Shown here: positions 1 through 64,000 of the stretch, piece after piece | Numbering within the stretch: position 1 is the first letter of the stretch | Layout: each line of letters opens with the position of its first letter | Assembly (NCBI GenBank): GCA_025774935.1 | Contig: JALGZK010000001.1 | Coordinates: 66,331-130,330, forward strand | Origin: a bacterium | Lineage (GTDB): Bacteria; Joyebacterota; Joyebacteria; Joyebacterales; Joyebacteraceae | Reading direction: 5' to 3' | DNA: 64,000 bases | Position numbers and translations under genes: made by a program | The notes under the pieces: generated by a model | Seen by the model: the letters and a program-made list of their open reading frames with translations, nothing else | Told to the model about the DNA's origin: nothing | The model's database searches: none

Positions 1-11
1 GAACCGACCAG

Positions 12-452
12 TTGATCAAGATCCTCCAGATGTCGATCGCGCCGGTCGCGCTGGTCTCGGGGGTGGGTCTCCTGCTCCTCTCGATGACGAACCGTCTCGG
101 CAGGACGATCGACCGCACGCGCGAGCTCTCCGAGCGTCCGAGACCGGAGGACCGGGACGAGCAGGAACGGGTCTCCGTGCAGATACGTATCCTCTATCGC
201 CGGTCGAAGATCCTGAGGGCCTCTATCATCCTGGCTTCTCTGAGCATCCTGTTCGCGAGCGTCATCGTCTTCTGTCTCTTCGCCATGTACTCGTTCCACG
301 CGAGTCTCCACGCCCTCGTGCTGGTCCTCTGGGGACTCGGAATCGGCTCTCTCGTGCTGTCGCTCGTGTTCTTCATCCACGACATCACGTTGAACCTGCG
401 GGCGCTGGGGCTCATCGTGCGCGAGCACGTCGCGACGCCTCCGGCCGAATAG
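12..452 (+). CDS. DUF2721-like membrane protein (may start before the window)
   Basis: IAPVALVSGVGLLLLSMTNRLGRTIDR motif plus three hydrophobic segments; frame is open to the window edge. Confidence 0.7.
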   Translation: MIKILQMSIAPVALVSGVGLLLLSMTNRLGRTIDRTRELSERPRPEDRDEQERVSVQIRILYRRSKILRASIILASLSILFASVIVFCLFAMYSFHASLHALVLVLWGLGIGSLVLSLVFFIHDITLNLRALGLIVREHVATPPAE

Positions 453-497
453 CCGGGCGTCCTGCGTGTAGAGATGACAGAAGGGAGGTTCGCGCAG

Positions 498-890
498 ATG
501 GGCGGAGGAGCGGCGGCAGCGGCGGCAGCGGCGGCCAAGCGACGCAGAGAGCAGGAGGAGGAACGGATGACGGCCTACGCCAGGGACGACCTCGAGGGCT
601 GGGAGTTCAAGATCGTCCGGTCCATCGATAACCGGTTCAAGAGGCGAGAGAAGCTCGAGCGGCTCTGTCGGGAAGAGGCGACTGCAGGCTGGGAGATGAT
701 CGAGAAGCTCGATAACTCCCGCATCCGCTTCAAGAGGCGGGTCGACAGACGCGTGGCCGACCCGCAGATGCCGATCGACCCGTACCGAACGCAGGTCGGG
801 CTCTCCGAACTCGGCCTCGTCGCAGTGATCATAGGTGTCATGGGGGCAGGCATCGGTCTTCTCTTTCTGTTCCTGGAGGTGTGGAACTAG
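498..890 (+). CDS. Hypothetical protein with C-terminal TM helix (DUF4177-like WEFK motif)
   Basis: GGAGG RBS before ATG 498; poly-Ala N-terminus; GWEFKIV...GWEM; C-terminal TM. Confidence 0.6.
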   Translation: MGGGAAAAAAAAAKRRREQEEERMTAYARDDLEGWEFKIVRSIDNRFKRREKLERLCREEATAGWEMIEKLDNSRIRFKRRVDRRVADPQMPIDPYRTQVGLSELGLVAVIIGVMGAGIGLLFLFLEVWN

Positions 891-899
891 GACGTCGTC

Positions 900-1298
900 G
901 TGGCCTCTCCGCTCTCGAAGAAGCTCCGCGTCCACTCGGGACACCGGATGCGTCTCATCAACGCGCCTAAGGGATACGTCAAGCAGCTGGGAGAACTCCC
1001 CGAGGGCGCGAGGATCGTCCACAAGGGGCACGACGTCTGCGACTTCGGGCACCTGTTCGTTCGAAGCGTCGCCGAGCTCGAGGATCTCGCCCCCGAAGTC
1101 GTCAGGGCCGTGAAGCCTGACGGACTCCTCTGGATCTCCTATCCGAAGAAGACCTCGGGAGTGAAGACCGATATCACGCGAGACGTCGGCTGGGAGGTCA
1201 TGTCGGCGTACGGCCTCCGGCCCGTCGCGCAGATCGCAATCGACAACGTCTGGTCGGCGCTCCGATTCAGGCCGAAGGAACTCGTGGGGAAGAGATGA
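900..1298 (+). CDS. DUF3052-like protein
   Basis: LSKKL..., LWISYPKKTSGVKTDITRD, AIDNVWSALRF. Confidence 0.7.
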   Translation: MASPLSKKLRVHSGHRMRLINAPKGYVKQLGELPEGARIVHKGHDVCDFGHLFVRSVAELEDLAPEVVRAVKPDGLLWISYPKKTSGVKTDITRDVGWEVMSAYGLRPVAQIAIDNVWSALRFRPKELVGKR

Positions 1299-2125
1299 CG
1301 AGACGGGGGATCACGTGGACGGTCGTCGCCGTCCTCCTGGTTGCGGCCTTCCTCGCCTTCTCCCGAACGCGCGCCGGCGTGGCGATCTTCAAGTCCAGGA
1401 GCCACTTCGTCACGTCCGAGGTGGACGCACGCGTGCTCTACGAGCCAGGCGCTGAGGAGATGGCCGCGGGGATCGCCGCGTACCTCCCGCGCGCGATCGC
1501 GCACGTCGAGTCGGTGCACGGCCGGCCGTTCGAAGGACCATTCGTGGTCCGCGTCTGCGCCACTCAGAGGAGCTTCAACGACTTCACGGCCGCCCCGCCC
1601 CAGGGGGGAGCGAGGGGCTCGGCGCTCGCCGACGTCTGGATCGCCCCGCGCGCCTTCTCGTTTCACGGCAGGGACACCCACCGCGGAAGCCTCGTGCACG
1701 AGCTCTCCCACTTCCACGTTCGTCAGCGGCTTGGCTTCGTGCGCAACAAGGCGAACGTCCCGACGTGGTTCCACGAGGGGCTTGCCGACATCGTGTCTGG
1801 AGTGGGCGGCGAGATGGTCACGGACGAGCAGGGGATCGGCGCGCTCCTCGGTGGGTACCGGCTCGTCCCCGACGACATAGGATCACTCTGGCGGACGACG
1901 AACGTGAAGGACTACGGCATCGACTTCCACATGGTCCACGCGCAGTCGAGGCTCTTCACCGCCTACCTATACGACGCCGACCCCGAGGTGTTCAGGGCCT
2001 TCCTCACACGCGTCGAGGACGGGGAGTCCTTCGCGAACTCCTTCAGGAACGCCTTCGGAGACGACGTGACAGCGAAGTGGGACGAGTTCATCGCGAGCCT
2101 CGAGGAGGAGCACCGGGGTCGCTAG
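1295..2125 (+). CDS. Exported zinc metallopeptidase-like protein (peptidase MA-like)
   Basis: N-terminal hydrophobic segment; HELSH followed by PTWFHEGLA. Confidence 0.65.
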   Translation: MTRRGITWTVVAVLLVAAFLAFSRTRAGVAIFKSRSHFVTSEVDARVLYEPGAEEMAAGIAAYLPRAIAHVESVHGRPFEGPFVVRVCATQRSFNDFTAAPPQGGARGSALADVWIAPRAFSFHGRDTHRGSLVHELSHFHVRQRLGFVRNKANVPTWFHEGLADIVSGVGGEMVTDEQGIGALLGGYRLVPDDIGSLWRTTNVKDYGIDFHMVHAQSRLFTAYLYDADPEVFRAFLTRVEDGESFANSFRNAFGDDVTAKWDEFIASLEEEHRGR

Positions 2126-2144
2126 GCGCGTCGCACCGCCCGAG

Positions 2145-2771
2145 ATGGGGGACGGGATGCACTGCCCGAGCTGCAGCGTCGAATTCCGGGACCACGTGAG
2201 GAAGTGTCCCGCGTGCCGAGTGCTCCTCGTCAACGGTCCGCCGCCGAAGCGTCCGAGCCGGGGGCAGGGGATCACCTACGAGGACCTCGTCCGTATGGTG
2301 CGGGGGAACGACGGCCGCCTCTCGGTTCGTCTTACGACGACGGACGTGGCTCGTAACGAGACGTGGCGGTTCGCCTACAGGGGCTTCGGGCACGCGTGGG
2401 CGAGGACGATGGAGGGTGCCAGGGAGGGCGTGCCGGTGGTTTTGAGGGCCGCGGCCGTCGGCGTGAAGGAGCACTCGTGGTGGGTCTACTTCGGGTTCGG
2501 CTACGCGTGGGTGGAGAGGATGGAGGGTCTCGTCGGTGGGAACCCGATTGTCCTGACCGCGACGGACGTAGGTGAGGAACGGGAGATGGGCTTCCCGTAT
2601 CTTGGGTACGGGTACGCATGGACGAAGGAGATGGCGGGGGACTGCGGAGGCGACCTCCGCGCGGCGCTCAAGGTGACCGATGTCGGCAGGCAGAGGCGAG
2701 CGGCGTTTCCGTGCAGGGGCCACGGTCAGGCGTGGGCGAACGCGGCCGTGCTCACGCTCACGGCCCGGTGA
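2145..2771 (+). CDS. Hypothetical protein: zinc ribbon plus four ~37-aa aromatic repeats
   Basis: CPSC...CPAC; repeated L..(T)DV......F.Y.G(F/Y)G.AW...M.G units. Confidence 0.7.
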   Translation: MGDGMHCPSCSVEFRDHVRKCPACRVLLVNGPPPKRPSRGQGITYEDLVRMVRGNDGRLSVRLTTTDVARNETWRFAYRGFGHAWARTMEGAREGVPVVLRAAAVGVKEHSWWVYFGFGYAWVERMEGLVGGNPIVLTATDVGEEREMGFPYLGYGYAWTKEMAGDCGGDLRAALKVTDVGRQRRAAFPCRGHGQAWANAAVLTLTAR

Positions 2772-3064
2772 CGTCCTACACCGCATGTCGTCCGAGCTGA
2801 CGGGCGCTGCACTTGACCGCTCGCGAACCAGCAGCTGGGCGGGCTGCCCCTCCGGTCCGTGACATTGGCCTGCCCCTTCGATCGGTGTTCTTCCTTCTCT
2901 TCGGTGCGATCCACTCCGTGTTCTTCCCACTCAGCTACCCGTACGCCCCGCCCCCCCGTCTCTTCCGTCGACTTCCGCCCTCAAGTATGATAGCTACTGA
3001 GTGGCGGCCTGATTCCGGCCGTCGGTCGGGATGTGGAATCCAATCCACCAATACGGGGAACTGC

Positions 3065-3361
3065 ATGGACACGCGGAAGCGATCGTGGGCGAAATCGCTC
3101 ACCTGGCGCATCCTGGGGATCGTACTCCTGGGACTCATCACCTACATGATCACGAAGGACTGGAAGGAGATGGCCGTCATCACGGTCGTCTTCCACGGGA
3201 TACGCGTCGTCCTGTACTACGCTCACGAGCGGATCTGGGAGAAGATCGACTGGGGAAGGGTGAAACACCCGCTCGCGAGCCTCCCGGTGGATCGGGAGCT
3301 CACGCCCGAGGACATGGACACGGTCAGGGAGCAGCTCAAGTCGCTCGGTTACATCGACTGA
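3065..3361 (+). CDS. DUF2061 membrane protein
   Basis: MDTRKRSWAKSLTWR...YYAHERIWEKIDWG signature. Confidence 0.85.
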   Translation: MDTRKRSWAKSLTWRILGIVLLGLITYMITKDWKEMAVITVVFHGIRVVLYYAHERIWEKIDWGRVKHPLASLPVDRELTPEDMDTVREQLKSLGYID

Positions 3362-3418
3362 GCCGGCAGGGGGAGGCGCGCCCGCGGTCCACGCGGGTGA
3401 AGGCAAAGGAGATCTGTC

Positions 3419-3646
3419 GTGCACGTCAAGATCAGCTACTGCGTTCCTTGAGGATTCGAGGAGCGCGCCGTCCGTGTGGCGGCGGTTCTCGAGACGGAGA
3501 CGGGGATCAGGGCAGAGGTTGTCGAGGGGCCGCACGGGTCGTTCGACGTCGCGGTCGACGGGGAGGTCGTGTACTCGAGGGCGAAGACCGGCGAGCTTCC
3601 GAGCTCAAAGGAGGTCGTCGCTCTCGTGCGTGCGAGGGAGGGCTAG
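3419..3646 (+). CDS. SelW/SelT/SelH (Rdx) family selenoprotein, CxxU motif; TGA 3449-3451 read as Sec
   Basis: AAGGAG RBS, GTG start; translation MHVKISYCVPUGFEERAVRVAAVLETETGIRAEVVEGPHGSFDVAVDGEVVYSRAKTGELP...; not in the ORF track. Confidence 0.9.
3452..3490 (+). promoter_or_regulatory. Putative bacterial SECIS hairpin for the Rdx selenoprotein
   Basis: GCCGTC(3467-3472)/loop CGTGT/GGCGGC(3478-3483); lower stem including GAG 3458-3460 paired with CTC 3488-3490. Confidence 0.75.
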
Positions 3647-3665
3647 GCGCGGAGGTCCGGACGCG

Positions 3666-4412
3666 ATGACCCACGGGACGAAGGCCCCGCTCAAGCTCTA
3701 CCGCGAGCTGGCCACGTGGTGGCCGGTGCTCTCGAACCCCTCCGACTATGCCGACGAGGCGGAGTTCGCACGTAAGCTCTTCACCGAGTCGTGCGACGAG
3801 CTGCCGCGCACCATCCTCGAACTGGGATGCGGAGGCGGGAACAACGCCTCCCATCTGAAGAAGCAGTTCGAGATGACCCTCACGGACATTTCCGCCGAGA
3901 TGCTCGAGGTGAGCCGCTCGCTCAATCCCGAGTGCGAGCACGTGCAGGGCGACATGCGGACTCTCAGGCTCGGTCGCGTCTTCGACGGCGTCTTCGTGCA
4001 CGATGCCGTTACGTACATGACGAGCGAGGGCGATCTCGGGAGCGCGATCGCGACGGCTCACGTTCATTGCCGTCCGGGCGGCGCTGCGGTCTTCATGCCC
4101 GATCACGTGCGGGAGACCTTCCACCCCGACACGAGCCACGGCGGTCACGACCGCGGCGAGCGTGCCCTTCGCTACCTCGAGTGGAGCTGGGACCCCGACC
4201 CGGACGACACCACTTACGTCACTGACATGGTCTACGTGCTCCGCGAGAAGAACGGACGGGCGCGGATAGAGCACGACCGTCACGTCTGCGGGCTCTTCCC
4301 GCGGGACACGTGGCTGCGGCTGCTCGAGGAGGTGGGATTCGAGCCGCGGGTCATCATAGACCAGTACGAGCGCGACGTTTTCGTCGCGAGGAGACCCCAT
4401 GAAGGAGCTTGA
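3666..4412 (+). CDS. Class I SAM-dependent methyltransferase
   Basis: ILELGCGGG motif I; QGDMR; GGAGG RBS. Confidence 0.9.
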   Translation: MTHGTKAPLKLYRELATWWPVLSNPSDYADEAEFARKLFTESCDELPRTILELGCGGGNNASHLKKQFEMTLTDISAEMLEVSRSLNPECEHVQGDMRTLRLGRVFDGVFVHDAVTYMTSEGDLGSAIATAHVHCRPGGAAVFMPDHVRETFHPDTSHGGHDRGERALRYLEWSWDPDPDDTTYVTDMVYVLREKNGRARIEHDRHVCGLFPRDTWLRLLEEVGFEPRVIIDQYERDVFVARRPHEGA

Positions 4413-5358
4413 CGGGCTGAGATGGGTGCCGAGGTGGACCTCGCACATGGGCTGTCTGAAGGGCTGCCTCGACTACCTCGGCGTCGAGGTGAGCGACGCG
4501 TGGCTCTACGGCGCTACCGGCCATGCGTTCGTCATCAACATGCACGAGGTCGTGTGTCCGAGCGGGCCGACGGCCTGGCACACGGGGATGATCCACACGC
4601 TAGCGAAGAACGTGGGATGCGAGGGCGAGGTGCTCTTCGCGACCACTCGGGAGCCCGGGTTCGCGGAAGCAAAGGAGCGCGCGTGGGAGACGTTCCGGTC
4701 CGCGATCGACGAGGGGACTCCGTGCTACGGGTGGGAGCTGGCCGTGCCGGAGTTCTACGTTCTGTACGGATACGACGAGGTGGGCTATCACTTCTCGGGC
4801 TGCGCGCACGACGAGGGCGCCGGACCGAAGCCGTGGCAGGAGCTCGGCGACACGGGCATCGGCTGTCTCGAGCTCGTGAGCGTTCGGGAGGGGACTCCGG
4901 CCGACGACGCGGCGACCGTCCGCGATGCCCTCGCGTTCGCGCTGGAGCACGCAGGGCGTCCCTCGAAGTGGATATTCCCCGGCTACGCGTCGGGGCTCGG
5001 GGCCTACGACACCTGGGTCCGCTCGGTTGAGGCGGGGACCGCTGTCGCGGTCGGAATGGGATACAACTCCCAGGTGTGGGCCGAGTGTCGTATGTATGGT
5101 GTGGGGTTTCTCGAGGAGGCGGGCGAGCGGCTGTCTGCCGGCCTCCGACCGCTCCTCGGAGAGGCGGCCCGCCGCTACAGGGAGGCCGCGGAGTCGCTGC
5201 GCGAGGTGGCTGCCACCTACCCCTTCACGCCGGGGCTGTCCGAGGACGCCATCGGCGTGGACGCGCGCACGGAGGCGGTGGTCGTCGCGCTCAGGAGGGC
5301 GCGCGAGGCGGAGGCCGCAGGGCTCGACTCGCTCGCCGCGATCGTCGCGAGCATCTGA
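4399..5358 (+). CDS. Hypothetical protein (BtrH N-terminal/papain-like candidate)
   Basis: Long ORF overlapping the upstream stop; MGCLKGCLDYLG...WLYGATGHAF, YVLYGYD. Confidence 0.6.
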   Translation: MKELDGLRWVPRWTSHMGCLKGCLDYLGVEVSDAWLYGATGHAFVINMHEVVCPSGPTAWHTGMIHTLAKNVGCEGEVLFATTREPGFAEAKERAWETFRSAIDEGTPCYGWELAVPEFYVLYGYDEVGYHFSGCAHDEGAGPKPWQELGDTGIGCLELVSVREGTPADDAATVRDALAFALEHAGRPSKWIFPGYASGLGAYDTWVRSVEAGTAVAVGMGYNSQVWAECRMYGVGFLEEAGERLSAGLRPLLGEAARRYREAAESLREVAATYPFTPGLSEDAIGVDARTEAVVVALRRAREAEAAGLDSLAAIVASI

Positions 5359-5368
5359 GAGGGGAGTG

Positions 5369-6226
5369 ATGGCGCAGGAGCCGCGGCTGACCTTGAGCAT
5401 CGCCCACGCCGCCGCGTCGCGTCTGGCCTCCGGCCGTCCGGAGGCGAAGTTCCGCGACGGCTATCCGGCGTACGTCCGTGACATCGACGACAACCTGATC
5501 CCGGGCGTCACGCGGTCCGACTTCGCGGACGACCTCCTTGGGGGCGACGGCATCGAGTTCGCGGAGATCGGCGGACAGCCGCCGCGATTCAGCGCCGCGC
5601 ACTCGTCGGCCGCGATCGCCGTCAACACGTTCGCGCCGTTCAGGCGTTCTCCGGAGAGCCTCTCGTTCGCCGGACACTCCGGGTTCACGCTCGCCAGGTT
5701 CGGGAAGCGTCTGAACACGGGTCTCACGGGGTCTCCGCCGTCGCTCGCGTTCTACGCCGCAGGGCCGTCGGGAATCGTGGCGGTAGAGGGGGTCTTCACG
5801 GAGCCTCTCGTCCAGAAGTTCGCGAGCTTCACGCTCGACTACGACCGGGCGATGGCCGACATCGACGATCCTCCCTGGAACGCCGTGTACTCCTCGCTGC
5901 AGCGGGAGCCGAAGCGGTTCAGGAAGCTGGACGCCGCCCAGCTCGTGATGCACTACCTCGGGCTCCACTACAGCCTCCAGGACGAACCGGCCCCGAAGAC
6001 GCTCGTGTATCTGTACTGGGAGCCGACGAACGCGGAGGACGTGGAGGAGTTCCGGGATCACCGATACGAGGTGCTGACGTTCTCTGTAGCCGTCTCGGGC
6101 AGCGCCGTTCCGTTCGTGAGCATGAGCTATCCGGAGTTGTGGGAGCGCTGGGAGGACGAAGCGAGCTGGTCGGGAGCGGCCGAGCACGTTGCACGCCTGA
6201 GGGAGCGATACCTGTTTGCGTTGTGA
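5369..6226 (+). CDS. PGN_0703-like PD-(D/E)xK nuclease-fold protein, apparently degenerate active site
   Basis: AAHSSAAIAVNTFAPF, VAVEGVFTEP, LDAAQLVMHYLGL, LVYLYWEP motifs. Confidence 0.6.
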   Translation: MAQEPRLTLSIAHAAASRLASGRPEAKFRDGYPAYVRDIDDNLIPGVTRSDFADDLLGGDGIEFAEIGGQPPRFSAAHSSAAIAVNTFAPFRRSPESLSFAGHSGFTLARFGKRLNTGLTGSPPSLAFYAAGPSGIVAVEGVFTEPLVQKFASFTLDYDRAMADIDDPPWNAVYSSLQREPKRFRKLDAAQLVMHYLGLHYSLQDEPAPKTLVYLYWEPTNAEDVEEFRDHRYEVLTFSVAVSGSAVPFVSMSYPELWERWEDEASWSGAAEHVARLRERYLFAL

Positions 6227-6311
6227 GCGGCGCGGGCGCACCGCAGACGGCCGGCAGGGTGCAGGATTCGCGGTCGTGTCGGGTACGCGACCGCATCGGG
6301 GAGGGAGCGCA

Positions 6312-6821
6312 ATGACACGATGGCTCGTCGTGCCGGTGATCGTCCTCTGCATGCTCGCCGGCTGCCGGGAGGCCGCGATCGAGGCTCCCGGACCCCTGGA
6401 AGGGTCGTGGAAGATCGTGGAGATCAGGGTCGTCTCGCAGCGAGGGGAGTACACCGACCCCGAGCCCGAGCCGGGCCTGTTCATCTTCGGGAAAGAACAC
6501 TACAGCATGATCTGGATGCCGTTCGGCGAGCCGCTCCTCGACTTCGCTGAGATCTGGAGGCCGACCGACGAGGAGAAGCTCACGAGCTGGAACTCGATCG
6601 TCGTGAACACGGGGACCTACACGTACACCGACTCCACGGTGACGACGTATCCGCTCGTGGCGAAGACGCCCGAGTTCGTGGGCGGCTTCGCGGTCTACGA
6701 CTACCGCGTGGTGGCAGACACGCTCTGGATGGAGATGACCGACTGCATGTCGTCGGGCGACGTGCAGGACCCGGGCATCGGGGTCTACACGATGCCGCTC
6801 AAACTCATCCGCGCGGAGTGA
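6312..6821 (+). CDS. Lipoprotein, lipocalin-like beta-barrel
   Basis: Lipobox LAGC; LEGSWKIV; NTGTYTY. Confidence 0.7.
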   Translation: MTRWLVVPVIVLCMLAGCREAAIEAPGPLEGSWKIVEIRVVSQRGEYTDPEPEPGLFIFGKEHYSMIWMPFGEPLLDFAEIWRPTDEEKLTSWNSIVVNTGTYTYTDSTVTTYPLVAKTPEFVGGFAVYDYRVVADTLWMEMTDCMSSGDVQDPGIGVYTMPLKLIRAE

Positions 6822-7162
6822 GGGGGACACACTTGAGTTGTGACTACCTCTACAGGATCCGGCCGACGCGGACGTCGCTCCTGGCCGAGGGGGCGACTGC
6901 CGAGGAGGACCGCGTCATCACAGAGCACTTCGAGTATCTGAAAGGACTCACCCGCGAACGTGTCGTCCTTCTTGCCGGGCGGACACTCAACAGGGACGAC
7001 ACCGGATTCGGCATCGTGATCTTCCGGGCCGAGTCCGAGGGCGACGCGCGCCGCGTCATGGAGAACGACCCGGCCGTCCAGGCGGGCGTGTTCCGCGCCG
7101 AGCTCTTCCCGTACGGCGTGGCTCTCATCGGCGACGAGCTGTGCGACCGGGCCCGCGGCTAG
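6818..7162 (+). CDS. YciI family protein
   Basis: EHFEYL...LAGRT...GIVIFRAESE...MENDPAV. Confidence 0.8.
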   Translation: MRGTHLSCDYLYRIRPTRTSLLAEGATAEEDRVITEHFEYLKGLTRERVVLLAGRTLNRDDTGFGIVIFRAESEGDARRVMENDPAVQAGVFRAELFPYGVALIGDELCDRARG

Positions 7163-7210
7163 CGCGGTCGCGAGGCTCGGCATGGCCCTCGCTCGGGCCA
7201 GGAGGCGAAA

Positions 7211-7426
7211 GTGGCACAACGGCACACACCGACGTTCCTGATGTGGCTCTACTTCGTGCTCGCGATCGGATCGCCGATGACCGCGGGAATCTACCTCGGG
7301 AAGATCGCGGCCGGCGCCGGCGGCGGGACGATGGACGTGGCGCGCGTCGTTATCTTCGGTCTTCTGGGCACCTTCTGGGCGCTCATGTACGGGAACGCCC
7401 GGAAGGAGAGGGGCTCGCAGGCCTGA
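7211..7426 (+). CDS. Small two-TM membrane protein
   Basis: AGGAGG RBS before GTG; two hydrophobic segments. Confidence 0.6.
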   Translation: MAQRHTPTFLMWLYFVLAIGSPMTAGIYLGKIAAGAGGGTMDVARVVIFGLLGTFWALMYGNARKERGSQA

Positions 7427-7471
7427 CGCTCCGCCCATGGCCGCGCGATTGCGGAGGGAGGGGAATCGTCC

Positions 7472-8293
7472 GTGGGGAAGACCCGGAAGAGGCGGGTCCG
7501 TCTCGTCCACTGGAACGAGGCCGAGAGCAGGGAGCGCGCCGGAGCGCTGCGCGCGGCGGGGTACGTCGTCGACCGCTCGCCAGTCGACCGCGAGGCACTC
7601 AAGGCACTGGCCGCTCGGCCGCCGGACGCGATCGTGATCGACCTCACGCGTGCACCTTCCCAGGGCCGCGACCTCGGGCTCTTCCTCAGGAAGCAGAAGT
7701 CGACGCGAGGCATCCCACTCGTCTTCGCCGGCGGGGAACCGGACAAGGTCACGCGGGTGAAGGAGCTCTTGCCTGACGCTGCGTTCACGACCTGGGCTGG
7801 CGTGGGCGCGCGTCTCCGCAAGGCGGTGACGGCGAAACCGACGGCGCCGGTCGTGCCGAACTCGACCTTCGACGCTTACGCCGGAACGCCGCTCCTCAAG
7901 AAGCTGGGCGTGAAGGAGGGCACCGTCGTCGCTCTCGTCGGCGCGCCGGATGGATTCGAGAAGGCGCTCGGAACGCTTCCCGACGACGCGGTAGTACGGC
8001 GGGGCGCGCGCGGGCGTCCGGACCTCGCGATCTGGTTCGTGAGGTCGCGGAAGGAGCTCGAGGGACGCGTCGAACGGATGAAGGCCTTCGGGTGGCGACA
8101 CGCCCTCTGGATCGTCTGGCCGAAGAAGGCCTCGGGGATCGCGAGCGACGTCTCACAGAAGGTGGTGAGGGAGACGGGGCTCGGCGCGGGGATCGTGGAC
8201 TACAAGGTGTGCTCCGTCGACGAGACGTGGTCGGGACTCAAGTTCGCGAGACGCAAGGCGAACAGCAGAGTGACGAGACTCAAGTCTGGGTGA
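7472..8293 (+). CDS. Receiver-like domain fused to DUF3052-like domain
   Basis: N-terminal PPDAIVIDL...G.DL...LR....TRGIPLVF; C-terminal PLLKKLG...LWIVWPKKASG...DYKVCSVDETWSGLKF. Confidence 0.7.
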   Translation: MGKTRKRRVRLVHWNEAESRERAGALRAAGYVVDRSPVDREALKALAARPPDAIVIDLTRAPSQGRDLGLFLRKQKSTRGIPLVFAGGEPDKVTRVKELLPDAAFTTWAGVGARLRKAVTAKPTAPVVPNSTFDAYAGTPLLKKLGVKEGTVVALVGAPDGFEKALGTLPDDAVVRRGARGRPDLAIWFVRSRKELEGRVERMKAFGWRHALWIVWPKKASGIASDVSQKVVRETGLGAGIVDYKVCSVDETWSGLKFARRKANSRVTRLKSG

Positions 8294-8358
8294 GACCGGG
8301 GGAACTTGATCGGGCGAAGAGCGCGGGCTGGCGCCGCCCGACGGACAGGGAGGTTCAC

Positions 8359-9264
8359 GTGGGACGACAGCCGACTCCTGACAGCGTGTGGCGGATCGAG
8401 TTCGCGAAGGAGGTCATCCGGCCCTATGTGGAGCAGCCGGGCATCAAGATGATCGTCCTCTCCGGCTCGCCGCCGAAAGGACTCTCAGACCAGTACTCGG
8501 ATCTCGATCTCATCGTGTTCTGGGACGCCATCGACGGCGACTGGCTCGAGGCAGAGCCGCTCTCCGGCATCGAGTGCGACCGGAGGTACTTCCGGAAGAT
8601 GGGCGAGGCCGACCTCTATCTCGAGGGGTACTACTTCGGGAACCTGAAGGTCGACTTCGGTCACTCGACTCTCGCGGACTGGAAGGACACCGTCGACGGC
8701 GTGCTCGAGCGCCACGAGTTCGACGCGGACACCTTCGACGCGATCGCGGGGTTCAGAACGTCGCTTCCCCTCGTCGGCGAGGAACTCGCTCTCGACTGGA
8801 AGAGGCGGCTCGAGGAGTACCCGGATGAGATTCGAACGAAGGTCGTCGGCCAGCACATGAGGATGTTCGTTCCGGGCTATCTCCTCAACCAGGCGCTCAA
8901 GCGCGGCGACGTTCTCGCGTACTACGACGGACTGTGCCTGATGTTCAAGAACATGCTGAACATCCTCGCGGGCCTGAACCGGGTGTACATGTCGACCGGC
9001 GAGCCTCGGTGGATCGAGTACTACCTCGGGCTGATGCCCATCCGCCCGGAGAACGCGTGGGAGCGAATGCGCACGGCGCTCGAGTCGGACGGGGAGACGG
9101 CCGTCGAGATTCTCGAGGAGCTCACGGAGGATATCCTCGGGCTCGTCGCGACGCACATGCCGGAGGTCGCCGACCGCGTGGAGCGCATCCGCACGATGCG
9201 TCCGCAGATGGCGGTCGAGGGCACGCCGGACAGACCGGAGATGAGGGAGAGGACGAAGGCGTGA
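8359..9264 (+). CDS. Nucleotidyltransferase-fold protein with helical C-terminal domain
   Basis: LSGSPPKGLSDQYSDLDL (GS...DxD); GGAGG RBS. Confidence 0.7.
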   Translation: MGRQPTPDSVWRIEFAKEVIRPYVEQPGIKMIVLSGSPPKGLSDQYSDLDLIVFWDAIDGDWLEAEPLSGIECDRRYFRKMGEADLYLEGYYFGNLKVDFGHSTLADWKDTVDGVLERHEFDADTFDAIAGFRTSLPLVGEELALDWKRRLEEYPDEIRTKVVGQHMRMFVPGYLLNQALKRGDVLAYYDGLCLMFKNMLNILAGLNRVYMSTGEPRWIEYYLGLMPIRPENAWERMRTALESDGETAVEILEELTEDILGLVATHMPEVADRVERIRTMRPQMAVEGTPDRPEMRERTKA

Positions 9265-9779
9265 CAGGCGTGGACGGGCTCGAGATCGCGAGGCTCGCGT
9301 CGGACGACGAGGCGGCCGCGTGCGCGCGTCTCATGTCTGGATCGGAGCCCTGGATCTCGCTCGGGACCTCCTACGAGCAGTCGCTCGAGCGGATCCTGGA
9401 TCCTACCCGCGAGGTCTACGTAGCGCGCGCGGGCGGGGAGCTCGTAGGTTTCGTGGTCCTCGTACCCGGCGCTTCGTTCGTCGGGTACATCCAGTCCGTC
9501 GTGACCGTCCCCGAGTGGAGAGGGAAGGGAATCGGCACGAGCCTCATGACGTACGCGGAGGAGAGGATCTTCCGGGAGAACCCGAACGTGTTCGTCCTGG
9601 TGTCGTCGGCGAACACTCGTGCCCGTGCACTCTACGAGCGCCTGGGGTACACGGCGGTCGGCGAGCTCGAGGACTTCATCGTCGCGGGGGATTCGGAGGT
9701 CCTCATGCGGAAGTCGATCGGGACGCTGTCGGAGTTCAGCGCGGCCGGTGACCCGGACGACGCCGGACACAAGCGATAG
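9261..9779 (+). CDS. GNAT N-acetyltransferase
   Basis: VPEWRGKGIGTSLM; N.RARALYERLGY. Confidence 0.9.
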   Translation: MTGVDGLEIARLASDDEAAACARLMSGSEPWISLGTSYEQSLERILDPTREVYVARAGGELVGFVVLVPGASFVGYIQSVVTVPEWRGKGIGTSLMTYAEERIFRENPNVFVLVSSANTRARALYERLGYTAVGELEDFIVAGDSEVLMRKSIGTLSEFSAAGDPDDAGHKR

Positions 9780-9788
9780 GAGGGCACC

Positions 9789-10061
9789 TTGCTTCCGAAG
9801 GAGCAGGACAGGACGTTCGCGGCGTTCTCTCGAGCGGCCAAGGAGAGTGTCGAGCTCGACCCGAAGACGACGGTCATGCTCCATCTGGCGGCGGCGATGG
9901 CCGTCGGGTGCTACCCCTGAGCGGAGCACTACCTTGGCGGCGCCAGGGACCAGGGCATGACGGACGACGAGATCGGAGCGGTCGAGGCGATCGTGATGTC
10001 GGTGGCGGCGTGCCGTGTTCGGTCGCAGTTCGCGGAGATAGTCGAGCGAGCAGGCGGGTAG
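9789..10061 (+). CDS. AhpD/carboxymuconolactone decarboxylase-like selenoprotein, CxxU motif; TGA 9918-9920 read as Sec
   Basis: AGGAGG RBS, TTG start; ...ELDPKTTVMLHLAAAMAVGCYPUAEHYLGGARDQGMTDDEIGAVEAIVMSVAA...; the CMD fold continues past the TGA; not in the ORF track. Confidence 0.88.
9932..9948 (+). promoter_or_regulatory. Putative SECIS hairpin for the AhpD-like selenoprotein
   Basis: CCTTGG/loop CGGCG/CCAGGG, following an 11-nt spacer after the TGA. Confidence 0.6.
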
Positions 10062-10091
10062 TCGCCGGATCACGGTCACACCCGGGACGCG

Positions 10092-11042
10092 ATGAGGGAG
10101 GCGACGGTGTCGTCGGCGCGAGCGAAGCACTACGAGATCATAGGCGCTCCGTTCGAGCTGGGATCCTGGAAGCCGGGATGCGCCGAGGCGCCCCGCGTCC
10201 TCCGGGAGCGCAGGCTCGAGAAGCGTCTGGCGTTCCTGGGAGAGCGGCTCGGCTTCTCTGTGACGGACGGCGGCGACGTCGAGGCACCTCCCGCGGGTGA
10301 TCCGGACGCGCGGCCGAAGCACATGGCGGAGACCGTCTCCTACTGCGATGCCCTCATGGCGCGGCTCGGCGTGTGCCTCGGCGAGGGACGCGTCCCGATC
10401 GTCGTCGGCGGCGACCACACGGTCTCGATCGCGACCGCCTCCGCCGCGGCGCGCAGCCTTCGCGAGGCGCACGGGGAGGAGGCCCGGCTCGGGCTCCTCT
10501 ACGTCGACGCGCACCCTGACATCGAGACCCCGCAGGTGAACCCGGAGACCGACATGCACGCAACCTCCGTCGCTCACCTCCTGGGTCGCGGACGCGAGGA
10601 GCTCGCGAACCTGGGCGGATTCGCGCCGAAGCTCCGACCCGTCGACGTCGCGTTCATAGGTCTCCGAGACGTGGTGACAGAAGAGCGTGAGGCGATCCGG
10701 GAGCTCGGCATGCTGGCGTTCGCATTCACCGACGTGGAGCGACTCGGCATCGTTGAGGTCTGCAGGCGAGCACTCGAGCGAGTGACCGCGGGGACGTCCG
10801 GATTCGTGCTCTCGTTCGACATCGACGTGATCGACCCGAGCGAGGCTCCTGCCGTGCAGTACCCCGAACCAGGGGGGCTCACCTTCCGCGAGGCGGCCGT
10901 CGTGATGGAGTGCGCGGCGACTTCCTCGGACCTGGTGGCGATCGAGATGGTGGAGGTGAACCCGGGCCTCGAGACCGGGCACCGAACTGCCGACATCGCG
11001 GTGTCGCTGATCTGGAGCGCCGTCGGCGGCACGATGCTCTGA
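10092..11042 (+). CDS. Arginase family (ureohydrolase) protein
   Basis: GGDHT, DAHPD, SFDIDVIDP, PGGLTFRE, EVNP. Confidence 0.9.
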   Translation: MREATVSSARAKHYEIIGAPFELGSWKPGCAEAPRVLRERRLEKRLAFLGERLGFSVTDGGDVEAPPAGDPDARPKHMAETVSYCDALMARLGVCLGEGRVPIVVGGDHTVSIATASAAARSLREAHGEEARLGLLYVDAHPDIETPQVNPETDMHATSVAHLLGRGREELANLGGFAPKLRPVDVAFIGLRDVVTEEREAIRELGMLAFAFTDVERLGIVEVCRRALERVTAGTSGFVLSFDIDVIDPSEAPAVQYPEPGGLTFREAAVVMECAATSSDLVAIEMVEVNPGLETGHRTADIAVSLIWSAVGGTML

Positions 11043-11062
11043 AGGAAGCTCGCAGGAGGAGT

Positions 11063-11428
11063 ATGGGGAATCCGCGCTTCATCAGCGAGGAGATCGAGGT
11101 CACTCTCGGCGAGCAGCCAGCTCTCGAGAAGAAGCCCGTGTGTCCGTCGGAGTTCAAGTGGCGTGGGGAGACATTCAGGATCGTCGGGCTTCTCAAGGAG
11201 TGGCAGGACTACTCGAGGCGCGGGCGGATGGCGCACAACATGAAGGCGGTGCACGCCGAGGCCGCCGAGCGACACGGTTCCTGGGGAGTGGGCAGGCTCT
11301 ACTATCGCGTGAGGACGGAGGGCGGACGCGTCTTCGAGGTCTACTACGACCGCTCGCCGAGAAGCGTCACCGACCGGAAGGGCGCGTGGTATCTCTTCCG
11401 CGAGATCGGAAAAGAGGCCGGTCCGTGA
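11063..11428 (+). CDS. DUF6504-like hypothetical protein
   Basis: AGGAGG RBS; P..F.WRG....I.....W...YYRVRT..G.VFEVYYDR...W.L. Confidence 0.7.
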   Translation: MGNPRFISEEIEVTLGEQPALEKKPVCPSEFKWRGETFRIVGLLKEWQDYSRRGRMAHNMKAVHAEAAERHGSWGVGRLYYRVRTEGGRVFEVYYDRSPRSVTDRKGAWYLFREIGKEAGP

Positions 11429-11880
11429 GGCGGGAAGCGGGCACGTATGCTCTCGTCCTGTCTGTCTCCGTGAATCGCCGGATCCAGGTGGGGCGTCTCG
11501 GAAGGCTCGAGGTGGCTCCGGGATTCTACGTCTACGTCGGGAGCGCGCGAGGCCCCGGGGGAGTGGCGGCGCGGGTCGGCAGGCACGGGAGGCGGCGCAA
11601 GGTCCTCAAGTGGCACGTGGACTTCCTGCGGGAGGTGAGCTCGCTGGAGGATGTGTGGTTCAGCCACTCGCCGGGAGCGACCGAGCACGAATGGGCACGG
11701 GCGGTAGCGGAGATCCCCGGGGCGACGGTGCCGCTTGCGGGATTCGGCTCATCGGACTGCCGATGTCCGACGCATCTCTTCAGATTCGAAGACCGGCCGG
11801 AAGCTGCGGATCTCGCCAGGGCGCTTCCTCGCGGTGACGCCTTCGCGGTCGAGAGCCTGAGGACAGGACACTCTGGGTGA
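11425..11880 (+). CDS. GIY-YIG (Uri/DUF123) nuclease family protein
   Basis: GTYAL...GFYVYVGSA...WHVDFL...GFGSSDCRCPTHL. Confidence 0.85.
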   Translation: MRREAGTYALVLSVSVNRRIQVGRLGRLEVAPGFYVYVGSARGPGGVAARVGRHGRRRKVLKWHVDFLREVSSLEDVWFSHSPGATEHEWARAVAEIPGATVPLAGFGSSDCRCPTHLFRFEDRPEAADLARALPRGDAFAVESLRTGHSG

Positions 11881-11892
11881 GAGGAGAAGCCC

Positions 11893-12114
11893 GTGGCACT
11901 CTTTCGCACACCTCCCTCGCTGGCCGCCCTGCTCGCGATCATCGCCTTCGTGATCGCGGCCGTCTGCTTCGCGGGCATGGTTCTCCGTGACGACGCGGTC
12001 GGCAGGATCATCTACGGTGTCGTCTGGAGCGCTGTGGGGATCCTCTGGGTGTGGCAGTTCGTCACAGCAAGGCGCGAGCGTGCGGCGAAGGCCGAGGAGG
12101 CGGATAGTGAGTAG
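11893..12114 (+). CDS. Small membrane protein
   Basis: GAGGAG RBS; two TM segments. Confidence 0.65.
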   Translation: MALFRTPPSLAALLAIIAFVIAAVCFAGMVLRDDAVGRIIYGVVWSAVGILWVWQFVTARRERAAKAEEADSE

Positions 12115-13090
12115 ACCACCGCCGCGCTTGCTGTGGGGGGCGCTCGTCGCGGTGGTCGCGGTGATCGTCGCGCTCGTGGCGTGGCCGGTCGTGAGCTTCC
12201 TCGCGAGATCGGACCGGGTGGCACCCGAGGAACACGACGGCTTCCGCTGGCCGTACTTCCTCTACGTCTCCCCGAGCGCGGCGGCGGCCGGGGACGACGC
12301 GCGAGTGCCTGTCCTCGTCGTCCCGAACAACACAGGAAGGGTGGACGACGATCCGGGCGTGCACGAGCGCGAAGCCAGGGTCACCGCGTATCACGGGCGG
12401 CTCATCGCCAACGAGCTTGGGGCGGTCCTGCTGGTCCCGGCGTTTCCGAGGCCCGACGCGAACTGGCAGGTGTACACGCACGCGCTCGACAGGGACTGCC
12501 TTCTCGTGTCAGACCCGCGGCTCAGGAGACTCGACCGGCAGCTCGTGGCGATGCTCGACGATGCGTCGGTACGGCTGGGGCAGAAAGGGGTAGCGGCGGA
12601 GCGCTCGGTGTTCATGTTGGGATACTCGGCGGCCGGGATGTTCGTGAACCGCTTCGCGCTTCTGCACCCAAACAGGGTAGCGGCAGCCGCTGTCGGCTCT
12701 CCTGGCGGCTGGCCGATCGTGCCCGTGAGCGAGGCGGAGGGCAGGTCCCTTCGATACCCCATCGGGATCGCGGACGTCGCGGAGCTGATCGGAGAGGAAC
12801 CCGATCTCGACGCCTACCTCGCCATCCCGCACCTCTTCATGCTCGGTTCCGAAGACGAGAACGACTCGGTGCCGTACGACGACGGTTACGAGGACGTCGA
12901 CGAGGAACTGATCATGGGGCTCTTCGGCGGCACGCCAGTCGAGAGGTGGAGTGTCGCGCGAGAGATCTATGCGGAAGCCGGAGCGAACGCGACGTTCGTG
13001 TTGTACCCGGGCGTCGGGCACGACTTCACCGCGGAGATGGAGAGGGACGTCGTCCGCTTCTTCGAACAGGTGCGGGAGGGGGCGCGATGA
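12107..13090 (+). CDS. Membrane-anchored alpha/beta hydrolase
   Basis: GYSAAGMF nucleophile elbow; G.ED.ND; YPGVGH. Confidence 0.75.
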   Translation: MSRPPPRLLWGALVAVVAVIVALVAWPVVSFLARSDRVAPEEHDGFRWPYFLYVSPSAAAAGDDARVPVLVVPNNTGRVDDDPGVHEREARVTAYHGRLIANELGAVLLVPAFPRPDANWQVYTHALDRDCLLVSDPRLRRLDRQLVAMLDDASVRLGQKGVAAERSVFMLGYSAAGMFVNRFALLHPNRVAAAAVGSPGGWPIVPVSEAEGRSLRYPIGIADVAELIGEEPDLDAYLAIPHLFMLGSEDENDSVPYDDGYEDVDEELIMGLFGGTPVERWSVAREIYAEAGANATFVLYPGVGHDFTAEMERDVVRFFEQVREGAR

Positions 13091-13536
13091 CGCGGCGCGA
13101 CCGGGTTCTGGTGCACGCACTTGTTCTTGCCGCATCGAACATCTGCGCCGTCCTGGCGGGCTTCGTCGCCTACGTCTTGTCGGGCCGCGCGGGTCAGCTC
13201 GGGATCCAGATCCCCGTCGCAATCGCGATGACGCTCGTTCTCTTCGCGGTGTGGTCACTCGTCACGCAGCGCGGGGCGTGGACGGGGCTCAGGTTCGAGC
13301 GTTCGGCGGAAGGGCTCTGGGTCTACCTGGCGGCGTTCCCGTGGGCGGCGGTGTTGTTCCTCGCCGTGCACTACGCCACCCAGGGCTACCTGACGTCGTG
13401 GCGGAACGTGGCGATGCTGGCGGGATTCCAGGCGGTTGTGAACGTCGTGGCGGTGCTCGTGGGGCTGGGCATGGCGGGTCAGGCGCCGTACTCACAGGGA
13501 GCGCGCGGGACGCGGGACGACTCGCGCTCGGACTGA
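13087..13536 (+). CDS. Hypothetical four-TM membrane protein
   Basis: ATGA overlap with the upstream gene; four hydrophobic segments. Confidence 0.65.
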   Translation: MTRRDRVLVHALVLAASNICAVLAGFVAYVLSGRAGQLGIQIPVAIAMTLVLFAVWSLVTQRGAWTGLRFERSAEGLWVYLAAFPWAAVLFLAVHYATQGYLTSWRNVAMLAGFQAVVNVVAVLVGLGMAGQAPYSQGARGTRDDSRSD

Positions 13537-13558
13537 CCGGACACGTGGAGGAGGGACC

Positions 13559-14143
13559 TTGTTCAGAGATCTGCGCATCGAGACCGAGCGGCTCGTCCTG
13601 CGGCCTTTCGTACCGGAGGATCTTGACGACCTTCACGCGATGCTCTCGGACCCGAAGGTCGTGGAGCATCTTCCGAACGACGTGATGACGCGCGAGGAGA
13701 CCAGGGATGCGCTCGCTCGGATCGGCGGTTCCTACGAATTCGCGTCCGTGGAGGAGATGAAGCGCTGCTCGCTGGCGGTCGAGGACCTGGAGACCGCGCG
13801 TGTCGTGGGGTGGTGCGGGGTCGGACGTCTGAACATCGATCCAGGCGAGTTCGAGATCTACTACGGTCTATCGAGCGACCACTGGGGGAGAGGCTTAGCG
13901 TCGGAGGCGGCCGCGGCACTCGTCGACCACTCGTTCCACGCCCTCGGTCTCGAGCGGATCGTCGGCATCGTCTACCCGGAGAACGCCGCGTCGCGTCGGG
14001 TCCTCGAGAAGATCGGACTGACCTACCGGTGGCAGATCACCGGTCTCCCGGAGGAGCACGCGGCGTTCGAGGGAGTGCTCTACTTCGACATGACCCGCAC
14101 CGAGCACGAGTCTCGGGACGGGCGGACTCGAGCGGCGACGTAG
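13559..14143 (+). CDS. GNAT N-acetyltransferase (RimJ/RimL-like)
   Basis: IETERLVLRPF; HWGRGLASEA; ENAASRRVLEKIG. Confidence 0.9.
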   Translation: MFRDLRIETERLVLRPFVPEDLDDLHAMLSDPKVVEHLPNDVMTREETRDALARIGGSYEFASVEEMKRCSLAVEDLETARVVGWCGVGRLNIDPGEFEIYYGLSSDHWGRGLASEAAAALVDHSFHALGLERIVGIVYPENAASRRVLEKIGLTYRWQITGLPEEHAAFEGVLYFDMTRTEHESRDGRTRAAT

Positions 14144-14207
14144 TTGGCTCTGCTAACCTGTTGACCTGTTGCGCGTTAGGGCGCCGTCCGTCAGACGAGA
14201 AGCGGGG

Positions 14208-14236
14208 TTGACAAACCCGATGCCATCGATTAAACC
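14208..14236 (+). promoter_or_regulatory. Sigma70-type promoter of the arsR-like gene
   Basis: TTGACA 14208-14213, 17-nt spacer, TAAACC 14231-14236. Confidence 0.65.
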
Positions 14237-14260
14237 TAGACGCATAGAGATGGGTCTATG
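14235..14260. promoter_or_regulatory. Putative ArsR operator, site 1
   Basis: CCTAGAC-N12-GTCTATG overlapping the -10/+1 region. Confidence 0.6.
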
Positions 14261-14287
14261 TAGATGTGAGCACAAGGGGGCGCGAGC

Positions 14288-14620
14288 ATGGACGACAAGT
14301 GCAGCGAGATGTTCCACGCGCTGGCGGACAAGACGAGGCTCAGGATCCTCGAGCTCCTCAAGAAGGAAGAGGAGCTCTGCGTGACGGACATCGCGAAGCA
14401 CTTCGAGATGAAGCAGCCGTCGATCTCGCACCACCTGGACGTGATGAAGAGGGCGGGGCTCGTGACGAGCGACAAGCGGGGACGGGAGGTGTACTACCGG
14501 TTCAACCCTGACGCGATCCTGGACTGCTGCGGGAATCAGCTGAGGGTGCTCGACATCGATATCGTCTCGGTTGGGAAGGACGGGTTCAAGGTGACGAGCA
14601 GGGGCAAGAAGAAGGGGTAG
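14288..14620 (+). CDS. ArsR/SmtB family metalloregulator
   Basis: FHALADKTRLRILELL, ELCVTDI, SISHHL, KRGREVYY; C-terminal DCCG. Confidence 0.92.
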   Translation: MDDKCSEMFHALADKTRLRILELLKKEEELCVTDIAKHFEMKQPSISHHLDVMKRAGLVTSDKRGREVYYRFNPDAILDCCGNQLRVLDIDIVSVGKDGFKVTSRGKKKG

Positions 14621-14640
14621 GCGGGCGAGCCCCCTTTTTT
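14609..14640 (+). terminator. Possible intrinsic terminator after the arsR-like gene
   Basis: AAGAAGGGG...CCCC followed by TTTTTT. Confidence 0.4.
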
Positions 14641-14649
14641 CGATTGGGC

Positions 14650-14675
14650 CATAGACATCGCCCTATACGTCTATG
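14650..14675. promoter_or_regulatory. Putative ArsR operator, site 2
   Basis: Perfect inverted repeat CATAGAC-N12-GTCTATG abutting the RBS of the next gene. Confidence 0.6.
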
Positions 14676-14691
14676 AAAGGAGGTGGAGGAG

Positions 14692-14880
14692 ATGGCGGAG
14701 GAGAAGAAGGGCCAGAGCAGCTGCTGCATCATCGTCTGCTGCGGTTCGGACGAGGACGCCAAGGGCGTGAAGATCGTCTGCTGCGATCCTGACGGCGCGA
14801 AGGAGATGATGAAGAAGTTCGAGAACTGCTGCGCGCCCGCGGATGACTGCTGCGAGCCGAAGGACGACTCGAACGAGTAG
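14692..14880 (+). CDS. Small Cys-rich protein with five CC pairs (metallothionein-like candidate)
   Basis: Strong RBS; MAEEKKGQSSCCIIVCCGSDEDAKGVKIVCCDPDGAKEMMKKFENCCAPADDCCEPKDDSNE. Confidence 0.8.
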   Translation: MAEEKKGQSSCCIIVCCGSDEDAKGVKIVCCDPDGAKEMMKKFENCCAPADDCCEPKDDSNE

Positions 14881-14990
14881 GTCCGGCAGCGGCTGACGCC
14901 GTGTCGCCCGCCGGTACCGAACCGACGGGCGGCGCGGCCCGGGCTCCGACACGAGGCAGACGGGAGCCCGCTGAGGAGAGGGAACGAGCC

Positions 14991-16463
14991 ATGAGACCGC
15001 GCGCTTCAGAACAGGCCGAGCGATACTCGAGGGCCGCGAGCCTTACCGTCCTCGAGATCGACGTGGACTGCGATGTGCTCCTCCCGGCGTATCTCATCGC
15101 GAACATGATGTCACCGGCGCTCTGGGCGTGGAGGGACGAACGTAGAGCGCACGCGCGTGACGGCGCGCCGCTCGGAGTGCGGAGACGTCTCAAGGGGCTC
15201 GAACGGCAGTTCCACCGGTACACGTTCACGAACATACCGGGCGAACCGGGCGGCGATCCTTGGGGGCTTCTGTACTTCCCGGAAGAGGAACGCAGGCTTG
15301 GCGAGGGCTTCGTCCGAGGCGTGCGGGCCGACTACGACGCCGCACTGCGGGCGGTCCTCGCGCAGAGCCCGGACAGCCAGTTCGGGAACATCGTGAATCA
15401 GGACTACTACAGGGCGGGTTACTTCCCGCGGCTGAGGAACGAGCTCATTGAGACGATGGACGCCTACGCGGGGGTCTCGCACGACGGGAAGGCCTCGGGG
15501 AAGTGCGTCGCGCTGGCGCTCCTGTGGGCGGCAGCCCTCATCGTGTGGGGGCGGTTCTCGCCCGGTGACGTGATCCTGATCGGCAACCGTTCCCATCTCT
15601 TCGTGTATCTCGATCAGGAAGAAGGCCACCTCTTCAACAACACGAGGTGGTTCAGCCGCACGCGCATCCACAACTCCTCCGAGGTCTCCGAACTCGTGAG
15701 GATGGTGACCACGGGATCCGAGACGACGTTCCTCTACAACCCGTGGCAGGGGATGTGCCACTGCACCGACGGGAGGTCGACGATTGCGGAGGAGCGGCTC
15801 GACGACCTCTGCGGGAAGGTGCAGGGCTTTCTCGCGAGTCCTCTCAAGCAGCCCGACGCCTCCGAGCTCAGGTTCGCCGGCGAGGAGGAGCCCCTCCTGG
15901 ACCCCAGGTCGTTCGCATGCGCGGACGATTTCCAGTCGGCGGTCTGGATCCTCGCCGACCGTCGCCCGGGATCCGCCTACGACTTCGCGCAGTACGCGTT
16001 CCGCAGGATCGACGTGCCACGACCGGACGCGTACGTCCTGGCGGCGCTGCGCGACTATCACACGAAGAGGGCGGCGGCTTCCGTCGCGACCCTGGAGGAC
16101 GCAGTGTCGATCGTGAAGAGTGTCCGCGGGCGACGGTCGGTCTTCGGGAGCCGAGGGAGGGTAGCTCTTCCTGACGAGACGCTCTACTTCGATACCGGCG
16201 ACGACCGCGATCGCGCGCTCCTTCTTTTCACGCTGCTCGCGCAGTCGAGGCTGGCGGACCCCACTTCTGTCATCGGGTTCTCCGAGCACAACAGCTATGT
16301 CCGCCACGATGGGAGGTGGATCGAGTGCAGAACGCTGTCGCATGCGAGCTCCGCCCCGCGGAGGCTCACGCACCTCTTCAATGGCTCTGGGAGCTCCCGT
16401 CGCCCGTACGTGCGCGTGGCGCCGGAGTCGGCTTCGGGTCTTCCGGCGGCGGCGGCCCCCTGA
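14991..16463 (+). CDS. Hypothetical protein with two transglutaminase-like segments
   Basis: GKCVALALLW...SHLF...LFNN and GDDRDRALLLFTLL. Confidence 0.6.
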   Translation: MRPRASEQAERYSRAASLTVLEIDVDCDVLLPAYLIANMMSPALWAWRDERRAHARDGAPLGVRRRLKGLERQFHRYTFTNIPGEPGGDPWGLLYFPEEERRLGEGFVRGVRADYDAALRAVLAQSPDSQFGNIVNQDYYRAGYFPRLRNELIETMDAYAGVSHDGKASGKCVALALLWAAALIVWGRFSPGDVILIGNRSHLFVYLDQEEGHLFNNTRWFSRTRIHNSSEVSELVRMVTTGSETTFLYNPWQGMCHCTDGRSTIAEERLDDLCGKVQGFLASPLKQPDASELRFAGEEEPLLDPRSFACADDFQSAVWILADRRPGSAYDFAQYAFRRIDVPRPDAYVLAALRDYHTKRAAASVATLEDAVSIVKSVRGRRSVFGSRGRVALPDETLYFDTGDDRDRALLLFTLLAQSRLADPTSVIGFSEHNSYVRHDGRWIECRTLSHASSAPRRLTHLFNGSGSSRRPYVRVAPESASGLPAAAAP

Positions 16464-16740
16464 CGGGACCGTGGAACGTCCTGGGTGGGCAGTCCGCTCG
16501 CGGCGTCTTCCGCCCCTCCGCCTGTGGTTGTGCGAACGGGGCGACCGCCTGTCTCGACTGATCGTCCTGGAGGCCGGACGTTGCCCCTCTCGGGGCATAC
16601 CGCGCCGTCCGGGCCTCCGACTCCTCGGCACCCGAGGTGCCTCTCACCACCGCGCCCCCGGCCGTTCCCGCGATCCTGGCCGGGGGCGCACCTTGCCAGG
16701 ACACCGGAAAGCCCTGGACCCGCCGCGCCGGTCCGCCCTG

Positions 16741-16769
16741 TTGACGATGCCGGCGAGCCGTCATAAGGT
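16741..16769 (+). promoter_or_regulatory. Sigma70-type promoter candidate
   Basis: TTGACG, 17-nt spacer, TAAGGT. Confidence 0.45.
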
Positions 16770-16809
16770 AGGAGAGACACGCAGTGGCCAGGAGCGGAGG
16801 GGCTGAACG

Positions 16810-17094
16810 GTGACCGAGAGAAAGGCCGTCCGACACGGCGAGTGGATCAAGCTGGGAACGGAGACGGCGGTCGACGCCGTCGTCTGCGATGTCTACGAGT
16901 CGACCCGGAGCAACGGGGCGGACGCGGCGGTCGTGTACCGCGATGCCGAAGGCCGCGCCGTCTACGAGGAGGTCAGGTGGGACGGCTCGCGCTGGGACTT
17001 CCTGTACTCGGGCCCCTGTGGGCTTCACGCCAGGTGCGTCTCGTGCGCCGAGAAATACCTCGAAGTGCTGGAGCGGGGACGGACAGACGCGTGA
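16810..17094 (+). CDS. Hypothetical protein
   Basis: GGAGG RBS; GC-ending codons; fills a + strand gap. Confidence 0.6.
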   Translation: MTERKAVRHGEWIKLGTETAVDAVVCDVYESTRSNGADAAVVYRDAEGRAVYEEVRWDGSRWDFLYSGPCGLHARCVSCAEKYLEVLERGRTDA

Positions 17095-17199
17095 GGAACG
17101 CCGGAGTCGTGTGAGCGAAGGGGCCGGTGAGTGCGGGAGTCATCCGAGGGTCGGCGTCGTCCGGGCGCCGGTTTGAGCGAGTGCTCCCGGGGAGGTCGT

Positions 17200-17508
17200 A
17201 TGAAGGTGATCGCGGACTTCAGTGTGGTGCCGATCGGCGTGGGCGTGTCTGTCTCGAAGTACGTCGCGGTCTGCCACCGCATTCTGTCGGAGGCAGGACT
17301 CCCGACCCGGCTCCACGCGTACGGGACGAACGTCGAGGGCGAGTGGGACGCGGTGTTCGGGGCCATCCGGAGGTGCCACGAGGAGATCCACACGATGGGG
17401 GCGCCGCGGATCTCGACCGTCATCAAGGTCGGGACGAGAACGGACCGGGACCAGACGATGCTCGACAAGATCGGGAGCGTCGAGTCGAAGCTGGACGAGG
17501 AGCGTTGA
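17200..17508 (+). CDS. MTH1187 family thiamine-binding protein
   Basis: FSVVPIG...SVSKYVA...HAYGTNVEGEWD...GAPRI...GTRTD. Confidence 0.9.
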   Translation: MKVIADFSVVPIGVGVSVSKYVAVCHRILSEAGLPTRLHAYGTNVEGEWDAVFGAIRRCHEEIHTMGAPRISTVIKVGTRTDRDQTMLDKIGSVESKLDEER

Positions 17509-17933
17509 TGGAGATCCGTCCGTACCGGGAGAACGACGAGGCGGCCATCGCAGGACTCTGGCGAGAGGTCTTCCCGGACGCGCCTCCGTGGAACGTGCCG
17601 GAAGACGACATCAGGAGGAAGCTCGAGGTTCAGCGAGACCTCTTTGTGGTCGCGTGCGAGGGCGGCGAGATCGTCGGGACCGCGATGGGGGGCTACGACG
17701 GGCATCGGGGGTGGGTGCACCTCGTGGCCGTGAGCCCGCGGCACAGGAGGCTCGGGATCGGGGCGGCGCTGATGCGGCGCATCGAGGAGGGTCTGGCGGC
17801 GCTCGGCTGCCCGAAGCTCAACCTGCAGGTGCGCTCAACGAACGGGGACGTCGTCGCGTTCTACGAACGGCTTGGCTACGCCGTCGAGGACCGCGTGAGC
17901 ATGGGCAAGCGACTCGGCACCGACGGGGGGTGA
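17508..17933 (+). CDS. GNAT acetyltransferase (YpeA-like)
   Basis: MGGYDGHRGW...GCPKLNLQVR. Confidence 0.9.
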   Translation: MEIRPYRENDEAAIAGLWREVFPDAPPWNVPEDDIRRKLEVQRDLFVVACEGGEIVGTAMGGYDGHRGWVHLVAVSPRHRRLGIGAALMRRIEEGLAALGCPKLNLQVRSTNGDVVAFYERLGYAVEDRVSMGKRLGTDGG

Positions 17934-17935
17934 CG

Positions 17936-18673
17936 ATGGATTTCTTCGACTTCAAGAACATCGCGGAACGCAACATGGAGATCGTCAACCCGACGACCCC
18001 GGAGAAGCTCTTGGAGGTCGGACGGCTTCTCGGGCTCGCTGAGGGCGACCGGGTCATCGACTTCGGCTGCGGGTACGCCGAGGCGCTCGTCCTCTGGGCG
18101 GAGAACTTCGGGATCTCGGGCGTGGGAGTGGACGTTCGCCCAGCGGCGTGCGAGAGGGCGGAGCAGAAGCTGCACGGGCGGGGCCTTTCGGACCGAATCG
18201 AGATCGTGTGCGGGAAGGGAGCCGACTACGCGTTCGAGGAGGGTTCCTTCGACGCCGCTACCTGCATCGGAGCCACGTTCGTGTGGCGGGGGTTCCTGCC
18301 CTCGGTGAGAGCCATGAAGCGCGCGATCCGACCGGGGGGGAGGCTCGCGATCGGGGAAGCGTACTGGCTCTCCGACGACGTGCCGCACGAGTACGCGACG
18401 TCGGAGCCGGAGATCCACCAGGAGCACCGGCTCCTCGAGTGGACGCGCGAGGAGGGCTTCGACGTGGAGGCGGTGGTCCGCGCCACGACTGGGGAATGGG
18501 ACCACTACGAGTCGGGCAACTGGCGCGGCCTTCTCGCATGGCTCGGCGAGAACCCCGACCACCCCGAGCGGCGCGAGGTCATCGACCACCTGCGCGAGTC
18601 CCAGGACGAGTACTTCAGGTACACCCGAAGCTGGGTCGGGTGGGCCATGTACGTCCTGCTGCCGACCGAGTAG
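17936..18673 (+). CDS. SAM-dependent methyltransferase (YjhP-like)
   Basis: I.NP.TPEKL; VIDFGCGYAE; CIGAT; IGEAYW. Confidence 0.85.
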   Translation: MDFFDFKNIAERNMEIVNPTTPEKLLEVGRLLGLAEGDRVIDFGCGYAEALVLWAENFGISGVGVDVRPAACERAEQKLHGRGLSDRIEIVCGKGADYAFEEGSFDAATCIGATFVWRGFLPSVRAMKRAIRPGGRLAIGEAYWLSDDVPHEYATSEPEIHQEHRLLEWTREEGFDVEAVVRATTGEWDHYESGNWRGLLAWLGENPDHPERREVIDHLRESQDEYFRYTRSWVGWAMYVLLPTE

Positions 18674-18711
18674 GGGCGCGGCTCCGGCGCTCCGCGAAGG
18701 AGGAGGAGAGC

Positions 18712-19269
18712 GTGGACGAGGATCGCGGGCGCATCAAGGTGTACCAGCGGTATCCCTGGTCGAGCGTTCTCATCTACAACGGAGTGACCGTCGTCCACTT
18801 CGTGCTCGGCGCCATGGGCATCGTCGCCGGGTACGGGAACTCGCCGCTCGTCACGGCGCTTGCGTGGGCGTACCTTGCGTTCGCCTTCGTCGAGATGTAC
18901 GTGATCATGCCCTTCGCCGTGTGTCGGCACTGCGCCTACTACTTCGCCGAGGACGCTCTCTGCGTCTCCGGCCTGAACGTGGTCTCGAGGCGCGTAGCTC
19001 GGCCCGGGAAGAGGAAGCGCTTCGCGGAGCGGGCGGACGGGTTCTTCAGCCACAACACGGCGTACATGGGGGCGCTCTTCCTGCCGATCGCCGCGATGAT
19101 CCCGGCGCTCTTCCTGAGCTTCTCGGCGCGGCTCCTCATCATCCTGCTTCTCGTCGTAGGGCTCCTGCTCCTCCGGTTCTTCGTGATCTTCCCGAAGATC
19201 GCGTGCGGCAGATGCGCGGCGAAGTACGATTGCCCGAACGCGGCGTCGATGGGGCTCGACAAGACCTGA
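18712..19269 (+). CDS. Four-TM membrane protein with two Cys clusters
   Basis: AGGAGG RBS; CRHC...C and CGRC....CP. Confidence 0.7.
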   Translation: MDEDRGRIKVYQRYPWSSVLIYNGVTVVHFVLGAMGIVAGYGNSPLVTALAWAYLAFAFVEMYVIMPFAVCRHCAYYFAEDALCVSGLNVVSRRVARPGKRKRFAERADGFFSHNTAYMGALFLPIAAMIPALFLSFSARLLIILLLVVGLLLLRFFVIFPKIACGRCAAKYDCPNAASMGLDKT

Positions 19270-19326
19270 CAAATGAGGATGGGGTCTCTGGGGACCGGGG
19301 CATTCCCAGACAGGAACGGAGGCGCA

Positions 19327-19713
19327 ATGGGGTATCACTTCACGAAGAAGGTCGATCTCTCGTTCGAGGAAGCGATCGCTGCTGCCGTCGAGGGGCTCAA
19401 GGAAGAGGGCTTCGGGATCATGTCGGAGATCGACGTGAGGGCGACCCTCAAGAAGAAGCTGGACGTCGACTTCCGGAACTACCGCATCCTGGGCTCGTGC
19501 CACCCGTACTACGCCCACAAGGCGCTCGAAGCGGAGCCAAAGATCGGTCTCATGCTCCCGTGCAACGTCGTGGTGGAGGAGACGCCCGGAGGGGACGTCG
19601 AGGTCTCCGCGATCGACCCCATCGCGTCGATGGCGGCGGTCGAGAACGCGGCGCTCGAGGAGATCGCACCGCAGGTTCGTGAGAAGCTCCGGAGCGTCAT
19701 CGAGAAGCTGTAG
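19327..19713 (+). CDS. DUF302 domain protein
   Basis: EGFGIMSEIDV...YRILGSCHP...IGLMLPCNVVV...SAIDP. Confidence 0.9.
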   Translation: MGYHFTKKVDLSFEEAIAAAVEGLKEEGFGIMSEIDVRATLKKKLDVDFRNYRILGSCHPYYAHKALEAEPKIGLMLPCNVVVEETPGGDVEVSAIDPIASMAAVENAALEEIAPQVREKLRSVIEKL

Positions 19714-19796
19714 GGAGGGCGGCCTCGCAGGCCGGCGAAGCACGGCCGTCGGTGCCGGCGCGGGGTAGATCTGGTCGAGGCCGTGAGGAGGTGCGC

Positions 19797-20084
19797 ATGC
19801 CGACGTACGTCATTCTCAGCCGCGTCTCGCCGGACGCGTTCGCGGATCCTGCTGGATTCCGCCAGCTGGCGAAGGCGGTGTCGGAGACGATCAGGTCCGA
19901 GTGTTCGGGAGTCACCTGGAAGTCGAGCTACGCGACGCTCGGGCGCTTCGACGTCGTCGACATCATCGAGGCGGACGACCCGAAGGACGTCGAGCGGGCG
20001 AGCCTGATCATCCGCTCGGTCGGGCACTCGATCACCGAGACCATGGTCGCGATACCGTGGCAGGAGTTTCTGGACGCGCTCTAG
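19797..20084 (+). CDS. GYD domain protein
   Basis: YATLGRFDVVDIIEA...TETMVA. Confidence 0.85.
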   Translation: MPTYVILSRVSPDAFADPAGFRQLAKAVSETIRSECSGVTWKSSYATLGRFDVVDIIEADDPKDVERASLIIRSVGHSITETMVAIPWQEFLDAL

Positions 20085-20093
20085 GCGAACATC

Positions 20094-20109
20094 GGGGTGA
20101 ACTCACCCC
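20094..20109. terminator. Hairpin between convergent genes
   Basis: GGGGTG-AACT-CACCCC. Confidence 0.4.
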
Positions 20110-20120
20110 AGGGGGCGGCC

Positions 20121-20291
20121 TCACGTGGAGCCCTTGCGCGTGTCCTCGAGATCGCGGGCGAAGAACCGCGCGTCCGAGTCGAAGTGACAGTGCTTGTACT
20201 TCTTGCCGCTGCCACACCAGCAGGGCTCGTTGCGGCCGAGACACGCGGCCGACTTCGGCGGACGGCGCCGGAGTCTGTCCATGAGACCCAT
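20121..20291 (-). CDS. Small SEC-C metal-binding motif protein
   Basis: [18 protein letters not shown]; AGAGGA RBS. Confidence 0.85.
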
Positions 20292-20452
20292 CGCGAGATC
20301 CTCTGTCGGACGGCGCCTTGGAGGACGTCTCCGAGTCGATCCGACTGCTCCCGGACGACCCGGGCACGTTACTGAACACAGTCTCCGATGCAAGTATAGC
20401 GCCAGAAGAGCCCAGAGTCCAGCCAACGCCGGCTGAGCAGGGAGGTGTACGC

Positions 20453-20965
20453 GTGAAGCCGAGGATCATCGAGAAGGAGCCGATCATCATCGCGGGGATG
20501 GACTTCTACGGCGACCCGTTCACCGCAGAAGGGTGGTCGGAGGGGAACGAGATCGGCAAGCTGTGGAGCAGGTTCAGCGCGTTCATGGACGCCAACGGAG
20601 ACCGGGTGAAGAACGTCGTCGACCCGAACGTTGGCTTCGAGGCGCACTACGAGCCGGCGGAGTACGGAGAGACGAAGAGCTTCTACGTGATGGTCGGCCT
20701 GGAGGTGTCGGCGGCCGACGGGCTTCCCCTCGAACTGTGCGTGCGCGTCTTCCCCGCGACGACCTACGCTGTCTTCACCTTCGCGGGCGACGACATCAAG
20801 TCGAACTGGCCGGACAAGATCTTCAAGGAGTGGATGCCCGACTCGGGATACGAGGAGGCACACAAGTTCCTCTTCGAGGTCTACGACGGCGACCGCTTCA
20901 AGGGTATGGACAAGCTCTCGGAATCCGAGCTTGACGTGTACGTTCCCATCAGACAGAGTCAGTGA
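20453..20965 (+). CDS. GyrI-like small-molecule-binding domain protein
   Basis: EIGKLWSRF; YMVGLEV; YAVFTF; EWMPDSGY; FEVYD. Confidence 0.85.
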
Positions 20966-21066
20966 CCGATCGACGTCTCCCCGGGCGGCGCGACCTCGGT
21001 CGCGGACGCGACTCCCGCGCGAGGCGAAGCCACACGCGTTCCACTCACTCCACCGGAGCTCTGACG

Positions 21067-21465
21067 ATGCGTATCCTGCGGTTCGTGACGTTCGCCGGCA
21101 CGGCGCTCCTCGTTGTCATCAGCTGTGTGTCCTGTGGCGGGGGAGGACAGAAGACCCCGACTACGAACGAACTCACCGACATGATCGAGACGGCCACCCA
21201 GGAACAGATCAAGGACAAGTACGGCTACCCGACCGCCGTTCTCTACGAGAGCGCCGACGTGGTCGTCTGGGTCTACCAGGAGGGCGGAGAGACCGTGCGG
21301 GCCGACGACTACAGATTCCACACGGGCTCGGCCCCGTGCTTCATGTACGGGCTGTGGTTCTCTCCTGAGGGGGTGCTCGACAAGTGGGAGAAGCGCTCGT
21401 GCGCCGACGCTCCGGACCCGGCCGCCGTGTTCGAGCTCGGGTACGCGCCCATCGGCTCGAAGTAG
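21067..21465 (+). CDS. Hypothetical lipoprotein
   Basis: Signal peptide ending VSC. Confidence 0.6.
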   Translation: MRILRFVTFAGTALLVVISCVSCGGGGQKTPTTNELTDMIETATQEQIKDKYGYPTAVLYESADVVVWVYQEGGETVRADDYRFHTGSAPCFMYGLWFSPEGVLDKWEKRSCADAPDPAAVFELGYAPIGSK

Positions 21466-21517
21466 GGGAGGCGTCGCGCCGACGCGATGCCCGGCGTGCG
21501 GTCGCGCGGGAGGTTCT

Positions 21518-22018
21518 ATGAGAAGGGTCCTTGTCGACGGGAAGCCCGCCCTCGAGCGGGCGGCCGCCATCCTCCTGACAGCGGTTCTCCTGTGGCTCAC
21601 GGCAGCCGGCTGCGGCTCCGAGACCCCGCGGGGCGCGGTGGAGGCGGGACTCAGTCCCGCCTACACCGGACTGGAGTGCCCGCGCGGGACGGTGACGCTC
21701 GACCTCGAGGGGAACGGGAGCTTCGAGCTCAGGCGTGTCGCTCCGGGCGGCGATGCGGGGCACTCCGTGCTCGAGAGCGTCCGCGGGAGCTGGGTCTACC
21801 ACGTCGAGGGCGAGCTCGTTCTCTCGAGCCAGGACTGGGAGGCCGTCTTCGCGCCGGACACGACGGTCGTCAGATTCGACAACGACGACTACGTGCTCCC
21901 AAGCCTGATGTGGCTGAGGAGCACAGAGCCGACCTTCGCGGACTCGTGCGAGCTCGTATCGAGACCCGACCTCGATGCGGTTCTCCACCCCGGCGGAGGT
22001 CGCCAGGCCAGCTGGTAG
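21518..22018 (+). CDS. Hypothetical lipoprotein (NlpE N-terminal-like)
   Basis: Lipobox AAGC; YTG...TLDLEGNGSFEL...GSW. Confidence 0.55.
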   Translation: MRRVLVDGKPALERAAAILLTAVLLWLTAAGCGSETPRGAVEAGLSPAYTGLECPRGTVTLDLEGNGSFELRRVAPGGDAGHSVLESVRGSWVYHVEGELVLSSQDWEAVFAPDTTVVRFDNDDYVLPSLMWLRSTEPTFADSCELVSRPDLDAVLHPGGGRQASW

Positions 22019-22042
22019 CAGGCGAACGGAGGTTCTTGCCGG

Positions 22043-22534
22043 ATGCTGGACACAGCGCAGCAGGTGAGACTGCTCGAGGTCTTCGCGGAGCACGAGAGTG
22101 AGATCTCGCGCCTCTACGAGACCTACGCTTCAGTGTTTCCGGATCACCGGCGGTTCTGGAACGACCTCGCGGACGACGAGGCGAACCATGCCGACTGGGT
22201 CCGGTCGCTCGTTCCTCTCGTCGAGGACGGCTCCCTTGGGCTCAGGGAGGACAGGTTCGCGAGAGCTGCGATCGAGACGTCGCTCAGGTACATCAGAAGG
22301 AGGGCGGGCGAGGCTTCGGTCGAGTCGCCGGGCTTCATGAAGGCGCTGGTGATCGCCCTCGACATCGAGGACGCCATGCTCGAGAAGCGGTTCTTCGAGA
22401 TCGCTGACGAGGACACGCCGGAGTTCCGGCGCGTGATGAACTCGCTCCAGAGGGAGACCGAGAGGCACCGGACGGCGCTTCGGACGGCGCGGGAGGCGGC
22501 GGAGAAGCACGGGCGACAGGGAACGGGCGGCTGA
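22043..22534 (+). CDS. Ferritin-like/rubrerythrin-family protein
   Basis: E...LY...DEANH and ALDIE...ETERH di-iron pattern. Confidence 0.75.
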   Translation: MLDTAQQVRLLEVFAEHESEISRLYETYASVFPDHRRFWNDLADDEANHADWVRSLVPLVEDGSLGLREDRFARAAIETSLRYIRRRAGEASVESPGFMKALVIALDIEDAMLEKRFFEIADEDTPEFRRVMNSLQRETERHRTALRTAREAAEKHGRQGTGG

Positions 22535-22579
22535 CCTAGAGCAGAGCGACGGCGCAGTTGGACGGAGTCGGAGGAAGCG

Positions 22580-23497
22580 ATGGGAACAAGGCCTCTCGCG
22601 GGACTGGAGGTCGTTGCGGTCCGCTACTGGGGGAGCGGCCGCGAGCGCCAGGCGGTCTGCGCTCTCGACGCGTACGAAGCGGAGGGAGCCTACGCCGCTG
22701 CCGGCGTTCCGTTCACCGTCACCGAGCCCGGACTTCCGGCGGACGCGGAGTACGCGAGCGACACCGAAGTGCTCGGGGCGCTCGGTGGTGAGATCGCGGG
22801 CGTGGTGGCGGCGGCGAGCCGGGAGGGGCGCGGCGTGCTCGTCGTCGGAGGTAACTGCACGCACATGCCCGGGGTGATCGGAGGGCTGGAGGACGCTCAC
22901 GGAGCGGACGTCCGGATCGGTCTCGTCTGGTTCGACGCGCACGGCGACTTCAACACGCCGACGACGTCGCTCACGGGATTCCTCGGCGGTATGCCGGTCG
23001 CGGTCTGCGCGGGGCTCGCGCATCCCGAGTGGCGCGAGGGCTCGCACATCGCCGCCCCGCTTCCGACCGACAGGATCGTGATGGTCGACGTGAGGAACCT
23101 CGACCGTGACGAGGAGCGTCTCATCCGCGCCACGGACGTCATCATCGCGGGAGCCAGCCCGAAGCGGACCGGAGAGGACCTCGGAATGGCAGTGAGCGAG
23201 CTTGCCGACAGGACCGATCTGATCTACCTCCACATCGACGCCGACATCCTCGACGAGACGATGGTCCCGGCGCACCGGACGCGGGAGCCGCGGGGGCCGG
23301 GGATGAAGGAGCTGAGCGTCGCCGTCGACGCGGTCATGGCGACCGGAAAGGTCGCGGCGTACGCGGTCGTCTCGGTGTGCGGGAGTCCTGAGGAGAACGA
23401 GGTGGACATGGCGTCGGGCACGGCGCTCGTCCGCGCGGGCCTCGAGTCCTGGGCAAGGCACGGGATGCCGGATTCGCTCGGAGGGGGCAGTCGATGA
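22580..23497 (+). CDS. Arginase family protein (second, divergent)
   Basis: GGNCT, WFDAHGDFNTP, GMP, HIDADILD. Confidence 0.85.
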   Translation: MGTRPLAGLEVVAVRYWGSGRERQAVCALDAYEAEGAYAAAGVPFTVTEPGLPADAEYASDTEVLGALGGEIAGVVAAASREGRGVLVVGGNCTHMPGVIGGLEDAHGADVRIGLVWFDAHGDFNTPTTSLTGFLGGMPVAVCAGLAHPEWREGSHIAAPLPTDRIVMVDVRNLDRDEERLIRATDVIIAGASPKRTGEDLGMAVSELADRTDLIYLHIDADILDETMVPAHRTREPRGPGMKELSVAVDAVMATGKVAAYAVVSVCGSPEENEVDMASGTALVRAGLESWARHGMPDSLGGGSR

Positions 23498-24105
23498 GGA
23501 AGAGACCCGGGACCGCGTGGGTGGGCGCCTTCACACTCGCTGCCGTTGTCATCGTCGCGATGCTCGTCGGCTGTTCGGACGAAAAGGAGGAGCCCCCGAA
23601 GCTCACTCCCGAGCAGATCGCGGAGGCGATGGGGTTCCGGGCCGAGGTGACGGTCCCCGTCGGCGAGGCGGCGTCCGTGGGCACTTTCCTGGCGGCCGTG
23701 ACGTATCCGGACGGAACGACGCAGCTCGTGGAGGGAGAGCGGGACGGAAGCGTGGCCGCCGTGTGGCTCTGCGACCTGGGCGGGGACGGCGTGCTCGAAC
23801 TCGTGATCGTGACGGCATCCGCGGGAAGCGGTTCGTACGGGGCGGTGGCGGTCTATCGCCAGGACGGCGGACGCTTCGCGCCTGTGGAGATCGCGGGGCT
23901 CGACGAAGGACAGCGCGAGGGCTACGCGGGGAACGACACCTTCGGCGTGACAGACGGGCAGCTCGTCAGGAGCTTCCCCGCGCACGTCGAGGGAGACGAG
24001 AGCGAGAGCCCGAGCGGGGGCACGACCCGACTCGTCTATTCGTTCGACGAGAGTCGGTGGCTCGAGGAGGCGAACGGTGAGCGACAAACAGCCACTCATC
24101 AGTAA
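23494..24105 (+). CDS. Lipoprotein (PliI-like candidate)
   Basis: Lipobox LVGC; RDGSV...DLGGDG..EL....SAGSGSY. Confidence 0.55.
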   Translation: MRKRPGTAWVGAFTLAAVVIVAMLVGCSDEKEEPPKLTPEQIAEAMGFRAEVTVPVGEAASVGTFLAAVTYPDGTTQLVEGERDGSVAAVWLCDLGGDGVLELVIVTASAGSGSYGAVAVYRQDGGRFAPVEIAGLDEGQREGYAGNDTFGVTDGQLVRSFPAHVEGDESESPSGGTTRLVYSFDESRWLEEANGERQTATHQ

Positions 24106-24400
24106 GGCGTTCCTGTCATTCCAGAAGGACACACCGGACCACGCCAGGGCGTGGGGTGAGCTGGTCGTGAAACTCTCGCAGGCGAGCGCGCTCGACGCGA
24201 AGACCGGACAGCTGGCCTATCTGGCCGTGCTTGCCGCGCTCGGGCGCACCAGCGGGATCCCCTTCCACGTGCGACAGGCCAAGGAGTCGGGCGCGACGCG
24301 CGACGAGGTTCTGAGCGCGATCCTGACCGGGCTCCCGGCGGCTGGGCACGCCGTCACCCAGTCGCTGCCTCCGGCCGTCGAGGCGTACGATGCCGATTAG
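24077..24400 (+). CDS. Carboxymuconolactone decarboxylase family protein (no CxxC)
   Basis: SALDAKT..LAYLAVLAA....SGIPFHV..AK..GATRDEV.SAIL.GLPAAG. Confidence 0.9.
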   Translation: MSDKQPLISKAFLSFQKDTPDHARAWGELVVKLSQASALDAKTGQLAYLAVLAALGRTSGIPFHVRQAKESGATRDEVLSAILTGLPAAGHAVTQSLPPAVEAYDAD

Positions 24401-24418
24401 CGACGGGCGGCGCACAGC

Positions 24419-25969
24419 ATGAGCGGCCGAGCGGCCAGGACGCAGTCACGCGTCAGGTGGATCGGTCTCATCGCCGGTCCGGCGGTCGCGTTGCTCGTCT
24501 ACTTCCTCCTGCCGGAGACCTTTCGGGACACCGAAGGACAGACGGTAGTCTTCAGCCACGCGGGGCGCGTCACGGCGGCGCTCGCCGTGTGGATGGCGAC
24601 GTGGTGGATGACCGAAGCGCTCCCCGTCTACGCGACGGCGCTCCTCCCGCTGGCGGTCCTCCCGATCGCCGGGGCCGTGCCTATCCGGGACGCGGCGGCG
24701 CCGTACGCGCACGAGCTCATATTCCTCTTCATGGGCGGGTTCATGGTCGCCCTCTCCATGCAGAGGTGGAACCTGCACAGGCGGTTCGCATTCTCCGTCC
24801 TCAGGCTGGTCGGTTCGCGGCCCCGTCGTCTCGTCGGCGGGTTCATGCTGATCACGGCGGCGCTCAGCATGTGGGTCTCGAACACGGCCACGACGATCAT
24901 GATGCTTCCGATCGCCCTGAGCGTCATCGGGCTCCTCCGCCGGCGCGATCAGGGTGCCGACGCGTCCGGCGCCGGACCGCCAGGTCCGTTCGGCGGCGAT
25001 GCGGGCGACGGCTTCGCGCTCTGCCTTCTGCTCGGGATCGCCTACGCGGCGTCGATCGGCGGCATCGGTACGCTCATCGGGACGCCGCCGAACCTCTTCC
25101 TCGCGTCCTACGTGAAGAGCAACCTGGGGATCGAGATCAGCTTCGTCCGGTGGATGGGGATCGGGATACCGCTCGTCGTCATCTTCCTGCCGGTCACGTG
25201 GCTCCTTCTGACGAGGATCGTCTTCCCGCTGCGGGACGCCGGAGCGGACCGCGGGCCGCTCGAGATCCCCGGGGTGTCCGAGGCGCTCGGTCCGATGAGC
25301 AGGGGGGAGCGCGCTACGTTCGTCGTGTTCGCGCTCACGGCCCTGGCCTGGATCTTCCGGCCGATCCTCACGAGGATCGAGGTCGTGGGGTCTCGGCCGC
25401 TCGCAGGCCTCTCCGACCCCGCGATTGCGATGGTCGCCGCGCTCGCGCTCTTCGTGATCCCGGTGGACCGCCGCGAGCGCGTTTTCGTGATGGACTGGGG
25501 GACCGCGGCGAAGCTGCCGTGGGGGGTGCTCCTGCTGTTCGGGGGAGGACTGAGCCTGGCGGCGGCCATCAGGGCGAACGGCGTGGGGGAGTTCATCGCG
25601 AACCAGGTGGGCGCGTTCGCGGGACTGCCCTCGGTCGTGCTCGTCGTTCTGGTGGTGACGTTGCTGATCTTCCTCACGGAGCTCACGAGCAACACGGCGA
25701 CGACTGCGACGCTCGTCCCGATCCTGGCATCGCTCGCGCCAGGCATGGGACACGACCCGTTCGTGCTCATCGTGCCTGCCGCGATCGCCGCGAGCTGCGC
25801 GTTCATGCTCCCGGTGGCGACGCCGCCCAACGCGATCGTGTTCGGCTCCGGTCACGTGACCGTGCCGCAGATGGCGCGCGCCGGCTTCTGGTTGAACGTC
25901 ATCGGCATCGCTCTCATCACGGCGCTCACCTACGCCGTGGCGATGCCGCTTCTGGGGATCTCGTTCTAG
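24419..25969 (+). CDS. DASS/SLC13 sodium:dicarboxylate or sulfate symporter
   Basis: SMWVSNTAT, GTPPN, TSNTAT, MLPVATPPNA. Confidence 0.92.
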   Translation: MSGRAARTQSRVRWIGLIAGPAVALLVYFLLPETFRDTEGQTVVFSHAGRVTAALAVWMATWWMTEALPVYATALLPLAVLPIAGAVPIRDAAAPYAHELIFLFMGGFMVALSMQRWNLHRRFAFSVLRLVGSRPRRLVGGFMLITAALSMWVSNTATTIMMLPIALSVIGLLRRRDQGADASGAGPPGPFGGDAGDGFALCLLLGIAYAASIGGIGTLIGTPPNLFLASYVKSNLGIEISFVRWMGIGIPLVVIFLPVTWLLLTRIVFPLRDAGADRGPLEIPGVSEALGPMSRGERATFVVFALTALAWIFRPILTRIEVVGSRPLAGLSDPAIAMVAALALFVIPVDRRERVFVMDWGTAAKLPWGVLLLFGGGLSLAAAIRANGVGEFIANQVGAFAGLPSVVLVVLVVTLLIFLTELTSNTATTATLVPILASLAPGMGHDPFVLIVPAAIAASCAFMLPVATPPNAIVFGSGHVTVPQMARAGFWLNVIGIALITALTYAVAMPLLGISF

Positions 25970-25996
25970 CGCGGGCGCGCCCGCGACGGGGTGATC

Positions 25997-26473
25997 ATGG
26001 TGGAGTTTCGCGAGATCGGCGTGATACGGACCCCGCACACGGACGTGTCCGACATGCCGATTCAGCCTGCGGGTGCGGAAGGGGTCAAAGGAAGCGTCGA
26101 GGTCCACCCGGAGTTCGTCGAGGGGCTCAGGGATCTGGACGGCTTCTCGCACGTGATCCTCGTCTACCACCTGCACGAAGTGCGGGAGACGCGGCTCACG
26201 GTGACGCCCTTCATGGACACCGAGCGGCGCGGGGTCTTCGCGACGAGGGCGCCGGTGCGCCCGAACCCGATAGGCATCTCGACCGTCAGGCTCGACGGCG
26301 TCAGAGGGTCGACTCTCGACGTCGACGGCGTCGACATGCTCGACGGGACGCCGCTCCTCGACATCAAGCCGTACGTCCCGGACGCCGACGAGCGGAAGGA
26401 CGTCCGGGTCGGGTGGCTCGCGGGCGCGAGCGAGCGGTGGAAGCGTAAGCGGTCGGACGGCAGGTTCGGGTAG
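25997..26473 (+). CDS. tsaA: tRNA m6t6A37 methyltransferase TrmO (TsaA)
   Basis: GVFATRAPVRPNPIG; DMLDGTPLLDIKPY. Confidence 0.88.
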   Translation: MVEFREIGVIRTPHTDVSDMPIQPAGAEGVKGSVEVHPEFVEGLRDLDGFSHVILVYHLHEVRETRLTVTPFMDTERRGVFATRAPVRPNPIGISTVRLDGVRGSTLDVDGVDMLDGTPLLDIKPYVPDADERKDVRVGWLAGASERWKRKRSDGRFG

Positions 26474-26522
26474 CTGCGCGCGGGTACGGCTCCCGGCGCG
26501 ACAGCGGATAAGGAGGACGGAC

Positions 26523-26840
26523 ATGCCCTTTCTGGAGCTGAAGGACATCGAGGTCGCGGAACCCGTCACGGGATTCCGCGCGCGGGTCGTGAACACTGCC
26601 GGCATGACGGTCGCGCACTGGGAGATCGACGCGGGAGCGGTCATGCCTGAGCACCACCACCCGAACGAGCAGGTGGTCAACGTGATCGACGGGGAGTTCG
26701 AGCTGACAGTCGGCGGCGAGACGCGGAGGATGGGGCCGGGGTCGCTGGCCGTCATCGACCCGGACGTGCCGCACTCGGGGACGGCGATCACCGCGTGCCG
26801 GATCGTCGACGCGTTCCATCCGCCCAGGAGCTACGACTAG
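26523..26840 (+). CDS. Cupin domain protein
   Basis: PEHHHPNEQ...VPHSG...DAFHPPR. Confidence 0.88.
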   Translation: MPFLELKDIEVAEPVTGFRARVVNTAGMTVAHWEIDAGAVMPEHHHPNEQVVNVIDGEFELTVGGETRRMGPGSLAVIDPDVPHSGTAITACRIVDAFHPPRSYD

Positions 26841-26895
26841 GTCGGGGTCGTGGCGGCGAGGCCCGGTCGAGGGGCCAGTGAGAGGGAGGCGCAAG

Positions 26896-27105
26896 ATGAA
26901 GTACGGAGCGAGGAACGAGATCAGAGGGACCGTGAAGTCCTTGAAGACGGGCGACGTCATGGCGATCGTGAAGTTCGACGTGAAGGAGCCGTGCGAGATG
27001 GCCTCGGTCCTGACGGCGGAGTCGGTCGAGCGCATGGGGCTCGCCGAGGGCGACGAGGTTCGCCTCGTGATCAAGGCGGTCCACGTGCTTCCGGTCAAGG
27101 AGTAG
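26896..27105 (+). CDS. TOBE/molbindin (Mop) domain protein
   Basis: GARNEIRGTV...SVLTAESV..MGL..GD.V...IKA. Confidence 0.88.
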   Translation: MKYGARNEIRGTVKSLKTGDVMAIVKFDVKEPCEMASVLTAESVERMGLAEGDEVRLVIKAVHVLPVKE

Positions 27106-27126
27106 TGGGGGAGACAGGGGGAGAGG

Positions 27127-27492
27127 TTGGCGAGAGAGAACCCGGGTCTCCACGAGCGGATCTATCGGGTCGTCCGAATGGTCCCGAAGGGACGCGTGGC
27201 GACCTACGGGCAGATCGCCGAGATCGCCGGGGGCTGCACGCCGCGGATGGTCGGATACGCGATGGCGGCAGTCCCGTTCGGGAGCAACGTCCCCTGGCAT
27301 CGCGTGATCAACAGCCAGGGGCGAATCAGTGTCCGAGGAGACGGCCGGGAGTCCCCCGAGCAGCGGGCGATGCTCGAAGCGGAAGGCGTGGTATTCAGCG
27401 GGAGCGGCCGCGTCAGTCTGAAGGAGTACGGCTGGACCGGTCCCGGGGTGTCGCGCGGGCGCTCGAAGGGACGAGGGGCGCGCCGGAGCTGA
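27127..27492 (+). CDS. Alkyltransferase-like protein (ATL, PWHRV)
   Basis: GRVATYGQIA; VPWHRVINSQG. Confidence 0.88.
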   Translation: MARENPGLHERIYRVVRMVPKGRVATYGQIAEIAGGCTPRMVGYAMAAVPFGSNVPWHRVINSQGRISVRGDGRESPEQRAMLEAEGVVFSGSGRVSLKEYGWTGPGVSRGRSKGRGARRS

Positions 27493-27500
27493 GGTGCACG

Positions 27501-27914
27501 TTGGCGAACACGGAAGACCGCACAGACAAGAAGCGGGCGAAGTACGAAGCGAAGGCGGAGAAGGCACGCGCCAAGGCCGACCTCAAGGCGGCCGAGGCGC
27601 GCGAGCGCGCCCGCGTCGAGGAGACCAGGGTCCTCGCGGAGGTCGGCGGCAGGGGCCTGCCGAGAGGTGTCGGGATCGCTCTCGAGAGGCGCGGCGGGAC
27701 GTCGCAGCTCGTCGTCTCCGGCCTGAGCGAGGAAGCGGTCGACCGGCTCGTGCCCGAGATCACGAAGGAGCTCCTGATCGGAGCCGCGGCCGAGCGGAGC
27801 CGCCTCCGCGCCGGGGCGATGAGGTTCGTTCGCGAGGGGGTCGTCCCGACGATCGTCAAGGTGGTAGCCGGACTGATCGTCGGCTACCTCGTGATCCGCT
27901 TCGGGCTCAGGTAA
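27501..27914 (+). CDS. Hypothetical protein with C-terminal TM
   Basis: GAGG RBS and TTG start; charged helix, then TM. Confidence 0.55.
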   Translation: MANTEDRTDKKRAKYEAKAEKARAKADLKAAEARERARVEETRVLAEVGGRGLPRGVGIALERRGGTSQLVVSGLSEEAVDRLVPEITKELLIGAAAERSRLRAGAMRFVREGVVPTIVKVVAGLIVGYLVIRFGLR

Positions 27915-28011
27915 CCGTTCGGCGCGGGCAGCGAGGGCAACGGCTTCCGGTTCCGCCTCGCGGCGCGGCTCGAGCCACCGCGCAGGGGCGACTTGTGCGG
28001 CGGTGATTCCG

Positions 28012-28020
28012 TGCTATACT
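28012..28020 (+). promoter_or_regulatory. Extended -10 promoter candidate
   Basis: TGCTATACT upstream of the M20 peptidase. Confidence 0.45.
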
Positions 28021-28071
28021 CCGCGGCACGATTTCGGCAGAGACACGTGGACGCCAATGCAGGGAGAGGAC

Positions 28072-29451
28072 ATGACAGACAGGCGGGCGGCGGCGGTCGA
28101 GCACGCGCGAGCGAACAGCGACAGGATCCTGGAGGAGCTTTCGGACTTCCTCTCGATCCCGTCGATCTCGAACGACCCTACGAGTGAGTCCGACATCGAT
28201 GGAGCGGCCAATTGGATGGCGGATCGTCTCCGTGCTCTGGGGCTCGACGACGTCGGCGTGCTTCCCACGGGCGGCAACCCCGTCGTCTACGGTGAGAGCC
28301 TCTCCGCCGGTGATTCCGCGCCCACGGTCCTCGTCTACGGACACTACGACGTGCAGAGCCCGTCCCCGCTCAAAGGCTGGGACAGCAAGCCCTTCCAGGC
28401 GACCGTCCGGGGCGAGAAGCTCTACGCGCGCGGCGCCTCCGACAACAAGGGCCAGATCATGGCCTGCGTCGCGGCGGTCGAGGCTGCGGCGAGCGCAGGG
28501 CCGCTCCCGGTCAACGTCAGGTTCCTGATTGAGGGAGAAGAGGAGATCGGGTCTGTCAACCTTCTGGACTTCCTGCGGGAGAACAAGTCACGGCTCGGAG
28601 CCGACGTCGTCCTGAACCCCGACGCGGGCATGCTCGGTGCGGACAGGCCGACTGTCTACTACGGTCTGCGCGGGATGTACGTGTGCACCCTCCGCGTGTC
28701 CGGCCCCTCGCGGGACCTCCATTCGGGTGGGTACGGCGGCGTCGTCCACAACCCGATCCACGCGCTCAGCAAGGTCATTGCCGGCATGCACGACTGCGAG
28801 CGCCGGGTGGCGCTTCCGTCCTTCTACGACAGCGTGCGGGACATGACGCCGGAGGAGCGCGCCGAGATGGCGGCGCTTCCGAGGGGAGACGCGTCGTATC
28901 TGGAACAGTCAGGAGTGCCCGAGCTCTGGGGGGAGCGGGACTACATCGCGGCCGAGAGGGAGGGCGCGCGTCCGGCGCTCGACGTCATCAGAATCTCGGG
29001 CGGCAGCACGAAGTCGGCCATCCCGATTGCCGCGGAGGCGATCCTCACGGTGCGGCTCGTTCCCGACCAGTCGCCCGACGAGGTGCACGAACAGCTCCTC
29101 CGCTACCTCGAGAGCCACGTACCACCGACGGTGAACTGGGAGGTGCTCGACTGGTCCGGGTTCCCGGCGTCGCTCACGGACCGGAACTCCGCGGCGGTGC
29201 AGTCGCTGAGCGCAGCGATGGAGACGGTGTGGGGACGGAAGCCCGTCTACTACAGGAGCGGTGGGAGCATCGCCGCGGTCGGCCAGATGCAGAGCGCGCT
29301 GGGTGTCGACTCCCTCCTGACGGGATTCTCGCTCCCGGACGACCACGTGCACGGACCGAACGAGAGGATCCATCTGCCGACGTGGCGGCGCGGAATCGAG
29401 GCCCTCGTCCACTTCCTCTATAATATGGCCGACGGGGCCGCCGCTCAGTAG
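28072..29451 (+). CDS. M20 family dipeptidase
   Basis: YGHYDVQ, ARGASDNKG, EGEEEIGS, DLHSG, HGPNE. Confidence 0.92.
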   Translation: MTDRRAAAVEHARANSDRILEELSDFLSIPSISNDPTSESDIDGAANWMADRLRALGLDDVGVLPTGGNPVVYGESLSAGDSAPTVLVYGHYDVQSPSPLKGWDSKPFQATVRGEKLYARGASDNKGQIMACVAAVEAAASAGPLPVNVRFLIEGEEEIGSVNLLDFLRENKSRLGADVVLNPDAGMLGADRPTVYYGLRGMYVCTLRVSGPSRDLHSGGYGGVVHNPIHALSKVIAGMHDCERRVALPSFYDSVRDMTPEERAEMAALPRGDASYLEQSGVPELWGERDYIAAEREGARPALDVIRISGGSTKSAIPIAAEAILTVRLVPDQSPDEVHEQLLRYLESHVPPTVNWEVLDWSGFPASLTDRNSAAVQSLSAAMETVWGRKPVYYRSGGSIAAVGQMQSALGVDSLLTGFSLPDDHVHGPNERIHLPTWRRGIEALVHFLYNMADGAAAQ

Positions 29452-29469
29452 CCTCGGGAGGAGGCTCGC

Positions 29470-30009
29470 GTGCGCCTCGAACTGCTCGCTGCGACGGATG
29501 CCGACTACGAGGTGGTGAGGAACCTCGTACCGCTCTACGTCCACGACATCTCCGAGTGGATGGGGTGGGACTGCCCGGAGTCGGGGTACTTCGGCGGTTG
29601 CGACGATCTGCCGCTGTACTGGGGAATGCCGCCCACGGACCCGCGCTACAGGTGGCCCGGCAGCTGGCGGGGCTTTCCGTTCATGATCCGGGTGGACGGC
29701 CGGCTCGCCGGCTTCGCGCTCGTTCGCAGGCTCCAGGAGGGAGCCCCCCCCGTCTACGAGATCGCCGAGTTCTTCGTCCTCAGGAAGTACCGCCGGAGCG
29801 GAGTGGGTCGAGAGGCTGCGCACGGGATCTTCGACACCCTCGAGGGCAGTTGGGAGGTCAGGGAACTCCTGGGCAACAGGCCGGCGCAGGACTTCTGGAG
29901 GAAGGTCATCTCGGAGTACACGCACGGCGCCTTCGAGGAGACCGTGGAGCCGGCCGTAACGGGTCCCTTCGAGATGCTGACGCAGAGGTTTACGAGCACC
30001 GGAAGTTGA
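29470..30009 (+). CDS. GNAT N-acetyltransferase
   Basis: EIAEFFVLRKYRRSGVG; N.PAQ.FW. Confidence 0.85.
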   Translation: MRLELLAATDADYEVVRNLVPLYVHDISEWMGWDCPESGYFGGCDDLPLYWGMPPTDPRYRWPGSWRGFPFMIRVDGRLAGFALVRRLQEGAPPVYEIAEFFVLRKYRRSGVGREAAHGIFDTLEGSWEVRELLGNRPAQDFWRKVISEYTHGAFEETVEPAVTGPFEMLTQRFTSTGS

Positions 30010-30058
30010 ACGCGAGCATCGGAAGTGAGACGGGCGGGCAAGCGAAGCGGGAGGCGAC

Positions 30059-30454
30059 GTGACGGGAATCGACGCGCAGATCACGTTCTGCTACACGCTC
30101 GATCTCGCAGGCACGGCGAGGTTCTACGAGGACGTGCTCGGACTGCGGCTCGCGCTCGACCAGGGCGGCTGCCGCATCTACCGCGTCGCCGGAAGCGCGT
30201 ACCTCGGCTTCTGTGAGAGGGAGGACGCGGCGCGTCCGGCGGGAGTGCTCTTGACGCTCGTGACCGACGACGTCGACGGCTGGCACGAGAGGCTCGCGTC
30301 CGCGGGCGTCACGTTCGACAGGCCACCCGCGCACAACCCGGAGTACGCGATCTACCACTGCTTCTGCCGCGACCCGAACGGCTACGTGATCGAGATCCAG
30401 CGTTTCGACGATCCGGCCTGGGACGGATGCGGAAGGGAGGCCGGCGGGGAGTAG
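30059..30454 (+). CDS. VOC/glyoxalase family protein
   Basis: FYEDVLGL...DDVD.W...RDPNGYVIEI. Confidence 0.9.
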   Translation: MTGIDAQITFCYTLDLAGTARFYEDVLGLRLALDQGGCRIYRVAGSAYLGFCEREDAARPAGVLLTLVTDDVDGWHERLASAGVTFDRPPAHNPEYAIYHCFCRDPNGYVIEIQRFDDPAWDGCGREAGGE

Positions 30455-30458
30455 GGCG

Positions 30459-31484
30459 ATGGAGAGCGGAACGGCGAGAGAGGTGATGGGCGAGGCGACG
30501 AAGCCCGTCGTCCGGCACGCGACCTCCACGATGACCGCCGCGGACTGGTGGGACCACCTCCTTGCGCGGTGGTCGATCGACCGACAGGGACACCGGGTGG
30601 AGCCGGGACTCTACGCCCTCGGGACCCCGGACAGGGCGGCCCCCGTCTTCGTCACCGCGAACTACACGCTGAGCTTCGACGCTCTCAGGACGGCGGTCGG
30701 GGACATCGACTGCTACATCGTCGTCCTCGACACGCTCGGGGTCAACGTCTGGTGCGCGGCCGGGAAGGGGACGTTCGGGACCGACGAGCTCGTCCGCAGG
30801 GTCGAGGCGACCGGACTCGCCGACGTGGTGGACCACAGGCGACTCATCGTGCCACAGCTCGGCGCGACCGGGGTCGCAGCACACGAGGTCACGAGGAGGA
30901 CAGGCTTCCGCGTGGAGTACGGACCCGTGCGCGCCGCGGACATCCCGGAGTACCTGGAGCTCGGCGAGGCGACGGCGGCGATGCGGCGGATGACCTTCCC
31001 GCTCAAGGACCGCCTGGTGCTCATCCCCGTGGACCTCGTGAAGGCGCTTCCGTTCGGGCTCGGGGCGGCGATCCTGCTCTACTTCCTCGGGGGCCCCCTT
31101 CTCGCCTGGGCTGCCCTCACGGCGGTTCTGGCGGGAGCCGTCCTCTTCCCGATCCTCCTCCCGTGGCTCCCGACCCCCAATTTCAGCACGAAGGGGCTCA
31201 TTCTCGGGGTCGTCGCGGCGGTGCCGTTTCTGGTAGGCTGGTTGGGTGGGCGGCAGGAACTCGGGCCGTGGTTCCTCTACGGGGGTGCCCTTGCGCTCCT
31301 GCTCACGATGCCCCCGGTGACCGCCTACATAGCCCTGAACTTCACCGGCTCGACGACGTACACCTCGAAGACCGGCGTCGAGAGGGAGATACGGAGGTAC
31401 ATCCCCGCCATGGTCTGGACGTTCGGGGCGGGCCTCGTGCTCGCGATCGTCCTCGCCGTGGCGGCGAAGGTCGGAGGGCGATGA
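30459..31484 (+). CDS. hgcA: Mercury methylation corrinoid protein HgcA
   Basis: Cap-helix motif GVNVWCAAGKGTFGT; VTANY; PQLGATGV; C-terminal TM domain ending NFTGSTTYTS. Confidence 0.95.
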   Translation: MESGTAREVMGEATKPVVRHATSTMTAADWWDHLLARWSIDRQGHRVEPGLYALGTPDRAAPVFVTANYTLSFDALRTAVGDIDCYIVVLDTLGVNVWCAAGKGTFGTDELVRRVEATGLADVVDHRRLIVPQLGATGVAAHEVTRRTGFRVEYGPVRAADIPEYLELGEATAAMRRMTFPLKDRLVLIPVDLVKALPFGLGAAILLYFLGGPLLAWAALTAVLAGAVLFPILLPWLPTPNFSTKGLILGVVAAVPFLVGWLGGRQELGPWFLYGGALALLLTMPPVTAYIALNFTGSTTYTSKTGVEREIRRYIPAMVWTFGAGLVLAIVLAVAAKVGGR

Positions 31485-31903
31485 TGTACGACGCCTACGC
31501 GACGAATACACTCGAATACGACCCGACGCTCTGCGCCGGCTGCTGGACGTGCATGGCCGTCTGTCCGCACGAGGTCTTCGCGCGGGAGAACGGCGTCGTC
31601 CGGGTCGCCCACGCGCCTTCGTGCATGGAGTGCGGCGCGTGCCAGCTGAACTGCCCGACCGGGGCGCTCAAGGTAGACAGCGGGGTGGGCTGCGCGTACG
31701 CCATCATCTGGTCCGCTCTCACCGGGCGGGATGACCTGAGCTGCTGCGGGGACAGGGCGCCCAGCTCGCGCGGAGGAGACGCAGAGGCCGCTCAGGAGCA
31801 GTCCCGGCCCGCAGGGTGCTGCGGAGAGCCGGTGCAGGAGAGCGCGGCTTCGTCCCCGGAGGGGGCGAAGCCGGGCGACGATGGCGACTGCTGCTGCGGG
31901 TGA
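31481..31903 (+). CDS. hgcB: Mercury methylation ferredoxin HgcB with extended Cys-rich tail
   Basis: ATGA overlap with hgcA; CAGCWTCMAVCPH, CMECGACQLNCP, SGVGCA; tail CCG...CCG...CCCG. Confidence 0.93.
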   Translation: MMYDAYATNTLEYDPTLCAGCWTCMAVCPHEVFARENGVVRVAHAPSCMECGACQLNCPTGALKVDSGVGCAYAIIWSALTGRDDLSCCGDRAPSSRGGDAEAAQEQSRPAGCCGEPVQESAASSPEGAKPGDDGDCCCG

Positions 31904-31988
31904 CGAACTGGATTCGATGAATGTGAGTCGGAAGAGCCGACGCCGCGGGGGGACGATCGTCTCCCGTCGGGCTTCACTGGGAGGTGTC

Positions 31989-32450
31989 ATGAGATCGACG
32001 CGCACCGGAAGGGCGCTGGGGTGCCTGCTCGTGCTCGCACTGGCCGCCGTCCCGCTCGGAGGATGCTCGGAGAAGAACGGCGGCGAGCCGACGACGGAGA
32101 CTGTCCAGACCGAGAAGAAGGGCGTCTCACGGATAACGCCTGAGGAAGTGAAGGCGCGGATGGACGGCGGGGAGACGTTCGTGTTCGTCGACTCACGGAG
32201 CGCGCAGTCCTGGAAGGGATCGACGAAGAAGCTCCCGGGAGCCATCCGTGTTCCCTCCAGCGAGGTTGCAGAGCATCTCGACGAGATCCCCAGGGAGGGC
32301 GTTGTCGTCGTCTACTGCACGTGACACAACGAGGGATCCAGCGCCCGTGTGGCGCTCGAGCTCATGGGGGAAGGCTGGGAGAACGCCTACGCGCTCAGGG
32401 GCGGGTACGGGGCCTGGGTCGAGGGAGGACTCCCGGTGGAGGACAAGTAG
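31989..32450 (+). CDS. Rhodanese-domain lipoprotein selenoprotein, CxU motif; TGA 32322-32324 read as Sec
   Basis: Lipobox LGGC; VDSR, LPGAIRVP, VVVYCTUHNEGSSARVALELMGEGWENAYALRGGYGAWVEGGLPVE; the rhodanese C-terminal signature lies after the TGA. Confidence 0.9.
32325..32363 (+). promoter_or_regulatory. Putative SECIS hairpin for the rhodanese selenoprotein
   Basis: AGCGCC(32340-32345)/loop CGTGT/GGCGCT(32351-32356); GAG 32331-32333 can pair with CTC 32361-32363. Confidence 0.75.
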
Positions 32451-32525
32451 GGAAGGCCCGGGCAGGACGGCGACGGAAGGACGGAGACGGGTCGAGCGGG
32501 TCGGGCCGGATGATGGGAGAGCACC

Positions 32526-33605
32526 ATGTCGGACGACGTCTACAGCAAGCTCGCGGAGCGTCTCGACGAGATCCCGAACGGGTTCACGCGCACCGAGAGC
32601 GGAATCGAGCTCAGGCTCCTCGCGAAGATGTACGAGCCCCTCGAAGCGGAGACCGCCTCGGCCATGCGCCTCACGCCTGAGCCTCCCGCTGCGATCGGCG
32701 AGCGAGTGGGACTCGATGCCGAGGCGGCAGCCGAACGGCTCGCGGCCATGAGGAAGCGTGGGCTGATTCGCGCGTCCCGGGGGGACGCCGGTCCGCTCTA
32801 CGGACTCATGCCGTTCGCGGTGGGCGTCTACGAGGACCAGCTCGGGCGTATGGATGAGGAGATGGCCTCGCTCTTCGAGCAGTACTACCAGGAGTCGAGG
32901 GGCGGCATCATGACGCAGGGCGAGCCGGCCCTTCACCGCGTAATCCCCGTCGAGCAGTCGGTCCCCGTCGACATCGAGGTCTTCCCATACGAGCGCGCCA
33001 CGGAGATGCTGGAGCGCGCGCGCGCGTGGGGCGTCCGTGACTGCATCTGCCGCGTCCAACAGAAGAAGATCGGGAAGGGCTGTGACAGCCCCATCGACAA
33101 CTGCATCGTCTTCGCGCCCGTTCCGGGCGTGTTCGACAAGAGCGAGGAGATACGCGTCCTCTCGAAAGAGGAAGCCCTCGGCATCCTCGCCGAGGCGGCG
33201 GACGCCGGGCTCGTGCACTCCACGTCGAACCAGCAGGACCAGATTCACTACATCTGCAACTGCTGCACGTGCTGCTGCGGAATCCTCCGTGGGGTGGCGG
33301 AGTTCGCGATCCCGACCGCCGTGGCGCGTTCGGACTTCCAGATGACCGTTGACGACGGGGCGTGCGTCGCGTGTGGCGCCTGCCTCGACCGGTGTCGCTT
33401 CGGGGCCATGAGCGTCGACGATGTGTGCGCCGTGGACGAGACTCGCTGCGTCGGGTGCGGCGTCTGCGTGACGGCGTGTCCGGCGGACGCGCTCGTGCTC
33501 AGGCGGCGGCCCGAGGGACAGGTCGACGCACCACCGGCGAACGGACGCGCGTGGATGGCGGAGCGTGCGAAGAACCGCGGCAAGTCGATGGAAGGTATCC
33601 TCTAG
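32526..33605 (+). CDS. 4Fe-4S cluster-binding protein with N-terminal HTH-like region
   Basis: CICR, ICNCCTCCCGIL, two CxxCxxCxxxC motifs. Confidence 0.85.
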   Translation: MSDDVYSKLAERLDEIPNGFTRTESGIELRLLAKMYEPLEAETASAMRLTPEPPAAIGERVGLDAEAAAERLAAMRKRGLIRASRGDAGPLYGLMPFAVGVYEDQLGRMDEEMASLFEQYYQESRGGIMTQGEPALHRVIPVEQSVPVDIEVFPYERATEMLERARAWGVRDCICRVQQKKIGKGCDSPIDNCIVFAPVPGVFDKSEEIRVLSKEEALGILAEAADAGLVHSTSNQQDQIHYICNCCTCCCGILRGVAEFAIPTAVARSDFQMTVDDGACVACGACLDRCRFGAMSVDDVCAVDETRCVGCGVCVTACPADALVLRRRPEGQVDAPPANGRAWMAERAKNRGKSMEGIL

Positions 33606-33716
33606 GACGAACACGCGCCGGGCACCCGGCGCGATACTGGACTCGAGACGAGAGAGCATCAAGAGCGCTGCACCGAATGAGAAGCGACGGTTCGCATCCG
33701 GCCGAGGAGGTTGGCG

Positions 33717-33905
33717 GTGCTGAATCTCATGAAGGTGTTGGTAGTGCTCGCCGCGCTGGCGTTCGTCATCGCGCTCATCGGATCGCTCACGGGGTTCTTC
33801 TTCTTGAACGTGAGCCCCGAGGGCTACTCGAGAGCGTGCACGAACCTCGCGCTCATCGCGATCGCGCTCAAGTTCGCGTTCATCGCGGACAAGAAGCCCG
33901 TCTGA
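33717..33905 (+). CDS. Small membrane protein
   Basis: GAGGAGG RBS; two TM segments. Confidence 0.65.
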   Translation: MLNLMKVLVVLAALAFVIALIGSLTGFFFLNVSPEGYSRACTNLALIAIALKFAFIADKKPV

Positions 33906-33930
33906 CCGAGAGGGCGGCAGGCAGCGCGTA

Positions 33931-34395
33931 ATGGTGACGATCCGCCGGGCCTCGACGGCTGAGGACGTGGCGACGGCGCGGTCGCTCGTGGAGGAGTATG
34001 CCGCGGCGCTCGCGTTCGGCCTCGAGTTCCAGGACTTCGAGCAGGAGCTGGAGGGGTTCCCGGGGGAGTACGGGCCGCCGGCGGGTGCCATTCTGCTCGC
34101 CGAACTCGGGGGCGAGGCGCTCGGCTGCGTGTGCCTGAGGCGTCTCTCCCATGGCGTCTGCGAGATGAAGCGCCTCTATGTGCGCCCGTCGGGCCGTGGG
34201 TCAGGAGCCGGTCGGGCGCTGGCGGAGGCGCTGCTCGAAGAGGGCCGGCGGCTCGGCTATGCGCGCATGCGGCTCGACACGGTCGAAGCCATGAAGGCGG
34301 CGAACGCGCTCTACCGATCTCTCGGCTTCCGAGAGATCGAACCGTACAGGGCGAATCCAATCGAGGGAGCGACGTTCTTCGAGCGGGACCTGTGA
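33931..34395 (+). CDS. GNAT N-acetyltransferase
   Basis: CEMKRLYVRP..RG.G.G; MRLDT; LYRSLGF. Confidence 0.9.
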   Translation: MVTIRRASTAEDVATARSLVEEYAAALAFGLEFQDFEQELEGFPGEYGPPAGAILLAELGGEALGCVCLRRLSHGVCEMKRLYVRPSGRGSGAGRALAEALLEEGRRLGYARMRLDTVEAMKAANALYRSLGFREIEPYRANPIEGATFFERDL

Positions 34396-34450
34396 CCGCG
34401 GACCTCTCTTGTGGAGGCCGCGCGGCGGCCGACGGACACGAGGACGGGCA

Positions 34451-34924
34451 GTGGCCGACAAGGCGTTCCAGGACTTCTACCCGGGAGACTTCGCGCAGTG
34501 CTACGGCTGCGGGAGGTTGAACGAGGACGGTCTTCAGCTCAAGAGCTACTGGGACGGCGGCGAGACCGTGTGCCGATTCACGCCGCGCCCGTACCACACG
34601 GCGGTTCCCGGGTATGTGTACGGTGGCCTCATCGCATCCCTCATCGACTGCCACTGCACCGGTACGGCGGCCGCCGCGGCGGCGCGTGCCGAGGACCGCG
34701 CGATCGACTCCGATCCCCCGTTCCGGTTCGTGACCGCGTCGCTCAAGGTCGACTACCTGAAGCCCACGCCGCTCGGTCCAGAGCTGGAGGTCCGGGCGAG
34801 GGTCGACGAGATGAAGGGGCGGAAGGTCGTCATGAGCGCCAGCGTGTCCGCCGAGGGTGAGGTCTGCGCGCGGGGTGAGGTCGTGGCGATCCTCATCCCG
34901 GGGAGCCTCGCCGGGGGCGAATAG
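34451..34924 (+). CDS. PaaI/hotdog-fold thioesterase
   Basis: CYGCG.LN..GL; VYGGLIASLIDCH; VTASLKVDYLKPTP. Confidence 0.88.
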   Translation: MADKAFQDFYPGDFAQCYGCGRLNEDGLQLKSYWDGGETVCRFTPRPYHTAVPGYVYGGLIASLIDCHCTGTAAAAAARAEDRAIDSDPPFRFVTASLKVDYLKPTPLGPELEVRARVDEMKGRKVVMSASVSAEGEVCARGEVVAILIPGSLAGGE

Positions 34925-34961
34925 AACCGCTGCGAGCGCGCACCGTTACGGAGAGGGAGGT

Positions 34962-35303
34962 GTGTCTCTGAGGACCGTGATCATCTTGAAAAGCGAGACG
35001 TTCGGCGACGCGCCCGAGGAACTGGGCAGCAAGCTCATGGGATCGTTCCTGCGGAAGCTCTGGGCGTCCGATGAGAAGCCAGACGCGATCGTCTTCTACG
35101 GCACGGGCGTCAAGCTCCTCGTGGTCGGCTCGCACGTAATGGACGCGCTCGACGGCCTCTTCGACGCGGGCGTCGACCTCGTCGCATGCGGGACGTGCGC
35201 CGGGTACTTCAAGATCAGGGACGCGATAGCGGTAGGACGCGTGAGCGACATGCCCGAGATCATCTCGATCGTCATGGGGGCCGATAAGGTCGTGACGATG
35301 TAG
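34962..35303 (+). CDS. DsrE-like protein resembling the C-terminal domain of selenium metabolism protein YedF
   Basis: ELG.KLM.SFL; PDAIVFYGTGVKL; GVDLVACGTC; AVGRVSDM. Confidence 0.75.
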   Translation: MSLRTVIILKSETFGDAPEELGSKLMGSFLRKLWASDEKPDAIVFYGTGVKLLVVGSHVMDALDGLFDAGVDLVACGTCAGYFKIRDAIAVGRVSDMPEIISIVMGADKVVTM

Positions 35304-35339
35304 GCAGAGGCCGCGCGGGCGGCCGAGGGGGATACGCAC

Positions 35340-35807
35340 ATGACCACGAGGACGAAGGTCCTGCTGTTGGCTGCGCTGGCCGCCATCGCCGTCGCTTGCG
35401 GAGGGTGCGCCGCGGGCTCGGAGCGCTTCGTGGCGCAGGACGCGGGGTTCTGGATGGGGCTCTGGCACGGCCTCATTATCATCATCACGTTCATCATCAG
35501 CCTCTTCAGCGACACCGTTCGGATCTACGAGTCGCACAACACCGGAGCGCTCTACGATCTCGGATACGTCATCGGCGTCATGATCGCGCTCGGTGGCTCG
35601 TGTCGGCAGACATTGAGGACGCGCCGCAAGAAGCGACAGCGGGAGAAGGAGTGGGAGGAGATCGCCGAGCGCGTCGAGAAGAAGGTGCGGAAGGGCGTGA
35701 AGGCCTGGCTGGACGAGACGGAGAAGGAAGACCGCGAGTGGGAGGAGATCGCGTCGAAGATCGAGGCCAGGATCAAGCGCGAGCTCTCCGATTGGGGCGA
35801 CGAGTAG
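35340..35807 (+). CDS. Hypothetical membrane lipoprotein
   Basis: AGFWMGLWHG...IYE..NTG..YDLGY; charged C-terminus. Confidence 0.7.
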   Translation: MTTRTKVLLLAALAAIAVACGGCAAGSERFVAQDAGFWMGLWHGLIIIITFIISLFSDTVRIYESHNTGALYDLGYVIGVMIALGGSCRQTLRTRRKKRQREKEWEEIAERVEKKVRKGVKAWLDETEKEDREWEEIASKIEARIKRELSDWGDE

Positions 35808-35932
35808 CCGCCTCGAGTGTGGGGGGTGTAGATCGGCGTTAATCGCTCCCTTCGCGCCGGGTGTCCGATACTGCGTGAGTCACTGAGGAGATGCATGGGG
35901 GCCTCGCGCGGACCCCGGGAAAGGGGAAGGCT

Positions 35933-36313
35933 ATGGAGAAGCACATCACCCTCCTCGGCGTGCTGCACATCGTGTACCACGCCCTGGGGCTGCTCATCGG
36001 TGTCCTCATCGTCAGCCTCCTGGGCTGGATCGTCCACTTCGTCGGAGAGCCTGAGGTGTCTTCGATCCTGGGGATGGTCATGAGCATCATCGCGTTCTTC
36101 ATGATCGTCATCTCGGTCCCGGGGATCATCGCCGGGATCGGGCTCGTGAAGAGGCGCCCCTGGTCCCGCATCCTGGCGCTCGTGATCGGGATCATCGACC
36201 TCCTCGACATCCCGCTCGGGACCGCCCTCGGCGTGTACACGATCTGGGTGCTCATGAGCGACGAATCGGTTCCCCTGTTCCCGTCCCAGCCGCAGGTCCA
36301 GGCCAGTTCATAG
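35933..36313 (+). CDS. Hypothetical membrane protein
   Basis: GIGL.K..PW.RI...IPLGTALGVYTIWVL. Confidence 0.75.
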   Translation: MEKHITLLGVLHIVYHALGLLIGVLIVSLLGWIVHFVGEPEVSSILGMVMSIIAFFMIVISVPGIIAGIGLVKRRPWSRILALVIGIIDLLDIPLGTALGVYTIWVLMSDESVPLFPSQPQVQASS

Positions 36314-36388
36314 CCTGGTAGCCGCGCGGGGTGGATGACGTTTCGAAGGCCGGTCATCCGGGCTCTGCCCGGGGCCGGCCTTCCTGTC

Positions 36389-36417
36389 TTGAAGTGGCCC
36401 TCCGGCCGCGATAGAAT
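36389..36417 (+). promoter_or_regulatory. Sigma70-type promoter of glnS
   Basis: TTGAAG, 17-nt spacer, TAGAAT. Confidence 0.55.
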
Positions 36418-36478
36418 CCGCGGAGACCGGCCGACCGCGCCGGCTTCCCTGAACGCGACACGCGAAGGAACTCACACC

Positions 36479-38173
36479 ATGGCGACACACGAGAGAGCCG
36501 AGGGGCTCGATTTCGTCCGCACGAAGGTCGCGGAGGACACTCGCACCGGGAGATACGACGGGCGGGTCCACACGCGCTTTCCGCCGGAACCGAACGGCTA
36601 TCTGCACATCGGCCACGCGAAGGCGTTCAACCTGAACTTCTCGATCGCGGAGGAGTTCGGGGGCCTCTGCAATCTCCGATTCGACGACACGAACCCGACC
36701 GCCGAGGAGACCGAGTACGTCGAGTCGATCATGGAGGACATCCACTGGCTCGGCTACGATTGGGGCGACCGCCTCTTCTACGCGTCGGACTACTTCCAGC
36801 AGCTCTACGACTACGCCGTCGATCTCATCCGGCGGGGGAAGGCGTACGTCTGCGACCTCTGTCCCGATGACATCCGCGCCTACCGGGGGACCCTCACGGA
36901 GCCCGGGAAGAACAGCCCCTACCGCGACCGGACGATCGAGGAGAACCTCGACCTGTTCGAGCGCATGAGGGCAGGGGAGTTCCCTGACGGCGCGCGGACG
37001 CTCCGCGCGAAGATCGACATGTCGTCGCCGAACATCAACCTCCGCGATCCGGTCATCTACCGCATCATCCACGCCGAGCACCACCGGACCGGAGACAAGT
37101 GGTGCATCTACCCCATGTACGACTGGGCGCACGGTCTGTCCGATTCCATCGAGGGTGTCACACACTCGATCTGCTCGATCGAGTTCGAGGACCACCGCCC
37201 GCTCTACGACTGGTTCCTCGATGCGCTCGAGGTCTATCACCCGCAGCAGATCGAGTTCGCCCGGCTCTACGTGAGCCGCTTGATCCTGTCGAAGAGGAAG
37301 CTCCTCCAGGTCGTGGCCCGGGGGCACGTCGACGGGTGGGACGACCCGAGGATGCCGACCCTCGCGGGCCTGCGCCGGCGCGGATATACCCCGGAGTCGA
37401 TCCGGGAGTTCATGAGGCGCGTCGGGGTGGCGAAGACCGACAGCGAGATCGACGTCGCCCTCCTCGAGCACTGCGTGAGGGAGGACCTCAACGCGCAGGC
37501 GCCGCGGGTGATGGCGGTGCTGAACCCGCTCCGCGTGATCATCGAGAACTACCCGGAGGGCCAGGTGGAGGAGTTCGAGGCGGTGAACAACCCCGAGGAC
37601 CCCGAAGCCGGCTCGCGCACGCTCCCGTTCTCCCGCGTCGTCTACATCGAGCGCGAGGACTTCGAGGAGGATCCTCCGAAGAAGTTCTTCCGGCTGGCGC
37701 CCGGCCGCGAGGTGCGTCTCAAGCACGCGTATTTCGTGCGCTGCAAGAGCGTCGTGAAGGACGAGTCGACAGGCGAGATCCTCGAGCTCCGCTGCACTTA
37801 CGATCCCGAGACCAAGGGCGGCGACGCTCCCGACGGGCGCAGGGTAAAGGGGACGCTCCACTGGGTGTCGGCGGAGCACGCGGTCGACGCAGAGGTGCGG
37901 ATCCTCGACTACCTCCTGCGAGAGCCCGACCCGGAGAGAGACGCCGGGGCGGAGCTCGACGATCTCATCAACCCGACCTCACGGACCGTGCTCACGGGCT
38001 GCAAGGTCGAGCCGAGCCTCGCGGACGCTCCACCGGGCGGTCGCTACCAGTTCCTGCGTCAGGGCTACTTCTGCGCCGACAGCGTCGACTCGAAGCCGGG
38101 GGCGCCGGTCTTCAACAGGACGGTGTCGCTCCGGGACACCTGGGCGAAGATCGCGAAGGCGGGCGGCAGGTAG
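36479..38173 (+). CDS. glnS: Glutamine--tRNA ligase
   Basis: [47 protein letters not shown]. Confidence 0.96.
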
Positions 38174-38196
38174 GCGGCGTCCCGCGGGGTGGCACA

Positions 38197-38757
38197 GTGG
38201 AAGCTCGCGTCTCAAGAGAGGACCTCGCTCGCGTCGCCGTCATCGGAACGAGCTGCGCGGGAAAGACGTGGACGGCCTCGCGACTCGGGGAGATCCTGGG
38301 GTCGAAGCATCTCGAGCTGGACGCGATGTACTGGGGCCCGGAGTGGGCGGAGTGTCCGGCCGAGGAGTTCCGCAGGAAGGTGAGCGCAGAGCTCGACTGC
38401 GACCGCTGGGTCGTCGACGGGAACTACCGGGTGGTGCGGGACCTCGTCTGGGACAGAGCGACCGCGGTCGTGTGGCTGAACTACGCGTTCCCGCTCGTCT
38501 TCGGGCGAGCGGTCAGACGGACCGCGCGGAGGGTGGCCACCGGGGAGAGGATCTTCTCCGGGAATCGGGAGACCTTTCGGGCCGGGTTCCTGAGCAGGGA
38601 CGCGATTCCCTGGTGGGTCGTGAGGACGTTCAGACGCCGGAAGCGCGAGTACGCCGCGCTCCTTGCCGACCGGACGGGTCCGGGGTTCGCGGTGATCGAG
38701 CTCAGGCATCCTCGTGACGCGGACGAGTTTCTCAGGTCACTCACGTCCGTGTCGTGA
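38197..38757 (+). CDS. Adenylate kinase-like / FlaR-type P-loop protein
   Basis: GTSCAGKT; WVVDGNY. Confidence 0.8.
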   Translation: MEARVSREDLARVAVIGTSCAGKTWTASRLGEILGSKHLELDAMYWGPEWAECPAEEFRRKVSAELDCDRWVVDGNYRVVRDLVWDRATAVVWLNYAFPLVFGRAVRRTARRVATGERIFSGNRETFRAGFLSRDAIPWWVVRTFRRRKREYAALLADRTGPGFAVIELRHPRDADEFLRSLTSVS

Positions 38758-38804
38758 GACTCCGAGTCGAGAGGCCGGGCGGCCGGCCTCGGGAGGAGGT
38801 ACGG

Positions 38805-39212
38805 ATGGCTTCGATCAGAAAGGCGCTGCTCTTCGGATTCCTCGTGTGGCTCATCCCGTTCGTTGTCGCGTTCGCGGTCTTCCCGTTCCGTGAGGCCAAC
38901 CGCGCGCTCTTCGAATCGATCATGGCGGTGATCCTCGCCGTGGCGACGGTCGTGTTCGGGCTCCTCTACATGCGGGGAGTGACGAGGCGGTTCGTCGTCG
39001 AGGGGATCCTGATCGGCGCCATCTGGTACGCGATGAGCGTCGCGATCGACGCCCCGCTCATGCTGCTGGGCGGTCCGATGAAGATGGGCTTCGGGGAGTA
39101 CATGGCCGACATCGGACTCACGTACCTCATGATCCCGGCGGTCACGATAGGCCTCGGTTTCGCCGCAGCGAGGGCCGTGCGGGCGGCCTCGCGTGAGGCG
39201 GCGGCCGACTGA
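38805..39212 (+). CDS. Hypothetical four-TM membrane protein
   Basis: GGAGG RBS; GFLVWLIPF...YMADIGLTYL. Confidence 0.75.
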   Translation: MASIRKALLFGFLVWLIPFVVAFAVFPFREANRALFESIMAVILAVATVVFGLLYMRGVTRRFVVEGILIGAIWYAMSVAIDAPLMLLGGPMKMGFGEYMADIGLTYLMIPAVTIGLGFAAARAVRAASREAAAD

Positions 39213-39249
39213 GTCGCCGGACGCTGTGGGTCAGGCGTTTGGAGAACAC

Positions 39250-39990
39250 GTGGCGTTCTATTCCGACTTCGCTGAGTACTACGACGCCGTCTTCCCACTG
39301 GAGGAGGACGTGCTCGCATACCTCGCGAGCTACCTCGCGAGCGGGAGCCGGCGCGTCCTCGACGTCGGGTGCGGGACGGGCGATTTCTGCGGGCGGTTCG
39401 CGGCGATGGGGCTGGAGGCGGTCGGGGTCGACGTCGACCCGAAGATGATCGAGGCGGCGCGCAGGCGGTATCCGGATGCGACCTTCGAGATCATGGACAT
39501 GCTCGAGGTCGGGAGGCTGGAACCTCCCTTCGACATGGCCTACTGCATCGGGAACGTCGCAGCGCACATCCCGCAGGACGCGCTCCCGCGGTTCCTAGCG
39601 GACGTGGCCGCGCTCCTCGGCCCCGGTTCTCCCTGGCTCCTTCAGACAGTGAACTGGGACTACGTCCTCGGACTCGAGACGTTCGAGTTCCCCGACACGC
39701 ACGTGGAGATGCCGCTCGCGGAAGGCGCGAAGGACGCGCGCGAGGTGGTGTTCTCGAGACGCTACGAGAGCATCGCCGAGGAGCGACTCCACTTCCTGAC
39801 GAGGCTCACGGAGGACGGCGAGACGGTGTTCGAGGGGGACGTCTGGCTTCATCCCGTGAGACGCGACGAGTACGTCCGAATCCACGAGGGTTCGGGCTTC
39901 ACCCTCCTCGGTCACTTCGCCAACTTCCGGCGGGACCCCTTCGTGTCTGACCGGCAGTCTTCGAGCGTGTACGCGTTCCGCCGGCTCTGA
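39250..39990 (+). CDS. Class I SAM-dependent methyltransferase
   Basis: VLDVGCGTG; CIGN. Confidence 0.88.
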   Translation: MAFYSDFAEYYDAVFPLEEDVLAYLASYLASGSRRVLDVGCGTGDFCGRFAAMGLEAVGVDVDPKMIEAARRRYPDATFEIMDMLEVGRLEPPFDMAYCIGNVAAHIPQDALPRFLADVAALLGPGSPWLLQTVNWDYVLGLETFEFPDTHVEMPLAEGAKDAREVVFSRRYESIAEERLHFLTRLTEDGETVFEGDVWLHPVRRDEYVRIHEGSGFTLLGHFANFRRDPFVSDRQSSSVYAFRRL

Positions 39991-40066
39991 CGGGTGTGAA
40001 CAGCCTCGCCCTCCGCGCGGCCACCCGTTCCGTGCGTTCGTCACCGGGCGCGCGAGGAGGTGCCCC

Positions 40067-40879
40067 ATGCGACTGCCCTTCTACCAGGCCGACGCATTCA
40101 CGAACGAGCTCTTCCGCGGAAATCCCGCGGGCGTCGTCATGCTCGACGAGGAGCTGCCGGAAGCGACGATGCAGTCGATCGCGGCCGAGAACAACGTCTC
40201 CGAGACGGCGTTCGTCATCCGGGGAGTGGAGCCGCTCCGGCTCCGCTGGTTCACGCCGAAGATCGAGGTCGACCTCTGCGGCCACGCCACACTCGCGACG
40301 GCGTGCGTGCTCTTCAAGAGGAAGCGCGCGGGCGACGACGCGCTCACGTTCACATCGCAGAGCGGGCTCCTCACCGTCGTCCGAGATGGGGACGATTTGA
40401 TGATGGACTTCCCGGCGCGACAGGGGACGCCCGTGGCCGCGAGCGACGAGCTCGTGGCGGCCCTGGGCGCGAGACCAGGAGAGGTGGTGTCGAGCAACAG
40501 CCTCATGGCCGTCTTCGAGACCCAGGCGGACGTCGCGGCGCTCAGACCGGACTTCGAGAAGATCAAGGCGCTCGACGCGCTCGGCGTGATCGCGACCGCG
40601 CCGGGAGACGACGCGGACTTCGTGTCACGGTTCTTCGTGCCGAAGACCGGCATCCCCGAGGACCCGGTGACGGGCTCGACCCACACGACCCTGACGCCGT
40701 ACTGGTCCGAGCGCCTCGGGAAGAAGAGCCTCCGGGCTCTCCAGATCTCCGAGCGCGGCGGTGAGATCCTCTGCGAGGACAGGGGAGAGCGGGTGGGTAT
40801 CGGTGGGCGGGTCGTGATCTACCTCGTGGGCGAGATCGAGGTGGGTGGGACGCCCGGCTGTCACGGGCCCGACGCATGA
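40067..40879 (+). CDS. PhzF family isomerase/epimerase
   Basis: DAF....F.GNPA; SETAF; EVDLCGHATLA; EDPVTGS. Confidence 0.92.
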   Translation: MRLPFYQADAFTNELFRGNPAGVVMLDEELPEATMQSIAAENNVSETAFVIRGVEPLRLRWFTPKIEVDLCGHATLATACVLFKRKRAGDDALTFTSQSGLLTVVRDGDDLMMDFPARQGTPVAASDELVAALGARPGEVVSSNSLMAVFETQADVAALRPDFEKIKALDALGVIATAPGDDADFVSRFFVPKTGIPEDPVTGSTHTTLTPYWSERLGKKSLRALQISERGGEILCEDRGERVGIGGRVVIYLVGEIEVGGTPGCHGPDA

Positions 40880-40985
40880 GCGCTGTCGAAACCCCGACCC
40901 GGGATGAGTGGCGGCACCGAATGGAGACACAACACAGGCAGGCGGAAGAGCGAACGGCCGCCCGGACGGAACACGGAGGAGACAC

Positions 40986-42131
40986 GTGAAAGAGAGCATC
41001 AAGGCGAGGACGGTCTACACGGGCAGGAAGGTCGTGAAGGACTCGTACGTCGTCTTCGACGGCGCGAAGCTGGACGGCGTCTCGAAGACGAAGAAGGGAA
41101 AGGTCATTGGGGAGTGCAGCGTCGTCACACCGGCGTTCATCGACCCGCACAGCCACATCGGCATGTTCCGTTCCGGCGAGCCGAGCGCTGAGGGCGAGGG
41201 CAACGAGCAGATGGAGGCGCTCATGGCGCTTCCGGACGCGCTCGACTCCGTCCAGATGGACGACATGGCATTCAAGGACGCGATCGAGCTCGGTGTTCTC
41301 TACTCGTGCGTCGTGCCGGGCAGCGGGAACATCATCGGCGGACTCTCGGCGGTGATCCGGCACTACGCGAAGAACACCTCTGACGCCATGTTCACGCGCT
41401 CGGGTGTCAAGGCGGCGTTCGGGTACAACCCGATGTCGACCGTCGAGTGGAAGGGCAAGCGGCCGTCGACCCGCATGGGAGCGATAGCGATCCTCCGAGC
41501 GAAGCTGGATGAAGTGAAGCGCAAGGTCGAGAAGCGCAGGAGGGCCACCGGCAAGAAGAAGGAGGAGGTCACGTTTTCCGCGGAGGAGGCGATCCTGCGT
41601 GACGTGCTCGCGCGGAAGCTCAGGCTCCGCGTCCACGTCCACAAGATCGACGACATCGCGACCCTCCTCCGGATCGTCGATGAGTTCAATCTCGACGTCA
41701 CGGTGGAGCACGCGTCCGACGTGCACGAGCCCGAGATCTTCCAGGCCCTTGCCAAGAGGAAGATCCCGGTCTTGTTCGGTCCCATCGACGCTTTCGCATA
41801 CAAGGTCGAGCTCAAGCACGAGAACTGGCGGAACGTGAAGCACCTCATCGAGTCGGGCGTTGAATACGGCCTGATGACGGACCATCCGGTCTGCGCGGCG
41901 CGGCAGCTCTTCTACCAGACGCGGTGGTTCACGCGGCTCGGCCTCTCCAAGCAGGAAGCCGTCGAGCTCGTGACTCGGAAGAACGCGGAGATCCTCGGCA
42001 TCGACAAGGAACTCGGAACGCTCGAGCGGGGGAAATGGGCGTCGTTCGCGTGCTGGAACGGGGATCCGTTCGACGTGACGGCATACCCGACGGCCGTCTA
42101 CGGGGAAGGCGAGCTCCTGTTCGCGGAATAG
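40986..42131 (+). CDS. Amidohydrolase family protein
   Basis: PAFIDPHSHIG; HVHK; EH; TDHP. Confidence 0.88.
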   Translation: MKESIKARTVYTGRKVVKDSYVVFDGAKLDGVSKTKKGKVIGECSVVTPAFIDPHSHIGMFRSGEPSAEGEGNEQMEALMALPDALDSVQMDDMAFKDAIELGVLYSCVVPGSGNIIGGLSAVIRHYAKNTSDAMFTRSGVKAAFGYNPMSTVEWKGKRPSTRMGAIAILRAKLDEVKRKVEKRRRATGKKKEEVTFSAEEAILRDVLARKLRLRVHVHKIDDIATLLRIVDEFNLDVTVEHASDVHEPEIFQALAKRKIPVLFGPIDAFAYKVELKHENWRNVKHLIESGVEYGLMTDHPVCAARQLFYQTRWFTRLGLSKQEAVELVTRKNAEILGIDKELGTLERGKWASFACWNGDPFDVTAYPTAVYGEGELLFAE

Positions 42132-42199
42132 CGAGCGCCGCGGAGAGGCGCGGCGGTAGGCAGTAGCGGAAGGCGGGGACGGAGGGGAGGGGGGCGAGC

Positions 42200-43069
42200 G
42201 TGGCGGACCTCCGGACAGGCACGTGCAGCTGGAAGTACCCATCGTGGGCGGGCATCGTCTACTCGGCTCCAAAGGGGATCGACTACCTTGCCGAGTACGC
42301 GCGGCGCTACGACACGGTCGAGGTCGACCAGTGGTTCTGGTCGCTCTTCCCCGGGGCGCGGCCGAAGCTCCCGAACCCGGCCGACGTCCGCGCGTACCGG
42401 GCCGCCGTGCCCGACGGCTTCCGCTTCACGGTCAAGATCCCGAACAGCCTCACGCTGACGCACTACTACGCCCGGGGGAAGGACGCGCCTCTCGTAGAGA
42501 ACCCGTCGTTCCTCTCTCACGAGCTTCTGACCGAGTTCCTGAGCAGGCTCGAGCCGATACACGACACGCTCGGTCCACTCATGTTCCAGTTCGAGTACCT
42601 CAACAGGAAGAAGATGGCGTCGCAGGCGGCGTTCCTGGACGCCATCGGGGAGTTCGTCGCGGGGCTCCCAAGCGGGTTCCGGTTCGGGGTGGAAATCCGG
42701 AACCCCAACTACCTCGACGATTCGTACTTCGCCTTCCTGCACCGGACTGGACTGGCGCCGGTCTTCCTCCAGGGCTACTACATGCCGCCCGTGACCGACG
42801 TGTTCGAGACGGCGCGGGAGACGCTCGCGGGAGGTGGCGCGGCCGTCATCAGGCTTCACGGTCCCGACCGGAAGGCGATCGAGAGAGAGACGGGGAAGCG
42901 GTGGAACGCGATCGTCGCCCCGAGGGACGAGGAGCTCAAGGGCATCGCGAGGATGACGAACGAGATCCTGGAGAGCGGCATCGATGTCTACGTGAACGCG
43001 AACAACCACTACGAGGGTTCCGCTCCGCTCACGGTCGAGAGGTTCAGACAGATGCTCCTCGAGGTGTGA
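42200..43069 (+). CDS. DUF72 domain protein
   Basis: GTCSWKY..W; F.FTVK; EIRN; RLHG; NNH. Confidence 0.9.
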   Translation: MADLRTGTCSWKYPSWAGIVYSAPKGIDYLAEYARRYDTVEVDQWFWSLFPGARPKLPNPADVRAYRAAVPDGFRFTVKIPNSLTLTHYYARGKDAPLVENPSFLSHELLTEFLSRLEPIHDTLGPLMFQFEYLNRKKMASQAAFLDAIGEFVAGLPSGFRFGVEIRNPNYLDDSYFAFLHRTGLAPVFLQGYYMPPVTDVFETARETLAGGGAAVIRLHGPDRKAIERETGKRWNAIVAPRDEELKGIARMTNEILESGIDVYVNANNHYEGSAPLTVERFRQMLLEV

Positions 43070-43091
43070 GTCCGGAGGAAGGGGTGACGCT

Positions 43092-44036
43092 TTGCGAACG
43101 ATCCGGCTGCTGGCGGCTCTCGTCCTCGTCGTGTCGACGGCGTCGGCGGCGTTCGCGTCGTCCTGCTGCGCCGGTGGCAGTAGCGGCGGTGCGACCGATG
43201 CGAAGGACGGGACCGGCGTGACGACGCGCGTGATGAGCTTCAATGTTCGGTACGGGACTGCGCAGGACGGCGACAACGCCTGGGAGCGGAGGCGCGATCT
43301 CGTCGTCGATACCGTCAGGGCGTTCGAACCGGATCTCATAGGCGTCCAGGAGTCCCTCGGCTTCCAGAGCGAGTACCTTCACGAGCACCTTCCGGGATTC
43401 GGTTTCGTAGGCGTCGGACGAGACGACGGCACGGACGCAGGCGAGATGTGCGCGATTTTCTACAGCCGGTCGGCGTTCGACCTGCTGGACTCGGGGCACT
43501 TCTGGCTCAGCGAGACGCCGGAGGTGCCGGGAAGCGTCAGCTGGGACAGCGCGCTCACGCGGATGGCGTCCTGGGTGAGGCTCCGGGGGCGAGACGTCCC
43601 GGTGGACCTCCTCTTCGTGAACACTCACTTTGATCACGCGGGCGAAACGGCCAGGATGCGCTCGGCGGAGCTCGTGCTGGAGCAGGCGCGTGAGCTCGCA
43701 GGGGGCATTCCCATCATCGTTGCGGGCGACTTCAACGCACCGGCGGCTGCCTCGGCGGAGGGACCGTACACGGTGCTGACGGGGTCCAGCGAGAGCGCGT
43801 TGGTCGACACGTACTCGGCAGCCGGAGGAGAGGACAGGGGAGACGACGGGACGTTTAACGCGTTCGAGGGGCGGACCGGTGGTGCGCGCATCGACTGGAT
43901 CCTGGTCTCGCGCGAGGTCGAGGTCCTCGGGGCAGGGATCGACCGTTCCGAGCGCGAGGGGCGATACCCCTCCGACCACTTCCCTGTGACGGCCGTCGTT
44001 CGGGTCGCCGCTGGGGAGGCGAGTGGGACGAGATGA
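43092..44036 (+). CDS. Exported endonuclease/exonuclease/phosphatase family protein
   Basis: Signal peptide; SFNVR, GVQE, NTHFD, GDFN, IDWI, SDH. Confidence 0.92.
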   Translation: MRTIRLLAALVLVVSTASAAFASSCCAGGSSGGATDAKDGTGVTTRVMSFNVRYGTAQDGDNAWERRRDLVVDTVRAFEPDLIGVQESLGFQSEYLHEHLPGFGFVGVGRDDGTDAGEMCAIFYSRSAFDLLDSGHFWLSETPEVPGSVSWDSALTRMASWVRLRGRDVPVDLLFVNTHFDHAGETARMRSAELVLEQARELAGGIPIIVAGDFNAPAAASAEGPYTVLTGSSESALVDTYSAAGGEDRGDDGTFNAFEGRTGGARIDWILVSREVEVLGAGIDRSEREGRYPSDHFPVTAVVRVAAGEASGTR

Positions 44037-44926
44037 CGAAACAGACGAGGGCATACCTCTACGGGTTCTCCGCGGTGATCCTCTGGTCGACCGTTGCTTC
44101 TGCCTTCAAGCTGACGCTCCGCCATCTCGACTACGCGCAGCTTCTCCTCTACGCGAGTCTGACGACGGTCGTCGTGCTCGCCGCGACGCTTCTCGGGACC
44201 GGCAGGATCCGCGAGGTGTTCCGGTGCACGCGCGAGCAGTACATTCGCTCGCTGTGGCTCGGGCTTCTGAACCCGTTCGTGTACTACCTCGTCCTCTTCA
44301 AGGCCTACGACCTCCTGCCGGCGCAGGTCGCGCAGCCGCTCAACCACACGTGGGGGATCGCGCTCCCGCTTCTGTCGATTCCGCTGCTCAGACAGAGGAT
44401 CCACGCGAGGGAGATCGCGGCCGGCCTCGTCTGCTACACTGGGGCTCTCATCATCTCTACCGGAGGCGACCTCCGTGGGTTTCGGGTCGACAGCCCGCTC
44501 GGAGTGGCTCTGGCCATGGGGAGCGCCGGCCTCTGGGCGATCTACTGGATCTACAACACGATGGACGAACGTGAGCCAGTCGTGGGGCTCTTCCTGAACT
44601 TCCTCTTCGGCACTCCGTTCGTGCTCGTGTACTGCCTGGTCTTCTCGGACGTCCGCGTCTCGTTCGGACCGGGGCTTCTGGGGGCGGTGTACGCCGGCGT
44701 GGTGGAGATGGCCCTCGCCTTCGTCTTCTGGCTCAAGGCGCTCAAGCTCTCCGAGAACACCGCGAGGGTCGGGAGCCTCATCTTCGTGGCCCCTTTCCTC
44801 TCCCTCGTCTTCATCCACTTCCTTGTTGGCGAGGAGATCCTCGGAGCGACGGTCGTGGGGCTCGCGCTCATCGTGGCCGGGCTCTTCGCCGGCCGCCCGC
44901 CCGGAAGACGCGCCGTGGCGGGGTAG
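44033..44926 (+). CDS. DMT/EamA family transporter
   Basis: About ten TM segments; LWSTVASAFK; LNPF.YY..LFKAY. Confidence 0.88.
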   Translation: MTKQTRAYLYGFSAVILWSTVASAFKLTLRHLDYAQLLLYASLTTVVVLAATLLGTGRIREVFRCTREQYIRSLWLGLLNPFVYYLVLFKAYDLLPAQVAQPLNHTWGIALPLLSIPLLRQRIHAREIAAGLVCYTGALIISTGGDLRGFRVDSPLGVALAMGSAGLWAIYWIYNTMDEREPVVGLFLNFLFGTPFVLVYCLVFSDVRVSFGPGLLGAVYAGVVEMALAFVFWLKALKLSENTARVGSLIFVAPFLSLVFIHFLVGEEILGATVVGLALIVAGLFAGRPPGRRAVAG

Positions 44927-44979
44927 GGCTCTTGCCGTCCGTGTGACTTCGGAGTGGTCGCGTCACTGGAGGCATCGTC

Positions 44980-46914
44980 ATGGGATCGAACCTCGCGCGC
45001 AAACTCATCGAGTCGCATCTGGTCGAGGGCAGCATGGACGTCGGTCAGGAGGTCGGCATCCGGATCGACCAGACGCTCTGCCAGGACGCCACCGGGACGC
45101 TCGTCATGCTCGAGCTCGAGGCCATGGGCCTCGAGAGCGTCCGCACGGAGGTCTCCGTGCAGTACGTAGACCACAGCCTCCTCCAGGTTGACTTCCGAAG
45201 CCCCGACGACCACCTCTTCCTCAGAAGCGCGGCGCAGAGGTTCGGGGTGTGGTTCTCGAGGCCGGGGAACGGCGTGAGTCACCCGGTGCACATGGAGCGG
45301 TTCGGCGTGCCCGGGAAGACCCTCCTCGGGTCGGACAGCCACAGCTCGGCGGCCGGTTCTCTCGGCATGCTCGCGATCGGCGCCGGCGGACTCGACGTCG
45401 CGGTGGCGATGGCGGGCGAACCGTACTACCTGGTCATGCCGGAGGTGATGGGGGTGTGGCTGACAGGCGAGCTGCCGGACTGGGTGAGCGCAAAGGACGT
45501 CATTCTCGAGATGCTCCGGCGGCACGGCGTGGCCGGCGGGCGGGGGAAGATCGTCGAGTACAGCGGGCCGGGCGTCGCGGCGCTCTCCGCCATGGACCGG
45601 CACGTCATCGCGAACATGGGCGCCGAGCTCGGGGCGACGGGCTCCGTCTTCCCGTCGGACGACGAGACCAGGAAGTTCCTGAGGTCGCAGCGACGGGAGG
45701 ACGCGTGGGTCCCGCTCTCCGCGGACGACGGCGCGGAGTACGAGGAGCGCGACGAGATCGACCTCTCGGCGCTCGAGCCCCTCGTCGCGCTTCCGACGAG
45801 TCCGGGGAACGTGGTCCCGGTGCGCGACGTGGCGGGGAAGGAGATCTACCAGGCGTACGTCGGCTCGTCCTCGAACCCCGCCCTCCGCGACTTCGCGACG
45901 GTCGCCATGATCGTCGACGGGCGTCAGGCGCACGACCGGGTGTCGTTCGACATCAACCCGGCGTCGCGACAGGTCCTCGAGAACCTGGCAGCGCTCGGGT
46001 ACCTCGAGAAGCTCATCCACGCGGGAGCGCGGATCCACCAGGCCGGCTGCAACGGTTGCATCGGGATGGGGCAGGCGCCCGCGACGGGGAAGATCAGCCT
46101 GCGGACGGTTCCGAGGAACTTCCCCGGCCGCTCCGGGACGAAAGGCGACCAGGTTCATCTCGTGAGCCCGGAGACGGCGGCCGTGTCGGCACTCACCGGC
46201 GTGATCACGGACCCGCGAACGCACGACGCGCCGTACCCGCGGTTCGTCGAGCCGGAGGAGATCCGCATCAACACCGACATGCTCCTCGAACCTCCGCCGC
46301 CCGGGACGCCCGTCGAGCTCGAGAAAGGGCCGAACATCAAGGCGCTGCCCTCCTTCGACGCGCTCCCCGAGGCGCTCGAAGGACCCGTCCTTCTGAAGGT
46401 GGGAGAGGACGTCTCGACGGACGAGATCATGCCAGCGGGTGCGAGGGTCCTGCCGTACCGGAGCAACATCATGGAAATCAGCCGCTTCGTCTTCGGGCAG
46501 GTCGACGAGACGTTCTACTCGCGTGCGGTCGACCACGGGAGGACGCCGTTCTTCGTCATCGCGGACGGGAACTACGGCCAGGGGTCGAGCAGGGAGCACG
46601 CCGCGCTCGCACCGAGGTACCTGGGGCTCCGGGCCGTTCTTGCGAGGAGCTTCGCGCGCATCCACTGGAAGAACCTGGCGAACTTCGGAATCCTGCCGCT
46701 GACGTTTCTGAACGAGGAGGACTGCGCGCGGATCGAGCAGGGAGACCAGCTGGTCCTCCCGGGGATCCGGGAGGCGATCGAGGCCGGTGGCGCCGTCGTG
46801 GTGCGGAACGCCACCAGGAACGAGATCTACGAGCTCGAGCACGCTCTGAGCTCCCGTCAGGTCGAGATGGTGCTGGCGGGAGGCCTCCTGAACGTCGTCA
46901 AGGCCGGGCTCTGA
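44980..46914 (+). CDS. Aconitate hydratase (short, Aquifex-type)
   Basis: QDATG, DH, GSDSH, CNGCIG, RNF, STDEI.P, NYGQGSSREHA. Confidence 0.92.
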   Translation: MGSNLARKLIESHLVEGSMDVGQEVGIRIDQTLCQDATGTLVMLELEAMGLESVRTEVSVQYVDHSLLQVDFRSPDDHLFLRSAAQRFGVWFSRPGNGVSHPVHMERFGVPGKTLLGSDSHSSAAGSLGMLAIGAGGLDVAVAMAGEPYYLVMPEVMGVWLTGELPDWVSAKDVILEMLRRHGVAGGRGKIVEYSGPGVAALSAMDRHVIANMGAELGATGSVFPSDDETRKFLRSQRREDAWVPLSADDGAEYEERDEIDLSALEPLVALPTSPGNVVPVRDVAGKEIYQAYVGSSSNPALRDFATVAMIVDGRQAHDRVSFDINPASRQVLENLAALGYLEKLIHAGARIHQAGCNGCIGMGQAPATGKISLRTVPRNFPGRSGTKGDQVHLVSPETAAVSALTGVITDPRTHDAPYPRFVEPEEIRINTDMLLEPPPPGTPVELEKGPNIKALPSFDALPEALEGPVLLKVGEDVSTDEIMPAGARVLPYRSNIMEISRFVFGQVDETFYSRAVDHGRTPFFVIADGNYGQGSSREHAALAPRYLGLRAVLARSFARIHWKNLANFGILPLTFLNEEDCARIEQGDQLVLPGIREAIEAGGAVVVRNATRNEIYELEHALSSRQVEMVLAGGLLNVVKAGL

Positions 46915-47056
46915 AGCGGGGAACGCGCTGCCAGGGCCGCCGGGACGGAAATCGGGAATCCAAGCCCCTCGCAATGCGTCGAAGTAGTGATTGCTGAATT
47001 CGCTCAGATACCTGAGCACACCTCGGCCGGCATAAGTCAGACACAGAGGAGTCATC

Positions 47057-47815
47057 ATGGCTGTACGGAACATAATCATCATCGACGAGGACAAGTGCGA
47101 CGGGTGCGGGGTATGCGTGCCCGCCTGCCACGAGGGCGCGATCCAGGTCATCGACGGGAAGGCCAGACTGGTCAACGAGACGTACTGCGACGGCCTCGGC
47201 GACTGCCTTGGCGAGTGCCCGCAGGACGCGATCACGATCGAGGAGCGCGAGGCCGCCGATTTCGACGAGAAGGCGGTCCAGGAACACCTTACGAGAATCG
47301 GGAGAGCCGCTCCGAAGCCCGCAGCCGCGGAGCAGGCGCACCACGGGGGCGGCTGTCCGGGCTCGGCGATGCGGAGCTTCGACCAGCCGGCGCCCGCCAG
47401 GGCTACGGCCACAGCGACGGCCAGGCAGTCGCAGCTCGGCCACTGGCCGGTCCAGCTCATGCTGGTTCCGCCCGCGGCGCCGTTCCTGAAGGGCGCCGAC
47501 ATCCTCCTCGCGGCGGACTGCGTGCCGTTCGCGACGGCGAACTTCCACGAGCACTACCTCGCCGGGAAGTCCGTCATCGTGGGATGTCCGAAGCTCGACG
47601 ACATCGGGTACTACCAGGAGAAGCTGAAGGCGATCTTCGCCGAGGCGAAGCCGCACTCGGTGACCGTCGTGAGGATGGAGGTGCCGTGCTGCGGAGGCAT
47701 CGCGAGCGCGGCCATCCAGGCGCGCAACGAGGTGGCGCCCGACACGAAGCTCGAGGTCGTCACGGTCGGGATCCGCGGGGACGAGCTTGGCCGTGAGGAG
47801 GTCGCCGCGGCGTGA
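47057..47815 (+). CDS. 4Fe-4S cluster-binding protein
   Basis: CDGCG.C..ACHEGA; CDGLG.C..ECP; GGCPGS; WPVQL; ADC; GCPKLD; MEVPCC. Confidence 0.88.
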   Translation: MAVRNIIIIDEDKCDGCGVCVPACHEGAIQVIDGKARLVNETYCDGLGDCLGECPQDAITIEEREAADFDEKAVQEHLTRIGRAAPKPAAAEQAHHGGGCPGSAMRSFDQPAPARATATATARQSQLGHWPVQLMLVPPAAPFLKGADILLAADCVPFATANFHEHYLAGKSVIVGCPKLDDIGYYQEKLKAIFAEAKPHSVTVVRMEVPCCGGIASAAIQARNEVAPDTKLEVVTVGIRGDELGREEVAAA

Positions 47816-48068
47816 GCGGTGCCCTCGAGGCGGCGGGCGGTATCTCGGCTCGAATAGAAGCGTATGGAACCTCGGGGCTCACGGCCCCGAGGTCTCCGTT
47901 TGGGGCAGCGTCCGGGGCGGTGGCCGCCGACGTCGGGACAGGCGGGGAGAGTTAGGGTTCCTCCTGGCCCCCGATACGGTGTATGATGGCGGAACGGAGG
48001 GCGCGGCGCCTGTGGGACGGACGCCCGGGGCCGTCCCGTAGATCGCAGGATTCCCACAAGGAGACGAC

Positions 48069-48359
48069 ATGGCGGACGCGAGAGGCACGGTTCAGGGCGA
48101 CCACGCCGACCACAGCGTGCTCTTCTACGGACTGTCGACGTGTGTCTGGTGCAAGAAGACGCGGGAGTATCTGGAGAACGAGAGCGTGGCCTTCGACTTT
48201 GTCTACGTCGACCTCCTGAAGTACGAGGAGCGGGAGGAGGCGGTCGCGAAGATCGCCGCCGTGAACCCGGGGAAGAACTTCCCGACGATCCTCATCGACG
48301 GGACGGAGGTCGTCGTCGGCTTCAAGCCGGACAAGCTCAAGGAGGTGTTGGGGCTGTGA
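48069..48359 (+). CDS. Glutaredoxin (NrdH-like)
   Basis: LSTCVWCKKT; FPT; VVGF. Confidence 0.9.
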   Translation: MADARGTVQGDHADHSVLFYGLSTCVWCKKTREYLENESVAFDFVYVDLLKYEEREEAVAKIAAVNPGKNFPTILIDGTEVVVGFKPDKLKEVLGL

Positions 48360-48892
48360 GCCGGGAGGCGCCGATACCACAGGAGCGGATCGACGCTCTG
48401 GTGAACGAACTCATACGGGACGCGGAGGCGGGCAGCTATCATCTGAATCCCGACCTGGGGTTCGTGACGGACCTGGCCGCGGGGCTCCTGGTGAACGAGG
48501 AGCGGCACGGCTATCGGTCCTGCCCGTGCCGGCTCGCGGTCGACGACCGCGAACGCGACCGTGACATCATCTGTCCCTGCGACTACAGGGACCCGGATCT
48601 CTCCGAGCACGGCGCCTGCTACTGCGCGCTCTACGTTTCGGGGGACGTGCTGACGGGGAAGCGCGAGCTCGGTTCGGTTCCGGAACGGAGGCCGACCGAG
48701 GAGGAGAGAGCGAGAGCCCGCGAGGCTCGAAGCGCGAGCATCGCGGGGACCGGCGGGGCGTCCGGAGGCCTGGTGCCGCCACTTCCGGTCTGGCGGTGTA
48801 CCGTCTGCGGGTACCTCTGCGGGCGGGACGAGCCCCCTGAAGTCTGCCCGATCTGCAAGGCCACGAAGGAACGCTTCGATCGCTTTCTGTAG
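48356..48892 (+). CDS. Ferredoxin:thioredoxin/disulfide reductase catalytic subunit with C-terminal rubredoxin-like domain
   Basis: CPC, CPC, CYC; WRCTVCGY...CPIC. Confidence 0.9.
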   Translation: MSREAPIPQERIDALVNELIRDAEAGSYHLNPDLGFVTDLAAGLLVNEERHGYRSCPCRLAVDDRERDRDIICPCDYRDPDLSEHGACYCALYVSGDVLTGKRELGSVPERRPTEEERARAREARSASIAGTGGASGGLVPPLPVWRCTVCGYLCGRDEPPEVCPICKATKERFDRFL

Positions 48893-48938
48893 TCCGATCA
48901 CCGAACGGCGAGGACGGTCGCACACGACGGAGGAAGCA

Positions 48939-49490
48939 ATGGAAGACGGTGGCGTTCCGCTTCACTACGTCTGCACGCACGATCAGGCGCGTGAACTCGC
49001 TTCGGAGTTCGACAGGTTCTGGGTCTCGAACTGCGGTTGCCGTGAGGGCCGCGAGGAAGGCTGCGCGCGCTCCAGGATCGACGTCTGCCTGATGTTTGCG
49101 AGCGACACCGGTTCGAGCGGATCGGGGCTCAAGGAGATCACGAAGGGCGACCTCGAGGCGATCTTCGAAGAGGCAACGAGCAAGTGGCTCGTGACCAGGC
49201 CGTTTCGCGGGTACGTGGACCGGTCGAGGACCGAGGGAATCTGTTTCTGCTGCGACGATTGCTGCGGCTACTTCCTGGATCCGATCGAGGTGTGCGAAAA
49301 GGGGACGCTTCTCGAGAGGACTGCGATGGAGGCCTGCACGGACTGCGGGCTCTGTCCCGACGTGTGCTATTTCCACGCGAGAGAGATGAAGGACGGGAAG
49401 CTCGTCGTCACGCGTGAGCAGTGCTACGGGTGCGGGCTCTGTGCGGACGCCTGCCCGGAGCGGTGCATCGAGATGGTCGGACGTAAGTGA
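48939..49490 (+). CDS. 4Fe-4S cluster-binding protein
   Basis: CGCR; ICFCCDDCC; two ferredoxin motifs. Confidence 0.85.
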   Translation: MEDGGVPLHYVCTHDQARELASEFDRFWVSNCGCREGREEGCARSRIDVCLMFASDTGSSGSGLKEITKGDLEAIFEEATSKWLVTRPFRGYVDRSRTEGICFCCDDCCGYFLDPIEVCEKGTLLERTAMEACTDCGLCPDVCYFHAREMKDGKLVVTREQCYGCGLCADACPERCIEMVGRK

Positions 49491-49518
49491 ACCGGGGAAT
49501 CCGATGGCAGGGACTGCG

Positions 49519-49935
49519 ATGGAGACGGAAGAGCGCGTGAACGCCGACTGTTCGGAGGTGACTCCGGACACGGAGAGGCTGCAGGAAGAGCTCGCGCAGT
49601 ATCGACAGGAGAAGGAGAAGATCCGCCGGCTCGTCGGGCAGATCGGCGGAGTGGCCTCGAACCGGCGCGACCGGATGATGAACGTCATGTTCATGGTCGC
49701 GATCGGACTCCTCCTGATCATCGACGTGCTCCGCCACGTGCTCGGGTGGGAGCTGCCGCTCCCGGCGCTCTTCTCGCTCGAACTCGGCGTGCTGCTGGTG
49801 TCGATCAAGATCATCTGGATGATCCACCGTTCCACGAAGGTCGAGCACTTCCAGTTCTGGATCCTGAACACGATCGAGTTCCGCCTGAACGAGATCTCGA
49901 AGAGGATCTCGGAGATTGAGAAGCGCCTGAAGTAG
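49519..49935 (+). CDS. Hypothetical two-TM protein
   Basis: EKEKIR..VGQIGG; LLVSIKIIWMIH; HFQFWILN.IEFR. Confidence 0.75.
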   Translation: METEERVNADCSEVTPDTERLQEELAQYRQEKEKIRRLVGQIGGVASNRRDRMMNVMFMVAIGLLLIIDVLRHVLGWELPLPALFSLELGVLLVSIKIIWMIHRSTKVEHFQFWILNTIEFRLNEISKRISEIEKRLK

Positions 49936-49983
49936 CTGCCGCGGCTGCGGGTGCGACCGCGCCGCGCGAGCCTGGAGGAGATC

Positions 49984-50499
49984 GTGCTGAGTTCGAAGAC
50001 AGTCGACGCTCTGGAGAGCCCGGCAGTCCGGGCGGCCGTAGAGAGCCCGGTGGGACGTCTGACGCTGGTCGCGACCGACTCCGGACTCCGCGCGCTCCTC
50101 TTCGCCGGAGACGCCAAACGGTACGGGCGGGAGCTCACGAAGCTCAAGGAGGACCCGAGACACCCGGTCCTCGCGGCCGCGTCGGCGCAGCTCGACGAGT
50201 ACTTCTCGGGCGCTCGTCGCCGGTTCGAACTGCCCCTTGCGCTCGAAGGCACGGCGTTCCAGAAGAGGGTCTGGCGCGAGCTCACGAGGATCCCGTACGG
50301 GAAGACCCGGAGCTACGGCGAGATCGCGGCGCGCCTCGGCTCGCCGGGGAGCTCTCGCGCCGTCGGGGCAGCGAATGGGAGGAACCCCGTTGCAGTCATC
50401 GTGCCCTGCCACCGCGTCATCGGCGCCGACGGATCCCTCACGGGATTTGGGGGAGGACTCGATCGGAAGGAGTACCTGCTAGATCTGGAGTCCCGCTGA
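49984..50499 (+). CDS. ogt: Methylated-DNA--protein-cysteine methyltransferase
   Basis: IPYG.T.SYGEIA; RAVG.ANGRNP; PCHRVIG. Confidence 0.92.
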
Positions 50500-50520
50500 G
50501 TACCGGCCGGAAGGACCTCC

Positions 50521-51462
50521 ATGCCGTCTGAACACGCAACCTCGGCGCCCCGGACACTGACGAGGATCGTCGGTACGTCCTTCCAGGGCTTCTTCGCCGA
50601 GCGTTGTCCTGAGGCCGCGGCCGGCATCGGATTCTACGCGGTCTTCGCGCTCTTCCCGTTCCTGCTCCTGCTCGTGGCCGCGAGCAGCTTCCTCCTGGAG
50701 TCCCCCGACACGCAGGAGCGCGTGCTCTCCGCCGTGCTCAGGTTCCTGCCGGTCTCGGGAGAGATCGTCACCGAGAACATGCGGAACCTCGTCGGCTCAC
50801 GCGCGACGGCTGGAGTCGTCAGTGCGGTGGGCCTCCTCTGGGCGGCGACCGGCGTCTTCACGACAGTCGTCCGGAACGTCGACCGGGCGTGGCGAGGCGA
50901 GCTGACAAGGAACGTGCTCCTGTCCAGGCTCGTCGCGCTCGTGATCGTGTTCGGCCTGGTGGGCCTGGCGGCTCTGCTGCTCCTCGCGCGGTCGTTCATC
51001 TGCATCCCGACCGGATGGTCGCTCCCGGGGCCGCTGCAGGAGACGGTCGCCATCGCGTGCCGGCTCCCGAGCCGAGCCGCCATTTCCGGCTTCATATTCC
51101 TGACTCTCACGCTCCTCTACCGGCTGGTGCCCGGGACGCGCGTGAGATGGCGTGAAGCGGCGCTCGGCGGGGCGGTGGGAATCCTCGCGTTCCGGCTGGT
51201 GACCGCGGGGTTCACGTGGTACCTGGACAGCGGTCTTGCTCGGTACAACGTCGTGTACGGATCGCTGGGAGCGCTCGTTGCGCTCCTCTCGTGGATCTAC
51301 ATCGTGGCGGCCATCGTTCTGTACGGTGCGCACCTGAGCGCGGCGACCGCGGCGCACACGCGCGGCCTGCCCGTCAGGATTCGAGGGCCGTACGGGGAGA
51401 CGGAGACGCATGCGGACGGGGGGCGCGAGGAGACTGAGCCAACAGAAGGTGAAACCGAATGA
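50521..51462 (+). CDS. YihY/BrkB family membrane protein
   Basis: AA.I.FYA.F.LFP; YN.VYGSLG...LLSWIY. Confidence 0.88.
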   Translation: MPSEHATSAPRTLTRIVGTSFQGFFAERCPEAAAGIGFYAVFALFPFLLLLVAASSFLLESPDTQERVLSAVLRFLPVSGEIVTENMRNLVGSRATAGVVSAVGLLWAATGVFTTVVRNVDRAWRGELTRNVLLSRLVALVIVFGLVGLAALLLLARSFICIPTGWSLPGPLQETVAIACRLPSRAAISGFIFLTLTLLYRLVPGTRVRWREAALGGAVGILAFRLVTAGFTWYLDSGLARYNVVYGSLGALVALLSWIYIVAAIVLYGAHLSAATAAHTRGLPVRIRGPYGETETHADGGREETEPTEGETE

Positions 51463-51479
51463 CAGAACGGGGGGGGAGT

Positions 51480-51929
51480 ATGAAGAGGATCCTGACCATC
51501 CTGCTCGTGACCGTGACGTGCGCCGGAGGTGCGCTCGCACATTGTGAGATCCCGTGCGGGATCTACGACGACGAAGCTCGTCTGGCTGAGATCGCGGAGC
51601 ACGTCACCACGATCGAAAAGTCGATGACCATGATCGGGGAGCTGTCGTCGGGACCCGACATCGACCACAACCAGCTCGCGCGCTGGGTGGCAAACAAGGA
51701 AGAGCACGCGGAGGCGATCCAGCACGTCGTGTGGCAGTACTTCATGACCCAGCGCGTTAAGCCGGTCGATCCGGGTGGGGACGGCCACAGGGCGTACGTG
51801 AAGAAGCTCACCCTCCTGCATGGGATGCTGGTGCAGGCGATGAAGGCGAAGCAGTCGGTCGATCCGGAAGTAGTGGCGCGTCTTCGCGAACTCCTGACTG
51901 CGTTCTCTGCTGCGTACGCAGGTCACTAG
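51480..51929 (+). CDS. sodN: Nickel superoxide dismutase with signal peptide
   Basis: Ni-hook HCEIPCGIYD directly after ...GALA; KEEHA; YF. Confidence 0.88.
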   Translation: MKRILTILLVTVTCAGGALAHCEIPCGIYDDEARLAEIAEHVTTIEKSMTMIGELSSGPDIDHNQLARWVANKEEHAEAIQHVVWQYFMTQRVKPVDPGGDGHRAYVKKLTLLHGMLVQAMKAKQSVDPEVVARLRELLTAFSAAYAGH

Positions 51930-51960
51930 CTGCGGGGACGCCCGTCCCTGGGGGAGACCG

Positions 51961-52662
51961 ATGGCGGACGAGCTCAAGAGACTCGTCGCCGACGAGGCGG
52001 CCCGAATGATCGTGAGCGGTCAGCGCGTGGGACTGGGCTCCGGGTCGACCGCCGGGCTCTTCGTCGCGGCGTTGGGGAAGCGGATCGCGGGAGGAGCGGT
52101 CGCGGACGTCGTGGGCGTGCCGACGTCGGCCGCGACCCGGGAGCTGGCCTGGATGCACAGCGTGCCCGTCGCCACGCTGGAGGAGTGCCCGCGCCTGGAC
52201 CTGACCGTCGACGGCGCGGACGAGATCGACCCGTGGCTGGATCTCATCAAGGGGCAGGGCGGCGCGCTCATGCGGGAGAAGATAGTGGCCGCGGCGAGCG
52301 AGCGGTTCGTCGTGATAGCGGACGAGAGCAAGCTCGTGTCGAAGCTCGGTAACCGTGCGCCGGTTCCGGTGGAGGTCCTGCCGTTCGGGTGGAGGTCCAC
52401 GGCCAGGAGCATCGAGGCCATCGGGGCGGAGGTGGTGCTGAGGACTGCGGGCGACGACCCGTTCGTGACGGACCAGACGAACTGGATCCTCGACTGTCGT
52501 TTCCAGCAGATCGACGACGCGTGGGACCTCGCGTGCGAGCTCGACGCGATCGCAGGGGCGCTCGCGCACGGGCTCTTCGTCGGCATGACCGACGCGGTGA
52601 TGGTCGGCAGGAACGATGGGGTCGAGACGCTGACGGGGCGGGGAGCGGGCGGCGGAGGATGA
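51961..52662 (+). CDS. rpiA: Ribose-5-phosphate isomerase A
   Basis: GLGSGST; DGADE; KG.GGAL.REK; PVEV. Confidence 0.93.
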   Translation: MADELKRLVADEAARMIVSGQRVGLGSGSTAGLFVAALGKRIAGGAVADVVGVPTSAATRELAWMHSVPVATLEECPRLDLTVDGADEIDPWLDLIKGQGGALMREKIVAAASERFVVIADESKLVSKLGNRAPVPVEVLPFGWRSTARSIEAIGAEVVLRTAGDDPFVTDQTNWILDCRFQQIDDAWDLACELDAIAGALAHGLFVGMTDAVMVGRNDGVETLTGRGAGGGG

Positions 52663-52742
52663 TGATGGCGTCGCCGCCCGTGGACGTGCCACCGGTGGCT
52701 CGCACGACCTGAGAACACCCGGTACTTCACCCGGAGGATCCC

Positions 52743-53342
52743 GTGAGGAAAAAGGGACAGTCGAAGGGCATCTTCTGCATCGAAGGGCTGTGGTCGCAGG
52801 ATCTCCGCATAAGCTCGTCAGTCGTACCGTTTCTCGACCTCCTCAACCTCAACGCGCCGCTCGAGTACATCCATCTCGACTGCGCGACGGCGCAGGAGTT
52901 CGAGTTCTATCTCCTGAAGTGGGTGCAGAAGCGGTACGACCGCTTTCCGATCCTCTACCTCGCGAGCCACGGTTACGCCAGCGGGGTCGAGCTCGGGAAG
53001 GACCGCTACTCGATCGAAGACCTGGGGACCTTCCTCGAGGGGAAGTGCGCCAACCGCCTGATCATGTTCTCGGCGTGCAGCACGCTCGGGATCGACAAGC
53101 GGATACTCAAGACGTTCCTCCGCAGGACCGACGCTCTGGCCGTGTGCGGGTACCGGACGGACGTGAACTGGATGCACTCGACGGCGTTCGAACTGCTCGT
53201 CTTCTCGCACATCCAGAAGAACGAGTTCTCGGGGAGGGGGATCGAAGCGATCGCCGCGGAGGCGAACGCTATCGCTAAGAGCTTCAGGGAACTCGAGTTC
53301 GTGATGGTGACGGTGAAGGACCTCGAGCCTCCGGCGAGCTGA
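52743..53342 (+). CDS. DUF6642-like (CHAT/caspase-like fold) protein
   Basis: IFCIEG.W; ILYLASHG; FSACST; VCGY...VNW. Confidence 0.7.
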   Translation: MRKKGQSKGIFCIEGLWSQDLRISSSVVPFLDLLNLNAPLEYIHLDCATAQEFEFYLLKWVQKRYDRFPILYLASHGYASGVELGKDRYSIEDLGTFLEGKCANRLIMFSACSTLGIDKRILKTFLRRTDALAVCGYRTDVNWMHSTAFELLVFSHIQKNEFSGRGIEAIAAEANAIAKSFRELEFVMVTVKDLEPPAS

Positions 53343-53372
53343 GGCCGGAGGGTCCTGGCCCGGCCCCGCGGA

Positions 53373-53400
53373 GGAAGCCCCGCCGAGAGGCGGGGCTTCC
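53373..53400 (+). terminator. Perfect 12-bp hairpin with GAGA tetraloop (terminator or stability element; no U-tract)
   Basis: GGAAGCCCCGCC-GAGA-GGCGGGGCTTCC. Confidence 0.45.
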
Positions 53401-53420
53401 GCTCGGAGAGGAGCAACGGA

Positions 53421-54131
53421 GTGGCGCTCGACCTCGGTCGATTCGAGGCCCTGACGTTCGACTGCTTCGGAACGCTCATCGACTGGGAGAGCGGCATCCT
53501 GAACGCGCTCCGCCCGTTGCTCGGGAACCACGGGGCGGAGCCCGACGACGAGAAGGTTCTCCGGATCTACGCTGGCCTCGAGTCCGAGCTCGAGCGGGGC
53601 CCGTATCGGACGTACCGGATGGTCCTTCGCGAGGTCGTGCGGGGATTCGGGAGGAGGTTCGGGTTCGAGCCATCCGCAGACGAAGTGTTGACGTTGGAGG
53701 ATTCGCTGCCGCTGTGGCCGGCGTTTCCTGACACCGTGGCCGCGCTCGCGGCACTGGGGAGAACGTACCGACTCGCCGTGATCTCGAATGTCGACGACGA
53801 CCTCTTCGCGGACACGGCCAAGACGCTGGGCGACCCGTTCGAAATCGTGGTCACAGCGGAGCAGGTCGGCGCGTACAAGCCGTCGCCCGTGGTCTTCGAC
53901 AGGGCCATCGAGCTCATCGGGACGTCGCAGGACGCCGTGCTCCACGTTGCACAGAGCCTCTACCACGACATCGAGCCCGCACTTGGGCTCGGTCTCGCCA
54001 CGGTGTGGGTCAACCGCCGCGGGGGGAAGGTGGGCTTCGGTGCCACCCCGGAGTCCGCCGCAGTGCCGGACCTCACGGTACCGGACCTGGAGACGCTGGC
54101 GAAACTCGCGCTCGAGGGGCCCGTATCCTAA
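53421..54131 (+). CDS. Haloacid dehalogenase type II-like HAD hydrolase
   Basis: TFDCFGTLIDWE; SNVD; YKP; HVAQSLYHD. Confidence 0.9.
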   Translation: MALDLGRFEALTFDCFGTLIDWESGILNALRPLLGNHGAEPDDEKVLRIYAGLESELERGPYRTYRMVLREVVRGFGRRFGFEPSADEVLTLEDSLPLWPAFPDTVAALAALGRTYRLAVISNVDDDLFADTAKTLGDPFEIVVTAEQVGAYKPSPVVFDRAIELIGTSQDAVLHVAQSLYHDIEPALGLGLATVWVNRRGGKVGFGATPESAAVPDLTVPDLETLAKLALEGPVS

Positions 54132-54224
54132 GGCTTGGAGACGAGTTGCGAGTCCGGATAAGGCATGATAAGGGACATCCAGTTTGATGCAGAGAGGACT
54201 CCCGTGGAGAGGAGGAAGAGGACG

Positions 54225-55247
54225 ATGAGGAGACCAACTTGGCCCTCCCTTTGCATGGTAGGGACGCGACAGGGCGCCTCTGTGGCCGTGTACGGGCTCG
54301 TCGTGGCCGCCCTGGTGCTCGCTGCCTGCGCGGCCGTTGCAGAAGAGCCGATCGCCACGTTCTCGATCGTCGGGTACGACCCGGAGACGGGCGACCTCGG
54401 CGTGGCCGTTCAGTCGAGGTTCTTCGCCGTCGGCGCGGTGGTGCCGTGGGCGAAGGCCAACGTCGGCGCGATCGCGAGCCAGGCGTACGGGAACACGACG
54501 TTCGGTCCCCGAGGCCTCGCGCTTCTCGAGGAGGGTGTCGGAGTCGAAGCGGTGCTCGCGGAGCTTCTCGCTGACGACCCGGACCGGCAGCGCCGTCAGG
54601 TCGGGATCGTGAACGCCCAGGGCGGCGCCGCCGCGTTCACCGGCCAGGAGTGTATGGACTGGGCCGGGCACGTGACGGGCGAGGACTTCACAGCCCAGGG
54701 CAACATCCTCGTCGGCGAGGAGACGGTCGCGGCGATGGCGAAGGCCTTCCGCGAGACCGAGGACATCCTCGGCGAGCGCCTGATGCGGGCGATCGAGGAA
54801 GGCCAGGTCGCAGGCGGCGACTCGAGAGGCGTGCAGTCGGCCGCCATCCTGATCGTCAGGGAAGGCGGAGGGTACGGCGGCTACAACGACGTCTACTGCG
54901 ATCTTCGTGTGGACGATCATGAAGATCCGATCGGAGAGCTCCGGCGGATCTTCAACATGTGGAAGGGCGAGGCTCTCATCTACGAGGGCTACCGGTTGAC
55001 CGAAGAGGAGAAGTGGGAGAAGGCGTTCGACGTGGGGCTTCGGGCGGTCGCGATGGACCCGGACAAGGGCGAGCCGCGCTACCACCTCGGGTGCTACTAC
55101 TCGAAGGCCGGGATGCGGGAGGAAGCTCTGAGCGAGCTCCGGAAGGCCGTGGAGCTCGAGCCCGATCTCGCGCCCCGCGCGAAGCTCGATCCCGACTTCG
55201 AGCCGCTGTACGAGGACGAGGAGTTCCTGGAGATCACCGGCGAGTAG
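54225..55247 (+). CDS. DUF1028 (Ntn-hydrolase-like) protein with C-terminal TPR; start uncertain
   Basis: ATFSIV...GVAVQS; QGNIL; GGDSRG.QSA; DLRVDDH; TPR-like tail. Confidence 0.85.
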   Translation: MRRPTWPSLCMVGTRQGASVAVYGLVVAALVLAACAAVAEEPIATFSIVGYDPETGDLGVAVQSRFFAVGAVVPWAKANVGAIASQAYGNTTFGPRGLALLEEGVGVEAVLAELLADDPDRQRRQVGIVNAQGGAAAFTGQECMDWAGHVTGEDFTAQGNILVGEETVAAMAKAFRETEDILGERLMRAIEEGQVAGGDSRGVQSAAILIVREGGGYGGYNDVYCDLRVDDHEDPIGELRRIFNMWKGEALIYEGYRLTEEEKWEKAFDVGLRAVAMDPDKGEPRYHLGCYYSKAGMREEALSELRKAVELEPDLAPRAKLDPDFEPLYEDEEFLEITGE

Positions 55248-55293
55248 GACTGCGCGCGGCGGTCACGGGAACGAGACGGAAGCACGGGTGACC

Positions 55294-57912
55294 ATGACCG
55301 ACGACGCGCACGGGAACGAGGAACGACGATCGGACGACGACCTCGGGGCAGAGCCCGCCGGCCTGCATGAGTCGGTCGACGAGCCGCTCGATGAGTCCCG
55401 CAGTGAGTCCGCGGACCTGCGCGAGACGCTCGACGATCTCGCTGCGGCCGAAGGCGAGCGAAGCCACGCGGACGAGGCGCTCCGTCAGAGCGAGGAGCGT
55501 TACCGGAGGCTCGTCGAGGGCCTCCCGGACATCGTCTGGTCGATGTCGGACAAGCGCGGCCTCCTGTACGTCTCTCCGAGGGCCGAGGAGGTTCTCGGAT
55601 TCACCCGCCAGGAGCTGTACGAGCGCCCCTGGTTCTGGACAGAACGGATGCACCCGGAAGATCGGAAGCGGGCCTTCGAAGCGCTCGCCCGATCTACCGC
55701 GGGCGCCGAACTCGACATGGAGTACCGGATCCAGGACCGCTCGGGTCGCTGGCACCTCTTCCACGACCGCGCGATCGGGAGGCGGACCCGAGGCGACGAG
55801 ACGATCGTCGAGGGCATAGCCACCGACATCACGGAACAGAGACGCGCGGAGGAGGCTCTGCAGAGCTCCGAGCTCCTGTACCGCGCGACGATCGACGCGA
55901 TGGCCGACGTCATCCACATGGTCGATCGCGATCTCACCATTACGCTCGCCAACGAGACCCTGAGGCGATACGCCACGGAGTTCGGTGTCTCCAACGACCT
56001 CGTCGGGCAGAACATCTTCGACGTCTGTCCCTTCCTCAACGATAAGATCCGGGAAGAGTACCGTCGCGTCTTCGAGTCGGGCGAAGCGATGATGACCGAG
56101 GAGGAGAACGAGGTCGCCGGGCGAACGGTCATCACGGAGACGCGGAAGATCCCGATCCTCGAGGACGGCAAGGTGGTTCGGGTCATCACGGTCGTCCGAG
56201 ACGTCTCGGAACGCGCGAAGGCGGAGGACGTCCAGTCCGTCCTGTTCCAGATATCACAGGCGGTGAGCGACACCGCTGACCTTCAGGAACTCATCGGAGT
56301 GGTTCATCGGGAGCTCGGGCGGCTGGTCGACACGACGAACTTCTACGTTGCCCTCTACGACGAGGAGACGGAGCTCTACACGTTCCCGTATCACGTCGAC
56401 AAATACGACTCCGACGAGATCGGGGCAGTGCCACTTCGTAAGAGCCTCACGGACTACGTGCGAAGGACCGGTGAGGCTCTGATGGTCGATCCGCAGGAGC
56501 ACGCCGCCCTCATCCAGCAGGGCGAGGTGGAGCTCATCGGCGCGCAGTCGACGATCTGGCTCGGAGTTCCGCTCAAGGCCGGTGGCAAGATAATCGGCGT
56601 CGTCGTGGTGCAGTGCTACGACGAAGCGCAGCTCTACACAGCCGAGGACAGAGAGCTCCTGGCGTTCGTCTCGGAGAGCATCGGGGTCGCGATCGAGCGG
56701 AAGAAGGCAGAGGAGGAGCGGCGGGAGTTCGAGACGCAGATCCAGCTGGCGCAGAAGCTCGAGAGTCTCGGCGTCCTGGCGGGCGGCATCGCGCACGACT
56801 TCAACAACCTCCTGACGGGGATCCTGGGCAACGCGGACCTCGCGATGATGGAGATCGGACCGGACACGTCGGTCGCAGGGCACCTGAAGGAGATCAAGAC
56901 GACAGCGGAGCGGGCGGCCGACCTGTCGAGGCAGATGCTGGCCTACTCCGGCCGGGGCAGCTTCGTGATCGAGCCGATCGCTCTGAACTCGCTAGTGACC
57001 GAGATGGTGCACCTTCTCGAGGTGTCGATATCGAAGAAGGTGGTCATGCGGTACGACCTCGACGACGCGCTTCCCGAGATGGTCGGGGACGTGACGCAGA
57101 TACGCCAGGTGATCATGAACCTGATCACGAACGCCTCGGACGCTATCGGCGACGAGGAAGGCCTCATCACGATCAGCACCGGCTGGATGAACTGTGAGCG
57201 GGCGGACTTCGCCGGGGTCTACCTCGACGACCAGCTCGAGGAAGGGGCCTACGTTTACCTCGAGGTCGCGGACACGGGCTGCGGCATGGACGACGAGACG
57301 CGTCGGCGCGTGTTCGACCCATTCTTCACGACCAAGTTCACGGGCAGGGGGCTGGGGCTGGCGTCCGCCCTCGGGATCATCCGCGGACACAAGGGCGCCG
57401 TCCGCGTCGACAGCAAGGTGGGAAAGGGGACGCGGTTCAGGGTCCTGTTCCCGGCCGGGGGAGAGCCGGCGGCGAAGCCGGTCTCCGAGGAGTTGCCGGA
57501 AGTGGAGTGGGACGGCGGGGGAACCGTCCTCGTGGTCGACGACGAGGAGGCGATCCGCGAGGTCGGAACGCTCATGCTCGAGCAGGCCGGGTTCGGAGTG
57601 ATCACCGCGTGCGACGGCGCCGAGGCGGTCGGCGTCTACCGAGACCGGGCGGACGAGATCGCGTGCGTACTGCTCGACCTGACGATGCCGAGACTCGGCG
57701 GCGAGGAGACCTACCGCGAGCTCAAGCAGATCCGCGACGACGTGTGCGTCGTCCTTTCGAGCGGGTACAGCGAACTCGAGGTGGGCGAGAGGTTCGAGGG
57801 CCAGGGCATCGCCGGGTTCGTTCAGAAGCCGTATCTGGCCGTGGAACTCGTCGCTCGAGTGAGGGAGGCGATCGGCAGGGTGGACGAGAGCGGACCGGCC
57901 GGGACGGTCTAA
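55294..57912 (+). CDS. Hybrid sensor histidine kinase (PAS-PAS-GAF-HisKA-HATPase-REC)
   Basis: LAGGIAHDFNNLL; NLITNA; DTGCGM; FDPFFTTK; GLGL; LVVDDE...LLDLTMP...QKPY. Confidence 0.95.
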   Translation: MTDDAHGNEERRSDDDLGAEPAGLHESVDEPLDESRSESADLRETLDDLAAAEGERSHADEALRQSEERYRRLVEGLPDIVWSMSDKRGLLYVSPRAEEVLGFTRQELYERPWFWTERMHPEDRKRAFEALARSTAGAELDMEYRIQDRSGRWHLFHDRAIGRRTRGDETIVEGIATDITEQRRAEEALQSSELLYRATIDAMADVIHMVDRDLTITLANETLRRYATEFGVSNDLVGQNIFDVCPFLNDKIREEYRRVFESGEAMMTEEENEVAGRTVITETRKIPILEDGKVVRVITVVRDVSERAKAEDVQSVLFQISQAVSDTADLQELIGVVHRELGRLVDTTNFYVALYDEETELYTFPYHVDKYDSDEIGAVPLRKSLTDYVRRTGEALMVDPQEHAALIQQGEVELIGAQSTIWLGVPLKAGGKIIGVVVVQCYDEAQLYTAEDRELLAFVSESIGVAIERKKAEEERREFETQIQLAQKLESLGVLAGGIAHDFNNLLTGILGNADLAMMEIGPDTSVAGHLKEIKTTAERAADLSRQMLAYSGRGSFVIEPIALNSLVTEMVHLLEVSISKKVVMRYDLDDALPEMVGDVTQIRQVIMNLITNASDAIGDEEGLITISTGWMNCERADFAGVYLDDQLEEGAYVYLEVADTGCGMDDETRRRVFDPFFTTKFTGRGLGLASALGIIRGHKGAVRVDSKVGKGTRFRVLFPAGGEPAAKPVSEELPEVEWDGGGTVLVVDDEEAIREVGTLMLEQAGFGVITACDGAEAVGVYRDRADEIACVLLDLTMPRLGGEETYRELKQIRDDVCVVLSSGYSELEVGERFEGQGIAGFVQKPYLAVELVARVREAIGRVDESGPAGTV

Positions 57913-58022
57913 CGTCTCCGACTGCGAAGGACAGGATGGGTGTCAGCGGACGGCGGCCGCGTGGATGCGGCGGCCGTTTTCTTCGTCGAGCCGCGTCGCG
58001 CGTTGTTGCCGCTGGGGACGGA

Positions 58023-58916
58023 TCAGGTGAGCGTCACGAGGACGATGCCGGCGATCGCGATGCCGACGGCGGCGAGCTTCCTCGGGGTGATCGGTTCCTT
58101 CAGCACGAGGGCGGCGATCGGGAGAACGAAGATCGCGCTCGTCTGATTCAGTATGGACGCGGTCGAAGCCTGCGTGTATTTCATCCCAGCTATCCACACG
58201 ATCATTGCGACGTACGCGCCTAGCACGGCGGCCGGGAGAGCGATCTTCCAGGAGGCTGCGGGGCGGAGCGTCTTCCACACGTAGCGTCTGCGCGGGGAGA
58301 CGAGGCAGAGGATGACGAGCACAGCGACTCCCGAGTAGAGACGGACTGCGGTGGACCACATGAGCGGCGAGCGGTTGAGCACGGGCTTTGCAAGCGTGAT
58401 GCCCGCCGCCATGAGGGCGACGGAGAGCGTCGAGAGGGCAAGCCCCTTCCTGAGACCAGCCTTCGTCACCCCGGGCGGGGGAACGTGCGCCGCGGTGAGG
58501 AAGATCCCTGCGAAGATCAGGAGGGCTCCCGCGACGTCCCCGAGCGAGAGACGCTCGCCGAGAAAAGCGAAGGTGAAGAGGATGACGAACGGGCTGTACG
58601 CCAGGCTCACGATCTGCGAGAGGCCGGCGCCGACGAGGTTCAAGCTCGTGAAGAAGATGGTGTCGGCGATGGCGATGCCGAGGATGCCGCTCAAGGCCAG
58701 CAGAACGTAGTCGAGGAGAGGCGCCGCGCGGAAGAGCGACTGACCGAGGAAGAGCATGGTCACGGCGATGAGGACGGTGGCCACGATGTTCTTGAAGAAG
58801 TTGAGGGCGAGAGGCGCCAGGGCCTTCCCGCTCATTCGGAAGAGGACGACGGAGAAAGCCCAGACGAGGGCCGCCAGGACCGAGAAGTACTCTCCGAGAT
58901 GGGGGATGTCAGGCAC
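58023..58916 (-). CDS. DMT/EamA family transporter
   Basis: About ten TM segments; GE...VLAA..WA; FLGERLS; LKEPIT; GAGGGA RBS. Confidence 0.85.
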   Translation of the reverse strand: MPDIPHLGEYFSVLAALVWAFSVVLFRMSGKALAPLALNFFKNIVATVLIAVTMLFLGQSLFRAAPLLDYVLLALSGILGIAIADTIFFTSLNLVGAGLSQIVSLAYSPFVILFTFAFLGERLSLGDVAGALLIFAGIFLTAAHVPPPGVTKAGLRKGLALSTLSVALMAAGITLAKPVLNRSPLMWSTAVRLYSGVAVLVILCLVSPRRRYVWKTLRPAASWKIALPAAVLGAYVAMIVWIAGMKYTQASTASILNQTSAIFVLPIAALVLKEPITPRKLAAVGIAIAGIVLVTLT

Positions 58917-59031
58917 GCGGTATCCCTCGCGGGGTCGTCTGGAGAAAGGAAAGAGAGAGCATACCACGGTCGGAGCGGGCGGCCACGGGCTAAAACGGGC
59001 CGCCGCGAGCTCTTCGGGGCTCACTTGGCGC

Positions 59032-59059
59032 TTGACAGCCCTCGGCTCCCGTCTATAGT
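59032..59059 (+). promoter_or_regulatory. Sigma70 promoter of the rplU-rpmA operon
   Basis: TTGACA, 16-nt spacer, TATAGT. Confidence 0.65.
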
Positions 59060-59117
59060 ATAGAGGTTCGTAGAAAACGGCCCCACAGGTGCGATTCGGC
59101 TGTATGCAGGAGGTAAT

Positions 59118-59432
59118 GTGGACTACGCCGTCATCAGAACCGGGGGACTCCAGTACAAAGTCTCTGAGGGCGACCTCATCCGTGTTCCGAGCCTCCAGAC
59201 CGAGGTCGGAGAGAAGCTGGACATGGACGAGGTACTTGCGGTGAACCGCGGCGGCGACATGACCGTGGGGACTCCCCTCGTCGAGGGAGCCAAGGTCTCC
59301 GCGGAGGTGGTGCGTCACGGGCGCGCCGCGAAGATCGTCGTGTACAAGAAGAAGAGAAGGAAGGGCTACCAGCGCAAGAAGGGACACCGCCAAGGGTTCA
59401 CGGAACTCCGGATCAGCACGATCAGTGCGTAG
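59118..59432 (+). CDS. rplU: 50S ribosomal protein L21
   Basis: YAVIRTGGLQYKV; KKKRRKGY.RKKGHRQ. Confidence 0.96.
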   Translation: MDYAVIRTGGLQYKVSEGDLIRVPSLQTEVGEKLDMDEVLAVNRGGDMTVGTPLVEGAKVSAEVVRHGRAAKIVVYKKKRRKGYQRKKGHRQGFTELRISTISA

Positions 59433-59474
59433 GCGAGCGGCGGATGGTGTTCCGGCAGGCGGAGGGGACCGAGA

Positions 59475-59723
59475 GTGGCACACAAGAAGGGCGTCGGAAG
59501 CTCCAGAAACGGCCGCGACTCGAACGCGCAGCGTTTGGGGATCAAGAGGTACGGCGGCCAGTTCGTAAGAGCCGGCACGATCATCCTGCGGCAGCGCGGG
59601 ACGAAGTTCTACCCAGGCGAGAACGTGGGGAAGGGGGGCGACGACACGCTCTTCGCTCTCAAGGATGGGCAGGTGACGTTCGAGCGCTGGGGCCGCAACA
59701 GGAAGCGCGTAAGCGTCCACTAG
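59475..59723 (+). CDS. rpmA: 50S ribosomal protein L27
   Basis: [15 protein letters not shown]; RQRGTK; DDTLFAL. Confidence 0.97.
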
Positions 59724-59949
59724 ACCGGGGCTGACCCACAGGTGGTGGCCGAGGTGCGGCAGGAGCGCGGAGACCGGGTGGAAGGCGTGAGGGCGGACGG
59801 CGAGGGGAACAACCGGTCCGGCGGTGCTCATACACGAACGAGAGAATCGCAAGGGACATCCGGAAGGCGCGAGCCGTCCCGTGGTGTCCCTTCTCTGTAA
59901 GCGGAGACTGGCGGGCACCACACCGCCGCCATCGGAGGAACGCCGAAAG

Positions 59950-60603
59950 ATGAAGATCAAGTGGCTGGGACACGCGACGTTCATGGTCGAAGCCAAAGAC
60001 GGTACGCGGATCATCACGGACCCGTTCGAAGCCGGCTCCTATGACGGTGCGGTCGGCTACGCGCCGATCTCGGATGCCGCCGACATCGTCACGGTGAGTC
60101 ACGACCACGCGGATCACAATGCGGTCGACTCGGTCGCGGGGGAGCCGGAGGTGGTGCGGGGGACCGAGAATCGAACGGTGAAGGGTATCGCGATCCACGG
60201 AGTATCGACGTACCACGACGAGAGCAGAGGTCAGGACCGCGGCAGGAACACCGTCTTCGTCATGACCGTCGACGGCGTGAGCGTCGGACATCTTGGCGAC
60301 CTGGGACACGAGCTGACGCCGGACGAGATTCGCGCCCTCGGGAAGGTCGACGTGCTCCTGACACCTGTCGGCGGGTACTACACGATCGGCCCCGAGGAAG
60401 CGAAGAAGGTGGCCGAGGGGCTCGGGGCGAAGATCATCATCCCGATGCACTTCAAGACCGACGCACTCGGGTTCCCGATCCAGCCGGTAGACGACTTCCT
60501 GAAGCTCATGGACGACGTCGAGCGGATCTCCGGCACGACCGTCGAGATCGACCCGGACGATCTGCCCGAGGCCACGAAGGTCGTAGTTCTCGATTACCAG
60601 TAG
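59950..60603 (+). CDS. MBL-fold metallo-hydrolase
   Basis: WLGHATF; TDP; SHDHADH; HLGDLGH; PMH. Confidence 0.88.
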   Translation: MKIKWLGHATFMVEAKDGTRIITDPFEAGSYDGAVGYAPISDAADIVTVSHDHADHNAVDSVAGEPEVVRGTENRTVKGIAIHGVSTYHDESRGQDRGRNTVFVMTVDGVSVGHLGDLGHELTPDEIRALGKVDVLLTPVGGYYTIGPEEAKKVAEGLGAKIIIPMHFKTDALGFPIQPVDDFLKLMDDVERISGTTVEIDPDDLPEATKVVVLDYQ

Positions 60604-60630
60604 AGTCACCCCACGTGAGGTTGTGAGAGG

Positions 60631-63052
<2,422 letters not shown>

Positions 63053-63053
63053 G

Positions 63054-63890
63054 ATGGGGAGACGGGTCGTCTCGATAGGCAGAGTCGAAGTCGGCGAGGG
63101 ACGGCCGCTCGCGCTCATCGCCGGGCCGTGCGCGCTCGAGAGCGAGGCGCTCGCGCTCGAGGTGGCGCACGAGGTAGCGGCGCTCGCGATCAGGCTGGGC
63201 GTCGGCTACGTCTTCAAGTCGTCGTACCTGAAGGACAACCGGATGTCGGCCGGGTCGTACGCCGGCCCGGGGCTCGACGAAGGGCTGCGCATCCTCGAAC
63301 GCGTGAAGGAGGATGTCGGCGTTCCGGTGATCTCGGACGTGCACGAGCGCGGCGAGGTGGGCCCGGCCGCCGAGGTCCTGGACGCCATCCAGGTCCCGGC
63401 CTTCCTGTGCCGGCAGACGCGTCTGATGGAGGCCGTAGCCGCGGCGGGGAAGCCGATCAACATCAAGAAGGGGCAGTTCCTCGCTCCTGAGGACATGGAG
63501 CGGGTGGCGGGGAAGGCCGCGGCGGCGGGGAACGACGAGATCCTCCTGACCGAGAGAGGCACGTCGTTCGGCTACCACAACCTTGTGGTGGACATGCGCG
63601 GGATCGAGATCATGCGCCGGAGCGGGTACCCCGTCGTGTTCGACGCGACGCACAGCGTCCAGCTCCCCGGGTCGTCGTCCGGGACCTCCGGGGGCCAGCC
63701 GGAGTTCGTGCCCGTGCTTGCGCGGGCGGCGTGCGCGGCTGGCGCGGACGCGCTCTTCGTGGAGACGCATCCGGACCCGCCGTCGGCCGGCTCGGACGCG
63801 CAGTCGATGATCAGGCTCTCCGAGTTGGAGGGCGTTCTGGCCCCGGCCATCGCGATCGCGCAGCTCGTGCGCGATGGCGGGGGGGCCTAG
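63054..63890 (+). CDS. kdsA: KDO 8-phosphate synthase
   Basis: IAGPC; PAFLCRQT; KKGQF; TERG; FDATHSVQ; ETHP. Confidence 0.95.
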   Translation: MGRRVVSIGRVEVGEGRPLALIAGPCALESEALALEVAHEVAALAIRLGVGYVFKSSYLKDNRMSAGSYAGPGLDEGLRILERVKEDVGVPVISDVHERGEVGPAAEVLDAIQVPAFLCRQTRLMEAVAAAGKPINIKKGQFLAPEDMERVAGKAAAAGNDEILLTERGTSFGYHNLVVDMRGIEIMRRSGYPVVFDATHSVQLPGSSSGTSGGQPEFVPVLARAACAAGADALFVETHPDPPSAGSDAQSMIRLSELEGVLAPAIAIAQLVRDGGGA

Positions 63891-63900
63891 GGAGAGAGCC

Positions 63901-64000
63901 GTGTACACCGTCGATCCGGAAGTCGCGACCCGCATCAAGCTCCTCGTGCTCGACGTTGACGGCGTCCTCACGAACGCGAGCCTCGTGCTTGGGCCGGCCG
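63901..64000 (+). CDS. kdsC: KDO 8-phosphate phosphatase, N-terminal fragment (runs off the window)
   Basis: IKLLVLDVDGVLT HAD motif I directly after kdsA. Confidence 0.8.
   Translation, partial: MYTVDPEVATRIKLLVLDVDGVLTNASLVLGPA

Follow-up and report, generated by a model that had tools for sequence, protein, structure and literature searches.

In E. coli fdhF, the SECIS element is a hairpin directly 3' of the UGA whose upper stem-loop, with an apical G-U, binds SelB; this element also has a bulged U and its own exact numbering. PMC13188914 treats it as the best-studied SECIS element and sets out, in its Fig. 2 legend, the bSECISearch model of Zhang and Gladyshev, in which an in-frame UGA is accompanied by an upper stem of 4–16 bp and an apical loop of 3–9 nt. 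The model as given there (PMC13188914) further places a G at loop position 1 or 2, mostly as N1-G-[G/U]-N-N2, with a UGA-to-loop distance of 16–37 nt and an energy of ≤ -7.5 kcal/mol. SelW-like, AhpD-like/carboxymuconolactone decarboxylase (CMD) and rhodanese-related sulfurtransferase families are among those that PMC1088965 lists as selenoproteins.

Here we examined a 64,000-nucleotide stretch of DNA (the window) from a small phylum of uncultured bacteria, for which our collection holds 31 species genomes. Three genes in the window belong with these families, differing from the known SelW-like, AhpD-like/CMD and rhodanese selenoproteins in that their host is an uncultured lineage, and all three carry a UGA within a CxxU or CxU motif. 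The features are as follows, where +1 denotes the first base 3' of the TGA:

3419–3646, + strand: SelW/SelT/SelH (Rdx) family selenoprotein gene; 75 codons, GTG start, C-V-P-U at residues 8–11
3449–3451, + strand: Rdx in-frame UGA, predicted to be read as selenocysteine (U11); the Pfam domain spans it
3466–3484, + strand: Rdx SECIS upper stem-loop; 7 bp (+15..21/+27..33), loop CGUGU at 3473–3477
9789–10061, + strand: AhpD-like/CMD selenoprotein gene; 90 codons, C-Y-P-U motif
9918–9920, + strand: CMD in-frame UGA, probably read as selenocysteine (U44); the Pfam domain spans it
9932–9948, + strand: CMD SECIS stem-loop; 7 bp (+12..18/+22..28) with a GGC triloop, or 6 bp with CGGCG
31989–32450, + strand: rhodanese-related selenoprotein gene; 153 codons, lipoprotein-type signal (LGGC), Y-C-T-U motif
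32322–32324, + strand: rhodanese in-frame UGA, putatively read as selenocysteine (U112); the Pfam domain spans it
32340–32356, + strand: rhodanese SECIS upper stem-loop; 6 bp (+16..21/+27..32), loop CGUGU at 32346–32350

We consider it very probable that the three hairpins are ordinary bacterial SECIS elements directing selenocysteine (Sec) at the UGA, and that the likeness between the Rdx and rhodanese elements is coincidental.

Three window genes and the Sec machinery of the genome

The Rdx protein matched Pfam PF10262 Rdx over residues 2–71, U11 included (3.5e-16; 59.6 bits, cut-off 22.6), and scored above the cut-off of TIGR02174 (51.8 bits against 34.2), so that a domain above curated cut-off is combined with an N-terminal CxxU motif. 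The CMD protein matched PF02627 CMD over residues 8–78, U44 included (1.1e-11; 45 bits, cut-off 23), with its CxxU motif in the AhpD core; its top NCBIfam matches were the AhpD domains of the selenoproteins MduS and ArsM_AhpD_UU, at scores far below the full-length cut-offs. For the rhodanese protein, PF00581 Rhodanese covered residues 50–145, U112 included (2e-12; 47.9 bits, cut-off 22.2), and by far the top-scoring family was NF041203 (rhodanese_LYCAU, 'rhodanese-related (seleno)protein') at 105.1 bits, below the equivalog cut-off of 115. Because this score lies just below the cut-off and the Pfam domain is present, we file the protein as a rhodanese-domain selenoprotein near NF041203 and not as an equivalog; it is set apart from the known family by its C-T-U motif and its lipoprotein-type signal peptide. 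The TGA was present in all Rdx homologues found in relatives (10/10) and in all CMD homologues within the phylum (4/4).

The genome encodes a complete Sec machinery: profile scores of selB (344.6 bits), selA (533.2) and selD (371) were all above cut-offs, selD itself carries one in-frame TGA, and tRNA-Sec adjoins selD (ARAGORN; Rfam RF01852, 71.5 bits). At least 21 UGA-Sec genes were counted, a selenoproteome that appears unusually large and largely secreted, many of its members bearing C-terminal FlgD-Ig or type IX sorting-type domains. As in E. coli fdhF, the hairpins lie directly after the UGA, and the loop of HdrA is even GGUC; unlike that case, a search for a formate dehydrogenase selenoprotein found none here, the top Fdh-alpha match reaching 273 bits (cut-off 666) and being free of in-frame stops.

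In the mechanism we propose, SECIS elements would sit within the coding region just 3' of each UGA, and the upper stem-loop (6–7 bp, a small apical loop, G then G/U, about 18–21 nt from the UGA) would be bound by SelB, the Sec-specific elongation factor that would deliver Sec-tRNA(Sec), so that the UGA would be read as selenocysteine within the CxxU or CxU redox motif. For the three UGAs, both the binding of SelB and the insertion of Sec are inferred from the sequence.

Fit of the hairpins to the general bacterial SECIS model

The three window elements showed all listed features of the bSECISearch model. Stems and loops measured 7 bp and 5 nt (Rdx), 6 bp and 5 nt (rhodanese) and 7 bp and 3 nt (CMD), the apical G lay in CGUGU, CGUGU and (C)GGC(G), UGA-to-loop distances were 21, 21 and 18 nt, and bare hairpins folded at -10.6, -9.2 and -9.4 kcal/mol, respectively, energies that are not unusual against shuffles. 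The CMD hairpin may alternatively be drawn, as had been described, with a 6-bp stem (CCUUGG/CCAGGG at +12..17/+23..28) enclosing CGGCG and starting at +12 instead of +16. The features that the original prediction had taken for a lineage-specific SECIS consensus, to be used for mining the organism's selenoproteome, are those of the general bacterial model as presented in PMC13188914. We found no qualitative difference from that model; the elements of this genome fill a narrow corner of it (perfect 6–9 bp stems, 3–5 nt loops, apical G mostly at +18..23).

Applied with perfect stems, the published four-criteria model was passed by 16/19 Sec sites, compared with 78/585 stop TGAs and 230/2000 in-frame Cys codons (Fisher p = 2e-11), and failed by 3/19 Sec sites; adding the G[G/U] pattern, which is present in all 21 SECIS hairpins listed for the genome, retained 16/19 Sec sites against 22/585 stop TGAs and 67/2000 Cys codons (p = 2e-18). 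A narrower motif (18/19 Sec sites versus about 1.9%) was defined post hoc, after the set had been seen, and BetaH1 and UshA-like were accepted into the Sec set partly on their hairpins, UshA-like later passing NF041198. A natural negative control was provided by an esterase gene outside the window, whose in-frame TGA is without the motif and corresponds to Gly in orthologues.

These figures bear on the possibility that the hairpins are by-products of Ala/Arg/Val-rich helices encoded with GC-rich codons and serve no function as RNA, the UGAs being stops or read through for some other reason. Folding of the +1..+45 segments, as had been suggested, returned the hairpins but not unusual energies: in sequence of 67% G+C, z-scores were not significantly below shuffles at -1.58 (Rdx), -0.73 (rhodanese) and -0.49 (CMD), with 17/200, 44/200 and 62/200 shuffles folding as well. 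These weak z-scores, and the passing of the loose published model by about 11–13% of control sites, speak for a by-product; the 16/19 Sec sites passing the same model and the complete Sec machinery argue against it, as do the codon and homologue data given below, and we regard it as very improbable.

That this phylum uses an unusually narrow SECIS repertoire (perfect 6–9 bp stems, 3–5 nt windows, mostly [C/A]G[G/U]NN, G mostly at +18..23), which could reflect a stricter SelB, is an idea we hold tentatively and think unlikely. Were it true, a simple pattern combined with a coding test would recover the whole selenoproteome.

The CGUGU hairpin shared by the Rdx and rhodanese genes

Both genes carry GAG at +7..9, a stem at +16..21/+27..32, CGUGU at +22..26 and CUC at +37..39, with stems GCCGUC/GGCGGC (Rdx) and AGCGCC/GGCGCU (rhodanese), exactly as first described. 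The identical 10-mer CCGUGUGGCG covers the loop and 3' arm in both at the same spacing, and 24/45 positions after the UGA are identical. Genome-wide, 52 CGTGT-loop hairpins of ≥5 bp occur, and in these two only does a TGA stand in the +22 register. Chance is excluded for the hairpin and its placement relative to the TGA. The extra shared GAG/CUC details carry little weight. Both triplets are read in frame in the two genes, and GAG (6.4% of all codons) and CTC (6.0%) rank among the most used; across orthologues their pairing survived in no more than 63% of cells for Rdx and 78% for rhodanese, and the CUC of the rhodanese minimum-energy fold is paired with +9..11 and not with +7..9.

Whether the +16/+22 CGUGU form with its GAG and CUC flanks is a lineage-specific consensus, recognised by SelB and minable, can be judged against the other Sec sites. 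In its favour stand the 10-mer and spacing in non-homologous genes, the register seen in only these 2/52 hairpins, and the narrow set of apical windows, of which 14/21 begin CG and 5/21 AG. However, the remaining 19 Sec sites spread their apical G over +18..30 and use 13 other apical windows, and the CGUGU form is absent from all other Sec genes, including the classical selenoproteins SelD (apical G at +18) and HdrA (+28), an absence that the original prediction had itself named as telling against the narrow motif. R1, a covariance model trained on 17 elements of the Rdx and rhodanese genes, recovered only its two training loci (53.1 and 48.7 bits) among the 150 of 2467 first-look genome candidates that were scored, the next match (19.8 bits) lying at an out-of-frame TGA. 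Selenoproteome mining does succeed when it uses the general motif, as the established bSECISearch method does. Further against a lineage consensus are the weakly retained GAG/CUC pairing, the AGGGU, AGGUU or AGUUU loops used by Rdx homologues of the same genus and phylum, and a CGUGU rhodanese hairpin in a Pyrinomonadaceae genome of another phylum. The consensus reading is already largely refuted by the R1 scan and the window comparison, and we give it very little credence.

Among the 21 SECIS hairpins, the same 5-nt apical window occurs in 7/188 cross-family pairs, and permutation yields a mean of 0.72 pairs sharing window and distance (P(≥1) = 0.55), meaning that one such pair is expected. 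That the CGUGU loop and its spacing agree exactly is fortuitous in so narrow a repertoire and does not amount to a special consensus, and the likeness can be traced to the same SelB requirement and to both genes encoding an Ala/Val-Arg-Val-Ala stretch. The differing stems, put forward as compensatory base changes, are independent solutions in two non-homologous genes and not substitutions; compensation proper is seen only among the orthologues of each gene.

The 10-mer and the 24 identical positions would also suit a SECIS segment copied between the Rdx and rhodanese genes by recombination or gene conversion, yet the identity is limited to the loop and adjoining G-C pairs, while outer stem pairs and flanks differ. 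In addition, the Rdx element is old in its family, since a hairpin occupies this position in the homologues too, its loop varying by degrees (CGUGU, AGGGU, AGGUU, AGUUU, AGUCU), and the rhodanese element is likewise fixed in its own phylum, over 5 genera, as well as in one genome of another. Such common descent of an RNA module is, in our estimation, exceedingly improbable. Within the Rdx family, CGUGU arose when an Arg codon changed from AGG to CGU and Ala was replaced by Val.

Conservation of the hairpins and consequences for annotation

Reading the hairpins as ordinary SECIS elements, we compared them across homologues. The Rdx upper helix was 87% paired across 9 distinct homologues, loop position 2 was G in 8/10 homologue rows, and the stems covary, with two pairs altered on both sides; the covariation score of 0.293 was matched by 4/500 shuffles, although a control with partners slid by -3 scored nearly as high (0.272). 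The CMD stem was retained in 4/4 orthologues with loops CGGCG, CGUCG (twice) and AGUUG. In the rhodanese gene the stem and CGUGU loop were retained in 9/9 orthologues, the loop invariant and the helix 92.6% paired, and one of the nine was the Pyrinomonadaceae sequence; the selenoprotein may travel between phyla along with its invariant CGUGU SECIS. The loop U relies on the Arg codon CGU, which makes up 7.7% of Arg codons in the genome and was invariant in 9/9. One stem pair was CG in 7 orthologues, UG in 1 and UA in 1, a C-G to U-G to U-A series that comes at the price of two replacements in the protein, Ala by Val and Ala by Thr. Rhodanese covariation was not significant across the 9 orthologues (reached by 108/500 shuffles) because the element barely varies and the sequences are related.

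A Cys homologue of the rhodanese in a Dehalococcoidia genome (YCTCHNE) keeps a similar GC-rich hairpin (GCGCC/CGCGC/GGCGC), so part of the stem may come from Ser-Ala-Arg-x-Ala coded with GC-rich codons, which speaks for a by-product. Against that origin, the motif followed the anchor Cys in only 1/11 Cys-type homologues (16 loci sampled, 5 without an anchor; 2 anchors were evidently wrong), the rare CGU is invariant, and the stem pair was kept through both Ala replacements. The claim of selection at the RNA level is upheld by the 9/9 rhodanese hairpins with their rare CGU, the Rdx stem covariation and the CMD hairpin in 4/4.

No new concept is required: the elements fit the 2005 bacterial SECIS consensus and the gene families are established selenoproteins. 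What is added is a clean case of coding sequence bent for an RNA hairpin (the fixed rare CGU; the paired Ala to Val and Ala to Thr changes), and an example in which a model from two look-alike elements fails to generalise whereas the loose published model does. Because the UGA is read as a stop, standard annotation truncates or splits these three genes, along with 18 or more others of the genome; SECIS recognition makes full-length selenoprotein annotation possible, and the count shows that this uncultured lineage is selenoprotein-rich.

Selenoprotein genes of the window and their hairpins

The source draft genome (3.24 Mb, 66.7% G+C), to whose contig 1 the window belongs, carries in the window three genes with an in-frame UGA followed by a hairpin, which are, as judged from their sequences, selenoprotein genes of known families:

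3419-3646, Rdx (SelW/SelT/SelH) gene, 75 residues, C-V-P-U at residues 8-11, UGA at 3449-3451
9789-10061, CMD (AhpD-like) gene, UGA at 9918-9920
31989-32450, rhodanese gene, 153 residues, lipoprotein-type, Y-C-T-U, UGA at 32322-32324

In each product the Pfam domain spans the UGA (Rdx, 3.5e-16; CMD, 1.1e-11; Rhodanese, 2e-12). The Rdx protein scored above the cut-off of NCBIfam TIGR02174 (SelT/SelW/SelH), and the best NCBIfam match of the rhodanese protein by far was NF041203 'rhodanese-related (seleno)protein' (105.1 bits, slightly below the cut-off of 115). Its YCTUHNE corresponds to the Cys form YCTCHNE in a Dehalococcoidia genome.

Direct reading of the sequence recovered every base listed in the original prediction. 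With +1 as the first base after the UGA, the Rdx and rhodanese genes agree in layout: GAG occupies +7..9, a 6-bp stem pairs +16..21 with +27..32 and encloses CGUGU (+22..26), and CUC follows at +37..39. The CMD hairpin pairs CCUUGG/CCAGGG at +12..17/+23..28 around CGGCG, or alternatively closes to 7 bp with a GGC triloop. Fold energies of the +1..+45 segments of the three genes were unremarkable at such G+C (z = -1.58, -0.73 and -0.49). The upper stem was paired in 92.6% (rhodanese) and 87.0% (Rdx) of orthologue cells. A conserved lower helix was rejected in either register: GAG/CUC pairing held in 78% of cells (rhodanese) and 63% (Rdx), and the minimum-energy lower helices, in which CUC of the rhodanese fold pairs with +9..11 and not +7..9, held in 67% and 48%. 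No Rfam family reached its gathering score anywhere in the window, and bacterial SECIS (selenocysteine insertion sequence) was absent among all families matched in the Rfam searches made here.

Selenocysteine machinery and the wider selenoproteome

The Sec machinery of the source genome is complete: selB (344.6 bits), selA (533.2) and selD (371) each scored above its cut-off, selD itself carries one in-frame TGA, and a tRNA-Sec adjoins selD on contig 14 (ARAGORN; Rfam 71.5 bits). A second ARAGORN tRNA-SeC of 79 nt on contig 36 (9124-9202; locus L083 325-403, minus strand), unsupported by Rfam at E <= 0.01, is probably spurious.

Further Sec genes were sought among the 15,725 TGAs that are in frame and have an open frame before and after them. 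GC3 alone (316 sites) and codon log-odds alone (211 sites) proved too noisy as coding filters; codon statistics taken as the best of six frames left 109 sites, 21 of which were tested by Pfam. The Sec genes gained in this way encode two sets of secreted paralogues, one of five UxxC proteins ending in FlgD-Ig domains and one of two proteins of no family, together with pairs of HdrA, redoxins and beta-helix proteins, one more CMD protein, and a UshA-like protein that passes NF041198 'UshA_like_PCGU' at 290 bits (cut-off, 275). SelD was missed by the six-frame filter and recovered solely by the selD family search, giving a set of 19. A scan combining motif and coding evidence brought the UxxC paralogues to six and the beta-helix proteins to three, for 21 Sec genes. 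One Sec gene of the source genome, tested against NF045500, reached only 22.8 bits (cut-off, 200). A Sec-type formate dehydrogenase was looked for in the source genome and none was found.

Paralogous secreted Sec genes of the source genome
contig 1: 177930-179933, UxxC paralogue
contig 14: 115817-117892, UxxC paralogue
contig 14: 117905-120004, UxxC paralogue
contig 21: 18723-19742, UxxC paralogue
contig 30: 16814-18682, UxxC paralogue
contig 30: 14808-16733, UxxC paralogue
contig 1: 449146-449778, secreted protein of no family
contig 21: 36739-37317, secreted protein of no family

The six UxxC paralogues (loci L003-L007 and L069) have a signal peptide, the UGA in U-x-x-C-P a few residues on, and a C-terminal FlgD-Ig/type IX sorting-type domain. 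The beta-helix proteins (L014, L015, L070) and one redoxin (L013) are laid out in the same way, and because of this common layout a large part of the selenoproteome looks exported. The two secreted proteins of no family (L010 and L011, ~200 residues, no Pfam or NCBIfam match) both have a conserved in-frame UGA (G-x-G-U ... Q-x-C-L) with a SECIS-type hairpin and may represent an undescribed selenoprotein family. Several secreted proteins (these two, and sites on contigs 2 and 28) share W-G-x-I-K-x-(L/M)-(F/Y)-R at the very C-terminus, which may be a sorting signal of the lineage. Stops in 1532 confident long ORFs of the genome were TAG (841), TGA (589) and TAA (102).

Several TGA candidates were rejected, being true stops or lacking support. 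At L017 a radical SAM gene is followed by an RseC gene, and at L019 the domain ends upstream of the TGA. Loci L018, L071, L072 and L073 had no family. At the window's TGA 19267 a membrane-protein ORF ends, and a DUF302 gene that has a start of its own comes next in frame (18148-19710); the hairpin after this TGA passes our SECIS motif and is a false positive of mining by motif plus frame. An alpha/beta-hydrolase (esterase) gene outside the window (L020, contig 1: 28916-29860) is interrupted within its Pfam domain by a TGA in frame, which the SECIS motif does not follow. Since three orthologues have Gly at that site (PLAGAERFC), we rejected a new selenoprotein and read the TGA as a nonsense mutation of GGA or an error in sequencing; the gene serves as a natural negative control for the motif.

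Hairpin enrichment and the Rdx-rhodanese likeness

The published bacterial SECIS model (PMC13188914, legend to Fig. 2) calls for a 3-9 nt loop on a 4-16 bp stem, with a G at loop position 1 or 2 (mostly as N1-G-[G/U]-N-N2), a distance of 16-37 nt from the UGA and an energy <= -7.5 kcal/mol. Counting perfect stems only, this model fitted 16/19 Sec sites, compared with 78/585 TGAs that terminate confident long ORFs and 230/2000 in-frame Cys codons; when G[G/U] was required, the Sec sites stayed at 16/19 and the controls fell to 22/585 and 67/2000 (Fisher p = 2e-11 and 2e-18 for Sec sites against controls). A narrower motif (stem >= 6 bp, loop 3-5 nt, G at +18..30) was found at 18/19 Sec sites against 11/585, 102/6259 and 1431/76120 in controls, a comparison that is somewhat circular since the motif was defined after the set was known. 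The hairpin class is thus present beyond chance, and the general motif does not occur as often after true stops. The unremarkable raw fold energies of the three +1..+45 segments speak the other way.

The particular resemblance between the Rdx and rhodanese elements is not beyond chance. Among 21 elements, 7/188 cross-family pairs were identical in their 5-nt apical window (three pairings for CGGAG; one each for CGGCG, AGUUG, AGGCU and CGUGU), and with distances permuted about one pair alike in both window and distance was expected (mean 0.72, P(>=1) = 0.55). GAG and CTC are in-frame Glu and Leu codons in both genes (6.4% and 6.0% of the genome's codons). Nor does a CGTGT loop serve as a general tag, as only the two known sites among 52 such hairpins genome-wide (stem >= 5 bp) follow a TGA at +22.

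A lineage-specific SECIS consensus, which the original prediction had drawn from this likeness, did not survive. Distinct elements of the Rdx and rhodanese genes, 17 in all, went into a covariance model of 48 gapless columns (TGA, spacer, 6-bp stem and 5-nt loop). With 150 of 2467 first-look candidates scored, the whole-genome search picked up its own two training loci (at 53.1 and 48.7 bits), then a match of 19.8 bits (E 0.84) at an out-of-frame TGA, and it missed all 19 remaining Sec sites. The apical G of those 19 lies anywhere from +18 to +30, in apical windows of 13 other kinds (SelD, G at +18 in C-GGA-G; HdrA, G at +28 in GGUC). The prediction had staked its narrow motif on the known selenoproteins of the genome, and known selenoproteins lack it. 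The CGUGU rhodanese element, moreover, is not confined to the lineage, being found in a Pyrinomonadaceae genome.

Conservation across orthologues and interpretation

The phylum sample comprised 31 species genomes of one family, and searches of wider genome collections added at least 4 loci from genome contigs and at least 1 distant locus from metagenome contigs; because these searches gave few loci, the orthologue sets are small (9 rhodanese, 10 Rdx). Rhodanese orthologues with one in-frame TGA occurred in 8/31 phylum genomes and the Pyrinomonadaceae genome. The CGUGU loop was identically placed in 9/9, and its CGU Arg codon (7.7% of Arg codons in the source genome) was invariant. One stem pair varied (C-G in 7, U-G in 1, U-A in 1), changing Ala to Val and Ala to Thr on the two arms; with so little variation, rhodanese covariation was not significant (reached by 108/500 shuffles).

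Rdx homologues were found in 10/61 genomes searched, with TGA in 10/10 and the hairpin at the same position. Their loops were CGUGU (2), AGGGU (2 identical rows), AGGUU, AGUUU (2), AGUCU and two less clear. Two pairs were altered on both sides, with a covariation score matched by 4/500 shuffles and nearly equaled by a control slid by -3. The CMD hairpin was present in 4/4 orthologues, with loops CGGCG, CGUCG (2) and AGUUG.

Coding constraint may account for part of the rhodanese stem. A Cys-type Dehalococcoidia homologue retains a similar stem, enclosing CGCGC, so that part of it may come with the encoded Ser-Ala-Arg-x-Ala. A separate control on Cys-type rhodanese homologues was crude, relying on a regex anchor that left 5/16 loci unanchored and set 2 anchors wrongly. 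A rhodanese homologue in another, unrelated genome (L044; G036, contig 62) reads L-Y-U-T-U, with TGA at both the Cys and Sec positions and a single strong hairpin downstream, and may have a double-Sec active site.

The textbook SECIS mechanism is the best reading; what the analysis shows is the anatomy, enrichment and conservation of the hairpins and the presence of the machinery. The upper stem-loop would bind SelB carrying Sec-tRNA(Sec) when the ribosome arrives at the UGA, and Sec would enter a redox center of the CxxU or CxU type. Of the original interpretation, the SECIS reading and selection at the RNA level are supported, and the lineage-specific consensus is not. Features of this kind are already known, and the Rdx and rhodanese elements resemble each other by convergence, since both face a single narrow requirement and their coding constraints are similar.

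Follow-up and report, generated by a model that had tools for sequence, protein, structure and literature searches.

A 62-residue protein of vicinal cysteine pairs encoded next to an ArsR-type repressor: a candidate metalloid-binding unit with counterparts in several phyla

The 64,000-nt stretch of DNA analysed here (the window) carries a Cys-pair protein gene on its forward strand at positions 14692–14880 (ATG at 14692, TAG at 14878–14880, 62 codons), and the translated product, P0001, reads MAEEKKGQSSCCIIVCCGSDEDAKGVKIVCCDPDGAKEMMKKFENCCAPADDCCEPKDDSNE. All ten cysteines of P0001 fall into five vicinal CC pairs (contexts SSCC, IVCC, IVCC, ENCC and DDCC), with a CC-x4-C spacing towards the N-terminus (C11, C12, C17) and a CC-x5-CC spacing towards the C-terminus (C46–47, C53–54). 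The protein contains 8 Asp, 7 Glu and 8 Lys, lacks His and Arg altogether, and has a net charge of approximately -7. The original prediction, a candidate metallothionein-like protein, was accurate in its description of this product, both as a 62-aa chain with five CC pairs and no His, and as an acidic and Lys-rich protein (15 acidic residues vs 8 Lys). The strong ribosome binding site that it noted is a perfect Shine-Dalgarno (SD) site, AAGGAGGTG, at 14677–14685 of the forward strand, with 8 nt between GGAGG and the ATG. Cysteine makes up 16% of P0001 vs 1.4% in the gene set of the window, a crude reference of 18,315 aa that holds 5 CC dipeptides in total. The GC3 of the frame is 0.94, as in the adjoining genes (the window has a G+C content of 66.8%), and the gene is present as a single copy in the 3.24-Mb genome, which is 96% complete. 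In two congeneric genomes the frame is open as well, and the 7 and 7 codons that differ are changed synonymously only. Comparison with Pfam returned 0 families at E<=1, the bacterial metallothionein model included, and no NCBIfam family matched P0001 either; membership in a known non-metal family, which the original prediction had raised against itself, was thus not encountered in these two collections. A 247-nt contig from an RNA library spans 14602–14848 with 0 differences, which is a weak hint that the gene is expressed, as such libraries may contain DNA. Taken together, the open reading frame is a real, conserved gene of an unnamed family.

Upstream of this gene and on the same strand lies arsR (14288–14620), encoding a 110-aa repressor of the ArsR/SmtB family that scores well above the cut-offs of both Pfam HTH_5 (64.7 bits, cut-off 22) and NCBIfam NF033788 (103.7 bits, cut-off 55). 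Its stop codon is 71 nt away from the start of the P0001 gene, and the placement of the latter directly downstream of an ArsR and an operator-like site (14650–14675) is as originally described. Cys5, Cys31 and the vicinal Cys80-Cys81 of this ArsR are invariant across 14 orthologues, most of which have CC at positions 5–6; among related regulators in general, Cys31 and Cys80-81 are kept in nearly all, and the N-terminal Cys in most. Published As(III)-sensing ArsRs, as outlined in PMC11868830, use three-Cys sites whose positions vary and in which a vicinal pair is frequent, and a two-Cys vicinal site is associated there with selectivity for methylarsenite. The same source describes three As(III) site types by the positions found in R773, AfArsR and CgArsR (PMC11868830), and, going by these descriptions, the Cys pattern of the window ArsR appears to equal none of the three exactly. 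Its Cys31 sits in ELCV and thereby supplies only the first Cys of the R773 motif. A predicted complex of the ArsR dimer with P0001 received a score of 0.01 (mark 0.32), which speaks neither for nor against binding.

The arsR-P0001 pair is bracketed and divided by a set of short signals. A promoter-like element of arsR, read by eye as TTGACA, 17 nt and TAAACC, occupies 14208–14236 (+), and the congeneric loci L002 and L003 have TTGACA followed after 17 nt by TACATT or TATGCT at the same place. Just 3' of the -10-like hexamer follows a first putative operator copy, TAGACGCATAGAGATGGGTCTATG, on the reverse strand (14237–14260), which forms an arm of the inverted repeat I1 and is kept in both congeners. 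The second copy, CATAGACATCGCCCTATACGTCTATG, lies on the forward strand at 14650–14675, is palindrome-like (CATAGAC-N12-GTCTATG) and is placed between the T-run that follows arsR and the SD of the P0001 gene, directly 5' of the latter. When the whole 3.24-Mb genome was searched for CATAGA-N4-14-TCTATG, two matches were obtained, at 14243–14260 and 14650–14675, i.e. the pair bracketing arsR, with 0.09 such pairs expected from the genome's own hexamer counts. A 23-nt pattern built on the cassettes of other phyla found the same two genomic sites only, in opposite orientation. The layout of promoter-like element, operators, T-run and SD is preserved in both congeneric genomes. A consensus promoter and terminator scanner returned 0 sites in 14100–15100. 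With respect to transcript ends, a hairpin with a T6 run at its end (14614–14640, +; fold -17.6 kcal/mol, z -2.4) covers the arsR stop codon; it is modest, in L002 and L003 it is weak or missing, and the conserved T-run after arsR may be either a terminator tail or a promoter element. The RNA-library contig starting at 14602 fits read-through from arsR, again with the proviso that DNA may occur in the library. Downstream of the P0001 gene, a GC-rich hairpin without a T-run (14898–14938, +; inverted repeat I3; -41.5 kcal/mol, z -2.3) is a possible transcript end. Judged by the operator sites, from which we infer control by ArsR, the P0001 gene appears to answer to a dedicated repressor by way of two operator copies that occur nowhere else in the genome.

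The range of the gene within its own phylum is narrow. Searching 1.84 billion representative proteins with phmmer yielded three homologues of P0001 (E 3e-9 to 4e-6), a word-index homology search yielded no candidate, and relatives were found to occur in metagenome protein sets. Among the 31 species genomes of the phylum sample, all of one family, the P0001 gene is present in three, which represent the whole genus, and its ArsR (E<=1e-15) is found in the same three; at the thresholds used, no other of the 31 genomes has either gene, and the two travel together. An alignment of five close homologues shows invariant C17, G18, D20, K24, C31, D32, C47, D51, C53 and C54, with C11 or C12 present in every sequence, and the N-terminal CC-x4-C is not retained in all five. 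Because only about six Cys are conserved in this set, the five CC pairs of the original prediction hold for the window copy and are not a trait of the family. A metagenome contig that matched the genus-type alignment (A1) turned out to carry a UDP-glucose dehydrogenase-like gene with 16 shared residues, and was discarded as spurious.

Genes on either side of the pair were considered as further members of the unit. The GNAT acetyltransferase gene upstream of arsR (13559–14143, +) has a faint similarity to ArsN1, which confers arsinothricin resistance (23 bits, cut-off 170), is syntenic in the congener G002 only, and was rejected. Directly 3' of the P0001 gene, a 490-aa open reading frame (14991–16463, +) without a Pfam or NCBIfam family was rejected as a partner, as it is missing at the loci of G002 and G001, and it looks like an insertion; at the L002 locus, a homologue of the 94-aa gene at 16810–17094 stands in its place. 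The reading of P0001 as a RiPP precursor was also dismissed, as no maturase-like gene recurs next to the two genes.

A scan of species genomes with the ArsR alignment recovered 61 loci, and the closest ArsRs (56–70% identity) belong to Zixibacteria, Calditrichota, Armatimonadota, Eisenbacteria and unclassified MAGs. Cys-rich open reading frames of 49–66 aa lie directly 3' of these closest ArsRs in 13 loci read, a count that leaves aside L024, where the frame is cut by the contig end, L027, which is apparently frameshifted, and the two loci of the genus itself. At L027 (Zixibacteria; 2851–3048), each of two frames encodes half of the small protein, and at L109, in another genome, the frame is interrupted; these broken frames could be decay or assembly error. 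The general plan of this wider type comprises an N-terminal Cys cluster in most members, a strand-turn-strand followed by a helix, and a CC ... CC tail at the C-terminus. Of the 28 cassettes read, nearly all have a T-run past the arsR stop codon and most have AAAGGAGG(TG) ahead of the start codon; the operator pattern occurs in its strict form in 11 and in the loose form TAGA-N10-16-TCTA in 17. P0001 matches the 50–70-aa wider class (alignment A6, 23 sequences) in size, in slot, and in having the T-run, an ATAGA-type operator and AAAGGAGG. At two loci of Fidelibacterota/FCB-group MAGs (L038, L040), no Cys-pair protein follows arsR; approximately 180–210 nt past its stop codon, both have instead an SD and a 16-codon open reading frame with two Cys, identical in the two, preceded by a T-run and an ATAGAC-type AT-rich repeat.

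As this first set had been found through ArsR, a second search was started from the small protein. Its profile (A3, 17 members) matched 22 places in 21 of the 285 genomes of the Zixibacteria-type phylum, and an ArsR homologue lies directly upstream, on the same strand, at 19 of them. The other three places, where the 1.5-kb flanks contain no ArsR, are a pair of longer proteins and a frame that is interrupted. The longer ones, open frames of 158 and 181 aa (L116 in G469:C10 and L112 in G468:C121), show, in the stretches read, a strand-strand-helix-like module more than once and an end rich in Cys, Gly and Lys. Genes flanking the cassettes are unrelated between loci, and we therefore take ArsR plus the Cys-pair gene as the unit. 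None of the 17 members gave a convincing Pfam or NCBIfam family, and no metallothionein model matched them; the A3 profile had 10 matches in a 5.8-billion set, all unnamed or 'hypothetical', a sequence profile search of the PDB returned matches at E>=0.5 only, to designed proteins, and the top scores in the ESM Atlas (0.79 and 0.77) were to unnamed clusters and under the lead threshold.

Structure prediction and profile comparison bear on how the two types are related. For P0001 itself, AlphaFold gave a pLDDT of 48.7 and a helix at 33–44 alone, with no confident fold. For a Zixibacteria-type member it predicted strands at 21–28 and 31–38 and a helix at 41–55 (pLDDT 81–85), with Cys-rich ends of low confidence, and Foldseek placed no PDB entry at E<=0.001 beside this model (best 0.12). 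An hhalign comparison of A1 with A6 reached a probability of 53% (E 1.3e-4) over 37 columns, residues 21–57, and at E<=1 the A6 profile does not recover the P0001 frame from the genome that encodes it. Homology between the genus type and the wider type, of which we are moderately sure, thus appears weak by sequence, and in view of these two results the case for common descent rests largely on context, i.e. the orthologous regulator, operator layout, size and position that both types share. Alternatively, one may have taken the place of the other through non-homologous replacement by a similar Cys-rich peptide.

The window also encodes HgcAB, as had been stated, with hgcA at 30459–31484 (425 bits, cut-off 275) just upstream of hgcB at 31481–31903 (+; 101.1 bits, cut-off 99). 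HgcB is 140 aa long and is matched by its NCBIfam model to residue 90 only, and the 50-aa C-terminal extension beyond it contains vicinal-Cys clusters (CC, CC, CCC). The original prediction had offered HgcAB as context for the small protein, a suggestion for which we found no link: the two loci are 15.6 kb apart, the whole-genome pattern search placed no operator copy at HgcAB, and HgcA was present in 5 of the 21 genomes with an A3 match vs 44 of the 264 without one (285-genome phylum, kinship ignored).

Several known systems resemble the unit in part. In SmtB-SmtA of cyanobacteria, an ArsR/SmtB repressor controls a metallothionein, and the circuit senses, derepresses and sequesters. The present pair is like it in joining an ArsR/SmtB repressor and an inverted-repeat operator to a small, Cys-rich, cytosolic protein, but its genes are arranged in tandem instead of divergently, and its ligand is likely a metalloid. 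BmtA/SmtA proteins are defined by His ligands, CxC spacing and a zinc-finger-like fold, whereas P0001 has no Pfam match, no His, and vicinal Cys in place of CxC. The claim that it belongs to a class different from SmtA/BmtA therefore held up, as P0001 has no match to a Pfam or NCBIfam model at E<=1, no His, and vicinal Cys throughout. MymT of mycobacteria, like other metallothioneins of its size class in bacteria, is small, Cys-rich and inducible, and its regulator is not known to be of the ArsR type; going by this general description, P0001 and MymT are alike in size and Cys content. Vicinal Cys also occur in the C-terminal tail of MerA, and the HgcB tail, which has three such clusters in this genome, is similarly flexible and built of CC pairs; those tails, however, are parts of ferredoxins or enzymes, whereas P0001 is free-standing, with a tiny core and Cys-rich ends. 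In cyanobacteria, AzuR-NmtA is a further case of an ArsR/SmtB repressor over a bacterial metallothionein, as sketched in PMC8790569. A closer likeness in spacing is found in ArsD of E. coli R773, whose Cys12, 13 and 18, Cys112-113 and Cys119-120, as numbered in the relevant part of PMC4562236, have the same N-terminal CC-x4-C and C-terminal CC-x5-CC spacings as P0001. The ArsD genes that we fetched end in CC-x4-6-CC tails, and ArsD, as P0001 appears to be, is under ArsR control. Unlike ArsD, with its thioredoxin-like body (~120 aa), P0001 is about half the size, lacks such a body and has no Pfam match, and hhalign of A1 and A3 against eight ArsD sequences (PF06953) gave probabilities of 9.8% and 5.9% over 16–17 tail columns only; on this sequence evidence, the resemblance is one of chemistry and not of family. 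P0001 can thus be described as combining an SmtB-SmtA-like logic with an ArsD-like cysteine chemistry, while belonging to neither family.

The ligand with the best support is arsenic, because closely related ArsRs directly precede arsM, in one case beside acr3 and arsC. All four methyltransferases encoded directly 3' of related ArsRs exceed the NCBIfam cut-off for arsenite methyltransferase (294.7–363.5 bits vs 263), the ArsRs concerned show 48–66% identity, and the gene order at one of the four loci is acr3-arsC-arsR-arsM. When 27 ArsRs were placed in a maximum-likelihood tree, those linked to ArsM came out interleaved with those linked to CC proteins: L028 falls inside a 17-row clade with 95/95 support, in which 15 rows are CC-linked and the long branch L047 is unreliable, and L035 is sister to L037 with support 87/81. 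The association with these sister regulators points to arsenic as the probable inducer of the window ArsR. The ArsM proteins of L028, L034, L035 and L036 have N-terminal regions with vicinal CC pairs (e.g. CCGP), and ArsM fills the slot that is held elsewhere by the Cys-pair mini-proteins, with a similar vicinal-CC chemistry. Elsewhere in the genome, a separate ars cluster (L117, G000:C18:164000–172000, reverse strand, from profile matches) contains an ArsR paralogue, a 349-aa gene, a SaoE/SO_0444-like permease, an ArsF-family protein, an arsC-like gene (142.7 bits, under the cut-off of 174.3) and acr3 (372.9 bits, cut-off 282.8). Since this cluster has an ArsR of its own, the P0001 unit should be dispensable for basic resistance. 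ArsD was not found in the genome (96% complete), and neither was a real ArsA, the PF02374 matches being to the P-loop only (positions 3–44 of 305).

Its apparent control by an ArsR of its own and the presence of similar units in several phyla make P0001 probably a small protein that soaks up a metal(loid), be it arsenic or another thiol-loving metal. From the gene as observed, its conservation, the operator pair, the linkage to arsR and the arsenic context of the sister regulators, we infer an inducer, metal binding, its stoichiometry and a hand-over as follows. The two genes would form a sensor-and-sink unit, in which an operator present in two copies is bound by the ArsR dimer, both over the start of the arsR transcript and just ahead of the P0001 ribosome binding site. 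A thiophilic metalloid, for which As(III) or a methylated trivalent arsenical is the most likely candidate, would bind at Cys5, Cys31 and Cys80-Cys81 and release ArsR from the DNA, whereupon the derepressed P0001 gene would be translated strongly from its perfect SD. The product, small and acidic, with a short predicted strand-strand-helix core and flexible Cys-rich ends, could then capture the metalloid through its CC-x4-C cluster and CC-x5-CC tail, acting as a cytosolic buffer and perhaps passing its cargo to the Acr3 pump encoded elsewhere, and its uptake of free inducer would also reset ArsR. To the reading of P0001 and its ArsR as a repressor-controlled, metalloid-binding sink or hand-over protein we give about an even chance.

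The same circuit could serve a soft cation, i.e. Hg(II), Cd(II), Zn(II) or Cu(I), with P0001 as a metallothionein of a new class that possibly handles mercury in an HgcAB organism. The ArsR/SmtB family does include Zn, Cd and Pb sensors (the similarity of the window ArsR to CmtR is 36.9 bits, cut-off 150), HgcAB lies within the same window, and vicinal Cys recur in the three CC clusters of its HgcB extension; yet HgcAB is 15.6 kb off and lacks the operator, HgcA is distributed as 5 of 21 vs 44 of 264 genomes, sister ArsRs control arsM or have it beside acr3 and arsC, and P0001 has none of the His, CxC and CxxC typical of Zn/Cd metallothioneins, which leaves this option unlikely. Somewhat further down the scale, and in our estimate quite unlikely, P0001 would be mainly a regulatory partner, either an ArsD-like second-tier regulator or an inducer buffer acting on or with ArsR. 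A pair that has no other conserved neighbour would suit such a role, as would the CC-x5-CC spacing, which equals that of the ArsD pairs for which a regulatory function is proposed in the corresponding part of PMC4562236. Past the tail, however, no relation to ArsD in sequence or fold is seen (hhalign 9.8% and 5.9%), and the perfect SD suggests a high output, a property more in keeping with a stoichiometric binder than with a regulator.

Two other explanations depart from metal binding as a sink altogether. P0001 might be a thiol, redox or sulfur-stress protein (with sacrificial thiols, or as a persulfide carrier) or a small structural Fe-S or Zn protein, under an ArsR-family regulator that does not sense metals. 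Persulfide and sulfite sensors exist in the ArsR family, the window ArsR has a similarity to BigR of 35.6 bits (cut-off 155), and six conserved Cys could hold a cluster; the regulator clade is nevertheless interleaved with arsM-linked regulators, the cassettes are without sulfur-oxidation genes, and Cys positions vary widely in the family, a poor fit to a fixed cluster site, such that we would place only a small, roughly one-in-ten kind of trust in this account. That the frame is a chance product of GC-rich DNA with CTGCTGC runs, and untranslated, would agree with a very short gene whose support is at the DNA level, but is scarcely credible given its GC3 of 0.94, the conservation of frame, start, SD and operator in three genus genomes with synonymous changes, and the relatives in metagenome protein sets.

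Taking the sensor-and-sink reading one step further, P0001 may belong to a cross-phylum, undescribed group of ArsR-controlled 'arsenic metallothioneins', whose vicinal-cysteine ends bind trivalent, possibly methylated, arsenic, and whose sequestration can replace ArsM under the same type of repressor; we put this forward tentatively, as a proposal that is more likely wrong than right. Bacterial answers to arsenic comprise efflux, reduction, methylation and ArsD/ArsA hand-over, and to our knowledge they do not include a dedicated cytosolic mini-protein that binds arsenic under the control of a repressor; full-text searches of open-access papers and preprints returned no description of such a protein. 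If the proposal is true, it would add a sequestration arm to arsenic resistance, and would offer biosensing or bioremediation work a compact natural cassette that pairs a sensor with a binder and has a defined 24-bp operator. The two-gene unit is small enough for a direct test in E. coli, and small Cys-pair genes beside ArsR merit systematic annotation. The arsenic defence of uncultivated anaerobes would then have a common component that has been missed by annotation pipelines and by the literature alike.

Follow-up and report, generated by a model that had tools for sequence, protein, structure and literature searches.

A complete hgcAB gene pair, putatively a mercury methyltransferase, in a probable Candidatus Eisenbacteria bacterium

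Mercury builds up in food webs as methylmercury, and the gene pair hgcAB is the accepted marker of the organisms that make this compound. Many uncultured phyla are already known to carry the pair, and Methanospirillum, Methanolobus and Desulfitobacterium are genera with tested mercury methylators. An experimentally characterised HgcAB is that of strain ND132 (Pseudodesulfovibrio mercurii, Desulfovibrio desulfuricans), for which two papers (PMC11588087, PMC7305189) give the mechanism and the residue roles used below. According to these sources, Cys93 of HgcA acts as cap-helix Co ligand (PMC7305189, PMC11588087), Cys73 and the C-terminal cysteines of HgcB have roles of their own (PMC7305189) and the methyl donor for the purified enzyme is S-adenosylmethionine (PMC11588087). 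The corrinoid-binding fold of HgcA is homologous to that of the CFeSP large subunit of the Wood-Ljungdahl pathway (AcsC/CdhE; PDB 2h9a, 2ycl, 4djd), and a family of HgcAB-like fusion proteins (NF043039) is homologous to both HgcA and HgcB.

Here we analyse a locus in the window (the whole 64-kb stretch of DNA under study, taken from a metagenome-assembled genome) whose features are collected in Table 1. We consider it probable, at roughly 85%, that the two genes specify a complete mercury methyltransferase of the canonical HgcAB type and that the host is an uncultured member of Candidatus Eisenbacteria.

Table 1. Features of the hgcAB locus, in positions of the window.
Feature	Position	Strand	Description
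Glyoxalase/VOC-family gene	30059-30454	+	131 aa; Pfam Glyoxalase, 52 bits
hgcA	30459-31484	+	341-aa corrinoid protein; NF040863 match, CdhD domain
NVWCAAGK cap-helix motif codons	30744-30767	+	Residues 96-103 of HgcA
ATGA overlap, hgcA stop/hgcB start	31481-31484	+	Read from sequence
hgcB	31481-31903	+	140-aa ferredoxin, two [4Fe-4S] motifs; NF040864 match
Extended Cys-rich HgcB tail	31742-31900	+	Residues 88-140
Rhodanese-family lipoprotein gene	31989-32450	+	read-through product below the NF041203 cut-off; signal peptide ending LGGC
Fe-S protein gene (FeS359)	32526-33605	+	359 aa; Pfam Fer4, NirdL-like HTH

The hgcA and hgcB genes

The product of hgcA matches the NCBIfam equivalog NF040863 (HgcA_corrinoid) end to end (profile positions 2-323 of 325) with 425.1 bits (E 1.7e-127) against a cut-off of 275, and a scan of the whole genome with this model returned the same hgcA as the one locus only. 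Residues N96, V97, W98, C99, A100, G102 and K103 are all invariant in an alignment of 24 HgcAs; they belong to the cap-helix motif, whose consensus we take to be N(V/I)WCA(A/G)GK. By analogy with Cys93 of strain ND132, Cys99 is the predicted Co-thiolate ligand. For a locus without the motif (L022), a selenocysteine in HgcA was considered and rejected: the sequence reads NVWCAAGE and holds no TGA.

Pfam CdhD covers residues 43-164 of HgcA (52.5 bits), and a sequence search of the PDB returned 2h9a and 4c1n (E 1.6e-11, residues 44-166), all matches being CFeSP chains and none a solved HgcA structure. The C-terminal half is hydrophobic, with five Kyte-Doolittle regions within residues 186-335, of which the fourth is weak (1.58). 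The AlphaFold2 model (mean pLDDT 77) consists of an alpha/beta domain and five long helices (182-211, 213-236, 242-264, 270-295 and 304-337) at the same five places as the hydropathy peaks; at cap-helix residues 94-103 the pLDDT is below 50 and no helix is drawn. Searched with Foldseek, this model found as its best PDB match 9a0b_A, an integrative HgcAB model (40% identity, 338 columns, E 1.3e-18), followed by CFeSP large subunits (E 2e-7 to 2e-5, rmsd ~3 A) over 126-134 residues.

HgcB reaches 101.1 bits with NCBIfam NF040864 (HgcB_ferredoxin; profile positions 2-88 of 93), a margin of just 2 bits over the cut-off of 99. It carries two CxxCxxCxxxCP motifs, CAGCWTCMAVCP at residues 18-29 and CMECGACQLNCP at residues 48-59, the second of which includes CMECGAC; their [4Fe-4S] cysteines are Cys18/21/24/28 and Cys48/51/54/58. 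Cys71, in GVGCA, is the equivalent of ND132 Cys73. In an alignment of 27 HgcBs all eight motif cysteines and Cys71 are invariant, and one tail Cys is invariant or nearly so.

The HgcB tail is unusually long and holds three Cys clusters rather than one (CC at 88-89, CC at 113-114 and CCC at 137-139), with spacers rich in acidic residues, Pro and Ser. Past CMECGAC it measures 86 aa; elsewhere among the loci listed its length ranges over 35-103 aa, and only L037 (103 aa) and the same-genus G002 (88 aa) exceed it. A long tail with multiple CC pairs is common, among the loci listed, only to the closest genomes (G001, G002 and G003) and to one Chloroflexota locus, L037.

The hgcA stop codon (TGA, 31482-31484) overlaps the hgcB ATG (31481-31483), GGAGGG lies 2-7 nt upstream of the hgcB start and a second in-frame ATG is found at 31484; the resulting ATGA overlap suggests translational coupling of the two genes. 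HgcB is also predicted to form a complex with HgcA. A model of HgcA with HgcB residues 1-95 scored 0.70 and the best control 0.00. The score is the model's own confidence and, with the custom-made alignments used, its calibration holds only roughly; of 157 solved complexes 116 came up to this mark, as did two of 215 mismatched pairs. At least 80% of contacts agree between runs, partner pLDDT is at least 76, and the predicted interface would bring HgcA residues 95-103 together with HgcB residues 48-59, 66-76 and 87-90.

Both genes are intact members of their families, keep the conserved residues and evolve under purifying selection, with dN/dS values of 0.11-0.30 for hgcA against its relatives and of 0.14-0.25 for the hgcB core (~0.5 for the tail). 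A previous sequence-only reading had described a complete hgcAB pair at 30459-31903, in which an HgcA with NVWCAAGK and a transmembrane domain is coupled to an HgcB with two [4Fe-4S] clusters and CMECGAC. That description stands: both coordinates and both equivalog scores hold, the HgcA motif is located at residues 96-103, five helices are recovered by hydropathy and by AlphaFold2, the ATGA overlap lies at the junction, and HgcB has both motifs.

Corrinoid supply and expression

Cofactor loading, expression and methylation activity of HgcAB are inferred, and the host is a predicted mercury methylator. It is improbable that this is a true hgcAB which is silent or inactive here, either untranscribed or without corrinoid loading, in a bacterium that is no methylator in nature. 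Such a reading would draw on the cofactor supply, since neither cobQ, cobS nor a cobalamin riboswitch was found in the 96%-complete host genome. Because cobQ and cobS were not found, the corrinoid of HgcA would have to be imported, and as the best BtuB-like match is weak as well (84.8 bits against a cut-off of 599.7), its supply would depend on uptake by some other route. Against this, five B12-binding-domain matches above cut-off indicate that the host uses corrinoids, which must therefore reach the cell.

The search for sigma-70-like promoters between 27900 and 33800 returned none on either strand, which would fit an untranscribed pair, but the scan covers just this one promoter type. In the same interval three terminator-like sites were found, all on the minus strand, where 1.5 are expected by chance. 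A search of sequencing runs gave 20 matches, no RNA run among them and each with less than 0.2 of the sampled words. Absence of activity in nature might also be argued from the ND132 enzyme, as HgcAB makes up only ~0.0004% of total protein in ND132 (PMC11588087). The low dN/dS values of hgcA and of the hgcB core, however, argue for a maintained function, and the pair is kept together with its neighbours in four genomes.

Host lineage and phylogeny of HgcA

The host genome is a metagenome-assembled genome of 3.24 Mb (96% complete, 67% GC) of a diderm bacterium. The high-GC diderm proposed by the sequence-only reading is borne out by the 66.8% GC of the window and the presence of kdsB (60631-61386) and kdsA (62775-63890), and the pyrG taxonomy check that it suggested points to Candidatus Eisenbacteria as the probable host lineage: six of the seven nearest organism-named CTP synthase (PyrG) relatives bear this label. 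No cultured member of the lineage was found in the searches made.

Among the 31 genomes of the phylum that were examined, nine have hgcA (seven above cut-off). The HgcAs of seven same-family genomes form one clade (SH-aLRT 94 from a quick tree search, not starred) in a tree that is unrooted (midpoint), was obtained by a quick method and leaves out L082, whose DNA is identical to that of L002, as well as the fragmentary loci L088-L090. Within the host family the inheritance of hgcAB looks vertical, and its synteny is common to G001, G002 and G003. Across phyla the HgcA tree conflicts with the species tree. Tree neighbours include HgcAs of genomes whose titles name Methanospirillum, Methanolobus and Desulfitobacterium. 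Outside the genus even the nearest relatives have only ~66% identity, and the nearest named HgcAs outside the family are from Anaerolineae/Chloroflexi (61-64% identity).

It is very unlikely that mis-binning of the contig, or a recent transfer of hgcAB from Chloroflexota or methanogens, makes the locus uninformative about Eisenbacteria. The identity of those nearest named HgcAs could be read in this way, as could the conflict between HgcA and species trees, which is known for HgcA and is seen here too, and the different neighbourhood in two more distant genera (g3 and g7), where the pair stands between radA-ispDF and phosphodiesterase-gltX. But the pair lies mid-way in 64 kb of uniform GC3-rich plus-strand genes, on a 478,590-bp contig that also carries an Eisenbacteria-type pyrG, the seven family HgcAs cluster together, and the 67% identity of HgcA with that of the same-genus G001 is in line with the flanking genes (59-79%).

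A non-methylating HgcA-like paralogue, whether a fused HgcAB-like or a CFeSP/CdhD-type corrinoid protein, is hardly credible: HgcA shares the homology of its corrinoid domain with CFeSP (the CdhD and 2h9a matches above) and the HgcAB_like model NF043039 matches HgcA at 201.5 bits, but that falls below its cut-off of 285 whereas the HgcA equivalog score lies 150 bits above its own (the HMM check put forward by the sequence-only reading, which does not support such groupings), the CFeSP similarity is confined to residues 43-166, HgcA has both the cap-helix Cys and a membrane domain of five helices, hgcA and hgcB are not fused, and HgcA sits in the tree among those of the Methanospirillum, Methanolobus and Desulfitobacterium genomes.

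The suspicion of a little-studied methylator group, also raised from the letters alone, agrees with the literature, in that Eisenbacteria are not discussed as methylators and not linked to hgcAB in searchable main texts; an entry in supplementary or Hg-MATE-type tables is possible, and the supplement of PMC10083202 has no 'Eisen' entry. NCBI automatic annotation already recognises Eisenbacteria HgcA, one protein of 62% identity being named 'mercury methylation corrinoid protein HgcA [Candidatus Eisenbacteria bacterium]', and architecture and motifs are otherwise ordinary. Candidatus Eisenbacteria are reported to exceed 5% of the communities at two rice-paddy sites (PMC10349881), and metagenome-assembled genomes of the group are described from Arctic lake and mangrove sediments. 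With this locus the candidate methylator lineages gain a well-supported member. Since hgcA occurs in nine of the 31 genomes examined from the phylum, surveys without Eisenbacteria references could mis-assign such hgcA, for instance to Chloroflexota, which have the next nearest HgcAs.

Neighbouring genes, proposed mechanism and comparison with known systems

The VOC gene ends 4 nt ahead of hgcA and is found directly upstream of it in G000, G001, G002 and G003 and at none of the other-phylum loci. The rhodanese gene starts 85 nt downstream of hgcB and has an in-frame TGA (32322-32324) that we read as selenocysteine (VVYCTU). With U scored as C, the read-through product aligns to positions 14-126 of the 126 of NF041203 (rhodanese-related (seleno)protein) at 105.1 bits, against a cut-off of 115. 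The TGA is kept in all three genomes of the genus (G001 and G002 included), the part after it has dN/dS of 0.25-0.48, and the host genome encodes tRNA-SeC, SelA and SelB. As for a SECIS hairpin, a 70-nt stretch starting at 32316 folds into nothing more stable than shuffled sequences do (z -0.22), so the selenocysteine reading rests on the kept TGA, the similarity to NF041203 and the Sec genes of the host. Next comes FeS359, which has an HTH-like region at its N-terminus, a middle part rich in Cys and, at its C-terminus, a 2x[4Fe-4S] domain. It has orthologues downstream of hgcAB in G001, G002 and G003, and belongs to a widespread family of ~350-aa Fe-S proteins for which a protein-cluster search returned unnamed clusters only. 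The dN/dS comparisons of VOC with L090 and of FeS359 with L088 were ignored as short chance alignments of 40-45% identity.

The closest genomes keep the order VOC, hgcA, hgcB, putative selenocysteine rhodanese lipoprotein (in part of them) and Fe-S protein. It is tempting, if rather doubtful, to speculate that in this Eisenbacteria branch hgcAB is the core of a conserved module in which the VOC protein, HgcA, HgcB with its triple-CC capture arm, the exported Sec-rhodanese lipoprotein and the HTH/Fe-S protein share in the reaction. The rhodanese might then work in the periplasm on Hg-thiol, Hg-selenol or sulfane ligands, the Fe-S/HTH protein might supply electrons to HgcAB or regulate the pair, and the VOC protein might act on the organometal product. 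If true, this would be the first genetic handle on Hg delivery to HgcAB and on methylmercury exit; as they stand, the long multi-Cys tail of HgcB and the genes kept next to the pair offer modest leads on Hg delivery and on the native role of HgcAB.

For the canonical HgcAB that we favour, the steps can be proposed from the P. mercurii ND132 enzyme. HgcA would sit in the inner membrane by its five helices and hold the corrinoid on a cytoplasmic Rossmann-like domain, with cap-helix Cys99 as lower Co ligand. HgcB, made by coupled translation at the ATGA, would dock on this corrinoid domain and use its two [4Fe-4S] clusters to deliver electrons of low potential, giving Co(I), which would take up a methyl group to form methyl-Co(III). 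The cysteines of the flexible HgcB tail would hold Hg(II) and hand it to the cofactor, from which it would leave as CH3Hg+, probably via Cys71.

Compared with the homologues introduced above, CFeSP aligns with only about a third of HgcA here and, according to PMC7305189, has neither the cap-helix Cys nor the membrane domain and brings its own N-terminal [4Fe-4S] domain. The HgcAB-like fusion is one polypeptide, whereas here there are two ORFs, each passing its own equivalog model; with the fusion model HgcB scores 46.9 bits, like HgcA below the cut-off. The HgcAs of Anaerolineae/Chloroflexota, of methanogens and of other Eisenbacteria genomes match at 61-67% identity over near full length and lie in the same large tree branch. 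In ND132 the two genes are likewise adjacent, and the HgcA model found here matches the ND132-based 9a0b_A at the 40% identity given above. PMC7305189 gives ND132 HgcA the same corrinoid domain with cap-helix Cys and five transmembrane helices, and its HgcB the same two CxxCxxCxxxCP motifs, a Cys ~12 residues past the second and C-terminal Cys. The systems differ in host phylum and in HgcB, which has 140 aa and seven Cys after Cys71 here, and 10.2 kDa and two (Cys94, Cys95) in ND132. An ArsR-type regulator adjoins hgcAB in ND132, while the sole one in the window (14288-14620) lies 16 kb off, and here the pair is instead flanked by the VOC protein, the putative Sec-rhodanese and the Fe-S/HTH protein.

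The hgcAB pair and its protein products

The sequence-only reading had described a hgcA gene with the NVWCAAGK motif and a translationally coupled hgcB, and the ORFs, raw sequence and translations bear this description out throughout, coordinates included. The hgcA ATG is preceded by GGGGAG, and the hgcA stop TGA (31482-31484) overlaps the hgcB ATG as ATGA, with GGAGGG immediately 5′; a second ATG, in frame with hgcB, lies at 31484. NVWCAAGK spans residues 96-103 of HgcA, and the HgcB translation contains CAGCWTCMAVCP and CMECGACQLNCP.

The identification as HgcA, for which an HMM comparison had been proposed, holds against the NCBIfam equivalog model, matched end to end at 425.1 bits (cut-off 275), while HgcB clears its own model by a narrow margin (101.1 bits vs a cut-off of 99). 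Pfam assigns only a CdhD-type corrinoid domain to HgcA (residues 43-164) and only generic Fer4 domains to HgcB. HgcA scores below the model cut-offs of both the fused HgcAB-like paralogue (201.5 bits, cut-off 285) and the archaeal ACDS gamma subunit (76.6 bits, cut-off 306).

Features of the hgcAB region and of more distant genes discussed in the text
Feature	Position	Strand	Description
ArsR/SmtB metalloregulator	14288-14620	+	103.7 bits; 16 kb 5′ of hgcA
Glyoxalase/VOC-family gene	30059-30454	+	131 aa; ends 4 nt 5′ of the hgcA ATG
hgcA	30459-31484	+	341-codon frame (ORF list, raw sequence)
hgcB	31481-31903	+	frame opening at ATG 31481
Rhodanese-family lipoprotein	31989-32450	+	exported; TGA in frame at 32322-32324 (VVYCTU)
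Fe-S protein	32526-33605	+	359 aa; HTH-like N-terminus, Cys-rich middle (CICR..., YICNCCTCCCG), 2x[4Fe-4S] C-terminus
YedF-like protein	34857-35303	+	DsrE fold, 'selenium metabolism'; 99.7 bits (cut-off 110)
Class-I methyltransferase	39193-39990	+	7 kb 3′ of hgcB

A search of 5.8 billion proteins returned thousands of HgcA-length relatives, headed by two short-contig proteins (85% and 81% identity) and followed by a plateau at 60-67%; there, the few proteins with names are called 'HgcA' or 'carbon monoxide dehydrogenase' and come from Anaerolineae/Chloroflexi, 'bacterium' and Candidatus Eisenbacteria MAGs. Across 24 aligned HgcAs the cap-helix block N96-T108 is invariant save for position 101, and in 27 aligned HgcBs no variation occurs at any of the eight cluster cysteines, at Cys71 or at one tail cysteine. 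For hgcA, dN/dS is estimated at 0.11-0.30; the hgcB estimates are 0.14-0.25 in the core and about 0.5 in the tail.

Past CMECGAC this tail runs for 86 aa with the clusters CC, CC and CCC. Tails in the loci examined range from 35 to 103 aa, the only longer ones belonging to the Chloroflexota locus L037 (103) and the same-genus genome G002 (88); G001, also of the genus, has 83 aa, the related genome G003 has 74 and all others have at most 66. In total length, HgcB (140 aa) is second only to L037 (164 aa) among 85 rows compared, four of which repeat earlier loci. The L037 gene itself (4585-5076, from a Chloroflexota MAG) marks the extreme of the range, with about ten CC or C-C clusters in its tail. 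Since variation in tail length and Cys number is already described in PMC7305189, the tail belongs at the upper end of a range known before and is not a new feature.

The AlphaFold2 model of HgcA (mean pLDDT 77.1, pTM 0.66) has an alpha/beta domain to about residue 176 and then five long helices within 182-337, with the cap-helix stretch 94-103 poorly modelled. Foldseek against the PDB places the published integrative HgcAB model first (9a0b_A, 40% identity, E 1.3e-18), followed by five corrinoid iron-sulfur protein (CFeSP) large-subunit chains matched over the corrinoid domain only; a PDB sequence search finds CFeSP relatives only. Modelled as a complex, HgcA and HgcB 1-95 score 0.70, and the highest of three controls scores 0.00. 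Of 157 solved complexes 116 attain the mark of 0.70, as do 2 of 215 mismatched pairs, counts which are only approximate here because our own alignments were used. Contact agreement between runs is at least 80% and partner pLDDT at least 76. On the HgcA side the modelled interface includes the cap-helix region; on the HgcB side it takes in the second cluster motif, residues 87-90 and the surroundings of Cys71. The model supports the predicted HgcA-HgcB binding.

Gene neighbourhood and a candidate selenoprotein

The order M20 dipeptidase, GNAT, VOC, hgcA, hgcB, 359-aa Fe-S protein is kept in G001, G002 (as fragments) and G003, the VOC gene lying directly 5′ of hgcA in these three genomes and in that of the window. 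The Fe-S protein, kept 3′ of hgcAB in four related genomes, belongs to a family common among anaerobes and without a name. Among the other-phylum loci compared, none has a VOC or rhodanese neighbour of hgcAB; at one locus, from Thermoplasmata, a protein weakly related to the Fe-S protein is encoded nearby. Genera g3 and g7 of the host family present a different setting, with hgcAB between radA-ispDF and phosphodiesterase-gltX (loci L092, L093 and L094, from G010, G026 and G009), and these HgcAs still cluster with that of the window.

Between hgcB and the Fe-S gene, only the three genomes of genus g1 carry the rhodanese. Its most plausible start is 31989, preceded by GGAGG, and its signal is of lipoprotein type and ends in LGGC. 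Its in-frame TGA most likely encodes selenocysteine: it is common to both other genomes of the genus, codons 3′ of it are under purifying selection, and the window's genome holds two tRNA-SeC predictions (ARAGORN), SelA (533 bits) and SelB (345 bits). The read-through product reaches 105.1 bits, in an end-to-end match, on NCBI's model for the rhodanese-related (seleno)protein (cut-off 115), and a search for a hairpin after the TGA found no significant one. Ordinary gene calling would truncate this gene at 32324. Three genes further on lies the YedF-like gene, syntenic in G001. The class-I methyltransferase matches the 'corrinoid protein-associated methyltransferase CpaM' model weakly (45 bits, cut-off 180) and is probably unrelated.

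Host and distribution of hgcA in its family

The window has 66.8% GC and a strong strand bias, with few GC3-rich ORFs outside the + strand; its first 9 kb (12-9264) gave no NCBIfam match at E 1e-10. The presence of rplU, rpmA, kdsB, pyrG and kdsA makes a diderm with Kdo a fair reading of the gene content. The lineage, left unassigned by the sequence-only reading with pyrG suggested as a marker, is indicated by PyrG relatives at 73-83% identity, whose seven organism-named members comprise six Candidatus Eisenbacteria and one 'bacterium'; beyond these, identity falls to 68% or less in mixed phyla. The genome is 3.24 Mb in 40 contigs (completeness 96.3%, contamination 1.3%).

Nine of the 31 species-level genomes in the phylum scope, all coded as a single family, have an HgcA match, seven over the cut-off and two as fragments at contig ends. 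HgcA occurs in 4/20 genomes (at least 90% complete, at most 5% contaminated) and in 4/8 genera. When 85 HgcA cores were placed by a quick method in an unrooted maximum-likelihood tree, given a midpoint root solely for drawing, the seven family HgcAs formed one group (SH-aLRT 94, not starred), nested in a large branch with Chloroflexota, methanogens and others. This would fit, without proving, a single acquisition within the family and subsequent losses. HgcA identity to G001 (67%) falls within the range of the flanking genes (59-79%), and hgcA is therefore not unusually divergent. The main texts of the literature searched, and one supplement, yielded no link between Eisenbacteria and hgcAB; NCBI's pipeline has already named the HgcA of a Candidatus Eisenbacteria MAG (P0089).

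Cofactor supply and comparison with characterised HgcAB

No match to cobQ, cobS or a cobalamin riboswitch was found in the 96%-complete draft, where absence is not proof, and five B12-binding-domain hits exceed the Pfam cut-off; together these make the host look like a corrinoid user reliant on uptake. BtuB-like TonB receptors are weak only (best 84.8 bits, cut-off 599.7). Gene content makes it probable that the host is auxotrophic for corrinoids and has an uptake system for them. We regard the failure to find corrinoid synthesis genes, like the VOC and Fe-S neighbours, the Sec-rhodanese and the long HgcB tail, as leads and not results.

According to PMC11588087, purified HgcAB comprises a membrane-associated cobalamin methyltransferase and a two-[4Fe-4S] ferredoxin, with the cofactor methylated by S-adenosylmethionine and a conserved Cys providing the Co-thiolate ligation. 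As reported in PMC7305189, HgcA Cys93 and HgcB Cys73 are essential and full activity requires at least one C-terminal Cys, the proposal being that tail cysteines fetch Hg(II) and pass CH3Hg+ on to Cys73. The counterparts here are Cys99, Cys71, and Cys88/89 and beyond, and the catalytic cycle would by analogy be the one reported for HgcAB. The ArsR/SmtB metalloregulator, adjacent to hgcAB in Pseudodesulfovibrio mercurii ND132, is distant here. The locus is a well-supported but ordinary case of the known hgcAB system in a poorly studied host.

What the first reader, a model, noticed from the sequence alone, without database searches (positions are those of the whole stretch)
31989..32450. Exported selenocysteine rhodanese lipoprotein immediately downstream of hgcB
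Seen: the ORF track stops at YCT, but the frame continues through TGA into HNEGSSARVA...ALRGGYGAW...GLPVE, completing the rhodanese fold. It has an N-terminal lipobox (LGGC) and a SECIS-like hairpin, and starts 85 nt after hgcB on the same strand. Established: selenol groups bind Hg very strongly, and rhodaneses transfer S/Se. Inference: an envelope-located Sec sulfurtransferase possibly co-expressed with hgcAB.
Basis: partly seen in the sequence, partly recalled or inferred. Interest (0 to 1): 0.75.

Follow-up and report, generated by a model that had tools for sequence, protein, structure and literature searches.

The report
Selenocysteine rhodanese lipoprotein beside hgcAB
The apparent stop codon in this small gene almost certainly encodes selenocysteine, giving an exported sulfur-transfer-type (rhodanese) protein of a selenoprotein family that is already catalogued, and its position next to the mercury-methylation genes is found in only one genus.

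Summary
The gene at 31989-32450 (+) has one in-frame TGA (32322-32324, residue 112). Read through, it gives a 153-residue single-domain rhodanese with a lipoprotein-type signal and the motif Y-C-T-U.

Evidence for selenocysteine:
- The same TGA is kept in 7 other genomes of the phylum and in an acidobacterium.
- Relatives carry Cys at that column.
- A hairpin 15 nt downstream has frozen synonymous sites. It is present in all Sec forms and in 8 of 78 Cys forms.
- The genome has selA, selB, selD and tRNA-Sec.

The protein's best family match is NCBIfam NF041203, "rhodanese-related (seleno)protein". A 2026 review lists this as the CxU form 3 rhodanese. The protein scores 105 bits against a cut-off of 115. 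Members that pass the cut-off also carry signal peptides. I therefore call it a new member of a known kind.

The mercury link is weak:
- The string hgcA-hgcB-rhodanese-FeS gene is kept only in the window's genus (3 of 3 genomes).
- A sister genus has hgcAB directly followed by the FeS gene, with no rhodanese.
- 5 other genomes carry the rhodanese away from hgcAB.
- None of 80 metagenome relatives lies near hgcAB.
- Co-transcription is plausible but untested.

The parts
31989..32450 (+). Coding sequence of the selenoprotein (153 residues plus TAG stop); TGA at codon 112 read as Sec
31980..31984 (+). GGAGG ribosome-binding site, 4 nt before the ATG
   Evidence: read directly; G002 keeps GGGAGGTGTCATGAGATC
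31989..32066 (+). Lipoprotein-type signal: MRSTRTGR, hydrophobic core, L-G-G-C26 (Cys codon 32064-32066)
   Evidence: 6 of 7 orthologs in the phylum fit a recalled PROSITE-style lipoprotein pattern, and the window's own misses it by Pro at -4; lspA and lgt are in the genome
32136..32423 (+). Rhodanese domain (residues 50-145)
   Evidence: Pfam PF00581 E 2e-12; AF2 model pLDDT 97-98 over the domain; Foldseek top hits are rhodanese domains, best 3tp9 E 9e-10
32316..32324 (+). Active-site motif C110-T111-U112 (TGC ACG TGA)
   Evidence: C110 invariant and column 112 C or U in 47 aligned sequences
32340..32356 (+). SECIS core hairpin: 6-bp stem AGCGCC/GGCGCU and loop CGUGU, 15 nt after UGA
30459..31484 (+). 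hgcA (context)
   Evidence: NF040863 425.1 bits, cut-off 275
31484..31903 (+). hgcB (context), 139 aa with a long Cys-rich tail
   Evidence: NF040864 101.1 bits, cut-off 99, covers residues 5-89 only
32526..33605 (+). 359-aa 4Fe-4S protein, 75 nt downstream; it follows hgcAB in two genera, with or without the rhodanese in between

Best explanation
This is a real selenoprotein gene. Shown or strongly supported: UGA-112 is recoded as selenocysteine with the help of a hairpin in the coding sequence 15 nt downstream (stem AGCGCC/GGCGCU, loop CGUGU), and the genome has selA, selB, selD and tRNA-Sec. The product is a single-domain rhodanese whose active-site loop carries Cys110-Thr-Sec112 and an invariant Glu115. 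Inferred: the N-terminal signal sends it through the Sec translocon, and Lgt and LspA lipidate it at Cys26, so it faces the periplasm of a double-membraned bacterium. Inferred from the family: Sec112 and Cys110 work as a selenol/thiol pair. Either they accept a sulfane sulfur or selenium atom, or they cycle through a selenenylsulfide. This would make the protein an envelope S/Se-transfer or redox protein, not a classical thiosulfate:cyanide sulfurtransferase. It belongs to the clade around NCBIfam NF041203 (CxU/CxC rhodaneses). In this genus the gene sits between hgcB and a conserved 4Fe-4S gene and is probably transcribed with them. That placement is a genus-level rearrangement and is not evidence of a dedicated role in mercury methylation.
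For: Sec:
- The TGA sits at the same codon in 8 genomes of the phylum, at 41-80% identity to the window's protein (7 besides the window's own, one of them partial), and in a Pyrinomonadaceae genome at 57%.
- Cys occupies that column in P0006, P0007, L013 and 80 of 80 metagenome relatives.
- Codons +6, +8, +9 and +10 show no synonymous change in 8 of 8 Sec forms, while 17 of 20 other invariant-residue codons vary.
- L023 carries a compensatory pair in the stem.
- All 9 Sec forms with this hairpin, and L024 with its own, have at least 5 of 6 Watson-Crick pairs, against 8 of 78 distinct Cys forms.
- selA 533 bits, selB 345 bits, selD 371 bits with its own TGA, and a 99-nt tRNA-Sec beside selD.

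Fold and family.
- NF041203 is the best family for all 19 relatives and orthologs tested.
- P0106, the Megalodesulfovibrio gigas protein that NCBI names 'rhodanese-related (seleno)protein', has a signal peptide and scores 124.7 bits.
- The review PMC13188914 lists 'Rhodanese-like form 3, NF041203, CxU' (passages seen).

Export:
- 7 of 7 full-length orthologs in the phylum have a positively charged start, a hydrophobic core and a Cys after it.
- lspA and lgt are present.

Operon:
- Gaps of 0, 85 and 75 nt on one strand, with no terminator-like site on the + strand in 29900-34500.
- The same order is found in G001 and G002.
Against: - The hairpin's folding energy is not better than shuffled sequence.
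- The hairpin overlaps the conserved peptide S-A-R-V-A, so part of its conservation comes from coding constraint. One Cys form (L013) also has 5 of 6 pairs.
- No protein or RNA data exist: the two RNA runs found hold nothing over the gene.
- The window's own lipobox (L-G-G-C with Pro at -4) misses the recalled PROSITE-style pattern, and no signal-peptide predictor was available.
- The protein scores 105.1 bits, under the 115-bit cut-off of NF041203.
- It is unsettled which residue holds the canonical catalytic position. The AF2 model and the phmmer alignments to 3tp9, 1yt8 and 6pfz place Cys110 there. My own residue count's printed alignment gives the same spacing to the downstream GG motif for Sec112 as for the catalytic Cys of 3tp9.
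- The chemistry proposed is inferred from the family, which has no characterised member that I found.
Confidence: 0.78

Rival explanations
1. One reading: the Sec-rhodanese is a functional partner of HgcAB. As an envelope selenol/thiol protein it would bind Hg(II), or supply sulfur or selenium, and so control how much mercury reaches the methylation enzyme. It would be co-expressed with hgcAB.
For: - The gene lies inside a co-directional string hgcA-hgcB-rhd-FeS gene, with 85- and 75-nt gaps and no predicted terminator. The string is kept in all 3 genomes of the genus at 56-80% protein identity.
- A C-x-U pair would bind Hg(II) very tightly (established chemistry, recalled).
- There is precedent for Sec in mercury proteins. 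The review lists Sec forms of a MerT-like transporter, of HgcA (CU motif) and of HgcB, and Haft and Gwadz describe them (passages seen).
- This HgcA has no room for the Sec-bearing N-terminal extension, because the glyoxalase gene ends 4 nt before it.
Against: - Only 3 of 9 hgcA-bearing genomes among the 31 of the phylum have the adjacency, and all 3 are in one genus.
- G008 has the same GNAT-glyoxalase-hgcA-hgcB-FeS block without the rhodanese.
- G022 has both genes on different contigs. G021, G009, G007 and G013 carry the Sec-rhodanese and gave no hgcA match (completeness 94-97%).
- The neighbours of those orthologs are unrelated to each other: msrBA, NUDIX, a putative carbonic anhydrase, a CHRD domain protein.
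- 0 of 80 metagenome relatives have HgcA or HgcB in the DNA held (408 kb; many contigs are short).
- The rhodanese is predicted to be outside the cytoplasm, whereas the HgcA corrinoid domain and HgcB are cytoplasmic (recalled).
- Three papers contain both 'hgcAB' and 'rhodanese', and none describes adjacency.
Confidence: 0.15
2. The TGA is a true stop. The gene would then be a 111-residue truncated rhodanese or a pseudogene, and the downstream open frame would be a by-product of high G+C.
For: - Public gene calls end there: P0002-P0005, P0051, P0092 and P0133 all stop after ...YCT or ...YCM.
- The hairpin energy is unremarkable.
Against: - The 41 residues after the TGA align with the conserved helix and the GG[YF]xAW motif of the family.
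- The frame after the TGA is kept at 41-80% identity in 7 other genomes.
- Cys replaces the TGA codon in relatives.
- The synonymous sites of the hairpin are frozen only in TGA forms.
- A rhodanese cut at residue 111 would lack the active-site loop and two secondary-structure elements.
Confidence: 0.03
3. The protein is not a lipoprotein. It would be a soluble periplasmic protein, or an inner-membrane protein held by an uncleaved signal anchor.
For: - The window's lipobox deviates from the recalled consensus, with Gly at -2 and Pro at -4.
- NF041203 members that pass the cut-off (P0106, P0072) have signal peptides without a Cys after the hydrophobic core, by my reading.
Against: - A Cys directly after the hydrophobic core is kept in 7 of 7 orthologs in the phylum and in P0092 and P0133.
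- 6 of 7 fit the pattern.
- A Gly/Ser/Glu-rich linker follows the Cys, which is typical of lipoprotein tethers.
Confidence: 0.12

Closest known systems
[quoted passage not shown]
   Same: Single rhodanese domain. C-x-U or C-x-C in the active-site loop, followed by an invariant Glu. Best-scoring family for this protein and for every relative tested. Members that pass the cut-off (P0106 of Megalodesulfovibrio gigas, P0072) carry signal peptides, so they are exported too.
   Different: It scores 105.1 bits, under the curated 115. The motif is YCTU rather than LYCAU. It has a lipoprotein-type Cys instead of a plain signal peptide. In one genus it sits in an hgcAB string. I found no experimental work on any member.
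GlpE / PspE single-domain thiosulfate sulfurtransferases of Escherichia coli
   Same: Same ~100-residue rhodanese fold (NF001195 GlpE, weak hit at 32 bits; Foldseek hits to single-domain rhodaneses). PspE is periplasmic (recalled).
   Different: Those have one catalytic Cys in a six-residue loop and no selenium. Here the stretch between the strand and the GG motif is two residues longer than in 3tp9. It holds Cys and Sec two residues apart, has an invariant Glu and no basic residue in the loop.
ExtH, the rhodanese-like lipoprotein of Geobacter sulfurreducens, tied to the porin ExtI and selenite uptake (Jahan et al. 2019; seen only as an entry in the reference list of PMC12915048)
   Same: A rhodanese-type lipoprotein in the envelope of an anaerobe that also carries hgcAB, and one linked to selenium chemistry.
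   Different: No sequence comparison was made here. As I recall, ExtH is a larger Cys protein encoded with a porin and cytochromes. No such genes flank this one.
Sec forms of HgcA (PCUGP N-terminal extension) and HgcB (GVGU) described by Haft and Gwadz (bioRxiv 10.1101/2022.07.06.499078, passages seen)
   Same: Selenocysteine next to cysteine in proteins of the mercury-methylation locus.
   Different: Those Sec residues are inside HgcA and HgcB themselves. Here HgcA has no such extension and HgcB has GVGC. The Sec is in a separate, exported protein. That paper does not mention rhodanese (0 occurrences).

Membership tests
Bacterial selenoprotein (UGA recoded by SelB) | In-frame UGA with a conserved reading frame on both sides | tested here: met
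   The Pfam domain spans the TGA. The TGA is at the same codon in 8 genomes of the phylum (including the window's own) and in L012.
Bacterial selenoprotein (UGA recoded by SelB) | Homologs with Cys at the Sec column | tested here: met
   P0006, P0007, L013 and 80 of 80 metagenome loci have YC[TSA]C.
Bacterial selenoprotein (UGA recoded by SelB) | SECIS hairpin shortly after the UGA, with G/U in the apical loop | tested here: met
   The stem starts 15 nt after the UGA and the loop is CGUGU. Synonymous sites are frozen in 8 of 8 Sec forms. At least 5 of 6 pairs form in all Sec forms against 8 of 78 Cys forms. The spacing and loop rules are recalled, not taken from a tool. Rfam gave no match.
Bacterial selenoprotein (UGA recoded by SelB) | selA, selB, selD and tRNA-Sec in the genome | tested here: met
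   all over their cut-offs; 99-nt tRNA with anticodon TCA beside selD.
NF041203 rhodanese-related (seleno)protein, form 3 CxU | Score at or above the curated cut-off (115 bits) | tested here: not met
   105.1 bits and 98.1 bits on the genome search. Orthologs score 90-104. P0106 (124.7) and P0072 (121) pass, P0113 reaches 114.4 and P0125 108.1. The scores form a continuum, so I call this a close relative rather than an equivalog.
NF041203 rhodanese-related (seleno)protein, form 3 CxU | C-x-U / C-x-C motif in the rhodanese active-site loop | tested here: met
   C110-T-U112. C110 is invariant and column 112 is C or U in at least 90% of 47 sequences.
Bacterial lipoprotein | Signal with positive start, hydrophobic core and lipobox Cys | tested here: inconclusive
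   The recalled PROSITE-style pattern fits 6 of 7 orthologs; the window's own fails by Pro at -4 but has L-G-G-C. No LipoP or SignalP was available.
Bacterial lipoprotein | Lgt and LspA present | tested here: met
   lspA 130.5 bits and lgt 167.6 bits, both over their cut-offs.
hgcAB accessory gene | Adjacency to hgcAB kept across lineages | tested here: not met
   3 of 9 hgcA-bearing genomes of 31, all in one genus; 0 of 80 metagenome loci.
hgcAB accessory gene | Co-transcription with hgcAB | not testable with these tools
   Two RNA runs hold only contigs at 32610-32899 and small pieces elsewhere. Nothing covers 31904-32450.
Classical thiosulfate:cyanide sulfurtransferase (GlpE/PspE/Rhd type) | Six-residue loop starting with the catalytic Cys and carrying basic residues (recalled motif CRxGx[RT]) | tested here: not met
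   The stretch is C-T-U-H-N-E-G-S, with no Arg or Lys, an invariant Glu115, and two more residues than 3tp9 between the strand and the helix.

The most novel reading that the evidence does not exclude
In this genus of Eisenbacteria, an envelope-anchored Cys-x-Sec rhodanese was recruited into the hgcAB operon. There it acts as a periplasmic Hg(II) (or sulfide/selenide) carrier that gates how much mercury reaches HgcAB. It would be the first extracytoplasmic accessory protein of mercury methylation, and a direct molecular point of contact between selenium and methylmercury formation.
Probability: 0.1. Interest if true: 0.75.

Novelty: new member of a known kind. Interest (0 to 1): 0.3.

Why it matters
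The practical gain is annotation. Every public gene call I saw for this gene and its orthologs stops at codon 111 (P0002-P0005, P0051, P0092, P0133), so a whole clade of exported Cys-x-Sec rhodaneses is recorded as fragments. The biological interest is modest, because the family is catalogued but uncharacterised. The hgcAB adjacency is worth a cheap experiment (Hg(II) binding, co-transcription), since uptake and delivery of Hg(II) to HgcAB is an open question. The comparative evidence, however, says the adjacency is local to one genus.

Tried and rejected
- **RNA evidence.** One search for RNA runs found two runs with a 0.06 word share. When laid, they hold 235- and 243-nt contigs identical to 32610-32899 in the downstream FeS gene, plus short imperfect pieces. 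Nothing covers the rhodanese or either junction. This gives no information on co-transcription.
- **Rfam.** The scan of 31000-33500 at E up to 10 returned four chance-level hits and no SECIS family.
- **Folding energy.** The hairpin region is no better than shuffles, so energy was dropped as an argument.
- **Promoter and terminator scan of 29900-34500.** It found 0 promoter-like sites and 2 terminator-like sites, both on the minus strand. This is uninformative for an organism whose promoters may differ.
- **Intergenic alignments of the three genomes of the genus.** Only the ribosome-binding site is conserved, with no conserved element.
- **Metagenome scan.** It used a single pattern containing Cys at the Sec column, so it could return only Cys forms. 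It says nothing about how common Sec forms are.
- **Word-index protein search.** It found only 7 proteins.
- **Protein-atlas look-up of the FeS protein.** It gave only unnamed 4Fe-4S clusters.
- **Rejected: the rhodanese of this genus came from Acidobacteria.** The idea came from its 57% identity to L012 against 41-47% to other genera. A quick tree puts all nine lipoprotein Sec forms together, though with weak support (SH-aLRT 84, 110 columns).

Full report
**1. What is in the sequence**

- The ORF list ends a frame at 32324 with ...VVVVYCT.
- From ATG 31989, reading TGA 32322-32324 as U gives a frame of 153 residues that runs to TAG 32450.
- GGAGG lies 4 nt before the ATG.
- Pfam Rhodanese covers residues 50-145, so it spans the TGA (E 2e-12).
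- The two genes upstream are hgcA (NF040863, 425 bits against a cut-off of 275) and hgcB (NF040864, 101 against 99).
- Downstream, after 75 nt, lies a 359-residue 4Fe-4S protein (32526-33605).

**2. Is the TGA selenocysteine?** Four lines of evidence agree.

*Machinery.* The genome (96% complete) has the following:
- selA at 533 bits, selB at 345 bits and selD at 371 bits; selD carries its own in-frame TGA.
- A 99-nt tRNA with anticodon TCA about 150 nt after selD.

*Conservation of the TGA.* I searched 61 genomes with the protein.
- 8 genomes of the window's phylum, including its own, have a match with exactly one in-frame TGA. tblastn identity to the window's protein is 41-80% (one of the eight, G013, is a partial copy).
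- A ninth genome from another family has two TGAs.
- The TGA is at the same codon in all of them, and in a Pyrinomonadaceae genome (L012).

*Cys/Sec pairs.*
- P0006, P0007 and a Dehalococcoidia fusion protein (L013) carry Cys at that column.

*SECIS.* A hairpin starts 15 nt after the UGA, with stem AGCGCC/GGCGCU and loop CGUGU.
- Its energy is unremarkable.
- Its four codons with invariant residues (Ser AGC, Arg CGT, Val GTG, Ala GCG) show no synonymous change in 8 of 8 Sec forms. Of 20 other invariant-residue codons, 17 vary. By my hand calculation, this split has a chance of about 0.003 within the same set of sequences.
- G013 has a compensatory GUC/GAC pair.
- As a control, all 9 Sec forms with this hairpin have at least 5 of 6 Watson-Crick pairs, as does L024 with a different hairpin at the same place. 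Only 8 of 78 distinct Cys forms do. The Cys forms use CGC, CGT, CGG, AAG or CAG at the Arg codon.
- Rfam has no matching family.

I put read-through as Sec at about 0.95.

**3. What kind of protein**

- The AF2 model built from 47 sequences is confident over the domain (pLDDT 97-98) and low over residues 1-45.
- Foldseek returns rhodanese domains. The best is 3tp9 at E 9e-10.
- NCBIfam's best family is NF041203, "rhodanese-related (seleno)protein", at 105.1 bits against a cut-off of 115. It is also the best family for all 18 relatives tested, which score 72.6-124.7 bits.
- Two relatives pass the cut-off, both with signal peptides. One is the Megalodesulfovibrio gigas protein that NCBI names this way.
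- A 2026 review lists "Rhodanese-like form 3, NF041203, CxU" among known prokaryotic selenoproteins (PMC13188914, passages).
- The family is therefore known, and the window's protein sits just below its equivalog line.

The active-site stretch is unusual for a rhodanese. It reads C110-T-U112-H-N-E115-G-S, with Glu115 invariant, no basic residue, and two residues more than in 3tp9. Which residue holds the canonical catalytic position is unsettled. The model (strand 105-109, helix from 116) and the phmmer alignments put Cys110 there. My residue count's alignment gives the same spacing to the GG motif for Sec112 as for the catalytic Cys of 3tp9.

**4. Export**

- All 7 full-length orthologs in the phylum have a charged start, a hydrophobic core and a Cys directly after it.
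- 6 of the 7 fit a recalled PROSITE-style lipoprotein pattern. The window's own misses it only by Pro at -4.
- lspA and lgt are present.
- Two further truncated public proteins (P0092, P0133) have the same build.
- Among the 80 metagenome Cys forms, none has an N-terminal lipoprotein signal. Two pattern hits lie in the last membrane helix of fusion proteins.
- Of those 80, 52 are C-terminal domains of VTT/DedA-type membrane proteins (Pfam confirmed for 2 of 2 tested). 18 are small stand-alone proteins, 4 are cut by contig ends, and 6 are other.
- Earlier notes of this scan call the genome Eisenbacteria and double-membraned. I did not check this.

**5. The hgcAB link.** The phylum as held has 31 genomes in one family.

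- hgcA is found in 9 of them, 7 over the cut-off.
- The Sec-rhodanese is found in 8.
- Both occur in 4 genomes, and they are adjacent in 3. Those 3 are the three genomes of the window's genus, with the order hgcA-hgcB-rhd-FeS.
- G008, in another genus, has GNAT-glyoxalase-hgcA-hgcB-FeS. About 100 nt separate hgcB from the FeS gene, and there is no rhodanese. In the window's genus the rhodanese is therefore an insertion into an older block, or it was lost in G008.
- G022 has both genes on different contigs.
- In G024 and G016, hgcAB lies between ispDF and gltX. In G022 it lies between corA and a cobW-like gene.
- Orthologs outside the genus have unrelated neighbours: msrB-msrA behind an ArsR/DUF2087 regulator in G021, NUDIX and a putative carbonic anhydrase in G007 and G013, and a CHRD protein in G022.
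- None of the 80 metagenome loci (408,315 bases; many contigs are short) encodes HgcA, HgcB or the FeS protein.
- A quick tree groups the nine lipoprotein Sec forms with weak support (SH-aLRT 84). This fits one ancestral gene that moved.

**6. Literature**

- A search for 'hgcAB' with 'rhodanese' found 3 papers. In the passages I read, none reports adjacency.
- 'hgcA' with 'Eisenbacteria' found 2 papers, neither about this locus.
- Haft and Gwadz describe Sec forms of HgcA and HgcB and do not mention rhodanese.
- I did not open any supplementary tables of these papers, so gene-neighbourhood tables there may hold rhodaneses that I did not see.

**7. Verdict**

- This is a correct and useful call of an unannotated selenoprotein. 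It is a new member of a catalogued but uncharacterised family.
- It probably works as an envelope Cys/Sec sulfur- or selenium-transfer or redox protein.
- Co-transcription with hgcAB is plausible from the anatomy but untested.
- A dedicated role in mercury methylation is not supported by comparative data. I keep it at 0.10-0.15.

Noticed in passing
window 31484-31903: HgcB is 139 residues, but the HgcB model covers only residues 5-89. The roughly 50-residue tail carries extra CC, CC and a terminal CCC-G motif, where typical HgcB ends in a single CC pair.
   Followed up: no
window 32526-33605; L063:16-906 (G008); window about 48729-49574: A 359-residue protein with a helix-turn-helix-like start, a Cys-rich middle and two 4Fe-4S motifs follows hgcAB in two genera (64-85% identity), with or without the rhodanese. 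A 26%-identical paralog lies 16 kb downstream. The protein atlas shows only unnamed 4Fe-4S clusters in anaerobes. It is a better candidate for a conserved hgcAB neighbour in this phylum than the rhodanese.
   Followed up: partly
L024 / L061:6611-6928 (G036, another family): A cytoplasmic relative reads Y-U-T-U, with TGA at both the Cys and the Sec column and a strong hairpin 14 nt after the second TGA. It lies beside a TauE/SafE sulfite-exporter gene.
   Followed up: no
L088-L147 (metagenome loci): 52 of 80 CxC relatives are C-terminal domains of VTT/DedA-type membrane proteins. This fusion looks abundant in soil metagenomes (Pfam confirmed on 2).
   Followed up: partly
G000:C14:177978-179141: selD carries its own in-frame TGA, and tRNA-Sec lies about 150 nt downstream. 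A second, 79-nt 'tRNA-SeC' call on C36 was not checked.
   Followed up: no
window 32610-32899: Two RNA libraries labelled seawater and soil, from different studies, each hold a low-depth contig identical to this stretch of the FeS gene and nothing else of the locus. I cannot tell whether this is presence of the organism or carry-over.
   Followed up: no
L056:6230-8376 (G021): Here the Sec-rhodanese ortholog lies 64 nt after an msrB-msrA fusion gene and behind an ArsR/DUF2087 regulator on the same strand. This hints at a redox-repair setting in that genus.
   Followed up: no
G000:C1:303144-303920: The lgt match is reported with one TAG inside the matched span. It may be an end effect of the match.
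   Followed up: no
L012:5554-5889: In the Pyrinomonadaceae genome, a second rhodanese (34% identity) lies directly upstream of the cytoplasmic Sec form.
   Followed up: no
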